Origin: Ranitomeya imitator
Taxonomy: Eukaryota
Assembly: GCF_032444005.1 (NCBI RefSeq)
Contig: NC_091286.1
Coordinates: forward strand, 434,558,001-434,622,000
Direction of reading: 5' to 3'
Length of the DNA: 64,000 nt
Part shown: positions 1 to 64,000 of the stretch, piece by piece
Position numbering within the stretch: position 1 is the stretch's first letter
How the letters are laid out: each line of letters starts with the position of its first letter
Program-made: the position numbers and the translations under genes
Notes under the pieces: model-generated
The model's database searches: none
What the model saw: only the letters and a program-made list of their open reading frames with translations
Told to the model about the DNA's origin: nothing

Positions 1-14
1 ATTGTCGCGGATTC

Positions 15-683
15 GTGAGCCAGTGCTCTATACATCTTGAGCTCCTGGCGTCACGTTTTCCTACGGAGCGGGCGAGAGTGGGATTTATCCTATCTCTCTT
101 GTCGGGCAGGGCGTTGGAGTGGGCAACGCCACTCTGGGAGCGAGATGATCGTGTGGTACAGAGTGCTCCTCTCTTCTTGGACACTCTGAAGCAGGTCTTT
201 TTAGGGCCTCGGGTTACCCACGACACCGCACTCCAATTGTTGTCCATTACACAGGGTACGTCCGTGGTCAGCCAGTTTGCCATCCAGTTCCGGACTCTAG
301 CTTCAGAGTTAGAGTGGCCAGACAAAGTTTTTATTCCGGTGTTCTGGAGGGGACTGGCAGACCATGTGAAGGACGCCTTGGCCACTAGGGAGATACCGGC
401 CACACTGGAGGAACTTATTTCTGTGTCTACCCGCATCGACCTCCGTTTTCACGAGCGGAGCCTGGAGCGGACCCAGTGTAGGCAGAGGTTTCGGCTGACT
501 CCAACTTTCGCCAGACCTCTGGAATCCCCTGTCTTGGCGTCAGATTCCCATGAGGCCATGGAGGTTTCTCGAGCGGGACCTAAATCTCTAGCCGCTCGAG
601 TACCCGTGGTTTGTAATAACTGTCAACAACATGGACATTACGCCAATAAATGTCCGTGGCGGTCGGGAAACGATCGCGTCTAG
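15..683 (+). CDS. gag: Gypsy Gag, 5'-truncated by the window
   Basis: Retrotransposon gag motif LLSGRALEWA and CCHC knuckle CNNCQQHGHYANKC; TAG at 681-683. Confidence 0.9.
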   Translation: MSQCSIHLELLASRFPTERARVGFILSLLSGRALEWATPLWERDDRVVQSAPLFLDTLKQVFLGPRVTHDTALQLLSITQGTSVVSQFAIQFRTLASELEWPDKVFIPVFWRGLADHVKDALATREIPATLEELISVSTRIDLRFHERSLERTQCRQRFRLTPTFARPLESPVLASDSHEAMEVSRAGPKSLAARVPVVCNNCQQHGHYANKCPWRSGNDRV

Positions 684-2320
684 TAACCATTGGGGGAGGT
701 TCACTAGACACAGCAGCATTCTCCTCCAAACTGTCCTTTAAAGGGACAATCCTGTTAGGCTCCTCCACTCTAACAGTCGAGCTTTGTGTGGATTCAGGAG
801 CAGAGGGAAACTTCATGTCCTCTGCTTTTGCTACACGTCATGCTATACCACTAGTCATGCTCGCCAAACCAATAACGGTTAGAGTTGTGAATGGGGCGAC
901 ACTCCCACTGCAAATCACACACCAGACAGTTCCGTTCTCGCTGTCCATATCTCCTTCCCACCAGGAGATTATTTCCCTTCTTGTCCTTCCTGAGGGAATG
1001 GATGAGATTTTGCTGGGAATACCCTGGCTCCGTTTCCACTCCCCACATATTGAGTGGTCCTCAGGGAGAATATTGGGTTGGAGTAAGTCTTGTTTGGGCA
1101 GGTGTGTGAGTGAGTGTGTACAGGTCTCTACTACCGAGGTACCCGCAGATCTTTCATCACTTCCCAGGTATTATTGGTGTTATGCAGACGTGTTCTCTAA
1201 AAAGGCTGCTGAGACTCTACCGCCCCATCGCCCTTACGACTGTCCTATCGACCTCTTGCCGGGAGCCGAACCTCCTCGGGGAAGGGTATATCCCCTCTCT
1301 CTCCCTGAGACGGAGGCTATGTCTCAATACATTCAGGAGAATTTGGCAAGAGGGTTTATAAGGAAGTCAGTGTCTCCGGCAGGGGCGGGATTCTTCTTCG
1401 TGCAAAAGAAGAACAGGGAGTTACGTCCTTGCATCGATTACAGGGGTCTCAATGCTATCACTATTAAGAACAAATACCCGTTGCCCCTGATATCGGAGCT
1501 CTTTGACAGATTAAGGGGAGCTAAAATATTCACCAAATTAGATCTGCGGGGTGCCTACAATCTGATTCGCATCCGTGAGGGGGACGAGTGGAAAACGGCT
1601 TTCAATACCAGGGATGGGCACTATGAGTACCTGGTGATGCCTTTCGGGCTCTGTAATGCCCCAGCCGTTTTTCAGGACTTTGTCAACGATATCTTCCGGG
1701 ATATGCTTTCTACCTCGGTCGTAGTCTATCTGGATGATATTCTCATCTTCTCTCCAGATATTGACTTCCACCGGAGAGATGTTGGCAGAGTCTTCGAACT
1801 CTTACGGGCGAATTCCTTATATGCAAAGTTGGAGAAGTGTGTGTTTGAACAGGAGTCCTTGCCTTTCCTGGGCTATATCATCTCGGCCCAGGGATTGGCT
1901 ATGGATCCTGCCAAACTACAAGCAGTGATGGACTGGCAGGAACCCCATTCTCTTAAAGCGGTGCAGCACTTTATGGGGTTCATAAATTACTATCGCCAGT
2001 TCATTCCCCACTTCTCAACTTTGGTAGCTCCCTTGGTATCCCTCACCAAGAAGGGAGCGAATCCCAAATCGTGGTCCAAAGGGGTCTCCAAGGCCTTCAC
2101 TTCTATAAAGTCCCATTTTGCTAGCGCTCCTATCTTACATCGTCCCGATGTGGGTAAGCCATTCCTTTTGGAAGTGGATGCCTCATCCGTTGGTGCTGGA
2201 GCAGTCCTCTATCAAAAGGATGCTCAGGGTCGGAAGCACCCTTGCTTCTTTTTCTCAAAGACCTTCACACCAGCGGAGAGAAATTACTCCATCGGGGATA
2301 GAGAGTTGCTGGCAATGTAG
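650..2320 (+). pseudogene. pol: Pol part 1 (protease, RT, start of RNase H), ended by a premature TAG
   Basis: VDSGA protease, [10 protein letters not shown]; ELLAM-TAG-LAFSEW where the paralogous element in this window reads [12 protein letters not shown]. Confidence 0.9.
665..729 (+). promoter_or_regulatory. -1 ribosomal frameshift signal: slippery heptamer plus H-type pseudoknot
   Basis: G GGA AAC (665-671) is in the gag frame and pol is in the -1 frame. Stem 1 is 678-688 with 698-709; stem 2 is 690-697 with 722-729. Confidence 0.85.
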
Positions 2321-4516
2321 TTGGCCTTTTCGGAGTGGAGACATCTCTTGGAGGGTGCTCGGTTCCCATTCCAAGTTTTCACGGATCACAAGAATTTGGT
2401 CTATTTACAAACAGCCCAGCGGCTGAATTCTCGTCAGGCCAGATGGTCCTTGTTTTTCTCCCGGTTCCACTTTACCCTACATTATCTCGCCGGGAAGAAG
2501 AACATTCGTGCTCACGCTCTCTCTCGCTCCTTCGTGTCAGCTGAGGAGGAGGAGGACGAGCCTCGGCTCATTGTCCCTTCGGAGAGTCTGAGAACTGTAG
2601 CTCCGGTTTCGCTGGAGTCTGTGCCCCCGGGCAAGACTTTTGTTCCCATCAATTTGCGTCCGGAGGTTCTCTCTTGGGCTCATTCGTCCAGAGTGGGTGG
2701 ACACTTTGGGGCAAAAAGGACATCTGAGTTACTGGCGAGAATGTACTGGTGGCCACATATGGTTCGTGACGTCGGAGACTACGTTCAGGCATGTGTCTCT
2801 TGTGCCAAGAATAAGTCTTCCCGACAACGGCCAGCTGGTTTGTTATACCCTCTGCCGGTGGCAGACAGGCCCTGGAAGATGGTCGGGATGGATTTTGTTG
2901 TGCGTCTGCCCAAGTCTCGTGGCTGTACCATTATTTGGGTAATCACCGACCATTTTTCTAAAATGGTGCATTTGGTGCCGCTTCCCCGGTTACCTTCTGC
3001 ACGGGCCTTGGCAGCGTTGTTTGTCAAACACATCTTTCGTCTTCACGGTATGACAGACAAAATTGTCAGTGACCGAGGTCCCCAGTTTGCGTCTCGGTTC
3101 TGGAGAGAGCTTTGTCGTCTTCTCAGTATCGAGTTGAATCTCTCTTCGGCTTATCATCCCGAGACGAATGGGTTGGTAGAGAGAGCCAACCAGACCTTGG
3201 TCACATATCTGCGACATTTTGTTTCTGCTAAGCAGGATGACTGGGCATCTTTGCTACCGTGGGCGGAGTTTGCTCTTAACAATGCTGTCGCTGATTCCAC
3301 TGGACAGACTCCATTCCTCCTTAACTATGGTCAGCATCCGCGGGTACCTGTGCCCATGCCCGTGTCTTCCGCCGATTCCAGGGTGGCAGACTGGGCTGTG
3401 GAGGCACGGGACATTTGGGATCGCACTCAGGATGCCATTCAGGCTTCCAAGGAGAGAATGAGGTCCTCCGCCGACGCACATCGGCGCCCCGCTCCAACCT
3501 TTGCTCCTGGCGACTTAGTGTGGCTCTCCGCCCGTAACATCAGGCTGCGAGTTGAGTCTACCAAGTTTGCACCTCGCTACTTAGGTCCTTTTAAGGTCCT
3601 CGAACAGGTTAATCCTGTGGTTTACCGTCTGGCCCTTCCTCCACGCCTAGGTATCACCGACACCTTTCATGTGTCCCTCCCTAAGCCCGTCTACATGTCC
3701 CGGTTTTCTGAGTCATCTACTGGGACATCGGGTTCGTCTACGGACGATTACGAGGTGAACGCTATCTTGGGGTACAAGGTGGTTCGTGGCAAAAAATTTT
3801 ATTTGGTGGACTGGAGTGGTTACGGTCCTGAGGATAGATCCTGGGAGCCTGCTGAGCACATTCAGGCTCTGCAGCTCATTGCTGCCTTCGAACGTAGCGA
3901 GGCCCAAGGAGGGGGGGGCCCTAGGGAAGGGGGTGATGTTAGGGGTCGAGTTCCTGCTTCTGAACAGGGGGAATCTCAAGCCACCTCCGCTGCGGTCTCC
4001 CATTCTTGTCCAGCCGCAGTGGAGTCTGCTCAGCAAAGACGTTGGTCCCAGCGTCTTGCTCATTCTCACTCTGTTCTGAGAGTTACTGCTGCTTCTCCAG
4101 TCTCTGCCATTAAAGTCAGTGCTGGTCAGCAGCGAGCGGACTTCTCTGGGACTAAGTCCTTGTCTGCACGTACTGAGCATGTCCAGGGTAAGATCTCCAT
4201 TGCTACATTGCTAATGTGTGTATGTTGTGAGTGCAAGTCGTCCTTGGATACCCCTACCCTATTGAATGTCTGTTCGCAGAAGGTGTATGGTTGCTATCTA
4301 GCGCCCGACTTATCCTACAGCACTAATCACACATTACAGCGTCCAGTTGCTGTGACCGCCAGTACGGCGCCGTGCACTTCCTATGTGCTTTCCTTACGCA
4401 AGCCTGGGTGGTTAGTGGCGTTCGTCAGTGTGGCACCGCATGCACTCTTGTGCCTTAATATTGTTGTTCAGTTTCCTTACACACCCAGTTGCGGTGTTGT
4501 GCCAGCAAGGGTCTAA
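2321..4516 (+). pseudogene. pol: Pol part 2 (RNase H end, integrase, chromodomain); frame stays open into the 3' LTR
   Basis: HHCC zinc finger, MDF / SDRG / VER catalytic residues, chromodomain YEVNAIL...YLVDWSGYGPEDRSWEP; same frame as part 1. Confidence 0.9.
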
Positions 4517-4765
4517 TCAGACTTCAATCCTAGTTGGGGTTGAGTTCGCTGACTACTTGCTCGCGCTTTAGGTGCGGTACCGCGGTCCTGTGACTCAACA
4601 GGATTGCTTCTTTCACGCTGGGTGAGGTTAACCCACGCGTGTATACTTTAGTGTACCGCCATATAGTCTGCAAATTGCTAGCAGCAGGTTTTCACCTGCA
4701 CGGTGGACCCCGGACTGCGAACGCATCTATATCATCTGTCTTGGTGCATTCCGCCAGTCCTAACA
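3937..4765 (+). repeat. 3' LTR (829 bp), preceded by polypurine tract AGGGAAGGGGGTGA (3923-3936)
   Basis: TGTTAGG...CCTAACA inverted termini; host intron sequence homologous to about 22213 resumes right after it. Confidence 0.88.
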
Positions 4766-4904
4766 CAAATTTTTCATTAAATGCTAAATATTTGTTAGCT
4801 ATTTGTAAAATGTTTTTCATTTTATAATTTTTGTAAAAATTAGTGTAATATTTCTAATTTTTTATAACTCTACATTATAATTGCCCTCTACCTTTGCTTT
4901 GCAG

Positions 4905-5188
4905 GTCAACAATGTTTTAGTTTCTCTCCCTGCTGACGTGTTTGGCATAAGCATCATAAGAAATGGCCAGTACGTAGTAGTTAACACCAATTTTGGACTC
5001 CAGATTAAATTCAATGGAGATCATGAATTATTTGTTATAGTGAGTGAGAAATACAAAGATACATTGTGTGGATTGTGTGGCACATACAATGATAACCGCT
5101 TTGATGACTTCACAACGCCTAATGGCATTATTGTAACTGATGTCAATGACTTTGGAAACAGCTGGCGAGTACCAGATGATGGATGGCC
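4905..5188 (+). CDS. Exon: VWD C-terminal half (copy 1)
   Basis: GCAG/GTCAAC...TGGCC/GTGAG; [11 protein letters not shown]; phase 0-2. Confidence 0.92.
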
Positions 5189-7076
5189 GTGAGTATTTTC
5201 TTATCTTATCTGTCCATTTGTTCGTTCACTTTTACATATAGTCATTTTTTTGCAATGTGAGATCTAACTTTGCTATATCTATATTTCTGTAGATGTGGCT
5301 CTACTCCTCCTCCTCCACCTATGTGCCTTCCCAACATAGAGCAAGAAGCTGAGGCTAAGTGTGAAATAATAAAGCTGCTCAATGGCCCCTTTGCACAGTG
5401 TCATGCTCTCATTCCACCATATCAATACTTTGAGAGTTGCGTGTATGACCAATGCGCGACAGGAGGGAATGATACTTATTTCTGCAGCTCACTAGAATTT
5501 TATGCTGCAGCATGTGAAGCAATAGGAGTCATTCTTGGCGATTGGAGACAGGAAACTAATTGTGGTAAGAAGTTAACTCCTTTTTATCATAATGTATTAT
5601 TAAATATGTTATGTTGTATTTTATAAATGTTATTTTTGCTTTTAGGAGAAATAAAAAGCACAAGTCCACCCAAAACCACCACCACTGCAGCTACAACAAC
5701 TACTACTATTACTCCTACAACTATTGGCTGTGACACAGTAGGAACCACAACTTCAACTACACCAGGTAAATGGTTTTACTGCATGATATTATATAAACAT
5801 GATAAATGTTATAAAATGAAAGGCTAACAAAATGATAAGTAGGTGACTATTTGCAGAGTATAAGAGGAAAATCAAAGATAAGGAACTGAATGCTCATAAC
5901 AGTAAACATGGTACATTGATGTTTGGGCTACATGCACTAGATAACTGCATATTTCAGATTAAGATCTAGGTAGAATCTAGTTTAGGAAGTGGAACATCAA
6001 GGCAATCCTTATATATCCTTGTGACTAAAGGTTTGAGAAATGTTAGACCATGTACCTGCTGAGTCATATTCACACTTGAGACAGCTAGGAGACAGAGACA
6101 GAGAGGCGGCGCTGGAAGAGACACAATAGACAATTGAGTATAGACGGGTCTGTGGTCATGTAATATTATCTGTGGTCATGTGTATTATTTTTGAATATTC
6201 TATTTTTACGTAGTAATTTTCAAATCCCAGATAGCCCCCTTTTTAATTGTTGTAAAGCATTCATTGAAATATGCAAAGCTTCGCTAATAAGCTGGAACTG
6301 ATACTTGCAATAGGCTCCTTATGATTAAGTGAACTTAGTTAAAAATTAATATGCTTCCAAAATTTTTAAATCTGAAAAAAAAGTGAGCAGCACATTTTCT
6401 GTACAATATTTTCTACCGCTTTAGTTTATATGGATTACAAATAGAATTTGGTTACATGTGATTCTTAAAGATTGGTTGATGGATCTCCATGGCAAAAATT
6501 CAGTCTGTGGTTAGCACTGATTCTTCTATAACATGAGTGATCATTTTTCCACTTGTTTATACATTTTACCAACTCAATATCAATTGTTTCCCCTTCAACA
6601 AGTTAAACTACTTAAACTATTATTCCTACAAACCCAAGCACCACTTTCCAATCTAAATCTACACCTCCTACCACTGTCACGTCCACTGAAACGTCTACTA
6701 TAGTTGCTTTATCCATCCTGACTTGTCGCACCCCATTACAATCCCCTCCAATATCTTCAACATCCACTACAGGCAAGAGAACAAACATCGCTGAGTAAAA
6801 ATAACAATTTTTTCATGTAAATAATACAACTTAAAACTAAGTTAAACCAAATGTATTATTCAATAGTCATGACCTAATTAAAATTAGTAAATGGTACATT
6901 GTGTTTCAAACAACTTTTAGATCAATATTATTATGCTCTCATTTTTTAGATAAGACTACAATCACTCCAAAACCAATTGTTTCGACTACACAAGGTAAGA
7001 AGAAGAAATATGGAATCTGTGAAAGATCTCCATAACTATATTATTCTTGTGAAATTCGGTTTAATTCAATATGTTA

Positions 7077-7144
<68 letters not shown>

Positions 7145-10100
7145 TGTACCTATATCTATATAACCTAAAGGCCAAAACATGAGGATCCCAATTTAATATT
7201 GCATCTGTGTCTGTTTTTGTACTATTTGTGTGTTTTTTTATGCCTATTTTTTAAATTTATGACTAATTCTTCTTTTAATTTGGGTCTTTTTTGAAGTCCC
7301 TTTTTTTATGTAGAAGATAAGAGATAGCTGGCACTCCAAATAGTGTAACAAATCATTATTCAGGCAATTCAAACAGGTCAATGATGTTTCGGCCTTGTGA
7401 CACGGGACTTCATCAGTTGCGTAAATAAACAAAACATCTAAAAGTCATATGCATATACACGTCACACATTAAAAGTAATTTGCAATCTTAATTACAATTA
7501 TCACATAACTATCATTTCATATTCGTTAAAAAAGGAAAGAAATATAAAAGGGAAAAATAAGCACTTATGTACTTTATGAGAGATAAATTCATTCACAATG
7601 ATCCAAATTTAATAAAGAAAATGTCTGAATTAGAGAAAATCATCTCTTTGAATCGTCTTAGTATTTCTTCTATACATGTGACAAAGATCTAAGTCATAGT
7701 AGGTGGTTATGGACATGCCCAAAAGAAGAACTGTATAAAAACATAACCATGACATGGTAATGGCAAAAAAAAATGAAGGGGAATTTTCAAGGTAGATGAA
7801 AGTAAATCTCATCGGATTGCAACAACAGCAACAAGAGCCATCGGGGTAAGGTATTTACAATAGTTAGTCAAATCACCTGGTGCTGGGCGCTCATCTACCC
7901 TGATTTATTTATATTCATGTTTCATTTCAGAAGTGCATGAAATGTCAATTATCTCCCTACAAGAGTATTCTTTTGAGCATGTCAATAACAAACTAATATG
8001 ACTAAGGCTAGTTTCACATTTTTGGTCGGGAGGACTGCGGATGGTAGCGTACTTCTTCATTCTTGCTCCTTCAAGCCCCGCCTACACTGCGTCTACTGCT
8101 CCATGCATCCTGTGTTGTCCTGCGTACCTATCTTTAACATTGGGTATACAGAGACGTGCGTTGTATGCGGATGCGTCCTCATGCGGCGATTGGATGTGTG
8201 CGGCGACCGCACAGAAACACAAAATTTAAAAAGATAGGTACGCAGGGCAATGCAGGACACATGGAGCAGCAAGCGGAGCATAGGCGGGGCTTCAAGGAGG
8301 AAGAAGGGAAGAAGTGCACTGCCATCCGCAACCCTCCCGACTGCAAATATGAAACCAGCCTTAGATTTGTGTCATATGTATATAATTAATGCTAAGAGAT
8401 GATTCTCTCTAATTCCGCAATTTTCTTTGTATCATGGTGAATATATATATCTCTCAGTAGGACATAATACTTGTTTTATCTTTTCTTTTTTTCCTTTTTC
8501 TTCTGTAATATGAAATGATACTGTTTTGCGATATTTGTAACTAGGTTTAGAAATTTACTTTTAATGTATGACATGCATATGAATTTTTCATGTTTTGTTT
8601 TTTTACACGTTTTCAGTCATATTTTGACCATATATTTTTTTCTGTACTATGTAGTGTCTGATGAAGGCCTGTGTCATAGGGCCAAAATGTCATTGACCTA
8701 TATGGATTGCCTAAATAAAGACTTGTTATGCTACTTGGAGAGCCAAGTGTCTCTTATCTTCTTCATGTGCATGGAGTGGAACTCTTTTTGAGCACCCAAT
8801 TCTTTTTCTTCAAGAGTGCTATATATTTACCTATTCACTTTTTTATGTGTGTGCTTTTTTTTTAGCTTTCCGATGTGGGTGGGATTTTTGGCATTTATCT
8901 TTTTTTAATTAATTCATTTGCGACTTTTAAAAAAGCCACAACATTTTATGTGAATGTGCACTAGTCTCTTGGCAGAGTTATTTTATATGAGCTAAAAAAT
9001 TTTGCACAATTTTTAGGACAAAGTGTGTGACTTTTTCACTAATAGTTCCAAAAAATGTTAAAGACAGAAATAATGATATAAAATTTAGACCGCACACGCC
9101 ATTTAATAAAATAAGTGTAAAAAATGGAATCCAATACCACAAGACAAAAAAGAAAAGTGACTTAAAACATGCAGGGCTAAAAAGTTTAATCACTTTTTTT
9201 AACCTTCTGTAATTTGTGTAAATTGCACACAGATATGACATACTGATATGTGTTTGTGTTCGTTCTTCCATATTTAGGGAAATGTGACATAGGCTGCTCT
9301 TTTGATTCTGGTTTCTGTAACTGGAAACAATCAAAGTCTGATAAAATTGACTGGATACGCTGGAGAGGTGCTACACCATCTGAACTCACTGGACCTTCCC
9401 TTGACCACACAACAGGAGGTATTGGTCTTCTTCTATAAAAGTTACAAATTATATTCAAAAATAGAACCATTCCATGCCCCAAAGTGATACTTGGATTGTT
9501 ATTTCAGATGGATACTATCTCTACATTGATGGTGAGAAGTCAAAAGAGGGAGACATGGCAAGATTAGAGAGTCCTGCTTATTGTTACACTGGCTACCAGT
9601 GCCTCAGGTTCTGGTACCACATGTATGGAGCTGCAGATTACATGGAGCTGAATGTGGCTGTCTTAAGAGATGATGGTATAGAATACGTGACCTACCTAGA
9701 AGGAAATCATGGTGATATGTGGCTGTTAGAAGAGATCTACTTGCCTGACAGTGACATCATCCAGGTAATGTTGTGTTTGTTTCCTTATTATTCATACATA
9801 ATTAGCAATTAAGAAATGAAACTAACTCATACAGTATACACTTACTGAATACATGCATCATACATGCAAATATACACTTACTATGTCACTTATATTTTCA
9901 AGATTTGTGATGAACCTTGGGAGACATCAGAGGAGAATTCTAACTACATTTTTTTAAAGATTATTTCTAATATAAGCCAAATTTTCCTTTCAATGGTTGA
10001 GTCTTAAAGGCTATGGTACATACAGTATGTACTTTACACCATAGCAGTATCGATCACTATTGCAGTTTAAGAAAACCACAGTAAGCTTAAATCAGCACCT

Positions 10101-13100
10101 TTCTCTGATATTGCAACCATGTATGTTTTACTTTAAAGTGTTGCAGCGTTTAAGAGAAAGCGTGTTTTAAATAACCATTGCAACTAGGGAATGATGCAAC
10201 CAGGAGGACTCGTCCAGGAGGTAGGCCCCCACAGTTTCTCCCCACCCTGCATGCAGACAGGTCAATCCCTATATACAAAAATAAGGAAAGACTTGTTGGT
10301 CTAGGGAAGTGGGAAAGAGAGAACATGACTTTTGAACTAGTCACCCCAGTTGCATCAAAACAAAGAATGTTTTCTAGGAAACGCTGCAGAGTGAAAAATA
10401 CATGGATGCAATAAAGGAGATGGTCTCAGATTCTGGCTTCCAATAGTTCAGCTGATAAGATCCCTTCAAGGTTATATTACAATGCATTATTTTCAACAGA
10501 TTCAATCAAACAATGTAATAATGTTCATTAGTTTTTAATGTGCATTTTTCATTTAATTTTACTGAATAAATCTACGGGATTAACCGATTTCTAAACATTG
10601 AAGCTTCATTTCATGGCTTTAACAAATCACACTGACTCTTGTACAATTTATGATCATAAGACAGACCAATCAGTTTGTTGAGGAAGCTACTAAATGATTT
10701 ATTCTAAAATGGCTAAAGCGCTAATGAATATTCATGAGCAGCAAATGTAATTAACATGCAGAGAGGACATTCAGGAGGATTACAGAATGTGCTGTATGAA
10801 GACAATAACCTTCTCATTGTGCACAAAATATAGAATATTTTGATCTATCATGATTTCACAAAAACATAGAGGAGAACATGTCAGATACTTTATTATACAT
10901 TATGTTTACAGATTTTCATAGAAGGCAGGAGAGGAGAAGACTATCGTAGTGATGTGGCCATAGATGACATCTCTCTTACACCTGGGTATTGTGGTAAGTA
11001 ACAAATTAATACTTTTTACAGTATACACCACATGCTATGTTTCTTATAGAGAAAATATGTACTATTTGCATTAGTCGAATCTATACTTTCAGCTTGTAGA
11101 GTAGTACATGATATATTTAATAAAACATACAGATGAAAATATTGCTCTCATCCATTCCAAGACCAGGTCATTTTCCGCAGTTAATGATCAACCACATTTT
11201 TTTAATGTATTTGCGTTTTAAGAGCTCTAAAATTTATTCTCTGCAAATAGCATGTCCCTTATGTTTTATTATGTCTAGAATAGATAGACTTCAGAGCTTA
11301 ATAAATGTGATAAGTGAAAAATAAAAAAATCCAAATACTTACCGTATGGCCCATTTCTACAGCCCCTCCACTGATCTGATCCTGGCTGTACGTGCAGATC
11401 ACTGGAATCCAAGTAGGTCTCACGCTGGGCTGGTACTTCTTTAATGGAGCCTGGGAGTGTTCTGCGCATATGTGTGCAAGGACATGGCATATCTCTGTAA
11501 CATCATGACCTTTCGTGCACTTGCGCAGAACCCTCCCAAGCCCTCTTAAAAGCGGAATGTACCCGCCCAGCTTGAGAGGCCCAGAGATTTCCGCACAAGC
11601 ATGGGTGTTCTGAAGATGCAGCAAGGACTGGACAGGTAAAATAGAGGGGCCAGAGGGGTGATTATAATAATTTTTTTTATACCTTTTAGGGTTTATAAAA
11701 ATGGCAGCGAGCAGCTGCACTTTTGCTGAATCCAAACAGAAATGAATTACAAAAAATCTGCATACCAATTCCATTTGAATTTATTTGCACATCTCTCATA
11801 TTTCCTGTTTTAAAATCTAATTGTGAGCCAAGTCCAGTGTAAATCTGCAGGACTAAAGCTTCTTTAAAAATAATCAATATCTATTGATTTTTTTTACCCA
11901 TAATGGTTTTTATAAAAAGAAAAATCAGTATTTTTTTCCTATCAACAGAAATCTTGCATGGAAAATATGTACTGCTGTTGTTATCACGGCATATAACTTT
12001 TTTTTAGAGGTTTTAGTGAAATCTGAGAAGGTTGAGTAGTGGGGAGTTAGATATAATCAGTAGAAAAAGGAGATGAAATTCATATTTGATGATCTATTGT
12101 GACATTATATTATTACTAAGAATCATATAACTAACATATAATCATATCACTAAGAAACATGTAATGTTAATAAATGATAATCATTGCAATAATTGTCTTT
12201 TTAGTTAAAGCAACAACTACTACCACCACCACAACCACAACCACCACTGCAAAAACGTCAACACCAACAGGTATGCAGCAATAATAATTTACATTAGTTT
12301 AGGCTTTTTTAGGCCATTTACTGTATACACCAACTGGACATCACAGTCATGATGTTGGAGAATGGAGCGGCTTAGTTCCCATACTGAGCAGGCACTGACT
12401 ATGCTACACAGCCAGCATCAGTCTATAACAGCAGTGACAGGAAGCCGCTCATATTGCTTCTGATTAACCATGTAAATGCCACTGCCAATCACTAATAGCG
12501 GCATTTAATAGCGCTTTCAATTGTTTACTCCTGCACTTACTATCATTGGCTCCTGTGATATAAATTTGGGGCTCTAATAGGTTACCTGCTGAAGACCTCC
12601 ATAACTACCATGTTGAATGGGATTCACAGGAAAACATTAATTTAAAGAGGACCTGTCACCAAATTAAAAGTCACCAATTTTTGTTGTTGAACTCCAGCTG
12701 CTCCCCCGAGCATGCCATGCCTTTTTTGTTTTTCTATTAAATCTGTCATTCAGTTCCAAAAAATATGGGCCTTTTATTTAGTAATTAGTAACTAATTTTA
12801 TAGTTTTTATTTTGGGGCTGCGCTCACAGAGTAATTATGCAGAGCAACTTGAAAACATTCCCCCAGAGAATCCTGTGAGCAAAGCCCACTTGGAAAAGAT
12901 CAGAAAGGTTAGCATTAAAAAAAGTAAGGCCATACCTCTCGAACCATATGCTGGATTATTTAGGGGAGCAGTAGGATCAAAAAAGTACAAAAACCTTTTA
13001 AGGCTATGTTCACATGTAGAGCTTTTTGCTGCATTTGTTATACAAAAATTCATCTGAGTTTCACAGTACCAGCAAATCTATGAGATTTCAGAAATCTCAT

Positions 13101-16100
13101 GCACAGACTTTTTTTTTCCTGATTATTTTGTCAAAGAGCTTCGTTTTTCTAAAATGCAGCATGTCACGTCTTTCAGCGTTTTTGCAGCATTTTTCACCCT
13201 TTGAAAGCAATAGATAGTCCAAAAAATAGTGTAAAAAACTGCAAAAAACACAGGTATTAAGCTTTGCTATGTTTTTGGTGCCAAAACCTGATGAAGTTGA
13301 ATTAGATAATTTTTTCATGCACTAAACTTTATCAGCATGCACAAGAGAAAAATGTACCCTGACAAAAACTAAGCAAAAAACACAGCAAAAACTAAGCAAA
13401 ACTTCCTTTTTGTAACCAGCTTAAACACAGCTTAAATTTTGCATTAAAAACATTCTCTCTAGGTGGTAAAGAACCCCGGAAAACTTGTTCCATTTGGGTC
13501 AGAGCGATTCGCCACAGTGCTGGAGATGGTCCAATGCAACATTTTCTGGCAATGCCCGGGAATATTATCTTTCTGGAGAGGTATCAATACCTCTTTATGT
13601 CACATGGGTCTAACGATACGATACCTCACTCCCCAAGAGATCTTATTGTCACTCCTCTCGAAAACTTTTAAACCAAAGAAGCATGACTTAACCCCTCTAT
13701 TACTAGCTGCCACAAAACATTTGATATCTTCACATTGGAAGTCTTCAACTCCTCCAACGTTAGGAGAGTGTATCACGAAGGTTCATGACATATACCAACT
13801 CAAAGAATTATCTAGTTTGGAAACTCACACACATGATAAATTCAAAAACTCATGGCTCCCCTGGACAAAATATTCCCACACCCTTCTTTAGAGTTACTTA
13901 GTCTTTACCTTCCCCTTACCTACTAGTTAGCCAATAAGACTGGCTATGACCTAGTCCTATGACTTTGGGGTACACGCTGAGGTGGTCGAGTCCATTGCTC
14001 AGACTGGTAGCCCGTCTTGGTCTCCAACAATGAATAGCTTTGTCTCATTCTACTTACAAGCTAAATTATATTTTCTAGTAAAGAGTCCTTTTGTCACATC
14101 TTCTTATGTAAATCCCCAGATGTTCCCTTGAGGAACATTAGATCTGGAATTGATCTTTACCCTTGGCCTGATCTAATTTATGTTGTAGTTATTTTGTTCT
14201 TTTCTATTTGACATGTACATTGCTCCTCTCAGTTTATCAGCATACTGGCTGATTATACCTTAATTAATGTAATCTGACCATAGATGTTATACTGTAATAC
14301 ACTGTAATACACATGTTTGTTCTAAAATTAGTAAAGATTTCCAAAAAAACACACAAAACTTTGCATTAAAAACCAGCAGCAAAACGCCATGTGCGACCAT
14401 AGCCTAGCGGTGTACTTCATAATAGAATCTTAGAACCTTTAAAAAATAATTTATTCTGTAGGTTTAGAATTATGATTTTACTCCTTTCTTGGACAATACA
14501 TATTAATTCTATGTCAGAGCACTATCTTTAATTTTCATTTTCTTCTTTTTTAATAGTTATCCCATGTATAACAACCACAAGCACAATAACGGATACAGGT
14601 AAATACGCATAATTTTATGATCAATACTAAATCTAAGGCACGTTTGTGAAGCATGGACCATACTTGACTCACAATACCATTGTTTGGGCCAGGTATTCAC
14701 AAACGTCTTAAACAGGTCTAATTGTTGCTCCTATGTAGGATAATGTAAAACAGGGGTGAGGAACTTTTCTCTGCCAAGAACCATTTGGATATTTATACCA
14801 TCCTTCGCCGGCCGTACAAATTGCGTGATATCTCTGCCTACAAAATATGTCCTGATGCTGGCACTGGTGTCAGGACATATTTTTTCATTGCATGTGCCTC
14901 AGTGTTCAGTAGTGAATGCTGTGTGTGCATGCTCACAAAGCTAAAAACTTATTGGGCCCACGGCAGTCAAAATACAACTGCTGGACCAAGTGCTGCAGCC
15001 TACAGGAATCTGCCGCGGAGCCGGATACAGGGTCATCTATGGCCTCAAATGGCCTGTGGGTCTGAGATTCCCCTCCCCTGCTGTAGACCCTACTAAAGCT
15101 ATATTTTATTCCATACACATTATAAACCATACATAATACTATAGTACATATGATATCTACTGTATATAATACAGCATATACTGTATGGAAACCATACATC
15201 TTTCCCTACACATGTCAGCTGTTTTTAACAGCTGATATGTGCCTCTAACAGCCGCGGGTGGAATCACGATCCACTCGCTGCTGTTAACCTGTTAAATGCC
15301 GCTGTCAACTTGACAGCAGCATTTAACTCATGCTTCTGGGAAATCGCATTTTTTTTCTCCTTTTTAATGCACTTGGAATTTATTCCTCATTTAGTACATT
15401 ATATGGTAATATGAATTGTCTCTAAATTTGTCAACTTGCCATGCAAAAATGAGGTCCTCATATGGCTTTGCTGAAGAAAAATAGAAAAGTTATGGCTCTT
15501 GGAAGATGGATAGGAAATAAACAAAATGCAGATATACTGAAAGTTGGCTGTAGTGGAAAAGGGGTAATGATGGTCTAAATCAGGCCGCAGGTAGGCTTGC
15601 ATAACTTTTTTCTTAAAAGAAAATAGACTGGAACAATTGGGAAGCCTATCTAAAAAGTATTTGAAGCATTTTTAATGTGGATTTGGGAGAATCTGCTTCA
15701 AAATCCATGTCAGCAAACTTGTTGCGAACAAATCTTTTGGTGAGGAGATTAGTATATACTGGTTCACGTGCAAATTATTCAGATGCATTAATTGTACCAG
15801 ATTATCTAAAAAAATATATATTTTTTCTTTAATTTTACTGGTTTCAATTTACGTTACCTCATCAGGGTCATCAACTACCACCCCAACTATCACCACCGTG
15901 ACAACAACAACTTCTCCATCTACCACTCAACCCCCAGGTCCTCCAGGTATGGTAAAAAAAAACAGTTGACAAATTCAATGCAAATGCATTTGTTTACCGT
16001 GCATTTATGTAGATGTAGATTTTTTCTTGGTCATGAACTTTAATATGTATGTTCTGATGTATTCCAATATTGTAAAAGGCTGTTCAATAAGCAGAGGGAC

Positions 16101-19100
16101 AAGTTATGAAGTCCACTCCTGGAAAGTGAACTGATGCTTAACTGTCATAACTCTCTCAATAAAAATAGACTTTAATTTTTTTTACACCGTTACATAGGTT
16201 GAAAAAAGTTCAACCTTCGTCCACCAATTCTACATTTTATCACTTTTTTAAGACACCTAATACACTTTTCTGATTACTAATTTTAAACATTGAGCTGTAT
16301 ATTATTTATTTTTTAGAAATCATATACTTTGAGTCCCCATACATATGAAGTATGTCAGCAAAACCAGCCGAATTTACTGCAACTGACCATCTTATGTGTA
16401 TGGTGCCTCCTCATTCTCTCTGACAGGTGATGAGAAGGATTGGAAAGTGGGATTTTTAACATCCAATCCATTTTGTCTTCAATGGTGATAAGCAGTTATC
16501 AGAGATATCTGGCAGCGACTGTGCCCTCTCTCCCCAACTTTTACTAATTACCAAGATTTAAAAACTGCAGTGTAAGGCTACTTTCACACTAGCGTCAGAT
16601 TCGGCCCGTCGCAATGCATCGGGCCGAGATTCCGACGCTAGCATTTGATGCGCTGCACAACGGAGGCAGTGGATGCATTTCTCCGGTGCATCTGCTGCCC
16701 CATTGTGAGGTGCGGGGAGGTGGGGGCGAAGTTCCGGCTGCGCATGCTCCCGGCGGTCCGCCAAAACACGGCGCAACCGTCGCATGACGGTTGCGACGTG
16801 TGTCAATACGTCACAATGCGTCGGTAATGTTACTCTAGGGGGCAAAAACGCATCCTGCAAACAACTTTGCAGGATGCGTTTTTTCCCCTAAACGACGCAT
16901 TGCGACGTATTGAAAACAACGCTAGTGTGAAAGTAGCCTAAGAGAGGCTTCTCTTCCGGTTTAGTACAACTAACAAATAAATGGTCACTCATCCACTTGA
17001 ACTGCCACCTTATTATACTACATTTCCTAAGGCTTCGAAAGCAGTAAAGCAGTTAAAAAACTGATCTCATCTTTCTTCTGGTGGCTTCTGTAAATCACTC
17101 ATTATTTTTTATAAAGAGGTGAAAAAAAAGTTGCCAACCAAGCTTCTAAGGGAATGTCTGCCAACATTTTCCTACTGCGTCTTTTTCTGGCAAAACTTTG
17201 GGGAAACGCTTGTGGCTATAAGATGTTGTGTGCGCATGCCCTTAGAATATATTACCAGGACGACAAGTCCCTTAGTATTTTAATTTAATTGGATAGATAC
17301 ATTATTTCTGCATCTAAATCACTTGAAAAATATTCTTAAGTTGAATGTATATTTCCAATATTAAATATTGTTTGTTTTTTTATTAATAATTTGGACACCA
17401 GCCCCTTCACACCTCATTGTGTAAATTTATGAAAAAAGGATGTATTCTAAATGAAATGCATGCATTGCTCCATTTATTTTCATTTTTAAGAATATATATG
17501 TAAATTACATTCTTTACAGCATGAGGCCCTACATTAATTGCCTTATAGTCAGTGCACAGAGCCATGTACCAAAATACACACATTGGCATACAAACGACCC
17601 CTTGGAAAACAATGTAATAATTTATTTTTATGTTAATAATTTTCAACCTATAGAACAAAAGATTGGTGTGCAAAATTCAGTTCTTTTTTTTAATTTATCA
17701 ATGTTGCTTTTTCCTTAGAACTAGTCATATTATACAGATGTACATAGAGGCTTCTGCTCATTTTCTATAGTGCAATAGTCTGCAGTAAAATAGTATATAA
17801 AGAAAATGAATGTTTTAAATAATTCCATTAATAGGTTCTTGTGAGGTCAGTGGAGACCCGCACTATTACACTTTTGATAACCAGGTTCATCATTTTATGG
17901 GAACCTGCACCTACACTTTATCCAAGCTCTGTAACGATAATACAAATCTTCCTAATTTCAACGTGGAAGCAGCTAATGAGCACAGAGGAGGAAATACTAG
18001 AGTATCCTATGTTCAGTATGTGAATGTGGATGTACACGGATACAGGATCACATTGGAAAAGAACAGAGTAGTCAAGGTAAGTCTAATTATTTCACATTAA
18101 TAAATATATTATAAGAACTCAGATTAACCTAAAATTAAGTTCCAAATATATCAATCTTGTCTTCTATAAATAATATTTTTGAGAGTAGAATATATAATGT
18201 CAGACGATAGAATTTTACATTTTTCTTCTCTCATATTTTTGTAAATACAGGTCAATGGAAACATTGTGACGCTGCCAGAAGCGCTAGTGCCAGATATTAA
18301 TATATTCCTGAGTGGACATGACGTAGTAGTCACAACAGCATTTGGCCTGAATGTAAAATTCGATGGAAACCATAGAGTAGTAGTAACTATTCCACATGGA
18401 TATGCAAATAAAGTGTGTGGACTGTGCGGTAATTTTAATAGGAATATGACTGATGACTTCCTAAACCCAGATGGAGAATTAGAGCCAGACTCCAACAGCC
18501 TTGGTAACAGTTGGCAAGTTGATAATGATACCAAGTAAGTCAATTTTATTTTATTTTTTTTCACAAATTAAAGGGGTTGTCCACCATTGGTGAAGTCTTT
18601 GGCAAGCACTGCGGCTTGCTGAATCATAATTGTATAAAATATACACACCTTTAAGATTAGGTTCTGCTTGCTGTTTACAGCAGTTGTAACATGACCTTAA
18701 GTATTAAATTTGTAAAGTTACAGTCACGTACAATCTAGAGTCTCAGGCACCACTCTCAATAAAACATCGAGAGACTCACCAGAGATTCTGATCGGCAATC
18801 TACTGCAACCATGCAAATTGTATGGATTGTGTTAGGGTTTGGCAAGTTGCAGTGATGGTCAAATTATTCACCAGAAGTGGACAATGCCTTTAATATTCTA
18901 TATTTTAATAAAATAATATTTAGTATATGGATTTCTCAGTCCCAGATTTTTAGATCTCTATTAAGTATTATTATAACTTGTATCAATTATGAATTTGTCA
19001 TAGATGTACTCCTGGACCTGAAGTTCCACCTCCCTGCACAGATGATGAGAAAGTCATAATTTCCAGCAACAGCTTCTGTGGACTAATCACTGACCAGAGT

Positions 19101-22100
19101 GGTCCATTTAAAGATTGTCATGGTGTTGTAGATCCACTGGTCTACTTTAATAACTGTTTCTATGACCTTTGTGAGCTGAATCTGGATCCTGGTGTACTTT
19201 GTGACAGTCTTCAGTCATATGCACAGTCTTGTCAAACTAACGGGGTTGTGATAGGACCATGGAGAAATGAAACTTTTTGCCGTAAGCACATCATGATTAC
19301 TCTCTTACACTCTCTGCTTGCTTGTTGTAATGTTCAAAGTCTAATTTTGTTTAAGTATAACTACATGAACTGAACTTAGAAGAAAACCCTACCAAAAGTA
19401 TCAGCAACTACATGAAAGACATGAAAGACAATAAATAGTTAATGTGGTTATCCCTTTATGTTTTTATTTTTACTCTTATATATTTCTAATTTTGTTTTAC
19501 AGCTCTCAAGTGTCCACAAAACAGCCATTATGAACCATGTGGGACCGCCTGTCCAGCAACCTGTGTGAATCCAGTATCTCCATCTTATTGCAATCTGCCT
19601 TGCACCGAGTCCTGCATATGTGATCCTGGCTACGTTTTGTTCAACAAGGAATGTGTGCCCAGTCTCCAGTGTGGCTGTTGGGAAAATGATAAGCATTATC
19701 CTGTTGGATCTGAATTTTGGACAGATGACACGTGCTCCACAATATGCAGATGTCCTTCAGCTGGAAGTAGCCTAATCTGTAAGAGTGATGCATGTCGAAG
19801 TGACCAATACTGTTCAGTGATAAATGGCATACCTGGCTGTGTTTATTACAGTTACGGTACCTGCAGAGTCCACAATGACCCTCATTACGAAACCTATGAC
19901 AAGCAGGTCCATCACTTCATGGGTCTGTGCACATATACTCTCTCTAAATTATGCACTAACTCTTCATTACCATACTTTAATGTGGAAGCCAAGAATGTAC
20001 ATAGGGGAAATCCATCTGTCTCATATGTGCAGAGAGTGATTGTTGATGTCTATGGCTACCAAATACAGATTGTGAGAAAAGAAAACTCCCGCATTTTGGT
20101 AAGACGTCTACATTTATACTCAATATAACATTGCTTTGCTGGTACATGGCTGCTTATTACTGAATACATCACTCATTCATTCATCATTATCTTTGCAGGT
20201 TGATGACTTGTGGAAAACTCTTCCTGTCATTTTGAATGGAGGTGCAGTAAAAGTGGAAAGGAGTGGAAGATATGTCATTTTAGAAACTGACTTCAAACTT
20301 AGAGTTTCTTACGACACTGATCATTCCGTGGAATTGAAAATACCTGATGCATTCTCTGGGGAAGTTTGTGGCATGTGCGGCAACTACAACAATCGTAGAC
20401 CAGATGACTTCCTTATGCCCGATGGACAATTGGCCCAAAATTCAAATGAATTAGGAAACAGTTGGATAGTCTATGACAAAAATGATCCGTCCTGCACAGA
20501 TCAACCACCTCCACCTCCACCGCCAACTTGTCCCCCAGAGGACGAGAGCCTCTATGAAAGCAATGCATTCTGTGGTTTGCTAACAAGTAAAGATGATCTG
20601 TTCAGTGTATGTCACGATGTTGTCGATCCAGAGAGTTTCTTTGAAATCTGTGTGTTTGATCTCTGCGCATTAGATGGAGGCAAAGATATTTTGTGCAGTG
20701 CTTTAGAAGCATATGCTGATGCCTGTCAGAAACAAGGAGTCACCATCCCAAGCTGGAGAAACATTACATCTTGTGGTAAGTACAAGTTGTAAAAGTGTTG
20801 ACAGCTTTAGTTCTAATATGCTTAAGTCTGTTGTCTGGGGTAAAAACATCACAAAGTCAGCACTAGGACCAATGTTATTCAGTGGATCAGTGGGGCTGTT
20901 CAGATGACCTTTTTTACATGAAAAAAATCACAGCATGTACTAGTCTCGTCCATAATTCAGATGAAACTCTTCTATTCAAGTATATGGGTGCACAAAAAAT
21001 AGGATCCCATGTAAATAAGTCGTATCGCGTCTGTTTTCTACGGGTACATTGCAATTGTTCATATAGAGAACTGTATTTGGTCTTGTAAATTTTATTCACT
21101 GCTGATGAATAAAAATGAATGCCGAATGGAAACTAGATGAGAAATCTAACATTTTTCTGTATGAAAATTTGATGATGTTTTTATATGGCTAACTGAACTT
21201 AGCCTAATTTTGGTAAATTTTGTGCACTAGAATTCACAGGAGATGAAGAATGTCCAAGCAATAGCGATTACAAGGAATGTATGACTGCATGTCCAGCAAC
21301 CTGCCTGGATCCACAGGCTCCAGAGAAATGCACCTCTCCATGTGTGGAAGGGTGTGAATGTAAAGACGGGTACATTCTCAGTGGAGGAGCTTGCGTTTCT
21401 AAATCACAATGTGGATGCTCGTACAATGACCAGTATTATAATGTAAGTGTCCAACGGAATTTTTTTTTCTTTTTGCTTTTTATACTTCTCTGCTGCTGAA
21501 TTTTTGCTGAAAATGTTGAATTTTTTTAAGCAGTTGTTGATTTTTTTTTTTTTTACAGAGCGGTGATGAATTCATTGAAGGAAACTGTGAGAGGAGATGT
21601 CAATGTCAGGATAACAACATGGTCTCCTGTTTACCTATGTCTTGTCCAGAAGATGAAATCTGTAAGGTGCAAAATGGATTATTGGGCTGCTACCAACCAA
21701 GCAGTGCAACTTGCCACATTTATGGTGACCCTCACTACTCCACATTTGATGGCACACTTCACCATTTCCAAGGATCTTGTAACTACACTGTATCAGAGAC
21801 CTGTGCCAATACATCTCACAGCTTTATTGTCACCACACGCAATGAACACAGAGGCAACCCAAGCTGGACAGCCATAAATTCAGTTGCTCTGACTGTGGAC
21901 GGTGTGCACATCTGGATCGAGAAGAACAATATTGTGCATGTAAGTTAAATTATTTCATTACAAGTCTACGCAGATTGTACTGTAATACCATAGAATTCTG
22001 CTAATACATAAAAGCCACATATATGTTCAAAACATTGCACATATATATTTTACATTCTCAGGAGTTACCCTATAAAAGATAGCTTGAAGTTTGTGAGAAA

Positions 22101-25100
22101 AAAGTGTTGTAATGTTTTTGGATATTCAGTTGTTGTGTTATCATAAAAGGAGACAACATTCTGTTATTGTATTGGACAATATCAATTTGCATTTTTGCAA
22201 TTTTTTTACGGAACAAAATTTTTGTTAAATGTTAGATATTTGTTAGTTACCGTATTTGTAAAAGTTTTTTCTTTTTATATTTTTTTGTAAAAAAATAGTG
22301 AAATATTTCTATTTACAGCACAAATGGCCAGAATAAATGTGGCACTGTTATTATTCAGGTAAATGTTGTTATAGCTAAAAATTATAGTTCTCCTCTACCT
22401 TTGCTTTGCAGGTCAACAATGTTTTAGTTACTCTCCCTGCTGACGTGTTTGGCATAAGCATCATAAGAAGTGGCCAGTACGTAGTAGTTAATACCCACTT
22501 TGGACTCCAGATTAAATTCAATGGAGATCATGAATTATTTGTAATAGTGAGTGAGAAATACAAAGATACATTGTGTGGATTGTGTGGCACATACAATGAT
22601 AATCGCTTTGATGACTTCACAAAGCCTAATGGCAGTATTGTAACTGATGTCAATGACTTTGGAAACAGCTGGCGAGTACCAGATGATGGATGGCCGTGAG
22701 TATTTTCTTATCTTATCTGTCCATTTGTCCATTTATTTATCCATATACAGTATAATTTTTTTTTGCAATGTGAGATCTAACTTTGCTATATCTTAATTTC
22801 TGTAGTTGTGACCCTCCTCCTCCTCCTCCACCTACGTGCCTTCCCAACATAGAGCAAGAAGCTGAGGCTAAGTGTGAAATAATAAAGCTGCTCAATGGCC
22901 CCTTTTCACAGTGTCATGCTCTCATTCCACCATATCAATACTTTGAGAGTTGTGTGTATGACCAATGCGCGACAGGAGGGAATGATACTTATTTCTGCAG
23001 CTCACTAGAATTTTATGCTGCAGCATGTGAAGCAATAGGAGTCATTCTTGGCGATTGGAGACAGGAAACTAATTGTGGTAAGAAGTTAAACTTTTTTTAT
23101 CATAATGAATTATTAAATATGTTATGTTGTATTTTATAAATGTTATTTTTGCTTTTAGGAGAAATAAAAAGCACAAGTCCACCCAAAACTACCACCACTG
23201 CAGCTACAACAACTACTACTATTACTCCTACAACTATTGGCTGTGACACAGTAGGAACCACAACTTCAACTACACCAGGTAAATGGTTTTACTGCATGAT
23301 ATTCTATGAACACGATGAATGTTATATAAATTGGACACCAGGTGAAGGTATATCTAGAAAATAAAAGGCTAATAAAGTGATAACTAGGTGACTATTTTCA
23401 GAGTATAAGAGAAAAATCAAAGTTAAGGAACTGAATACATTGACATTCGGGTTACATGCACTAGATACAGTAGCTGCATATTTCAGATCTAATATCTAGG
23501 TAGAATTTGGTTTAGGAAGTGGAGGATGAAGGCAATCCTATATATTCTTGTGACTAAAGGTTTGGGAATGATTAGAACAGATAGCTGCTGGAGCCAAGTT
23601 CACACATTCAGTATTCGGTGAGTGTTTTCCATCAGTATTTGTAAGCCAAAACCAGGAGTGGGTGATAAATACAGAAGTGGTGCATATGTTTCTATTATAC
23701 TTTTCCTCTGCTTGTCCTACTCTTGGTTTTGGCTTACAAATACTGATATAAAATACTGACCAAATACTGAACATGTGAACGTGGCCTTACTATCAGGGCC
23801 GGTTTTAGGCAAAGTGAGGCCCTAGGCAAATATTTAAAATGGGGCCCCAAATGCTAACATATTGCACCATCAAACAGAAACATTTTGGTTGTAGCTACAT
23901 GCGCTGATTTCAGGCCACTAAACGAGTGTGATTAACAATATTGAAGTCATTCGCCGCTTGTTTCCAGCCTCTTTACACTGGCTGAGGAGTAATGATGGGG
24001 ACAGAATGATCACTAGTAAATCAATCTGTCCCCATACAGTATCATCTTAGCAGCATATCTGCAGGCTTAACGGGGCGATGTGCTGATGAGAACAATGATT
24101 TTTGTTTCGGCATATACTGTGCATACATACACAGTACATACACACAGATACACATACCATACATACATACACAGACATATACCTTACATGCATACACACA
24201 TACAGTTATATACACATATAGTATACACATACCGTACATACATACTGTACATACACACAGATATACATACAAATACAGTATATGCAAACACATACATATA
24301 CCTTACATGCACACAGATACATACATATACCGTCATACATACACATACCATACATACACACATGCATATTCTGTACATTCACACAAATACCGTACATACA
24401 TATACCATACATACACACAGATACACACACATATACCGTACATACTCAGATAATTATATACACATATAGTACACACATACCATACATACACCAAATACAC
24501 ATACCGTACATATATACATATACCGAACAGATACAAATACATGTACCATACATATACACATACAGTATATACACATAGCATACACATACCGTACACACAT
24601 ATACATACACATATACTGTATGTACATGCACATAAACATACATATATACCATATATCCAAAGAAATTTATTGCACATACACAGATACACACAGATACTGT
24701 ACATACATACACACAGACATACAAATATACCATACATACACACATATGCCGTACATACATACACAGATATACACACATACATACATACAAGCACATATAT
24801 ACACACATACTAATCTTGTAGAGGTGATCAGAGGAGCCCTGGATGAGGTCACATAGTTCAGTTACAGAGGGCTGCAGACCCCACTGTGGGGGATGGGGCA
24901 CAGAGCAGACAGCACTGATATCAGCCCCCTGGTTCTACCTGCTGTCCCGTGCAGTGAGCTCCTCCCCCATCTCTTCACAGTGAGGAGACGCTGCAGCCTG
25001 CTGGGGACAGAGCAGTGGAGGGAGCAGAAGACCCCCTAAGGCTCTCTTCCTCCACTGCTGTCTCTATGTGCTGTGCGGTGGGCACCTCACCTGACTGTAG

Positions 25101-27674
25101 GGGTGACTACTCACGATTGGGACGCGCCATGCAGGAATACAGCAACCAGTGAGCGCTCTCCTCAGTCTGGTCATGGTGAGGTAAGGGAAGCTTTCATTGG
25201 CCAGCGTCTCTCCATGCATGACACGCCCCCTTTTTGATCTCCTGCACTTCGTGCCCCGCTCTCTCCCTCGCACTGGGTGTTCCATGATTATAGGAGGGAG
25301 TGAGAGGGGCCCGATCCTGCATAATACCGGGCCTGCCTGCAGGAGCCCCCCTCCACTGCTGGGTCCTGGAGCAGTGCCATCAGCAGTGTGTCCGCCCCAG
25401 GCTGGGGGCCCCTAGGGCAGCGGGGGCCCTAGGCAGCTGCCTAGTCTGCCTGCCCCTAACGCCGGCCCTGCTTACTATGATGCTTTAATCTTCATGCTTG
25501 TTTACAGTCAAGCTTTCCTCCTCTGCCTACTGTCTAATTGTCCAGTAGGCAGAGTACAAGCTGCATCTGTCAGACAGAGAGTTTGCGCTGGACAAGACAC
25601 AATAGACAATTGAGTGCAGAGGGGTATGTGGTCATGTAAAGCTGCATGATTATAACAGGACAAGTTTTGGATGCTTTTCCAATTAAAACATTATTATATT
25701 TTAGTTTTCTATATTTATATCAGAATTTTTAAATCCAGGATAGCCCCCTTTTTCATTGTAGCGAAGCATTCACTATGCAAAGATATGCATTAGCTTAGCT
25801 AAGAAGCTGGAACTGGTACAATAGGCTACTTATGACTAAGTGAATTTAGTTAAAAATTAATATGCTCCCAAAAATTTTAAATCTGAAAAATAAGTGAGCA
25901 GCACATTTTCTATACAATATTTTCTATCTCTCTAGTTACTATGGATTACAAACAAAATTTGGTTACATGTGATTTGTAAAGATTGGTTGATGGATCTCCA
26001 TGGCAAAAGTTCAGTCTATGGCTAGCACTGATAATTCTATATTTAGTTACAATGGTCTAAAATCAATAAAGAAAATGTCTGAGGCCGCCGTCACACATGC
26101 GAGTTTTACGGACGTAAGAGCGCAGAATCTACGTCCGTAAAACTCGCAAAAAATACGGCACAATTATTCTCTATGCCCCTGCTCCTATTTGCCGTATTTT
26201 ACTGATCAGTATTATACGGCTTTCTACGGCCGTACAAAATCGCAGCATGCTGCGTTTGTCACCGTACTGCGCAAGAAATACGCCAATGAAAGTCTATGGA
26301 AGAGTGAAAAATACGGATTACACACGGACAAGCAGTGTGACTTGCGAGAAATACGCAGCGCTGTTAGAGAGAAAAGCCGGTAATTCAGTGCGGTGTACAG
26401 TAAAATCACACTGACAGCTTCCAGTCCAATAGATATAATAAATGTGTACACATAGAATAGGTATATATATATATGTCAGTGAGACACATATATGTATATA
26501 TATTAATATTTATTCCAGCGCTATACAGCTTGAAAGCCGGTAATTCAATTACCGGCTTTTTCTTTCTCCTTCATAAAACCCGACATGATTTGAGACATGG
26601 TTTACATACAGTAAACCATGTCTTCTCTCCATTTTTTTTGCAGATTCCACACTACTAATGTCAGTAGTGTGTATCTGCAAAATTTGGCCGTTCTAGCTCT
26701 TAAAATAAAGGGTTAACTGGCGGAAAAAATTGGCGTGGGCTCCCGCGCAATTTTCTCCGCCAGAGTAGTAAAGCCAGTGACTGAGGGCAGATATTAATAG
26801 CCTGGAGAGGGTCCACGGTTATTGGCCCCCCCCTGGCTAAAAATATCTGCCCCCAGCCACCCCAGAACAGGCACATCTGGAAGATGCGCCTATTCTGGCA
26901 CTTGGCCACTCTCTTCCCATTCCCGTGTAGCGGTGGGATATGGGGTAATGAAGGGTTAATGCCACCTTGCTATTGTAAGGTGACATTAAGCCTAATTAAT
27001 AATGGAGAGGCGTCAATTATGACACCTATCCATTATTAATCCAATTGTAGTGAAGGGTTAAATAAAACACAAACACATTCTTTAAAATTATTTTAATGAA
27101 ATAAAAACAATGGTTGTTGTAGTATTTTATTCAACGCCCAATCCAGTCACTGAAGACCCTCGTTCTGTGAGTAAAGAAACATAATAAACCAACAATATAC
27201 TTACCCTCCGCAGATCTGTAACGTCCAACGATGTAAATCCTTCTGAAGGGGTTAAAACATTTTGCAGCAAGGAGCTGTGCTAATGCAGGCTGCTCCTCGC
27301 TGCAAAACCCCAGGGAATGAGGCTAAAAATAGATCAATGATCTATATTTAGCATCATTTGCGGTGAGGCGCCCTCTGCTGGCTGTTCATAGATCGTGGGA
27401 AATTACCTAGAAAGCTCCCTGGCTTTTTTCCGCCAGTTAACCCTTTATTTTAAGAGCTAGAACGGCCAAATTTTGCAGATACACACTACTGACATTAGTA
27501 GTGTGGAATCTGCAAAAAAAATGGAGAGAAGACATGGTTTACTGTATGTAAACCATGTCTCAAATCATGTCGGGTTTTATGAAGGAGAAGGAAAAAGCCG
27601 GTAATTGAATTACCGGCTTTCAAGCTGTATAGCGCTGGAATAAGTATTAATATATATACATATATGTGTCTACT

Positions 27675-27713
<39 letters not shown>

Positions 27714-30700
27714 TTTTCTTTTTGGGACACATGGATCACTTCTATAGCGGTATGTTGGTTTTGCAAGCCTGCGAGAAAACCACGCAGTACGGATGCCATA
27801 CGGATTACATACGGAGGATGCCATGCGCAAAAAACGCTGACACAGCCTGCCTACGGAGGAGCAACGGACCATTTTTTTGGGGACTTTTCAGCGTATTACG
27901 GCCGTAATATACGGACCGTATTGTTTTACGCTGTGTGTGACGCCGGCCTGAAATAGAGAAAAGCATCTCTTTGAATTGTCTTAGTATTTATCCTATATGT
28001 GTGACAAAGATCTTAGTCATAGTAGTTAATTATGGACATGCCCAAACGAAGAGTTGTATAAATTCATGACCATGTCATGGTAATGGCAAAGAAAATGAAA
28101 AGGAATTTTCAAGGCAGATGAAAGTAAATCTCATCGGATTGCAATGAGAGCCACACGAGGTATTGGGTAAGGTATTTACAATGGCAAGTCAAATAGCCTA
28201 GTGCTGGGCGCTCATCTACCTCGACTTTTGACTATTCATCTTTCATGTCAGAAGTGCATGAAACTTCAATTATCTCCCTACAAGAATATGGAGGAATGTT
28301 CCATTATGCTATGCGCACACAGTGCATTTTTTATGCATTTTCGTGGTGTTTTTTCCATGCGGAAATGAGCCAAAACACTATGGAATCCTTATGCTAGCTA
28401 ATTCAATGACAATCCTGAAGTGTTGTGCAAATGATCAGTAAATTTCCTGAAATATTTGCAGTGCTTTTTTTCTGCAGCATGTCAATTGTTTTTGCACTTC
28501 TGCAGTTGTTTACACCCATTAACTTCAACTGAGTCAGCGAAATCCGCAGCAAAAAAAGCAGGTATAAAAATGTTTGCGTATTTGCTGCGTATTTGCTGAG
28601 TTTTTGTGTTTTACAGGCTTCCTATGGTGTTTCCCACTCTGTCATCTTTGTGACAGCATGAGAAACACTGGCGCAGTGGTTCTTATCGGCAGTAACACTA
28701 CCACCGGTAAGACCGTTGGTCAGAGCATTGTGGAGTCATACTGTCAGATGTCAGCATGACCTCGCAGCTTTCACTGTGACCCACAGCAGTGACCTGCGGT
28801 AAAAGCTTACCACAGGTCAGTAGGTGAGGGCCGATGAGACTACTGCTCCCATCGGGCTACGTCTGCTGTCACTGATAACAGTGACAGCAGGTGCCACTTA
28901 TGGGAGATGTAGTCTCATCTGTCAGCACCATTGCTCACAGTTGAAAATAAAGGTTAAATAATTACATACACATTCAAATAAAAAAAAAAAAAACATACTC
29001 ACCTAACACCAATTCCCCGATGCCCTCGTTTCCTAGAAATAATCAAAAATAATAAACAACATATACTCACCTGTCCACTGTAGTTCACGTAATCCCATGG
29101 CGATTGTTATGAAAGCAATTCAGTACTACTATGGACATAGCGGTCAGAGCACATACAGTGATCTGACAATAACCCAAAATCATAGAACGAGCTCTGAGAC
29201 GTGGGAACTCTGCAGACCGCAATCCCTAATCCTCTCCAAACAACACTAGAGGCAGCCGTGGATTGCGCCTAACTCTGCCTATGCAACTCGGCACAGCCTG
29301 AGAAACTAGCCTGAAGATGGAAAATAAGCCTACCTTGCCTCAGAGAAATACCCCAAAGGAAAAGGCAGCCCCCCACATATAATGACTGTGAGTTAAGATG
29401 AAAAGACAAACGTAGAGATGAAATAGATTCAGCAAAGTGAGGCCCGACTTTCTTAACAGATCGAGGATAGAAAAGGTAACTTTGCGGTCTACACAAAACC
29501 CTAAAGAAAACCACGCAAAGGGAGCAAAAAGACCCTCCGTACCGAACTAACGGCACGGAGGTACACCCTTTGCGTCCCAGAGCTTCCAGCAACAAATTAG
29601 ACAAGCTGGACAGAAAAAATAGCAAACAAATAGCATAGAAGAACTTAGCTATGCAGAGCAGCAGGCCACAGGAATGATCCAGGGAAAAGCAAGTCCAACA
29701 CTGGAACATTGACAGGAAGCCAGGATCAAAGCATTAGGCGGAGTTAAGTAGAGAAGCACCTAACGACCTCACCAGATCACCTGAGGGAGGAAACTCAGAA
29801 GCCGCAGTACCACTTCCCTCCACCAACAGAAGCTCACAGAGAGAATCAGCCGAAGTAACACTTGTGACCACAGGAGGGAGCTCTGCCACAGAATTCACAA
29901 CAGTACCCCCCCCCTTGAGGAGGGGTCACCGAACCCTCACCAGAGCCCCCAGGCCAACCAGGATGAGCCACATGAAAGGCACGAACATGATCGGGAGCAT
30001 GGACATCAGAGGCAAAAACCCAGGAATTATCTTCCTGAGCATAACCCTTCCATTTAACCAGATACTGGAGTTTCCGTCTAGAAACACGAGAATCCAAAAT
30101 CTTCTCCACAATATACTCCAATTCCCCCTCCACCAAAACCGGGGCAGGAGGATCAACAGATGGAACCATAGGTGCCACGTATCTCCGCAACAATGACCTA
30201 TGGAATACGTTATGTATGGAAAAAGAATCTGGAAGGGTCAGACGAAAAGACACAGGATTAAGAACCTCAGAAATCCTATACGGACCAATGAAACGAGGTC
30301 TAAACTTAGGAGAGGAAACCTTCATAGGAATATGATGAGAAGATAACCAAACCAGATCCCCAACACGAAGTCGGGGACCCACACGGCGTCTGCGATTAGC
30401 GAAACGTTGAGCCTTCTCCTGGGACAAGGTCAAATTGTCCACTACATGAGTCCAAATCTGCTGCAACCTGTCCACCACAGTATCCACACCAGGACAGTCC
30501 GAAGACTCAACCTGTCCTGAAGAGAAACGAGGATGGAACCCAGAATTGCAGAAAAATGGCGAAACCAAGGTAGCCGAGCTGGCCCGATTATTAAGGGCGA
30601 ACTCAGCCAAAGGCAAAAAGGACACCCAGTCATCCTGATCGGCAGAAACAAAGCATCTCAGATATGTTTCCAAGGTCTGATTGGTTCGTTCGGTCTGGCC

Positions 30701-33700
30701 ATTAGTCTGAGGATGGAAAGCCGAGGAAAAAGACAAGTCAATGCCCATCCTACCACAAAAGGCTCGCCAAAACCTCAAAAGAAACTGGGAACCTCTGTCA
30801 GAAACGATATTCTCTGGAATGCCATGTAAACGAACCACATGCTGGAAGAACAATGGCACCAAATCAGAGGAGGAAGGCAATTTAGACAAGGGTACCAGAT
30901 GGACCATCTTAGAAAAGCGATCACAGACCACCCAAATGACTGACATCTTTTGAGAAACGGGAAGATCAGAAATAAAATCCATAGAGATATGTGTCCAAGG
31001 CCTCTTCGGGACCGGCAAGGGCAAAAGCAACCCACTGGCACGAGAACAGCAGGGCTTAGCCCGAGCACAAATCCCACAGGACTGCACAAAAACACGCACA
31101 TCCCGCGACAGAGACGGCCACCAAAAGGATCTAGCCACCAACTCTCTGGTACCAAAGATTCCAGGATGACCAGCCAACACCGAACAATGAACCTCAGAGG
31201 TAACTTTATTGGTCCACCTATCAGGGACAAACAGTCTCTCCGCTGGACAACGATCAGGTTTATTAGCCTGAAATTTTTGCAGCACCCGCCGCAAATCAGG
31301 GGAGATGGCAGACACAATTACTCCTTCCTTGAGGATACCCGCCGGCTCAGACAAACCCGGAGAGTCGGGCACAAAACTCCTAGACAGAGCATCCGCCTTC
31401 ACATTTTTAGAGCCCGGAAGGTACGAAATCACAAAGTCAAAACGGGCAAAAAACAGCGACCAACGAGCCTGTCTAGGATTCAACCGCTTAGCAGACTCAA
31501 GATAAGTCAAGTTCTTATGATCAGTCAATACCACCACGCGATGCTTAGCTCCTTCAAGCCAATGACGCCACTCCTCGAATGCCCACTTCATGGCCAGCAA
31601 CTCTCGGTTGCCCACATCATAATTTTGCTCAGCAGGCGAAAACTTCCTGGAAAAAAAAGCGCATGGTTTCATCACTGAGCAATCAGAACCTCTCTGCGAC
31701 AAAACAGCCCCTGCTCCAATCTCAGAAGCATCAACCTCGACCTGGAACAAAAGAGAAACATCTGGTTGACACAACACAGGGGCAGAAGAAAAACGACGCT
31801 TCAAGTCTTGAAAAGCTTCCACAGCAGCAGAAGACCAACTGACCAAATCAGCACCCTTCTTGGTCAAATCGGTCAATGGTTTGGCAATACTAGAAAAATT
31901 GCAGATGAAGCGACGATAAAAATTAGCAAAGCCCAGGAACTTTTGCAGACTTTTCAGAGATGTCGGCTGAGTCCAATCATGGATGGCTTGGACCTTAACA
32001 GGATCCATCTCGATAGTAGAAGGGGAAAAGATGAACCCCAAAAATGAAACCTTCTGCACACCAAAGAGACCCTTTGATCCCTTCACAAACAAAGAATTAG
32101 CACGCAGGACCTGAAAAACTGTTCTGACCTGCTTCACATGAGACTCCCAATCATCTGAGAAGATCAAAATGTCATCCAAGTACACAATCAGGAATTTATC
32201 CAGGTACTCTCGGAAGATGTCATGCATAAAGGACTGAAACACTGATGGAGCATTGGCAAGTCCGAATGGCATCACTAGATACTCAAAATGACCCTCGGGC
32301 GTATTAAATGCAGTTTTCCATTCATCTCCTCGCCTGATTCGCACCAGATTATACGCACCACGAAGATCTATCTTGGTGAACCAACTAGCCCCCTTAATCC
32401 GAGCAAACAAATCAGATAACAATGGCAAGGGGTACTGAAATTTAACCGTGATCTTATTTAGAAGGCGGTAATCTATACAAGGTCTCAGCGAACCATCCTT
32501 CTTGGCTACAAAAAAGAACCCTGCTCCTAATGGTGACGATGACGGGCGAATATGCCCCTTCTCCAGGGATTCCTTCACATAACTGCGCATAGCGGCGTGC
32601 TCAGGCACGGACAAATTAAACAGTCGACCTTTTGGGAATTTACTACCAGGAATCAAATTGATAGCACAATCACAATCCCTATGCGGAGGTAGGGCATCGG
32701 ACTTGGGCTCATCAAATACATCCCGGTAATCAGACAAGAACTCTGGAACCTCAGAAGGGGTGGATGACGAAATTGACAGAAATGGAACATCACCATGTAC
32801 CCCCTGACAACCCCAGCTGGACACCGACATGGATTTCCAATCTAATACTGGATTATGGGTTTGTAGCCATGGCAACCCCAACACGACCACATCATGCAGA
32901 TTATGCAACTTCAGAAAGCGAATAACCTTCTGATGTGCAGGAGCCATGCACATGGTCAGCTGGGTCCAGTATTGAGGCTTATTCTTGGCCAAAGGCGTGG
33001 CATCAATTCCTCTCAATGGAATAGGACACTGCAAGGGCTCTAAGAGAAACCCACAACGCTTAGCATACTCCAAGTCCATCAAATTCAGGGCAGCGCCTGA
33101 ATCCACAAATGCCATGACAGAATACGATGACAAAGAGCAGATCAAGGTAACGGACAGAAGAAATTTTGACTGTACCGTACCAATGGTGGCAGACCTAGCG
33201 AACTGCTTAGTGCGCTTAGGACAATCAGAGATAGCATGAGTGGCATCACCACAGTAGAAACACAGCCCATTCAGACGTCTGTGTTCTTGCCGTTTAACTC
33301 TGGTCAAAGTCCTATCGCACTGCATAGGCTCAGGTTTAAGCTCAGGTAATACCGCCAAATGGTGCACAGATTTACGCTCACGCAAGCGTCGACCGATGTG
33401 AATGGCCAAAGACATAGACTCATTCAAACCAGCAGGCATAGGAAATCCCACCATGACATCCTTAAGGGCTTCAGAGAGACCCTTTCTGAACATAGCTGCC
33501 AGCGCAGATTCATTCCATTGAGTGAGCACGGACCACTTTCTAAATTTCTGACAATATACCTCTATCTCATCCTGACCCTGACAAAGAGCCAGCAAATTTT
33601 TCTCTGCCTGATCCACTGAATTAGGTTCATCGTACAGCAATCCGAGCGCCAGGAAAAACGCATCGATATTACTCAATGCAGGATCTCCTGGCGCAAGAGA

Positions 33701-36700
33701 AAATGCCCAGTCCTGAGGGTCGCCGCGCAAAAAAGAAATAACAATCAAAACCTGTTGAACTGGATCACCAGAGGAGCGAGGTTTCAAGGCCAGAAACAAT
33801 TTACAATTATTTTTGAAACTCAGAAACTTAGTCCTATCTCCAAAAAACAAATCAGGAATAGGAATTCTTGGTTCCAACATAGCTTTCTGATCAATAGTGT
33901 CTTGAATCTTTTGTACTCTTGCCGAGAGCTGATCCACAAATGAAGACAGACTTCTAATGTCCATCGCTACACCTGTGTACTGAACCACCCAAATGTCTAG
34001 GGGAAAAAAAAGGCAAAACACAGTGCAAAGAAAAAAAAATGGTCTCAGAACTTCTTTTTTCCCTCTATTGAGAATCATTAGTACTTTGGGCTTCCTGTAC
34101 TGTTATGAAAGCAATTCAGTACTACTATGGACATAGCGGTCAGAGCACATACAGTGATCTGACAATAACCCAAAATCATAGAACGAGCTCTGAGACGTGG
34201 GAACTCTGCAGACCGCAATCCCTATTCCTCTCCAAACAACACTAGAGGCAGCCGTGGATTGCGCCTAACTCTGCCTATGCAACTCGGCACAGCCTGAGAA
34301 ACTAACTAGCCTGAAGATAGAAAATAAGCCTACCTTGCCTCAGAGAAATACCCCAAAGGAAAAGGCAGCCCCCCACATATAATGACTGTGAGTTAAGATG
34401 AAAAGACAAAAGTAAAGATGAAATAGATTCAGCAAAGTGAGGCCCGACTTTCTTAACAGATCGAGGATAGAAAAGGTAACTTTGCGGTCTACACAAAACC
34501 CTAAAGAAAACCACGCAAAGGGAGCAAAAAGACCCTCCGTACCGAACTAACGGCACGGAGGTACACCCTTTGCGTCCCAGAGCTTCCAGCAACAAATTAG
34601 ACAAGCTGGACAGAAAAAATAGCAAACAAATAGCATAGAAGAACTTAGCTATGCAGAGCAGCAGGCCACAGGAATGATCCAGGGAAAAGCAAGTCCAACA
34701 CTGGAACATTGACAGGAAGCCAGGATCAAAGCATTAGGCGGAGTTAAGTAGAGAAGCACCTAACGACCTCACCAGATCACCTGAGGGAGGAAACTCAGAA
34801 GCCGCAGTACCACTTCCCTCCACCAACGAGAGAATCAGCCGAAGTAACACTTGTGACCACAGGAGGGAGCTCTGCCACAGAATTCACAACAGTACCCCCC
34901 CTTGAGGAGGGGTCACCGAACCCTCACCAGAGCCCCCAGGCCAACCAGGATGAGCCACATGAAAGGCACGAACATGATCGGGAGCATGGACATCAGAGGC
35001 AAAAACCCAGGAATTATCTTCCTGAGCATAACCCTTCCATTTAACCAGATACTGGAGTTTCCGTCTAGAAACACGAGAATCCAAAATCTTCTCCACAATA
35101 TACTCCAATTCCCCCTCCACCAAAACCGGGGCAGGAGGATCAACAGATGGAACCATAGGTGCCACGTATCTCCGCAACAATGACCTATGGAATACGTTAT
35201 GTATGGAAAAAGAATCTGGAAGGGTCAGACGAAAAGACACAGGATTAAGAACCTCAGAAATCCTATACGGACCAATGAAACGAGGTCTAAACTTAGGAGA
35301 GGAAACCTTCATAGGAATATGACGAGAAGATAACCAAACCAGATCCCCAACACGAAGTCGGGGACCCACACGGCGTCTGCGATTAGCGAAACGTTGAGCC
35401 TTCTCCTGGGACAAGGTCAAATTGTCCACTACATGAGTCCAAATCTGCTGCAACCTGTCCACCACAGTATCCACACCAGGACAGTCCGAAGACTCAACCT
35501 GTCCTGAAGAGAAACGAGGATGGAACCCAGAATTGCAGAAAAATGGCGAAACCAAGGTAGCCGAGCTGGCCCGATTATTAAGGGCGAACTCAGCCAAAGG
35601 CAAAAAGGACACCCAGTCATCCTGATCGGCAGAAACAAAGCATCTCAGATATGTTTCCAAGGTCTGATTGGTTCGTTCGGTCTGGCCATTAGTCTGAGGA
35701 TGGAAAGCCGAGGAAAAAGACAAGTCAATGCCCATCCTACCACAAAAGGCTCGCCAAAACCTCAAAAGAAACTGGGAACCTCTGTCAGAAACGATATTCT
35801 CTGGAATGCCATGTAAACGAACCACATGCTGGAAGAACAATGGCACCAAATCAGAGGAGGAAGGCAATTTAGACAAGGGTACCAGATGGACCATCTTAGA
35901 AAAGCGATCACAGACCACCCAAATGACTGACATCTTTTGAGAAACGGGAAGATCAGAAATAAAATCCATAGAGATATGTGTCCAAGGCCTCTTCGGGACC
36001 GGCAAGGGCAAAAGCAACCCACTGGCACGAGAACAGCAGGGCTTAGCCCGAGCACAAATCCCACAGGACTGCACAAAAACACGCACATCCCGCGACAGAG
36101 ACGGCCACCAAAAGGATCTAGCCACCAACTCTCTGGTACCAAAGATTCCAGGATGACCAGCCAACACCGAACAATGAACCTCAGAGGTAACTTTATTGGT
36201 CCACCTATCAGGGACAAACAGTCTCTCCGCTGGACAACGATCAGGTTTATTAGCCTGAAATTTTTGTAGCACCCGCCGCAAATCAGGGGAGATGGCAGAC
36301 ACAATTACTCCTTCCTTGAGGATACCCGCCGGCTCAGACAAACCCGGAGAGTCGGGCACAAAACTCCTAGACAGAGCATCCGCCTTCACATTTTTAGAGC
36401 CCGGAAGGTACGAAATCACAAAGTCAAAACGGGCAAAAAACAGCGACCAACGAGCCTGTCTAGGATTCAACCGCTTAGCAGACTCAAGATAAGTCAAGTT
36501 CTTATGATCAGTCAATACCACCACGCGATGCTTAGCTCCTTCAAGCCAATGACGCCACTCCTCGAATGCCCACTTCATGGCCAGCAACTCTCGGTTGCCC
36601 ACATCATAATTTTGCTCAGCAGGCGAAAACTTCCTGGAAAAAAAAGCGCATGATTTCATCACTGAGCAATCAGAACCTCTCTGCGACAAAACAGCCCCTG

Positions 36701-39700
36701 CTCCAATCTCAGAAGCATCAACCTCGACCTGGAACAAAAGAGAAACATCTGGTTGACACAACACAGGGGCAGAAGAAAAACGACGCTTCAAGTCTTGAAA
36801 AGCTTCCACAGCAGCAGAAGACCAACTGACCAAATCAGCACCCTTCTTGGTTAAATCGGTCAATGGTTTGGCAATACTAGAAAAATTGCAGATGAAGCGA
36901 CGATAAAAATTAGCAAAGCCCAGGAACTTTTGCAGACTTTTCAGAGATGTCGGCTGAGTCCAATCATGGATGGCTTGGACCTTAACAGGATCCATCTCGA
37001 TAGTAGAAGGGGAAAAGATGAACCCCAAAAATGAAACCTTCTGCACACCAAAGAGACCCTTTGATCCCTTCACAAACAAAGAATTAGCACGCAGGACCTG
37101 AAAAACTGTTCTGACCTGCTTCACATGAGACTCCCAATCATCCGAGAAGATCAAAATGTCATCCAAGTACACAATCAGGAATTTATCCAGGTACTCTCGG
37201 AAGATGTCATGCATAAAGGACTGAAACACTGATGGAGCATTGGCAAGTCCGAATGGCATCACTAGATACTCAAAATGACCCTCGGGCGTATTAAATGCAG
37301 TTTTCCATTCATCTCCTCGCCTGATTCGCACCAGATTATACGCACCACGAAGATCTATCTTGGTGAACCAACTAGCCCCCTTAATCCGAGCAAACAAATC
37401 AGATAACAATGGCAAGGGGTACTGAAATTTAACCGTGATCTTATTTAGAAGGCGGTAATCTATACAAGGTCTCAGCGAACCATCCTTCTTGGCTACAAAA
37501 AAGAACCCTGCTCCTAATGGTGACGATGACGGGCGAATATGCCCCTTCTCCAGGGATTCCTTCACATAACTGCGCATAGCGGCGTGCTCAGGCACGGACA
37601 AATTAAACAGTCGACCTTTTGGGAATTTACTACCAGGAATCAAATTGATAGCACAATCACAATCCCTATGCGGAGGTAGGGCATCGGACTTGGGCTCATC
37701 AAATACATCCCGGTAATCAGACAAGAACTCTGGAACCTCAGAAGGGGTGGATGACGAAATTGACAGAAATGGAACATCACCATGTACCCCCTGACAACCC
37801 CAGCTGGACACCGACATGGATTTCCAATCTAATACTGGATTATGGGTTTGTAGCCATGGCAACCCCAACACGACCACATCATGCAGATTATGCAACTCCA
37901 GAAAGCGAATAACCTTCTGATGTGCAGGAGCCATGCACATGGTCAGCTGGGTCCAGTATTGAGGCTTATTCTTGGCCAAAGGCGTGGCATCAATTCCTCT
38001 CAATGGAATAGGACACTGCAAGGGCTCTAAGAGAAACCCACAACGCTTAGCATACTCCAAGTCCATCAAATTCAGGGCAGCGCCTGAATCCACAAATGCC
38101 ATGACAGAATAAGATGACAAAGAGCAGATCAAGGTAACGGACAGAAGAAATTTTGACTGTACCGTACCAATGGTGGCAGACCTAGCGAACCGCTTAGTGC
38201 GCTTAGGACAATCAGAGATAGCATGAGTGGCATCACCACAGTAGAAACACAGCCCATTCAGACGTCTGTGTTCTTGCCGTTTAACTCTGGTCAAAGTCCT
38301 ATCGCACTGCATAGGCTCAGGTTTAAGCTCAGGTAATACCGCCAAATGGTGCACAGATTTACGCTCACGCAAGCGTCGACCGATGTGAATGGCCAAAGAC
38401 ATAGACTCATTCAAACCAGCAGGCATAGGAAATCCCACCATGACATCCTTAAGGGCTTCAGAGAGACCCTTTCTGAACATAGCTGCCAGCGCAGATTCAT
38501 TCCATTGAGTGAGCACGGACCACTTTCTAAATTTCTGACAATATACCTCTATCTCAACCTGACCCTGACAAAGAGCCAGCAAATTTTTCTCTGCCTGATC
38601 CACTGAATTAGGTTCATCGTACAGCAATCCGAGCGCCAGGAAAAACGCATCGATATTACTCAATGCAGGATCTCCTGGCGCAAGAGAAAATGCCCAGTCC
38701 TGAGGGTCGCCGCGCAAAAAAGAAATAACAATCAAAACCTGTTGAACTGGATCACCAGAGGAGCGAGGTTTCAAGGCCAGAAACAATTTACAATTATTTT
38801 TGAAACTCAGAAACTTAGTCCTATCTCCAAAAAACAAATCAGGAATAGGAATTCTTGGTTCCAACATAGCTTTCTGATCAATAGTGTCTTGAATCTTTTG
38901 TACTCTTGCCGAGAGCTGATCCACAAATGAAGACAGACTTCTAATGTCCATCGCTACACCTGTGTACTGAACCACCCAAATGTCTAGGGGAAAAAAAAGG
39001 CAAAACACAGTGCAAAGAAAAAAAAATGGTCTCAGAACTTCTTTTTTCCCTCTATTGAGAATCATTAGTACTTTGGGCTTCCTGTACTGTTATGAAAGCA
39101 ATTCAGTACTACTATGGACATAGCGGTCAGAGCACATACAGTGTTCTGACAATAACCCAAAATCATAGAACGAGCTCTGAGACGTGGGAACTCCGCAGAC
39201 CGCAATCCCTAATCCTCTCCAAACAACACTAGAGGCAGCCGTGGATTGCGCCTAACTCTGCCTATGCAACTCGGCACAGCCTGAGAAACTAACTAGCCTG
39301 AAGATAGAAAATAAGCCTACCTTGCCTCAGAGAAATACCCCAAAGGAAAAGGCAGCCCCCCACATATAATGACTGTGAGTTAAGATGAAAAGACAAACGT
39401 AGAGATGAAATAGATTCAGCAAAGTGAGGCCCGACTTTCTTAACAGATCGAGGATAGAAAAGGTAACTTTGCGGTCTACACAAAACCCTAAAGAAAACCA
39501 CGCAAAGGGAGCAAAAAGACCCTCCGTACCGAACTAACGGCACGGAGGTACACCCTTTGCGTCCCAGAGCTTCCAGCAACAAATTAGACAAGCTGGACAG
39601 AAAAAATAGCAAACAAATAGCAAAGAAGAACTTAGCTATGCAGAGCATCAGGCCACAGGAATGATCCAGGGAAAAGCAAGTCCAACACTGGAACATTGAC

Positions 39701-42700
39701 AGGAAGCCAGGATCAAAGCATTAGGCGGAGTTAAGTAGAGAAGCACCTAACGACCTCACCAGATCACCTGAGGGAGGAAACTCAGAAGCCGCAGTACCAC
39801 TTCCCTCCACCAACAGAAGCTCACAGAGAGAATCAGCCGAAGTACCACTTGTGACCACAGGAGGGAGCTCTGCCACAGAATTCACAACAGGCGATCTCAC
39901 GTGTGGAACATTCACATTGGGACATGTGACTGCTCTACCCGGCTGCCAGCGGTACACTGACAGGAGGTAATCGCTCCCATAGTGTATCACTTAGCTACTG
40001 TGAGAGGGTTCACCAGAGTTCATCATCTGATCAGCTCCAGTGGTCTCACTTACACCACTGCTGCATGAGAACTTTCTCACGCAGCAGTGGTGCTGTAAGG
40101 GAGACTACCAGAGCTGATCAGCTGATGATCTCCAGTGACCTCTCTTACTGCAGCACAGTGATACTCTGTGGGAGCGATTACCTCCTGTCAGTGTATCGCC
40201 AGCTGTCTTTGAGAGTAGTCACATGAGTGACTGCTTTCAAAGTGATCACGATCATCATAGGACATTATGGATTATTTTCTCTGCAGACATGTGAGGAATA
40301 TTGTGGTTTATTATTTTATTTTTGCTGCAGGAGACGTTGGCTTCGGTGGATTAGGCATTCAGTGAGTATGGTTTAATTAAGATTCATTAAAAGAGTCTGT
40401 GTCATTATTTCAAATAAAGGTATTTATTCTGGGTGTCTGTGTTTTTATGCAATATCACTATGGGGTTACTAATGGTTAGGTGTCTTATTGACACCTCTCC
40501 ATTACCAACCTGTGGGCTTGATGTCACCAGAGAATACAAAGGTGACATCAACTCCACAAATATGAACCCCTCTTGCCACAGCTACAGGGCAAGTGGGAAG
40601 AGCAAGGTTACGTGCCAGATTTGGCTCATCTTACAGATGCACCTTTTCCGGGGCTGAGAGCTGATGTTTTTTGTCTGGAAGGGGTCAACATCCATGGCCC
40701 CTTCCTAGGCTATTAATATCAGCCCGTAGTTGTCTGACTAGCCTTTGCTGGTTAGATTTTATATGCAGACCCTATGTCAATTTATTTATGGGGCATTTAT
40801 TTATGCTGGTTAGATTTTATATGAAGACCCTATGTCAATTTATTTATGGGGTCCCTCTGTAAACTAGCCAGTAAAGGCTAAGCTAACAGCTGTGAGCTAA
40901 TATTACTAGCCTGAGAACCTTTATGGCTATTGGCTCCTTCCCAGAATATTAACATCAAACCTCAGCCATCGGCATTTCTCTCTGCTGGTTATTAAAATTG
41001 CGTGGGAGCCCATGTAATTTTTTGTTCATTTTTTTCTTTAAAATTAACAGTTGCTGTCTGGTTACAGCCTATGTAGGTTAATTCTGTTAACACTCCTACA
41101 TAGGGTGGTGACAATATGCATGTAGGTTTGTGTGTGTTTGTGTTTACTTATCAGCTTAATAATGAGGGTGTCAGGCTAACACCTATTCATTACTAATTCT
41201 AGAGCTAGGTGTCAATAACAACTACAGACACCAAGCCCTAATCCCATTACCCTGATGCCACACTGCATCAGCATGAGAATGGTAGTGTTGAACAAAGAAA
41301 TTACATCTCAAAACTTTTTTAAAAATATCTTTATTTAGCTAAAAAAAAAGCCTTCATTGTTGTACAGAAATGCATGCAAAAATGCATACAAAAACGAGGC
41401 AACAATGCACCAAAAACATGCACTTTTTGAACAGCATTTTCCTGCCAAAAGATGTAATAACCTTGAAGAAATTTCTGCAAGCAAATACTCAACGTGTGTA
41501 CATAGCCTTATACTGCATTGTACCGTAGGACTTTGGCTATTTCCTTTATTCTTAGTGTCATATAATATATATTCTTGGGATGGAGTAACATGATTTTGTC
41601 TCATACATATAATAACTTCACTATAAAACACTCTGTACTGTATAATGCTTGTTCCCTTTCATTTTTTTTGCCATTATACTGGTACGGTTATGTATTTATA
41701 TAGTTATTATTTTGAGCATGTCAATAGCAAACTAATATGACATATCTTTGTCACATGTATAGGATTAATACTAAAAAGAGTTGATTCTCTTTAATTCAGC
41801 AATATTCTTTATTTAATTTTTGATCATGGTGAATAAATATATCTCTCACATAGGATATAATATGTGCTTTTTTCTTTTTTTCTTTCTTTCTTTATGAAAT
41901 GACAGCGTTTTGTGATAATTGTAGTTAAGTTTACAAATTACTTTTAATGTATGACATGCATATGCATATACATTTTCTATGTTTTGTTTATTTACTCATG
42001 TATTCGGTCATATTTTGACCATATGTTTTTTCTGCACTAAGTAGTGTCTGATGAAGGCCCATGTCATATGGCTGAAATGTCATTGATCTATTTAGATTGC
42101 CTGAATAAAGACTTGTCATGCTATTGGGAAAGCCAAGTATATCTTATCTTCTTCATGTGCATGGGGTGGAACTCGTTTTGAGCTCCCAATTTTTTTTTCT
42201 TCAACAGTGCCGTATATCTACCTTTTCACTTTTTTATGTTTTTTTTTTTTTTTAGCTTTCCAACATGGGTGTGATTTTTGGTATTTATATGTCTTCAATT
42301 AATCTATAATTTGTGACTTTTAAAAAAGCCATAACATTTTACGTGAATGTGTTCTAGTCTCTTGGCAGAGTTATTTTATATACACTAAGATTTTTTGCAC
42401 AATTTTTGGAACAAACTGTGTGACTTTTTGCAAAAAATGTTAAAGACAGAAATGATGAAATTAATTTTAGACTTTGTATGAAATTCATGGACAGCACATG
42501 CTATTTCATGTGAATTCCACAAGAAAAGAAAAAAGAGACTTAAAAAATACAAGGCAAAGAGTTTAATCACTTTTTTAACCTGTAATTTCTGTAAATTGCA
42601 CACAGATATGACATACTGATATGTGTTTGTGTTCGTTCTTCCATATTTAGGGAAATGTGACATAGGCTGCTCTTTTGATTTTGGTTTCTGTAACTGGAAA

Positions 42701-45700
42701 CAATCAAAGTCTGATAATATTGACTGGATACGCTGGAGAGGTGCTACACCATCTGAACTCACTGGACCTTCCCTTGACCACACAACAGGAGGTATTGGTC
42801 TTCTGCTATAAAAGTTACAAATTATATTCAAAATAGAACCATTCCATGCCCCAAAGTGATACTTGGATTATTATTTCAGATGGATACTATCTCTACATTG
42901 ATGGTGAGAAGTCAAAATACGGAGACTTGGCAAGATTAGAGAGTCCTGCTTATTGTTACACTGGCTACCAGTGCCTCAGGTTCTGGTACCACATGTATGG
43001 AGCTGCAGATTACATGGAGCTGAATGTGGCTGTCTTAAGAGAAGATGGTATAGAATACGTGACCTACCTAGAAGGAAATCATGGTGATATGTGGCTGTTA
43101 GAAGAGATTTATTTGCCTGACAGTGACATCATGCAGGTAATGTTGTGTTTATTTTCTTATAATTCATACATAACTATTAAGAAATTAACCTAATTTATAC
43201 AGTATACACTTACTGAATACATGCATTATATATGCAAATATACACTCAGGTATATTTACAAGATTTGTAATTAAATTAAATTAAAAAATTATACGATTTC
43301 TGAAGAAGATTGGAGCTTAATTTGATGGCAAAGAAAACAAAGGAGAGCATGTCAGATACTTTATTATACATTATGTTTACAGATTTTCATTGAAGGCAAG
43401 ATAGGAAATGACTATCGTAGTGATGTGGCCATAGATGACATCTCTCTTACACCTGGTTATTGCAGTAAGTAACAAGTTAATCATTTTTACAGTGTATTTC
43501 ACATTTTATGTTTCTTAGAGAGAAGATGTATTATTTGTATCAATGAAATCTATACTTTCAGCTTGTAGAATAGTACTTGATATATTTAATAAATGTACAG
43601 ATGAAAATATTGAAAATTTGGCTCTCAATCATTCCAAGACCAGGTCATTCTCCGTAGTGGATGATGAGCCACATTTTTTTTAATGTATATGTGGTCTTAA
43701 GAGCCCTCTTAAAAGCCAGAAAAAAACCCTGGTGAGTCTCAGAGATTTCCGCACAAGCATGGGTGTTCTGAAGATCCAGAGAGGATTGGACAGGTAACAT
43801 ACAAGGGCCAGAGCGTGATTATAAGATTTTTTATGCCTCTTTAGGCTTCAGAAAAATGGCAGCCAGCAGCTGCACTTTTGCTGAATCCGCACAGAAGCGA
43901 ATTACAAATAATCTGCATACCAATTCCATTTGAATTTATTCGCACATCTCTCATATTACTTGTTTTAAAATGAAATTGTGAGCCATGCCCAGCGCAAGTC
44001 TGTAGTACTAAAGATTCTTTAAAAATAAAGGATATCTATTGATTTTTTTCTACCCATAATGATTTTTTTCAGTATTTTGTCCAAGCAACAAAACTCTTTC
44101 ATGGAAAATATGTTTTGATCGTGTTATCAAGGCATATTACTTTTTATTTAGAAGTTGTTTTGCTATCTGAGAAGGTTGAGTGGTGAGGCGTTGTATATAA
44201 TAAGTAGAAAAAGAAGAAGAAATTCATATTTGTTGAGTTATTGTGGCATTATATTATTACTAAGAATCATACTGTAATGTTAATGAATGATAATCATGTC
44301 AATAATTGTCTTTTTAGTTAAACCAACAACTACTACCACCACCACAACCACCACCATTGCAAAAACTTCAACACCAACAGGTATGCAACAATAATAATTT
44401 ACATTAGTTTAGGCTTTTTTTTGGCCATTTACACACTCTAATGTAACTGGACATCACAGTCATGATGTTGGAGAATGGAGCGGCTAAGTTCCCATACTGA
44501 GCAGGCGCTGACTATGTTACACAGCCAGCATCAGTCTGTAACAGCAGTGACTAGTGATGAGCATAGTCATTGCTAGGGTGATCTCTGAGTATTTGTGAGT
44601 GCTCGGAGATTTCTTTTGTTAACGCAGCTGAATGATTTACATCTGTTAGCCAGCTTGAACACATGTGAGGATTCCCTAGCAACCAGGCAACCCCCACATG
44701 TACTCAGGCTGGCTAGCAGCAATAAATCATAGCTTCGTTGACAAAAACTAAATCTCCAAGCAGTTAGAAATACTCGGAGACCACCCGAGCGTGCTTGGGA
44801 AAGCCCGAGCAATGAGTACACTCGCTCATCACTAGCAGTGACAAGAGGCTGCTTCTATTTCTTCTGTGTAACCATTAAAATGCCACTGTCAATCACTGAT
44901 AGCGGCATTTAATAACACTTTCATTGGTGTACTCATGCACTGACTATCATTGGCTCCTGTGATAAAAATTTGGGTAGCTAATAGGTTACCTGCTGAAGAT
45001 TCCCATAACTACCATGTTGGATGGGATTCACAGGTTAACATTAATTTAAAGAGAACCCGTCACCAAATTAAAAGTTTCCCCTGAGCATGCCTTTTTTGTT
45101 TTTTTTAATTACAACTCTCATACAGTTCCAGAAAATATGGGCCTTTTATTTAGTACTCCTTTTTATAGTTTTTATTATGGGGCCGCGCTCACAGGGTAAT
45201 TATGCAGAGCAACTTGAAAACATTCCCCCAGAAAATCCTGTGAGCAACGCCAGCTTGGTAAAGATCAGAAAAATTAGCACTAAAAAATAAGCTCATACCT
45301 CTGGAACCATATGGTGGATTATTTAGAGGAGCAGTAGGATCAAAAAAGTACAAAAACCTCTTTAAGGCTATGTTCATATGTAGCTTTTTATGCAATATTT
45401 CAGCTGTGTTTCACAGTATCAGCAAAATCTATGAGATTTCAGAAATTCATTCACACACCTTGTTTTTTTGTCAAAGAGCTGCACTTTTGGAAAATTCAGC
45501 AAGTCACTTCTTTCAGGGTTTTTAAAATAATTTTTCCCTCATTGAAAGCAATGGGTAGTCCAAAATATAGTGCAAAAACACTGCAAAAAATGCAGGTATT
45601 AGGTTTTGCTGCGTTTTTGGAGCCAAAACCTGATAAAGTTGAATCAGATAATTTTTTTATGCACTAAACTTTATCAGCGTGCACATCTTGCACGAGAGAA

Positions 45701-48700
45701 AAATGTACCCTGACAATAAGGCAGCAATAAAAACATAGCAAAAACTACGCAAAACTTGCTTTTTGTAAGCAGCTTAAACACAGCTTAAACTTTGCATGGC
45801 AAAAAAGCTGCAAAAACGCTACATAGCATAACTATGTGCTTCATAGTAGAACCTTAGAATCTTTAAAAAAGAATTCATGACCATAGCTTTAAAATTATAA
45901 TTTTACACCTTCCTTGGATGTTACATTAATTCTTTGTAAGAACAATATCTTTATTTTTCCTTATCTTTTTATAGTTATCCCATCTATAACAACCACAAGC
46001 ATAATAATGGATACAGGTAAATACATATAATTTTATGATCAATACTAAATCTAAGGCTGATTTCTCATGTTTGTGAAGCATGGACCATACTTGGCTCACA
46101 CCATCCGGCTCGACCACCAAGTTTCCCAAACTGGGCTATCTTATAGGCTTAGAGAGCCATTGGTTGGGCTAGGTATTCACAAATTTATTAAACGGGTCTC
46201 ATTGTTGTTCCTATGTAGGATACTCTAAAACAGGGGTGGGGATCTTTTTTCTGCCAAGGGCTATTTGGATATTTACACCATCCTTCGGGGGGCCATACAA
46301 ATTGTTTGTTATCTCCGTCCAAAAAGTTCGTCCTGATTCTGGCACTGGTGTCAGGACGTAATCTTTCATTGCATGTGCCTCAGTGTTCAGTAGTGAATGC
46401 TGTGTGTGTGTGCTCACAAAGCAAAAATAAATTATTGGGCCCATGGCAGTCAAAATACAGCTGCTGGCCCAAGTGCTGGGGTCCTCGGGAATCTGCTCAG
46501 GGGCTGGATACAGGGTCATCTATACCCTCAAATGGCCTGCGGGTCTGAGGTTCCCCTCCCCTGCTGTAGACGTACTAGAGCTATATTTTTTTTCATGCAC
46601 ATTACAAACCATACGTATTATTATAGTAGATATGATATCTATATAATACAGCATATATTGTATGGAAACCATACGTTTCTATAGTTCTATACATAATGTG
46701 TTTAAATGTGACATTTTTAAGCTGCTGCTAAATTCAAATTTTGTCAATTTTCAAAAACTACTGTAATTCATGTATTGTATAATTTTCTGTCCTTTTTCTT
46801 TTGATACATGCATAATTGCAATAAATTATAAAAAGTATATCGCTGTAATTTCGTTTGATACCTTTCTCATGTATAATATGTAATATTATAAACTCTATTT
46901 TATAATTCATCATGTCATGTTGTTCGTCATTGCTGTTTAATTTCATATAAACACATATATAATTATGGTAGTGGAACCTTTTCGAGATGAGCAAAAATTT
47001 CCTTTAAAAGTGAATATCTTGCTGTCAAAAAAGGTGGTCACTAGTCATGATAGTAAATGATATGTGGTGGGTATAACTTTAAGTAATGTCTGTATAAGGG
47101 GTGGTCTTCTCAAGGAGATCCTCTATTGAAAAGGTTTCACTGTATACACAAATAAATATATAATATATATATTATATTATATATATAAATCTCTTGCCAT
47201 CTTGTCTACCATATTATAATTTATGTCTCTTTTGGTTCCTATTGTATGTACAAAATATTTGCATGTTAAAAAATATTAAAGATATAAAAAAGTGACATTA
47301 CAGATATGGGAGGGCTGAATTTGGCACTATTTCTTTCTCACGAGTGCCATTTGAACAAAATCTGCTCTGCTTTATCTGAATATTGCATGATTGTGCAAAA
47401 TGCATAATGCACTTAAATTAAAATTATATTTAATTTACTTTTTAGAAATGGTTAAAAATAAAATAAAATGTTACATTTTTACAACTTTTTATACTTTTTT
47501 ATACTTATGTGCTTTTGTAATTCCATTTTGCACAACTAAATCTTTATTTTCGAGGTCCACAGCTTTAATCACAGTTTAAAGAAAACACTTCATATAAATA
47601 TACATTTTACTAGTGAAAAGAAAATACATCCATCCAGTAGAATGTTTAGATTAGCAGCTATTAGAGATTACCAAATCTGCCAAGATTTGTTTTTGCCAAA
47701 TAATGTGTATTTTATGGAGCAATTCATTTCACATCGTAATTATTCAATGGAAATGGAACTCTCCTTTTATACCCTCAAGGATCTCTGCAAACCTCAGAGT
47801 ATAATAAATGAGGATAATAAAAAATATACTTTCCTCATTGCTCACCTGTCCCACTACTCACTTGTCTCGCTGTCCCTTAAACACACCTTCTGGACCTCCG
47901 TGATTCTTTCTGCATTCCCCTATTTCATGCATTCTCTTCTGCCTGCTTTACTCTGTGCTGGGTTTTCCTGTTCCGAGTAAGCCATTGACATTACTGCACA
48001 CTGTGCTGTTGCAGAGTTTGTTGCGATGTCATCACGTTAAGATGTGCGTAGCCCGAGGAATAGTTAGTGCACAGTTATGTTAGAGACTTCCTTGGTGCTG
48101 AAAGACATACCCTAGAGTAAAGCAAGTTGAATAGAATGTGCAGGTAATGCGAAAAGAAGCATGGTCTGTGCAGGTGATGGGACTAGTAAGTGGTATTATT
48201 AATATTGTTTTTTAATATTTGCTGGTCCTCTACAATTTGACAAAATGGTAGTCGTAGCTAACTCCCATATTGTTGAATTCACATGGAAAATTTTAAAAAA
48301 TCTGTATTTTGTAGAATGCAAATTTTTGTAAAATATGGCGAGAATTCAATTCCATAGTGACAGATTTGACAATCTCTAGCAGCTGTAAATTGTTTAGCTT
48401 GAAAACTGTTAAGCTATGATCACTTCCAAGTTTAAAATTTAGAGTGCTCCCAACATATATATATATGCTAGTAGGGTGTAGTGTATCCCACTATAGCCCA
48501 TTGAACATTAGAGCTGTGGTTTTTGAAGGTATCCATGGACCTTCTGAGATCATTTCCATAGTAGGCAGTAGTTTAACAGTGTCCAACACTGGAATCAGGA
48601 TTAAGACCAAATCAGATATTTCTAATTTACCCTGAACACCAGGGTTAGAAAGGTTACCCATCATGTCAGAAAGTCCTTTCCCTAACCACTTTCTGACAGC

Positions 48701-51700
48701 ATCCTGAGCAATTATTCAGGCTGATGATCTGCTTAATCAAAAGTGTTCATCTGATGCCACCAGTGGTATAAATGTGATTTTTAGGCATATTCACTTGCGA
48801 GAAGTGGTCTCACTGTACATTTCCTGATATTATAATTTTATCTCAGCTGGGAACAATCCAGAGTTTTCAGACATATATTTCTTGTCTAACATTAGGTTTG
48901 TGACAGATGCTATACAGTGTACTATGGTATTACATGTCTTTTTTTGTGGTATACTAATGTATGCCAACTAGACATAGTCCAAAATGAAACTCTTTTAGTA
49001 CATCCAGAGCATTCCTGCTGTACTTATTAAATGTAGAGGAAAATTACAATGTGAACAAGGCAATATACCTGGCTTAGGTTGAAGTAAACAGAAAGCTTAC
49101 ATTTACACATACTGTAGGTTAGTACACATACACACAACACATCATACCCATGCAGACAAATATATGTGCACAATTATGCACACACACATTTAATTTAGCC
49201 AACACAGCAGGAATTGATGAAACACTGCAGTGATGAACTGCAGTCATACATATCTAAATACAACTCATGAAAAACAGAATCTACAATTTCATCATCAACA
49301 ACAGGTTCCACTTCTGAAACCACAAGAACGACAATCCCTGCAACAAGTACTACTACTTTGTCGAAAACTGAGTCTATTATTACCGAAGAACCAACTACCA
49401 GAGTAACCATACAAGATAAAACTGAAGACAGAACAACCATCTTTTCAACTGATGCAACTGTTCGCTTGGAGACTGATCCAACAGTTTTAGCATCAACAAG
49501 ATCAACATCAAAAATCACAGTAGCAACTTCACCAAGAACATCTACTTCTCCACCAGACATTTCATCAGTTTCTGCAGCCCATACATCTTCAAAGCAGACA
49601 GGTGTCTCCACAACTGATATACCAGATATTTCTTCTGAGAAACCAGAATCCATACCAACCAAACCACTCATCACAGAAGATGCAACTCCTACAATACAAG
49701 CATCAACAACAGTTTTCATATCAGAAACAATAAGAACATCTTCATTAGGAACAGCTACTGACTCTACATCAAAGATAGCAACTCTCCCCAAGACAACTTC
49801 AAGGCAAACAGAGTCTGTAGAAACTATATCTGTAATTACTGAACAAACTACGATTATCTCAGACAAAACAAACCCTGTGGTGTCATCATCTGCAATTACT
49901 GGAGCACCTATCATTAGTGCAACACCTAGCAGAACATCTACTATAACTTCAGATGCCTCAACTGTTTTCACTTTGCAGCCTGGTTCCACATCTCAAATTA
50001 CGAGAACCACTGAGAGTCCAGAAACAATGACTACTACACCAAATAAAATTACAGCTACAATGAAAACAGCTACCATTGCAACAATTTCTGAGACTCCAAG
50101 TTCCATCACATCTCCACCAATCTCTAAATCAACAACTTCTACAATTTTGAGTTCTACAAATAAAGACTCCATATCAACATCCTCAAGTTCAGCAACTCCT
50201 ACAACATCTAAAACAACAATTGCAGGTATGTTTTCACTTCAGGTAAAATAATTTATTTTCATCCACTCAATTAAAGTGTAACTAGCATTCCAAAAAATTG
50301 CAAGTAGACAGATCTTACTTATGTCTCTTAAATCTGCCCCATAAGTAATTTAGTTCTTCGGATAGAGGATTACTGGGAAGAATAGCAGTCTAAGACTTTG
50401 TTCAAACCTGTATTCAATATGGAACTATATTTTCATTAAAATGACAGCCATTAAGACAGAAACTCTATGTATCTCATTATATTCAATGGGGTCCAATGGG
50501 TGCCCCTGGCTTCCATCATATGCAGATTTTGGCACTGATTTTTAGTTACTTATATTCTGTTCTTATAACAGAATAGAAGAAAGAAAATAAATTGTCTCCT
50601 CTCCAAATCATACCTCACCACTTGTGCACTAGACCCCTTCCAATCCCACCTCCTCCTCTACCACACCATCACACTTATCCCATCCCTAACCCATCTCTTC
50701 AACTTATCACTAACTTCTGGTACCTTCCCTTCTGCTTTCAAAAATGCCACGATCACACCTATCCTTAAAATGCCAACCCTAGACGCAACCACTATGTCAA
50801 GCTATCGTCCAATATTGCTAAACTCCTGGAGCAGCACGTTCACGCTGAACTTTCCTACCAACCCTCATCTAACTTGCTCTTTGACAATATTCAATCTGGT
50901 TTCCGTCCCTATCATTCTACTGAGACTGCCCTGACCAAAATGATTAACGACTTACTTACAGCCAAAGCTAACGGACAATACTTTATATCCCTCCTTTTAG
51001 ACCTGTCCTCTTCTTTCGACACAGTTGACCACTACCTCCTACTACAGATCCTCTCCTCCTTTGGCATCAAAGACATCGCCTTATCCTGGATCTCCTCATA
51101 CCTTTCCAAGTGCACATTCAGCATCTCCCACTCCCACACTACCTCCTCATCCCACCCTCTCTCTGCTGGAGTCCCCCAAAGCTCTGTTCTAGGACCCTTA
51201 CTCTTCTCAATCTATACACTTGGCCTGGGACAACTCATAAAGTCCCTTGGATTCCAGTACCACCTGTATTCTGATGACACTCAGATCTACCTCTCTGACC
51301 CAGACGTCACCTCTCTGCTGTCCAGAATCCCAGAGTGTCTATCAGTCATATCCTCCTTCTTCTCCTCTCGCTTCCTCAAACTCAGTGTGGGCAAATCTGA
51401 ACTCATCATCTTTCCTCCATCTCACAGATCTTCCTTACCTGATCTATCTATCACCATTAATGACATCACGCTTTCCCCCGTACCAGAAATCCACTGCGTT
51501 GGTGTATCCCTTGATTCTGCCCTGTTCTTCAAACCGCACATCCAAGCTCTTTCCACCTCCTGTCGCCTCCAGTTCAAAAATATCTCCAGAATCAATCCTT
51601 TCCTCAACTCTCAATCTACTAAAATACTTATGCATGCCCTTATCATCTTCCACCTCGACTACTGCAACATCCTTTTCTGTGGCCTCCCTGCTAACACTCT

Positions 51701-54299
51701 CGCACTTCTCCAGTCCATCCTTAACTCTGCTGCCTGGCTAATTAATCTCTCTCTCCTGACTACTCCACTGCTTCTCCCCTCTGCAAATCTCTTCACTGGC
51801 TCCCATTACCTCAGCATATCCAGTTCAAATGACTAATAATGACTTGGAAAGCCATCCCCAACCTATCTCCTCCATATATCTCTTACCTAATCTCCCGATA
51901 TCTTCCCTCACGTAATCTTCGGTCCTCCCAAGACCTCCTTCTCTCCGCCACACTTATTCGTTCCTCACCTAATTGCCTCCAAGACTTCTCCTGAATATCC
52001 CCAATCCTCTGGAATTCTGTGCCTCAACACGTCGGACTATCAACCACATTCGGATCCTTCAGACGGAACCTGAAAACCCATCTCTTCAAGAAATCCTACA
52101 GCCTGCAATGACCCCACTGCCTCCTCACCACCACTGGAGCTACCCTCTCACCAACACCAGAGCTGCCACAACCCCCCAACCCATTGTCTCCTTTCCCACC
52201 ATCTCATAGAATGTAAGCCCGCATGGGCAGGGTCCTCACCCCTCTGTATCAATCTGTCATTGTTAGTTCGCTTACTGTAAGTGATGTCTGTAATTTTTAT
52301 GTAACCCTTTCTCATGTACAGCACCATGGAATCATTGGTGCTATATAAATAATAATAATAATAATAATAATAAAAAGCACAGATGCCAATGAAGCCTTAG
52401 AAAGAACTACTTCCGCTATACTAATTTAGCATAAATTTTATTGAATATCACAACATAAATGACAAGAAATAGACAGTATTGGGTTAAAATATCACCAAAC
52501 TACATGGAACTCATGGAGACAGGACAACATCCCCACAGTACATCACTAGGACAATGGGCGTTAGATATAAAGTAGCGGTACATACTTCCCTGCATGTTCA
52601 ATGTAAATAGCCGTATCACAATAATAGTACAAACATGAACACACAGGTGAAAGAGTGCATCTATAAGTATACATGCACATCAATGTCAAATAGACATGTC
52701 CCAAATGGGAAACATACCTCTGATGTAGCAGAGGAGATGTGTCAGGGGTGGGCTGGAGCTGACACATCTCCTCTGCTACATCACCGGTATGTTTCCCATT
52801 TGGGACATTGATGTGCATGTATACTTATAGATGCACTCTTTCACCTGTGTGTTCATGTTTGTACTATTATTGTGATACGGCTATTTACATTGAACATGCA
52901 GGGAAGTATGTACCGCAGCATTATATCTAACGTCCATTGTCCTAGTGATGTACTGTGGGGATGTTGTCCTGTCTCCATAAGCTCCATGTAGTTTGGTGAT
53001 ATTTTAACCCACTACTGTCTATTTCTTGTCATTTATGTTGTGATATTCCATAAAATTCTTTAATTTTTATTGGACTTTTTGCACCAATTTTTCTAGTGGT
53101 TTGTGCTTGATAAGCATTGGTGTGTTCCATATTACTCCATCAACAGGTTTATGCCAACCATATTGTATTGTTTAATTTGACAACATGCTTGGATGGTTAT
53201 ATCATTATTGCCTGTTTTGTTTTCCTTGCTTTCATAATTTAGCATAACTTTTTAAATAGTAGGAAAAAATAATGTTGAAGTATACTACAGATTCATAGGT
53301 CAAGAGAAATTCTACCTGACGGTACTTTTTGTTTTAAATAGTCAAACATAGAATCCTGTCAGGTCTTATTTTATCCAAAGCATGATGGGATAAAAAATTG
53401 AATTGTATTAAAATTTTCTGTTACTTGCTCTTGGTTTTGAATAGAAAAATAGTTTGCACCAATTGCATCTATATTTTTTGGTATAACATATGTAACATGG
53501 TTTAACAGTTATACTTCAGGTTTGCCTTTTTATTAACAGATCCAAAATATTTAAATGCTAAGTACAGAGATGAGCATGTTGTTCGGTGTATATTTATTGA
53601 TGAACACAGTTAGTGCATTTTTATATATACAGATAAAATGTTTGTTGATATTGTATCATTTTTTTAAATATTTGTTTTACTTTGTGTCTATTTGTTTTAT
53701 GCTCAACATTGAGAAGTGCTTAAAATAGCGGTCTTCTGTTTTGTGTTTTAAGTTGTCTGTCATCTTTCATTCCTTGTCAAATTATTGGTATAAAAATGTT
53801 TATATCAAGAGAAAAACCTGATGGCTCATCCCCATATATGCAAATTAATTAAAATTGGACTTGTAATCCATAGACTAGCTGCAACCATCACGGTGAAGCT
53901 CACAACCTGATTATGAAAACAAATACTTTAAGAAATGCAAAGTCAATATTCCTTCACTATTAAGTTATTTTTAATTCCTGTTATTTGCCTTACGTTGCCT
54001 TAAACTTAAAATTTATGCCTATTGTTACTGTGAACTGAAATGAAAGAAAATATAAATTTTTCATGCACTACTGTACTTGCTGTACGTTTATTCTAAAACT
54101 ACTTTACTTACATGTTCAATGTCATAGCTCATTTTAAATACATATATGAATCCAAAATAAATGATATATGTTGTATCTTACAGGTTCTACTCAAACAACA
54201 TTTTCCACAACACCTTTCGTACCACCAAATTCTGGTATGTTTTTTTTCTGAGTAATTTAACATATGCAATATTTAAATGATTAGATAAATAGAGATAAA

Positions 54300-54372
<73 letters not shown>

Positions 54373-55015
54373 TGTTATTGCTATCTTAGAGGCTTAGTTT
54401 GGGCTTGCATTGGTGATCTTTTATGCTAATAAAAGAAAAATGTGATGATTTGTATTAAAAAAAAGAATAGTGTCATTTTCCAACATTATAGTGTTGTTTT
54501 GCTTGTTTTTTTTATGCAAACAACCATTAACATGTATGTAAATAATTAGCTAAGATTTACATAAGATCTTTTGTGAAGTCTTATATACTGACACTGACCA
54601 TGGAAGCATTCTTTCCAGCATTTCATAGTTACGTTTCAAAGTTCCCCTGTGCTATAATCTAGAAAAAATATTTTATTCATTGACTTTTTTTTCATCAAAG
54701 TGCGTGTGTGTTTGGTGTTATCAAAAATGGCATTAATTTAAATTAACATATGATATTTTTTTTATTTTGACAGGTAATTGTGAAGTTAGTGGTGATCCCC
54801 ATTATTACACGTTTGATAATCAGGTTCACCACTTTATGGGAACATGCACCTACACCTTATCCAAACTCTGCAAAGATGAAGGAAACCTTACAGACTTCAA
54901 TGTGGAAGCGGCAAATGAGAACAGGGGAGGCAACACCAAAGTGTCCTATGTTAAATATGTAAATGTGTATGTCTATGAATACAAGATCACGCTGGAAAAG
55001 AATAGAGTTGTTAAG
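4905..55015 (+). CDS. Multi-exon FCGBP/zonadhesin/mucin-like gene (VWD-C8-TIL, MAM and PTS modules), partial at both ends
   Basis: Chain of GT-AG exons with compatible phases; GDPH and CGLCG VWD motifs, C8 and TIL cysteine patterns, MAM motifs. Confidence 0.92.
5293..5564 (+). CDS. Exon: polyproline linker plus C8 domain (copy 1)
   Basis: GTAG/ATGT...TGTG/GTAAG; FESCVYDQC...YAAACE; phase 2-1. Confidence 0.92.
5646..5765 (+). CDS. Exon: PTS, 120 bp (copy 1)
   Basis: TTTAG/GAGAA...ACCAG/GTAAA; Thr-rich; phase 1-1. Confidence 0.88.
6603..6772 (+). pseudogene. Probably degenerate PTS exon
   Basis: Thr/Pro/Ser-rich frame [10 protein letters not shown]...STSTT ending at a GC donor (ACAG/GCAAG); TAA at 6613 in the PTS frame. 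Confidence 0.45.
6950..6994 (+). CDS. Exon: PTS, 45 bp
   Basis: TTTTAG/ATAAG...CAAG/GTAAG; [14 protein letters not shown]; phase 1-1. Confidence 0.75.
7077..7143. repeat. (TA)n microsatellite; others at about 27678-27710 and 54300-54370
   Basis: Seen directly. Confidence 0.95.
8006..8360. mobile_element. PIF/Harbinger-like MITE
   Basis: TIR GGCTAGTTTCACATTT versus GGCTGGTTTCATATTT; flanks TAA/TTA; absent at the paralogous site near 41740. Confidence 0.7.
9278..9418 (+). CDS. Exon: MAM part 1 (copy 1)
   Basis: [10 protein letters not shown]...W...[10 protein letters not shown]; phase 1-1. Confidence 0.92.
9508..9764 (+). CDS. Exon: MAM part 2 (copy 1)
   Basis: ARLESP...[10 protein letters not shown]; phase 1-0. 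Confidence 0.92.
10912..10993 (+). CDS. Exon: MAM part 3 (copy 1)
   Basis: IFIEG...[14 protein letters not shown]; phase 0-1. Confidence 0.92.
12205..12270 (+). CDS. Exon: PTS, 66 bp (copy 1)
   Basis: TTAG/TTAAA...ACAG/GTATG; poly-Thr; phase 1-1. Confidence 0.85.
13002..14404. mobile_element. Old Harbinger-like MITE interrupted by an L1 fragment
   Basis: GGCTATGTTCACATG...CATGTGCGACCATAGCC termini; uninterrupted paralog from about 45366. Confidence 0.55.
13452..14359 (+). mobile_element. 5'-truncated L1/Tx1-type LINE
   Basis: ORF 13463-13891 resembles an ORF2 C-terminus (IFWQCP...FW); A-rich tail; 14-bp TSD TTTGCATTAAAAAC at 13438 and 14360. Confidence 0.75.
14557..14598 (+). CDS. Exon: PTS, 42 bp (copy 1)
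   Basis: AATAG/TTATC...ACAG/GTAAA; phase 1-1; paralog at 45975. Confidence 0.78.
14751..15080. mobile_element. Old hAT-type MITE shared by both duplicate copies (paralog 46231-46563)
   Basis: CAGGGGTG...TCCCCTG termini; decayed TSD. Confidence 0.6.
15866..15946 (+). CDS. Exon: PTS, 81 bp
   Basis: ATCAG/GGTCA...CCAG/GTATG; [26 protein letters not shown]; phase 1-1. Confidence 0.82.
16576..16938. mobile_element. PIF/Harbinger-like MITE
   Basis: Perfect 20-bp TIR GGCTACTTTCACACTAGCGT; TAA TSD on both sides. Confidence 0.88.
17835..18076 (+). CDS. Exon: VWD N-terminal half with GDPH
   Basis: [25 protein letters not shown]; phase 1-0. Confidence 0.93.
18251..18534 (+). CDS. Exon: VWD C-terminal half
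   Basis: VCGLCGNFN; phase 0-2. Confidence 0.93.
18572..18889. mobile_element. T2/Kolobok-like MITE
   Basis: TTAA flanks; termini AGGGGTTGTCCAC versus AGGCATTGTCCAC. Confidence 0.65.
19004..19281 (+). CDS. Exon: C8 domain
   Basis: [16 protein letters not shown]...CFYDLC...YAQSC; phase 2-1. Confidence 0.92.
19503..20098 (+). CDS. Exon: TIL, VWC-like linker and VWD N-terminal half (NDPH variant)
   Basis: [18 protein letters not shown]...[13 protein letters not shown]; phase 1-0. Confidence 0.92.
20199..20775 (+). CDS. Exon: VWD C-terminal half plus C8
   Basis: [16 protein letters not shown] linker, CVFDLC; phase 0-1. Confidence 0.93.
21240..21442 (+). CDS. Exon: TIL domain
   Basis: [18 protein letters not shown]...CVEGCEC; phase 1-0. 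Confidence 0.92.
21559..21939 (+). CDS. Exon: VWC-like linker plus VWD N-terminal half with GDPH
   Basis: [14 protein letters not shown]; 381 bp; phase 0-0. Confidence 0.93.
22412..22695 (+). CDS. Exon: VWD C-terminal half (copy 2 of 4905-5188)
   Basis: Same length and splice sites; near-identical protein. Confidence 0.93.
22806..23077 (+). CDS. Exon: C8 (copy 2 of 5293-5564)
   Basis: 272 bp; phase 2-1. Confidence 0.92.
23159..23278 (+). CDS. Exon: PTS, 120 bp (copy 2)
   Basis: Same peptide as 5646-5765. Confidence 0.88.
23592..23786. mobile_element. Short Harbinger-like MITE
   Basis: Imperfect TIR AGCCAAGTTCACACATTCAGTATT versus GGCCACGTTCACATGTTCAGTATT. Confidence 0.55.
23794..25470. 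mobile_element. Non-autonomous hAT element containing a CA/TA-rich low-complexity tract (about 24110-24810)
   Basis: CAGGGCCGG TIRs; exact 8-bp TSD CTTACTAT. Confidence 0.88.
26083..27948. mobile_element. Non-autonomous Harbinger-like foldback element
   Basis: TIR GGCCGCCGTCACACA (1 mismatch); TGA TSD confirmed by the empty site at about 7626; internal inverted repeat of about 270 bp. Confidence 0.85.
29105..29902 (-). repeat. 3' LTR (798 bp)
   Basis: TGTT...AACA termini; PPT adjacent at 29903-29917. Confidence 0.93.
29846..34078 (-). CDS. gag-pol: Intact single-ORF Gag-Pol with chromodomain (unit 1; likely start MDIRS at 33964)
   Basis: [14 protein letters not shown] knuckle, [20 protein letters not shown], chromodomain; no stops. 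Confidence 0.95.
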   Translation of the reverse strand: MILNRGKKEVLRPFFFLCTVFCLFFPLDIWVVQYTGVAMDIRSLSSFVDQLSARVQKIQDTIDQKAMLEPRIPIPDLFFGDRTKFLSFKNNCKLFLALKPRSSGDPVQQVLIVISFLRGDPQDWAFSLAPGDPALSNIDAFFLALGLLYDEPNSVDQAEKNLLALCQGQDEIEVYCQKFRKWSVLTQWNESALAAMFRKGLSEALKDVMVGFPMPAGLNESMSLAIHIGRRLRERKSVHHLAVLPELKPEPMQCDRTLTRVKRQEHRRLNGLCFYCGDATHAISDCPKRTKQFARSATIGTVQSKFLLSVTLICSLSSYSVMAFVDSGAALNLMDLEYAKRCGFLLEPLQCPIPLRGIDATPLAKNKPQYWTQLTMCMAPAHQKVIRFLKLHNLHDVVVLGLPWLQTHNPVLDWKSMSVSSWGCQGVHGDVPFLSISSSTPSEVPEFLSDYRDVFDEPKSDALPPHRDCDCAINLIPGSKFPKGRLFNLSVPEHAAMRSYVKESLEKGHIRPSSSPLGAGFFFVAKKDGSLRPCIDYRLLNKITVKFQYPLPLLSDLFARIKGASWFTKIDLRGAYNLVRIRRGDEWKTAFNTPEGHFEYLVMPFGLANAPSVFQSFMHDIFREYLDKFLIVYLDDILIFSDDWESHVKQVRTVFQVLRANSLFVKGSKGLFGVQKVSFLGFIFSPSTIEMDPVKVQAIHDWTQPTSLKSLQKFLGFANFYRRFICNFSSIAKPLTDLTKKGADLVSWSSAAVEAFQDLKRRFSSAPVLCQPDVSLLFQVEVDASEIGAGAVLSQRGSDCSVMKPCAFFSRKFSPAEQNYDVGNRELLAMKWAFEEWRHWLEGAKHRVVVLTDHKNLTYLESAKRLNPRQARWSLFFARFDFVISYLPGSKNVKADALSRSFVPDSPGLSEPAGILKEGVIVSAISPDLRRVLQKFQANKPDRCPAERLFVPDRWTNKVTSEVHCSVLAGHPGIFGTRELVARSFWWPSLSRDVRVFVQSCGICARAKPCCSRASGLLLPLPVPKRPWTHISMDFISDLPVSQKMSVIWVVCDRFSKMVHLVPLSKLPSSSDLVPLFFQHVVRLHGIPENIVSDRGSQFLLRFWRAFCGRMGIDLSFSSAFHPQTNGQTERTNQTLETYLRCFVSADQDDWVSFLPLAEFALNNRASSATLVSPFFCNSGFHPRFSSGQVESSDCPGVDTVVDRLQQIWTHVVDNLTLSQEKAQRFANRRRRVGPRLRVGDLVWLSSHHIPMKVSSPKFRPRFIGPYRISEVLNPVSFRLTLPDSFSIHNVFHRSLLRRYVAPMVPSVDPPAPVLVEGELEYIVEKILDSRVSRRKLQYLVKWKGYAQEDNSWVFASDVHAPDHVRAFHVAHPGWPGGSGEGSVTPPQGGGYCCEFCGRAPSCGHKCYFG
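34101..34891 (-). repeat. Shared middle LTR (791 bp)
   Basis: Has a PPT on one side and a PBS-position sequence on the other; private 11-bp deletion. Confidence 0.93.
34884..39065 (-). CDS. gag-pol: Intact single-ORF Gag-Pol with chromodomain (unit 2)
   Basis: Nearly identical to unit 1; no stops. Confidence 0.95.
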   Translation of the reverse strand: MILNRGKKEVLRPFFFLCTVFCLFFPLDIWVVQYTGVAMDIRSLSSFVDQLSARVQKIQDTIDQKAMLEPRIPIPDLFFGDRTKFLSFKNNCKLFLALKPRSSGDPVQQVLIVISFLRGDPQDWAFSLAPGDPALSNIDAFFLALGLLYDEPNSVDQAEKNLLALCQGQVEIEVYCQKFRKWSVLTQWNESALAAMFRKGLSEALKDVMVGFPMPAGLNESMSLAIHIGRRLRERKSVHHLAVLPELKPEPMQCDRTLTRVKRQEHRRLNGLCFYCGDATHAISDCPKRTKRFARSATIGTVQSKFLLSVTLICSLSSYSVMAFVDSGAALNLMDLEYAKRCGFLLEPLQCPIPLRGIDATPLAKNKPQYWTQLTMCMAPAHQKVIRFLELHNLHDVVVLGLPWLQTHNPVLDWKSMSVSSWGCQGVHGDVPFLSISSSTPSEVPEFLSDYRDVFDEPKSDALPPHRDCDCAINLIPGSKFPKGRLFNLSVPEHAAMRSYVKESLEKGHIRPSSSPLGAGFFFVAKKDGSLRPCIDYRLLNKITVKFQYPLPLLSDLFARIKGASWFTKIDLRGAYNLVRIRRGDEWKTAFNTPEGHFEYLVMPFGLANAPSVFQSFMHDIFREYLDKFLIVYLDDILIFSDDWESHVKQVRTVFQVLRANSLFVKGSKGLFGVQKVSFLGFIFSPSTIEMDPVKVQAIHDWTQPTSLKSLQKFLGFANFYRRFICNFSSIAKPLTDLTKKGADLVSWSSAAVEAFQDLKRRFSSAPVLCQPDVSLLFQVEVDASEIGAGAVLSQRGSDCSVMKSCAFFSRKFSPAEQNYDVGNRELLAMKWAFEEWRHWLEGAKHRVVVLTDHKNLTYLESAKRLNPRQARWSLFFARFDFVISYLPGSKNVKADALSRSFVPDSPGLSEPAGILKEGVIVSAISPDLRRVLQKFQANKPDRCPAERLFVPDRWTNKVTSEVHCSVLAGHPGIFGTRELVARSFWWPSLSRDVRVFVQSCGICARAKPCCSRASGLLLPLPVPKRPWTHISMDFISDLPVSQKMSVIWVVCDRFSKMVHLVPLSKLPSSSDLVPLFFQHVVRLHGIPENIVSDRGSQFLLRFWRAFCGRMGIDLSFSSAFHPQTNGQTERTNQTLETYLRCFVSADQDDWVSFLPLAEFALNNRASSATLVSPFFCNSGFHPRFSSGQVESSDCPGVDTVVDRLQQIWTHVVDNLTLSQEKAQRFANRRRRVGPRLRVGDLVWLSSRHIPMKVSSPKFRPRFIGPYRISEVLNPVSFRLTLPDSFSIHNVFHRSLLRRYVAPMVPSVDPPAPVLVEGELEYIVEKILDSRVSRRKLQYLVKWKGYAQEDNSWVFASDVHAPDHVRAFHVAHPGWPGGSGEGSVTPPQGGVLL
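39076..39085 (-). promoter_or_regulatory. Non-tRNA primer-binding site complementary to an LTR-internal sequence (also at 34089-34098)
   Basis: Element-sense ACAGGAAGCC lies 2 nt after the LTR, with no TGG; its complement GGCTTCCTGT is at 39708-39699. Confidence 0.7.
39088..39889 (-). repeat. 5' LTR (802 bp)
   Basis: Same termini; followed by the GGCGAT TSD. Confidence 0.93.
42651..42791 (+). CDS. Exon: MAM part 1 (copy 2)
   Basis: 141 bp; 2 substitutions versus 9278-9418. Confidence 0.92.
42880..43136 (+). CDS. Exon: MAM part 2 (copy 2)
   Basis: 257 bp paralog of 9508-9764. Confidence 0.92.
43383..43464 (+). CDS. Exon: MAM part 3 (copy 2)
   Basis: 82 bp paralog of 10912-10993. Confidence 0.92.
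44318..44380 (+). CDS. Exon: PTS, 63 bp (copy 2; one Thr codon shorter)
   Basis: Paralog of 12205-12270; phase 1-1. Confidence 0.85.
44552..44834. mobile_element. hAT-type MITE
   Basis: TAGTGATGAGC TIR; exact 8-bp TSD GCAGTGAC; empty paralogous site at about 12430. Confidence 0.9.
45975..46016 (+). CDS. Exon: PTS, 42 bp (copy 2)
   Basis: Paralog of 14557-14598. Confidence 0.78.
49278..50225 (+). CDS. Large PTS mucin exon (about 316 codons); 5' boundary uncertain
   Basis: Open Thr/Ser-rich frame ending at GCAG/GTATG; the candidate acceptor ACAG/AATC gives phase 1-1 but has a weak pyrimidine tract. Confidence 0.75.
50595..52372 (+). mobile_element. Decayed L2-clade LINE (RT region and 3' end)
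   Basis: [23 protein letters not shown] and [11 protein letters not shown] motifs; (AAT)n tail; frameshifts; 5' boundary approximate. Confidence 0.85.
52434..53057. repeat. Long palindrome with arms of about 300 bp and a 13-nt loop
   Basis: 52434-52745 is the reverse complement of 52759-53057 with few mismatches and one 13-bp indel. Confidence 0.92.
54184..54234 (+). CDS. Exon: PTS, 51 bp
   Basis: TACAG/GTTCT...TCTG/GTATG; [16 protein letters not shown]; phase 1-1. Confidence 0.8.
54774..55015 (+). CDS. Exon: VWD N-terminal half with GDPH (older paralog of 17835-18076)
   Basis: 242 bp; [15 protein letters not shown]; phase 1-0. Confidence 0.92.
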
Positions 55016-55195
55016 GTCAGTTCCTAACAATTAACTAATGTATTACATAATGTTATTACAATCTATTTTGTGTGCATGTTTTATAGTAATTATTTCTATA
55101 GTAGTTCTTTCAGTATAACTTAATGGAGTATGAGAATTAATCCTAAATGTATTTAGAACTAAATGATACAAGATCATAACATTAATACATTTATA

Positions 55196-55326
55196 CAGGG
55201 CCAGACGGGCCATCTGGCAATTCTGGCAAATGCCAGAAGGGCCTGTATGGTTATGGGCTGCCTTGTCTGCTATGTTGTTAACAGAATCGGTGTTCTTAAG
55301 ATACCCATACTGTTAATAGTTGTGAC
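55196..55326. mobile_element. Possible left end of a hAT-type MITE interrupted by the large hAT
   Basis: CAGGGCC terminus; the other end is not in the window. Confidence 0.35.
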
Positions 55327-56562
55327 TAGAGTTGAGCGACCTTGACCTTTTTAGAGTCGAGCCGGGTTTCGCGAAACCCGACTATCTCAAAAGTCGGGTC
55401 GAGTGAAATCAGCCGATTATGACGTAAAGTCGGGATCGACCGAAACACGAAACCCAATGCAAGTCAATGGGGCAGCATAGTCGGCAGTGAGTGGGGGCCA
55501 GGAAAACACCTAGAGTGCCCATTTTAATGTCAAAACCATCCATTCTTCTTAATGAAGCTTGTCAAGCGTAATTTACCTTATAATAATTGGAAGGCATTTG
55601 AAATTGGGGGTCATTTGGCTAAAGTTGTGGTGGGTAGGGCTGGTTCAAGTAATTAGTGGGCCCAGGAAATCTGGACCACGTCACGGCAGTGGAGCAGGGA
55701 GAGGTAAGTATTTCAACTTTGCAAGTGCTGTGAACCTGAGCAAGCAGGGGGGGCCCACTCGTTGGCATTGGCACTGGCACAGGGCCCCTCAAAGTACAGC
55801 GGTGTGTTTGCACGGCGGGGCGCCTCCCACCGGCAGCAACACTTTTGCGTACCATGAGAGGCCCTGTGCCAGTGACGTCGCCAACTAGTATTCCTCCCCC
55901 CACCTGATGAAGGAACCTGCACTTTCATCTGCACCTTCCTGTTTGTCCCCGTGTAAGGTGGTATGGTATGCGGGAAGGGGGACCTGACTTTCAGCAGGGT
56001 CACAATCTTGCGGTGTAGCGTGCACGGGAAATGTTGCGTTATGGGTCAATGTACCAGCAGACTCATCTATCACTGGCTGGGCAATGGGCAGGATGAGGAG
56101 GAAACACAGATATAGGCCCAAAGAATAAAGTGGGCTAAATGCAGTTCAAAATTGGTAACACAGGACTAATCAGGGGGCATTGCAGTGGAGGACAACTGGA
56201 ATGAGAGGCTGACACAGAGAGTAGGCCCAAATCAGTAAGTAGTCGAAATGCAGTTCAAAATTGGCAACAGTAGTAAACAGGCGGCACAGCTTTGTTCAGT
56301 GGAGGAGAACAGCAAGGAGTGGCAGACACCGATAGTAGGCCCCAACCCAACTAGTAGGCCAAATGCAGTCTAACATTAACAACTACTTAACGAGCGCCTG
56401 AAAACGGAATTTCAGGACAGGAAACCAGGAGAACAGCAAGGAGCGGCAGACACCGATAGTAGGCCCCAAACCAACTAGTACGCCAAATGCAGTTGTTCCG
56501 TTTAACCACAATTTAATGAGAGCCTGAAGATAGAAGTTCAGGAAAGGCAACCTGGAGAACAC

Positions 56563-57535
56563 CTTGGAGTGGAACACACCATCTCTCTACACCCCATACC
56601 CAATTTGTAGGTCTAATGCAGCGTAGTTTCCAACAACTACTAAACGAGAGCATGATGATCGAAGCATTGGCGAGGAAACCTGGGGAACACCTTGGAGTGG
56701 AACACACCATCTCTCTACAGTGGAACACACCATCTCTCTACACCCCATACCCAATTTGTAGGCCTAATGCAGCGTAGTTTCCAACAACTACTAAACGAGA
56801 GCCGGAAGATCGAAGCAATGGAGAGGAAACCTGGGGAACACCTTGGAGTGTAACACACCATCTCTCTACACCCCATACCCAATTTGTAGGCCTAATGCAG
56901 CGTAGTTTCCAACAACTACTAAACGAGAGCATGATGATCGAAGCATTGGCGAGGAAACCTGGGGAACACCTTGGAGTGGAACACACCATCTCTCTACAGT
57001 GGAACACACCATCTCTCTACACCCCATACCCAATTTGTAGGCCTAATGCAGCGTAGTTTCCAACAACTACTAAACGAGAGCCGGAAGATCGAAGCTCAGG
57101 AAAGGCAACCTGGAGAACACCTTGGAGTGGAACACACCATCTCTCTACACCCCATACCCAATTTGTAGGCCCAATGCAGCGTAGTTTCCAACAACTACTA
57201 AACGAGAGCCGGAAGATCGAAGCAATGGAGAGGAAACCTGGGGAACACCTTGGAGTGTAACACACCATCTCTCTACACCCCACACCCAATTTGTAGGCCT
57301 AATGCAGCGTAGTTTCCAACAACTACTAAACGAGAGCCGGAAGATCGAAGCAATGGAGAGGAAACCTGGGGAACACCTTGGAGTGTAACACACCATCTCT
57401 CTACACCCCATACCCAATTTGTAGGCCTAATGCAGCGTAGTTTCCAACAACTACTAAACGAGAGCCGGAAGATCGAAGCTCAGGAAAGGCAACCTGGGGA
57501 ACACCTTGGAGTGTAACAAACCCTCTCTCTACACC
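56563..57535. repeat. Tandem array of 128/151-bp units
   Basis: CTTGGAGTG recurs at 56563, 56691, 56842, 56970, 57121, 57249, 57377 and 57505. Confidence 0.92.
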
Positions 57536-57571
57536 ACGGAAGGGCTGATTCTTAGGAAGGAAGGCTGTCGG

Positions 57572-57648
57572 AAAGAAGCAGGGCGCGTCCGAGGGTGATT
57601 ATATTCTTATTAGGTATATACTCACCCTCGGACGCGCCCTGCTTCTTT
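57572..57648. repeat. Perfect 27-bp GC-rich inverted repeat with a 23-nt loop
   Basis: AAAGAAGCAGGGCGCGTCCGAGGGTGA / TCACCCTCGGACGCGCCCTGCTTCTTT. Confidence 0.92.
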
Positions 57649-57989
57649 ATTTGTAATGAATGTTTATTTGCAATGTGGTTTTGACTTACTCTATTTTTTT
57701 GGTAAATAATGATTTTATTATTTTCATTGTTTTGCATCTTCTTGGCAATAATATAAAGAAGACGCGACAGGACAACACTCGGTGGATGCCATATCTGTGT
57801 TTAAAATTGAAAAAACCTTTCAGTTAACTACGTGCAGGAGAAAGTTATTGTAGCTGGTGGCCATTTTTAGTACTGTACCAGATTTTTGTTGTATGTGTTT
57901 GTTTTTAATGTTAAAATGTCTGCATTTGATATCTCTCCAGTATTTTCTTTTTTATAAGCAAAATACTTATTTTTATATTTTCTGATGTT

Positions 57990-59264
57990 GGTTCCAGGGG
58001 TACACGGGCAGCAGTGGTGTGGTCAGTGGAGGCCTAGTGGAAGGAGTGACCGCAGACAGGCATCGAAGGCCTAAAATAATAACACATGGCTGTAGGCAAT
58101 TTTAAATTGGTTCCAGGGGTACACGGGCAGCAGTGGTTTGGTCAGTGGAGGCCTAGTGGAAGGAGTCACCGCAGACAGGCATCGAAGGCCTAAAATAATA
58201 ACACATGGCTGTAGGCAATTTTAAATTGGTTCCAGGGGTACACGGGCAGCAGTGGTGTGGTCAGTGGAGGCCTAGTGGAAGGAGTCACCGCAGACAGGCA
58301 TCGAAGGCCTAAAATAATAACACATGGCTGTAGGCAATTTTAAATTGGTTCCAGGGGTACACGGGCAGCAGTGGTGTGGTCAGTGGAGGCCTAGTGGAAG
58401 GAGTGACCGCAGACAGGCATCGAAGGCCTAAAATAATAACACATGGCTGTAGGCAATTTTAAATTGGTTACAGGGGTACACGGGCAGCAGTGGTGTGGTC
58501 AGTGGAGGCCTAGTGGAAGGAGTCACCGCAGACAGGCATCGAAGGCCTAAAATAATAACACATGGCTGTAGGCAATTTTAAATTGGTTCCAGGGGTACAC
58601 GGGCAGCAGTGGTGTGGTCAGTGGAGGCCTAGTGGAAGGAGTGACCGCAGACAGGCATCGAAGGCCTAAAATAATAACACATGGCTGTAGGCAATTTTAA
58701 ATTGGTTCCAGGGGTACACGGGCAGCAGTGGTGTGGTCAGTGGAGGCCTAGTGGAAGGAGTCACCGCAGACAGGCATCGAAGGCCTAAAATAATAACACA
58801 TGGCTGTAGGCAATTTTAAATTGGTTACAGGGGTACACGGGCAGCAGTGGTGTGGTCAGTGGAGGCCTAGTGGAAGGAGTCACCGCAGACAGGCATCGAA
58901 GGCCTAAAATAATAACACATGGCTGTAGGCAATTTTAAATTGGTTACAGGGGTACACGGGCAGCAGTGGTGTGGTCAGTGGAGGCCTAGTGGAAGGAGTG
59001 ACCGCAGACAGGCATCGAAGGCCTAAAATAATAACACATGGCTGTAGGCAATTTTAAATTGGTTACAGGGGTACACGGGCAGCAGTGGTGTGGTCAGTGG
59101 AGGCCTAGTGGAAGGAGTGACCGCAGACAGGCATCGAAGGCCTAAAATAATAACACATGGCTGTAGGCAATTTTAAATTGGTTACAGGGGTACACGGGCA
59201 GCAGTGGTGTGGTCAGTGGAGGCCTAGTGGAAGGAGTGACCACAGACAGGCATCGAAGGCCTAA
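57990..59264. repeat. Tandem array of 119-bp units (about 10.7 copies)
   Basis: Exact 119-bp periodicity from 57990 to 59180. Confidence 0.96.
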
Positions 59265-59734
59265 CATAACAAAAATGTCAATACAATGGTATTGTCAGTG
59301 GCAGGCATTGAAGGATGTCAGCGCATAGACTAAACATTGGTGGAGCTGTGAGATAATTTTGCAAGTGGTAGAGCACTGTTTGAGCTGGGGTGGGGGGAAA
59401 CTGTCTTGTGGCCGGCGGTACAGGCCCAGGGCCCCTCATATTACAACGGTGTGTCTGACGTTGGGTGCGCACCACCACCGCCAGAGACACTTTATTGTAC
59501 TAGGAGGGACCCATTGGCAGTGCCGTCGACCAAAAGCGGGCTCACCCACCTCTTCAGACAAACTGCACTCTCACGGGTGCTGTCGCCAAGTGTCGATACC
59601 ACGGCCCCGTGTGGGGAGTTTGGCCATTTAGTGAGGTGTAAACATGTCGTATGCTGGACAATCAGGTGCAGAAAATTACGAGATTGGAAAAGGCATTCAG
59701 AATAGTCCACAGGCAAGACCTTTTCATAGGAAAG

Positions 59735-62700
59735 CTAGGTGTCAGCCGGGCAAGGTGGGGCAAAAGATTTCGAAATCCAGTTGTGGTTCATTTTAATGAA
59801 GGTTAGATCATCTACATTTTGGGTAGCCAGACGAGTCCTTTTTTCTGTTAGTATTGAACCTGCAGCACTGAATACTCTTTCTGATAGGACACTAGCTGCC
59901 GGGCAAGCAAGCTCCTGCAATGCATATTCTGCCAATTCTGGCCAGGTGTCTAATTTTGATGCCCAGTAATCAAATGGGAATGACGGTTGAGGGAGAACAT
60001 CGATAAGGGATGAAAAATAGTTTGTAACCATACTGGACAAATGTTGTCTCCTGTCACTTTGAATTGATGCTGCAGTACCTGTCCTGTCTGCGGTCATAGC
60101 AAAATCACTCCACAACCTGGTCAGAAAACCCCTCTGGCCAACGCCACTTCTGATTTCTGCCCCTCTAACTCCTCTGGTCTGCTGGCCCCTGCAGCTCGTG
60201 TGAGAACGATCACGGGCGCTGTGTGCAGGGAATGCCAGAAGCAAATGGTCAACAAGAGTTGATTGTTTGGTTGCTAATATTAGTTCCAAGTTCTCATGTG
60301 GCATTATATTTTGCAATTTGCCTTTATAGCGAGGATCAAGGAGGCAGGCCAACCAGTAATCGTCATCATTCATCATTTTAGTTATGCGTGTGTCCCTTTT
60401 GAGGATACGTAAGGCATAATCCGCCATGTGGGCCAAAGTTCCAGTTCTCAAATCTGCGGTTGTGCTTGGTTGAGGGGCAGTTTCAGGCAAATCCACGTCA
60501 CTTGTGTCCCTCAAAAAACCAGAACCCGGCCTTGCCGCGCCACCAATTTCCAGTGGCCCCGGAAAAGCTTCCTCATTAAAAATATAATCATCCCCATCAT
60601 CCTCCTCGTCCTCCTCCTCCTCTTCGCCCGCTACCTCGTCCTGTACACTGCCCTGGCCAGACAATGGCTGACTGTCATCAAGGCTTTCCTCTTCCTCAGC
60701 TGCAGACGCCTGATCCTTTATGTGCGTCAAACTTTGCATCAGCAGACGCATTAGGGGGATGCTCATGCTTATTATGGCGTTGTCTGCACTAACCAGCCAT
60801 GTGCATTCCTCAAAACACTGAAGGACTTGGCACATGTCTTGAATCTTCGACCACTGCACACCTGACAACTCCATGTCTGCCATCCTACTGCCTGCCCGTG
60901 TATGTGTATCCTCCCACAAAAACATAACAGCCCGCCTCTGTTCACACAGTCTCTGAAGCATGTGCAGTGTTGAGTTCCACCTTGTTGCAACGTCTATGAT
61001 TAGGCGATGCTGGGGAAGGTTCAAAGAACGCTGATAGGTCTGCATACGGCTGGAGTGTACGGGCGAACGGCGGATATGTGAGCAAAGTCCACGCACTTTG
61101 AGGAGCAGGTCGGATAACCCCGGATAACTTTTCAGGAAGCACTGCACCACCAGGTTTAAGGTGTGAGCCAGGCAAGGAATGTGTTTCAGTTGGGAAAGGG
61201 AGATGGCAGCCATGAAATTCCTTCCGTTATCACTCACTACCTTGCCTGCCTCAAGATCTACAGTGCCCAGCCACGACTGCGTTTCTTTCTGCAAGAACTC
61301 GGACAGAACTTCCGCGGTGTGTCTGTTGTCGCCCAAACACTTCATAGCCAATACAGCCTGCTGACGTTTGCCAGTAGCTGCCCCATAATGGGAGACCTGG
61401 TGTGCAACAGTGGCAGCTGCGGATGGAGTGGTTGTGCGACTGCGGTCTGTGGACGAGCTCTCGCTTCTGCAGGAGGACGAAGAGGAGGAGGAGGGGGTGC
61501 GAACGGCTACAGCCAATTGTTTCCTAGACCGTGGGCTAGGCAGAACTGTCCCAAACTTGCTGTCCACTGTGGACCCTGCATCCACCACATTTACCCAGTG
61601 TGCCGTGATGGACACGTAACGTCCCTGGCCATGCCTACTGGTCCATGCATCTGTTGTCAGGTGCACCTTTGTGCTCACAGATTGCCTGAGTGCATGGACG
61701 ATGCGCTCTTTAACATGCTGGTGGAGGGCTGGGATGGCTTTTCTGGAAAAAAAGTGTCGACTGGGTAGCTCGTAGCGTGGTACAGCGTAGTCCATCAGGG
61801 CTTTGAAAGCTTCGCTTTCAACTAACCGGTAGGGCATCATCTCTAACGAGATTAGTCTAGCTATGTGTGCGTTCAAACCCTGTGTACGCGGATGCGAGGC
61901 TAAGTACTTCCTTTTTCTAACCATAGTCTCATGTAGGGTGAGCTGGACTGGAGAGCTGGAGATCGTGGAACTAGCGGGGGTGCCGGTGGACATGGCAGAC
62001 TGAGAGACGGTGGGAGATGGTATTGTTGCCACCGGTGCCCTAGATGCAGTGTTTCCTACTACGAAACTGGTGATTCCCTGACCCTGACTGCTTTGGCCTG
62101 GCAAAGAAACCTGCACAGATACTGCAGGTGGTGCGGAAAATGGTGGCCCTACACTGCCGGAAGGGATGTTGCGTTGCTGACTAGCTTCATTGGCCGAGGG
62201 TGCTACAACCTTAAGGGACGTTTGGTAGTTAGTCCAGGCTTGCAAATGCATGGTGGTTAAATGTCTATGCATGCAACTTGTATTGAGACTTTTCAGATTC
62301 TGTCCTCTGCTTAAGGTAGTTGAACATTTTTGACAGATGACTTTGCGCTGATCAATTGGATGTTGTTTAAAAAAATGCCAGACTGCACTCTTTCTAGCAT
62401 CGGATACCTTTTCAGGCATTGCAGACTGAGCTTTAACCGGATGGCCACGCTGTCCTCCAACAGGTTTTGGCTTTGCCATGCGTTTTGGGCAAGATACGGG
62501 CCCGGCAGATGGAACCTGTTGCGATGTTGATGCCTGCTGCGGCCCCTCCTCCTCCGCTTCAGAACTGCTGCCGCCTGCACCCTGTTCCCCCAATGGCTGC
62601 CAATCGGGGTCAAGAACTGGGTCATCTATTACCTCTTCTTGTAGCTCGTGTGCAACTTCGTCTGTGTCACCGTGTCGGTCGGTGGTATAGCGTTCGTGAT

Positions 62701-63304
62701 GGGGCAACATAGTCTCATCAGGGTCTGATTCTTGATCATTACCCTGCGAGGGCAATGTTGTGGTCTGAGTCAAAGGACCAGCATAGTAGTCTGGCTGTGG
62801 CTGTGCATCAGTGCACTCCATGTCAGATTCAACTTGTAATGGGCATGGACTGTTAACTGCTTCACTTTCTAAGCCAGGGACGGTATGTGTAAAGAGCTCC
62901 ATGGAGTAACCCGTTGTGTCGCCTGCTGCATTCTTCTCTGTTGTTGTTTTTGCTGAAGATGACAAGGAAGCGACTTGTCCCTGACCGTGAACATCCACTA
63001 ACGACGCGCTGCTTTGACATTTACCAGTTTCACGAGAGGAGGCAAAAGAGCATGAGGCTGAGTCAGCAAGATAAGCCAAAACTTGCTCTTGCTGCTCCGG
63101 CTTTAAAAGCGGTTTTCCTACTCCCAGAAAAGGGAGCGTTCGAGGCCTTGTGTAGCCAGACGACGAACCTGGCTCCACAGCTCCAGACTTAGGTGCAATA
63201 TTTTTTTTCCCACGACCAGCTGATGCTCCACCACTACCACTACCCTCATTACCAGCTGACAATGAACGCCCCCGGCCACGACCACTTCCACCATACTTCC
63301 TCAT
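59735..63304 (-). CDS. hAT transposase, ZBED-like, 1189 aa
   Basis: BED finger (VWHFF...CQKC...HLTTMH), TTDAW, VSDNG, CLAH, RWNS, SERVFS and hATC dimerization domain; no stops. Confidence 0.95.
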   Translation of the reverse strand: MRKYGGSGRGRGRSLSAGNEGSGSGGASAGRGKKNIAPKSGAVEPGSSSGYTRPRTLPFLGVGKPLLKPEQQEQVLAYLADSASCSFASSRETGKCQSSASLVDVHGQGQVASLSSSAKTTTEKNAAGDTTGYSMELFTHTVPGLESEAVNSPCPLQVESDMECTDAQPQPDYYAGPLTQTTTLPSQGNDQESDPDETMLPHHERYTTDRHGDTDEVAHELQEEVIDDPVLDPDWQPLGEQGAGGSSSEAEEEGPQQASTSQQVPSAGPVSCPKRMAKPKPVGGQRGHPVKAQSAMPEKVSDARKSAVWHFFKQHPIDQRKVICQKCSTTLSRGQNLKSLNTSCMHRHLTTMHLQAWTNYQTSLKVVAPSANEASQQRNIPSGSVGPPFSAPPAVSVQVSLPGQSSQGQGITSFVVGNTASRAPVATIPSPTVSQSAMSTGTPASSTISSSPVQLTLHETMVRKRKYLASHPRTQGLNAHIARLISLEMMPYRLVESEAFKALMDYAVPRYELPSRHFFSRKAIPALHQHVKERIVHALRQSVSTKVHLTTDAWTSRHGQGRYVSITAHWVNVVDAGSTVDSKFGTVLPSPRSRKQLAVAVRTPSSSSSSSCRSESSSTDRSRTTTPSAAATVAHQVSHYGAATGKRQQAVLAMKCLGDNRHTAEVLSEFLQKETQSWLGTVDLEAGKVVSDNGRNFMAAISLSQLKHIPCLAHTLNLVVQCFLKSYPGLSDLLLKVRGLCSHIRRSPVHSSRMQTYQRSLNLPQHRLIIDVATRWNSTLHMLQRLCEQRRAVMFLWEDTHTRAGSRMADMELSGVQWSKIQDMCQVLQCFEECTWLVSADNAIISMSIPLMRLLMQSLTHIKDQASAAEEEESLDDSQPLSGQGSVQDEVAGEEEEEDEEDDGDDYIFNEEAFPGPLEIGGAARPGSGFLRDTSDVDLPETAPQPSTTADLRTGTLAHMADYALRILKRDTRITKMMNDDDYWLACLLDPRYKGKLQNIMPHENLELILATKQSTLVDHLLLAFPAHSARDRSHTSCRGQQTRGVRGAEIRSGVGQRGFLTRLWSDFAMTADRTGTAASIQSDRRQHLSSMVTNYFSSLIDVLPQPSFPFDYWASKLDTWPELAEYALQELACPAASVLSERVFSAAGSILTEKRTRLATQNVDDLTFIKMNHNWISKSFAPPCPADT

Positions 63305-63511
63305 TGTTTTAAAAACGTAAACAAACTAACGGTATTTGTTGCTGTCACACAAATTACACGGTGAGCTATAACTTCAGTATGATTTAGCTACCCCTTTACA
63401 GGTGAGTGAGACCACAACGAAAATCAGGCACAATGTTACACACTCTGTTGTTGGTGGCAACAAATGAGAGAGATGCCACACACGCAGGACTGTCACTGAA
63501 GCACAAATGTA

Positions 63512-64000
63512 AATATTAATCTCCCACTGATTTGATTTTTTTTTTTTTTTAAGGGAGACTTTAGGAAAAAAAAATAATAGAATAAAATGATTTTTTCAGG
63601 AAGAATTTAGAAACCAAATAAAATAAAATGATTTTTTCAGGGGGAATTTAGAAAACAAATAAAACAAAAAAAGGCTTTCTATGGCCCACTGAGTGAGAGA
63701 TGACGCACACAGGAGTCAGGAGTGGCACACAAGCCCAGAGGCCAATATTTATCTCCCACTGATTGATGTAGTGATTTTTTCAGGTAGATTTTGGAACCCA
63801 AATCAAGCTAAAAAAATAATAGGCTTTCTATGGCCCACAATTGGAGAGAGAGAGAGATGGCACACCCAGGAGTCAAGACTGGCACACAAGCAGAAAGGGC
63901 AATATTAATCTCCCACTGATTTGTTTTTTTTGTTTTTTTTTTTCAGGGAGACTTTAGAAAAAAAAAATAGAATAAAATGATTTTTTCATGAAGAATTTAG
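63512..64000. repeat. AT-rich imperfect repeats upstream of the transposase
   Basis: AATATT(A/T)ATCTCCCACTGATT at 63512, 63744 and 63901. Confidence 0.7.

Follow-up and report, generated by a model that had tools for sequence, protein, structure and literature searches.

Probable internal modules of a very large zonadhesin-like gene, with interspersed MAM domains, in a frog

Is a frog gene in which single MAM domains recur between Thr-rich linkers and VWD-C8 assemblies a new kind of mucus protein, or a member of a known family? The question is raised by a window of 64,000 nt (the whole stretch of DNA analyzed here) from Ranitomeya imitator. The window is AT-rich, gap-free eukaryotic DNA in which the plus-strand open frames between 4.9 and 55 kb, read from stop to stop, form a series of Cys-rich and Thr-rich pieces. 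We find that it very probably contains the internal ~1.7 modules of one very large plus-strand gene of the vertebrate zonadhesin-like or 'IgGFc-binding protein-like' family. A module would comprise two units, a and b, each consisting of VWD-C8-TIL-TILa, and a third, c, consisting of VWD-C8 without TIL, followed by one MAM domain between Thr/Ser/Pro-rich (PTS) linkers. The module appears to be ancient and to have been re-duplicated in tandem at the DNA level in this frog.

Twenty stop-free single open frames were searched separately with Pfam, and the joined gene model was kept out of these searches. The domains were recovered with E-values of 1e-7 to 1e-25 in the order VWD C-half, C8; two MAM pieces; VWD N-half, VWD C-half, C8; TIL with TILa and VWD N-half; VWD C-half with C8; TIL; TILa with VWD N-half; VWD C-half, C8; two MAM pieces; VWD N-half. 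This order on the plus-strand frames is identical to the VWD-C8-PTS-MAM-PTS-VWD-C8-TIL-VWD-C8-TIL-VWD-C8-PTS-MAM-PTS(long)-VWD arrangement proposed in the initial annotation. Together with the exon chain described below, it gives the unit order c-MAM-a-b-c-MAM-a, with five VWD domains of which two are cut by the edges of the window. Units a and c carry the motif GDPH, unit b carries NDPH, and every third unit is without TIL. No TIL was found between the C8 and the PTS/MAM exons, where the C8-to-PTS intron is 81 nt long and its splice is present in RNA contigs. The description of single MAM domains between O-glycosylation-type linkers, with no TIL after C8 in every third D unit, holds. CysD, VWC and CK domains were not found by Pfam in the frames of the window, and the termini of the gene are outside it. 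By tblastn, no further VWD, C8 or TIL was found after 55015 up to 64000. This last stretch holds a hAT-like ORF and tandem repeats, so the gene probably extends past the end of the window.

The gene is expressed, in four RNA data sets. In a run search with the region 4859-10858, six runs came up, and five of them contain a small fraction of its words, as expected for exons alone. Word depth is roughly 40-160 in exon bins and 0-10 in most intron bins; the bin 6859-7058 is deeper in two runs because a mini-exon (b) lies inside it. RNA contigs of four public runs (X1-X4) were placed on the same region at a likeness of at least 90%, many pieces being 90-95% alike. The GT..AG joints 5188>5293, 5563>5645 and 9416>9506 occur in all four runs. 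The joint 5763>9276 is found in two of them, and the pair 5763>6948 and 6992>9276 in two. Since the joints skip introns at GT..AG, the material of the runs is RNA. Once the cuts of the joints were shifted to canonical dinucleotides, the exons were 4905-5188, 5293-5564, 5646-5765, an optional 6950-6994, 9278-9418 and 9508-9764.

One 1596-nt contig spans VWD-C8-PTS-mini-exon-MAM, and a 3026-nt contig extends another 2.4 kb upstream, reaching the D units before these exons; these contigs were assembled from near-identical modules, and chimeras between copies are possible. Loose contig ends match two other parts of the window exactly, at 21905-21934 (the end of a VWD N-half exon) and at 43383-43412 (the third MAM exon of the second copy). 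The X3 contig carries the mini-exon with zero mismatches, and X2 includes it as well. As this mini-exon is unique in the window, copy 1, or an identical copy elsewhere, must be transcribed. Run X2 bears another organism label and has the same joints, which points to a splice pattern common to a relative.

We assembled 28 plus-strand exons from 4905 to 55015, whose ends were set from the RNA joints, from alignments to homologs and by examining the borders. Each exon is bordered by AG and GT, and the phases, chained locally, give 2151 codons with zero stops. The outer coordinates given in the initial annotation, 4905 and 55015, are true exon borders. Its claim that the pieces form one mosaic gene of the FCGBP/zonadhesin kind is borne out by the chained phases and by the spliced RNA contig that joins VWD-C8-PTS-MAM.

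The chain opens in unit c of the previous module with the VWD C-half (4905-5188; open frame 4881-5189, Pfam 6e-17; phase 0 to 2), where RNA contigs extend over 4900-5188 and resume after the splice at 5293. It continues with the C8 that has no following TIL (5293-5564; Pfam at 5261-5623, 1e-22; phase 2 to 1), which has GT..AG joints on either side in four runs. PTS exon a (5646-5765, 40 codons, 65% S+T+P, phase 1-1) is bounded by the joints 5563>5645 and either 5763>9276 or 5763>6948. The alternative PTS mini-exon b (6950-6994, 45 nt, 15 codons) occurs once in the window, in copy 1; it is present in the X2 and X3 contigs and skipped in X1 and X4. The first MAM domain is encoded by three exons. 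RNA joints define exon 1 (9278-9418; Pfam at 9247-9435, 3e-7) and exon 2 (9508-9764; Pfam at 9465-9809, 4e-16), the latter through the joint 9416>9506 of all four runs. Exon 3 (10912-10993, phase 0 to 1) has a translation that starts with IFIEG and was placed by its borders and by tblastn to the MAM ends of orthologs.

After the first MAM domain the chain proceeds through three predicted PTS exons to a complete set of units. PTS exon c (12205-12270, 22 codons, good splice sites) is conserved at 44318-44380, and exon d (14557-14598, 14 codons) at 45975-46016. The peptide of exon e (15866-15946, 27 codons) is like the MAM-to-VWD linker of Engystomops (...TTSQPLGPP|GSCEV). Unit a then begins with a VWD N-half containing GDPH (17835-18076; Pfam at 17819-18097, 6e-18), a VWD C-half (18251-18534; Pfam at 18245-18535) and a C8 (19004-19281; Pfam at 18993-19370, 1e-24; phase 2 to 1). 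A single exon (19503-20098; Pfam at 19490-20125) holds the TIL and TILa of unit a and the NDPH-bearing VWD N-half of unit b. Unit b continues with its VWD C-half and C8 (20199-20775; Pfam at 20103-20789) and with a TIL (21240-21442; Pfam at 21203-21496, 1e-15; phase 1 to 0) for which an alternative acceptor is possible at 21231. The exon at 21559-21939 (Pfam at 21541-21945), in which the first exact match of loose contig ends falls, combines the TILa of unit b with the VWD N-half of unit c, again with GDPH.

The second copy of unit c comprises a VWD C-half (22412-22695; Pfam at 22388-22696), with 93% amino acid identity to the frame 4881-5189 that holds the copy 1 exon, and a C8 (22806-23077; Pfam at 22774-23136, 8e-23). 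Its PTS exon a (23159-23278, phase 1-1) encodes a peptide identical to that of copy 1. The MAM exons of copy 2 are at 42651-42791 and 42880-43136 (Pfam at 42620-42808 and 42837-43190, the second at 5e-16) and at 43383-43464, where the second exact match lies. They are followed by the predicted PTS exons c (44318-44380) and d (45975-46016), both phase 1-1 and conserved with respect to copy 1. A predicted long PTS exon, present in copy 2 only (49278-50225, 948 nt, 316 codons), has a phase-1 acceptor AG and the donor CAG|GTATGT. A predicted exon f (54184-54234, 17 codons) is placed by phase 1-1 and splice signals. The chain closes with the GDPH-containing VWD N-half of the next unit a (54774-55015; Pfam at 54737-55024, 1e-17).

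Phase 1 is found at the end of the C8 exon of unit c, at the start of MAM exon 1, at the end of MAM exon 3 and at the start of the VWD exon of unit a. All PTS exons are phase 1-1, so PTS exons can be added or skipped without a change of frame. The short ones have 14-40 codons each and are 54-81% S+T+P; the sole long one is 49278-50225. The PTS regions of the initial annotation are thus present around the MAM domains, although most of them are short. The long exon is 54% S+T+P and lies within a 326-codon open frame in AT-rich DNA. Its acceptor pyrimidine tract is weak and its donor strong. TRF detected no tandem repeat in it, and neither self-comparison nor tblastn detected a counterpart in copy 1. 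Two of the three predicted PTS exons that follow the MAM domain of copy 1, c and d, have conserved counterparts in copy 2. The junctions that lead from MAM through PTS exons c, d, e, the long exon and f to VWD are predicted from phase, splice signals, conservation between copies and one comparison with Engystomops.

Two further PTS candidates were rejected. One is a 60-codon plus-strand open frame at 6616-6795 (57% S+T+P), within the intron that separates PTS exon a from mini-exon b; no pair of splice sites compatible in phase was found for it, and the spliced RNA contigs skip it. A low-depth unspliced contig overlaps it, and it may be a decayed or seldom-used PTS exon. A long PTS exon in the A-rich block at 28-40 kb was also considered; this block is a tandem dimer of a minus-strand LTR retrotransposon.

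A self-comparison aligns 4859 to ~15200 colinearly with 22366 to ~46700, at 78-89% nucleotide identity that extends through the introns. VWD-C8-PTS-MAM is therefore repeated because a genomic module was duplicated in tandem. Copy 1 extends over ~17.5 kb and copy 2 over ~32 kb, the greater length of copy 2 being due to transposon insertions. A degenerate simple repeat of ~0.8 kb (24010-24850), which is His/Thr/Tyr/Ile-rich in all plus frames, lies at the start of the copy 2 insertions. The largest of them, in the PTS-to-MAM intron, is a 10.8-kb tandem dimer of a ~5-kb LTR retrotransposon on the minus strand (29105-39890) whose units are 99.2% identical. The A-rich, GC-richer block at 28-40 kb is due to this dimer.

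Other mobile elements lie at the edges of the chain. A plus-strand Ty3/gypsy-type (chromodomain) pol with protease, reverse transcriptase, RNase H, integrase and chromo domains occupies 1-4513 and has an in-frame stop at 2318-2320. It sits at the site expected for the upstream VWD N-half exon of the first module, which suggests that an intron was invaded and that the exon lies before the start of the window. A plus-strand reverse-transcriptase fragment (50769-51833; RVT_1, 8e-25; 355-codon open frame) lies 0.5 kb 3' of the long PTS exon. Two tandem-repeat arrays, at 56104-57535 and at 57988-59272 (119-bp period, 97-99% identity in the second), are downstream of the last VWD exon and probably in the next intron. 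A BED zinc finger and a C-terminal dimerisation domain of the hAT type are encoded by an unbroken 1196-codon ORF on the minus strand (59738-63325), and this ORF is a hAT transposase that looks active or else a domesticated gene of the ZBED type.

Proteins with the same period were found among the relatives of the MAM domain. A HMMER search with MAM exon 2 against 1.84 billion representative sequences gave 1530 matches, of which the best 150 were domain-mapped locally. The ranking was dominated by multi-MAM proteins, and the best 150 were re-sorted by local domain maps (phmmer/jackhmmer) and not by E-value. MAM and VWD occur together in 23 of the best 150 of the 1530. Several of these 23 are long proteins in which two VWD-C8-TIL units are followed by VWD-C8-MAM, as in the window. 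All are computational predictions. Those named 'IgGFc-binding protein-like' come from the sharks Stegostoma (XP_059507175), Chiloscyllium and Hemiscyllium (XP_060690392), with up to 7014 aa, the caecilian Rhinatrema (XP_029473208, 6378 aa), the gecko Paroedura (XP_077204093), Anolis (XP_062833065) and the turtles Eretmochelys (XP_077682968) and Caretta. Three other frogs are represented by Discoglossus (KAM4694334), Leptobrachium (A0A8C5QIV1, named 'Zonadhesin') and Engystomops (KAG8540508, partial). The best tblastn identity per exon ranges from ~36% to 83%, and Engystomops, a hyloid like the frog of the window, is the highest of the five proteins compared (up to 83%).

The 4837-aa Stegostoma protein has 11 VWD, 11 C8, 5 MAM and 8 TIL domains by Pfam. 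It has no FCGBP N-terminal domain in the Pfam scan and starts with a signal-like peptide followed by MAM-MAM. Both the shark and the caecilian proteins begin with MAM, and signal-like peptides open those of Stegostoma and the gecko. At the C-terminus, the gecko, anole and turtle proteins have a hydrophobic segment with a short basic tail behind it, whereas one shark protein has an EGF-like end. With such zonadhesin-like endings in the orthologs, a membrane-tethered form is possible and a purely secreted 'scaffold' is not assured. The database name 'IgGFc-binding protein-like' does not convey the zonadhesin-type endings of the squamate and turtle proteins.

The module of these predicted orthologs is identical to that of the frog. 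C8 abuts MAM in sharks and turtles. In sharks the linker before MAM has 7 residues and the linker after it 4-28 (27-28 and PTS-rich in Stegostoma and Chiloscyllium); in turtles the values are 5 and 0-3. In the caecilian, gecko, anole and Discoglossus proteins, MAM lies between PTS linkers. The lengths before and after MAM are up to 107 and up to 56 residues in the caecilian, up to 105 and 32-55 in the gecko, 5-8 and up to 475 in the anole, and 45 and 245 or 683 in Discoglossus. The 'PTS-MAM-PTS(long)' arrangement is therefore not peculiar to this frog, given the long linkers after MAM in other species.

A maximum likelihood tree of VWD C-halves was built from single exons of the window and the matching parts of six orthologs (56 rows, 95 columns), chicken and salmon not being included. 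Each unit of the window falls into a position-specific clade with shark, caecilian, turtle, gecko, anole and frog units, with support of 99/97 for unit a (18251-18534), 99/99 for unit b (20199-20775) and 100/99 for unit c (22412-22695). The last triplet of each protein forms separate clades. The units are likewise arranged by position in a FastTree of the N-halves, with starred support of 99 for b and 97 for c and unstarred support of 86 for the a units, among them 17835-18076. The N-half at 54774-55015 groups with ordinary a-position rows (unstarred 86) and apart from the terminal triplet, so at least one more module should lie downstream. As the positional clades include sharks, the module of three units plus MAM is older than the split between sharks and tetrapods. 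The near-identity of modules inside each species reflects later duplication or homogenisation.

A member of this family was published in 2005. Hunt et al. (BMC Genomics 6:165; PMC1325057) described the chicken FCGBP-like protein XP_422715 (4770 aa), which has three MAM domains with mucin-type sites after each; in the tree of these authors, VWD1/4, 2/5 and 3/6 pair. They grouped it with fish zonadhesin-like genes, for which gut expression is reported, in a family distinct from zonadhesin. In zebrafish and pufferfish, the zonadhesin orthologs keep the domain order of the mammalian protein and are syntenic, and the zonadhesin-like genes are separate from them (PMC1325057). In Lang et al. 2016 (PMC4948705), FCGBP is defined by the N-terminal FCGBP_N domain and zonadhesin by MAM, and the periodic MAM form is not treated. 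MAM-bearing FCGBP-like proteins go unmentioned in the papers on Xenopus skin mucus and amphibian glues that we consulted.

The features of the zonadhesin-like/FCGBP-like family are all present in the window gene, namely MAM, PTS and VWD together, a MAM period of three D units, and D-unit orthology. With the chicken protein (zlg in Hunt et al. 2005) the frog gene shares MAM, mucin-type stretches and VWD/TIL in one protein, several single MAM domains spread along the chain, and a D-unit period of three. It differs in having PTS linkers on both sides of MAM, multiple mini-exons and a 316-codon exon, the chicken side of this comparison being the text of the paper alone. Human and mouse FCGBP also have many VWD-C8-TIL assemblies, with GDPH motifs for autocleavage and with blocks that recur internally. 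However, they lack MAM and PTS linkers between units and start with FCGBP_N, whereas the Stegostoma ortholog of the frog gene is without FCGBP_N. Triplet repeats in human FCGBP were reportedly described by Harada et al. in 1997. Mammalian ZAN is the sole well-studied vertebrate protein with MAM, mucin-like and VWD regions, and its TM-plus-tail end resembles that of the squamate orthologs. In ZAN, however, an N-terminal MAM cluster precedes a single mucin region and D0-D4, while the frog gene has a single MAM after every third D unit. The gel-forming mucins (MUC2/5/6/19 type) carry a long central PTS region between D1-D3 and D4/VWC/cystine knot, often with CysD, unlike the frog gene, whose PTS stretches are mostly 14-40 codons with one of 316 and whose termini are outside the window. 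We know of no member of the periodic zonadhesin-like/FCGBP-like family with a known biochemical function.

These comparisons bear on what the gene is not. The initial annotation had regarded it as lineage-specific and as matching neither known protein, that is, as an amphibian invention of a new mucus scaffold whose interspersed MAM domains have no counterpart. Such a reading could draw on human FCGBP, which has no MAM, on the N-terminal MAM cluster of mammalian zonadhesin (PMC4948705; PMC1325057), and on the 316-codon PTS exon and mini-exon b, each confined to one copy. It is nevertheless extremely improbable, since annotated orthologs with the same architecture were found among jawed-vertebrate predictions, the period being present in sharks, a caecilian, three other frogs, a gecko, an anole and sea turtles, with D-unit orthology by position and a chicken member in print since 2005. 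It is also very unlikely that the locus is a decaying or non-functional duplicate with pseudo-exons in a transposon-rich region, the RNA coming from intact copies elsewhere. The gypsy element, the LTR dimer and the reverse-transcriptase fragment make up a heavy transposon load, and the RNA contigs were placed at a threshold that admits many pieces of 90-95% likeness. However, 28 of 28 exons are open, in phase and with canonical splice sites; the mini-exon unique to copy 1 is mismatch-free in one RNA contig and included in another; and the exact matches of loose ends tie contigs to the locus.

Two further alternatives concern the relation to named genes. A true frog FCGBP ortholog that gained MAM domains would explain the name 'IgGFc-binding protein-like' given by NCBI to the long orthologs, as well as the many VWD-C8-TIL units, the GDPH motifs and the triplet periodicity. 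It is improbable because FCGBP is defined by FCGBP_N (PMC4948705), and the shark ortholog opens instead with two MAM domains behind a signal-like peptide; the corresponding end of the frog protein is outside the window. Less readily dismissed, yet still doubtful, is that the gene is the frog ortholog of zonadhesin (ZAN) itself, with the mammalian N-terminal MAM cluster and D0-D4 as a reduced derivative of the periodic form and with an EGF-TM-tail anchor. The hydrophobic and basic ends of the gecko, anole and turtle proteins, the EGF-like end of one shark protein and the opening MAM without FCGBP N domain in shark and caecilian fit this idea, as does the use of 'Zonadhesin' by UniProt for the Leptobrachium member and of 'zonadhesin-like' by NCBI for many fragments. 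However, the database names are automatic, and the MAM domains of the window are interspersed, with no N-terminal-cluster arrangement. In addition, fish have a syntenic zonadhesin of mammalian order next to separate zonadhesin-like genes, and the chicken periodic protein belongs to the latter group (PMC1325057). Membership in the zonadhesin-like or 'IgGFc-binding protein-like' family is the reading that we favor.

What the protein does may be considered by analogy with FCGBP, mucins and MAM proteins. The D assemblies would form disulfide-rich units, of which those with GDPH (a and c) would self-cleave at Asp-Pro and stay disulfide-linked; GDPH cleavage with disulfide retention is reported for FCGBP (PMC8267560). 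The PTS linkers could serve as O-glycosylated stiff spacers whose length is set by the number of phase 1-1 mini-exons included, and the MAM domains as adhesive or oligomerising knobs on these spacers. The whole protein may then be an extracellular adhesive glycoprotein of mucus or of the cell surface, and a function in skin or gut mucus is plausible. The apparent local points of this frog gene are modest, and consist of the phase 1-1 PTS mini-exons, one of them alternatively spliced, and the 316-codon exon in copy 2 only. We tentatively raise the possibility of a conserved giant gnathostome adhesin, perhaps membrane-tethered, in which the spacing of the MAM domains is tuned in this frog module by module through gain or alternative splicing of PTS mini-exons (15 codons in copy 1, 316 in copy 2). 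If true, this would be a general 'exon-cassette' way to set the length of a glycosylated stalk inside a D-assembly protein.

The frog gene is a member of an old, little-studied family that is annotated from sharks to reptiles, and its domain layout was already known. This removes a false lead, as interspersed MAM domains mark an old vertebrate gene type that is widely annotated and whose first description, from chicken, dates from 2005. The near-identity of its modules tends to make automatic pipelines break the frog gene, and the set of exons given here, with an RNA-verified alternative PTS mini-exon, is a clean start for its annotation. The family is conserved from sharks to frogs and reptiles and is expressed at clear depth in this frog, and its place between FCGBP and zonadhesin bears on the origin of both.
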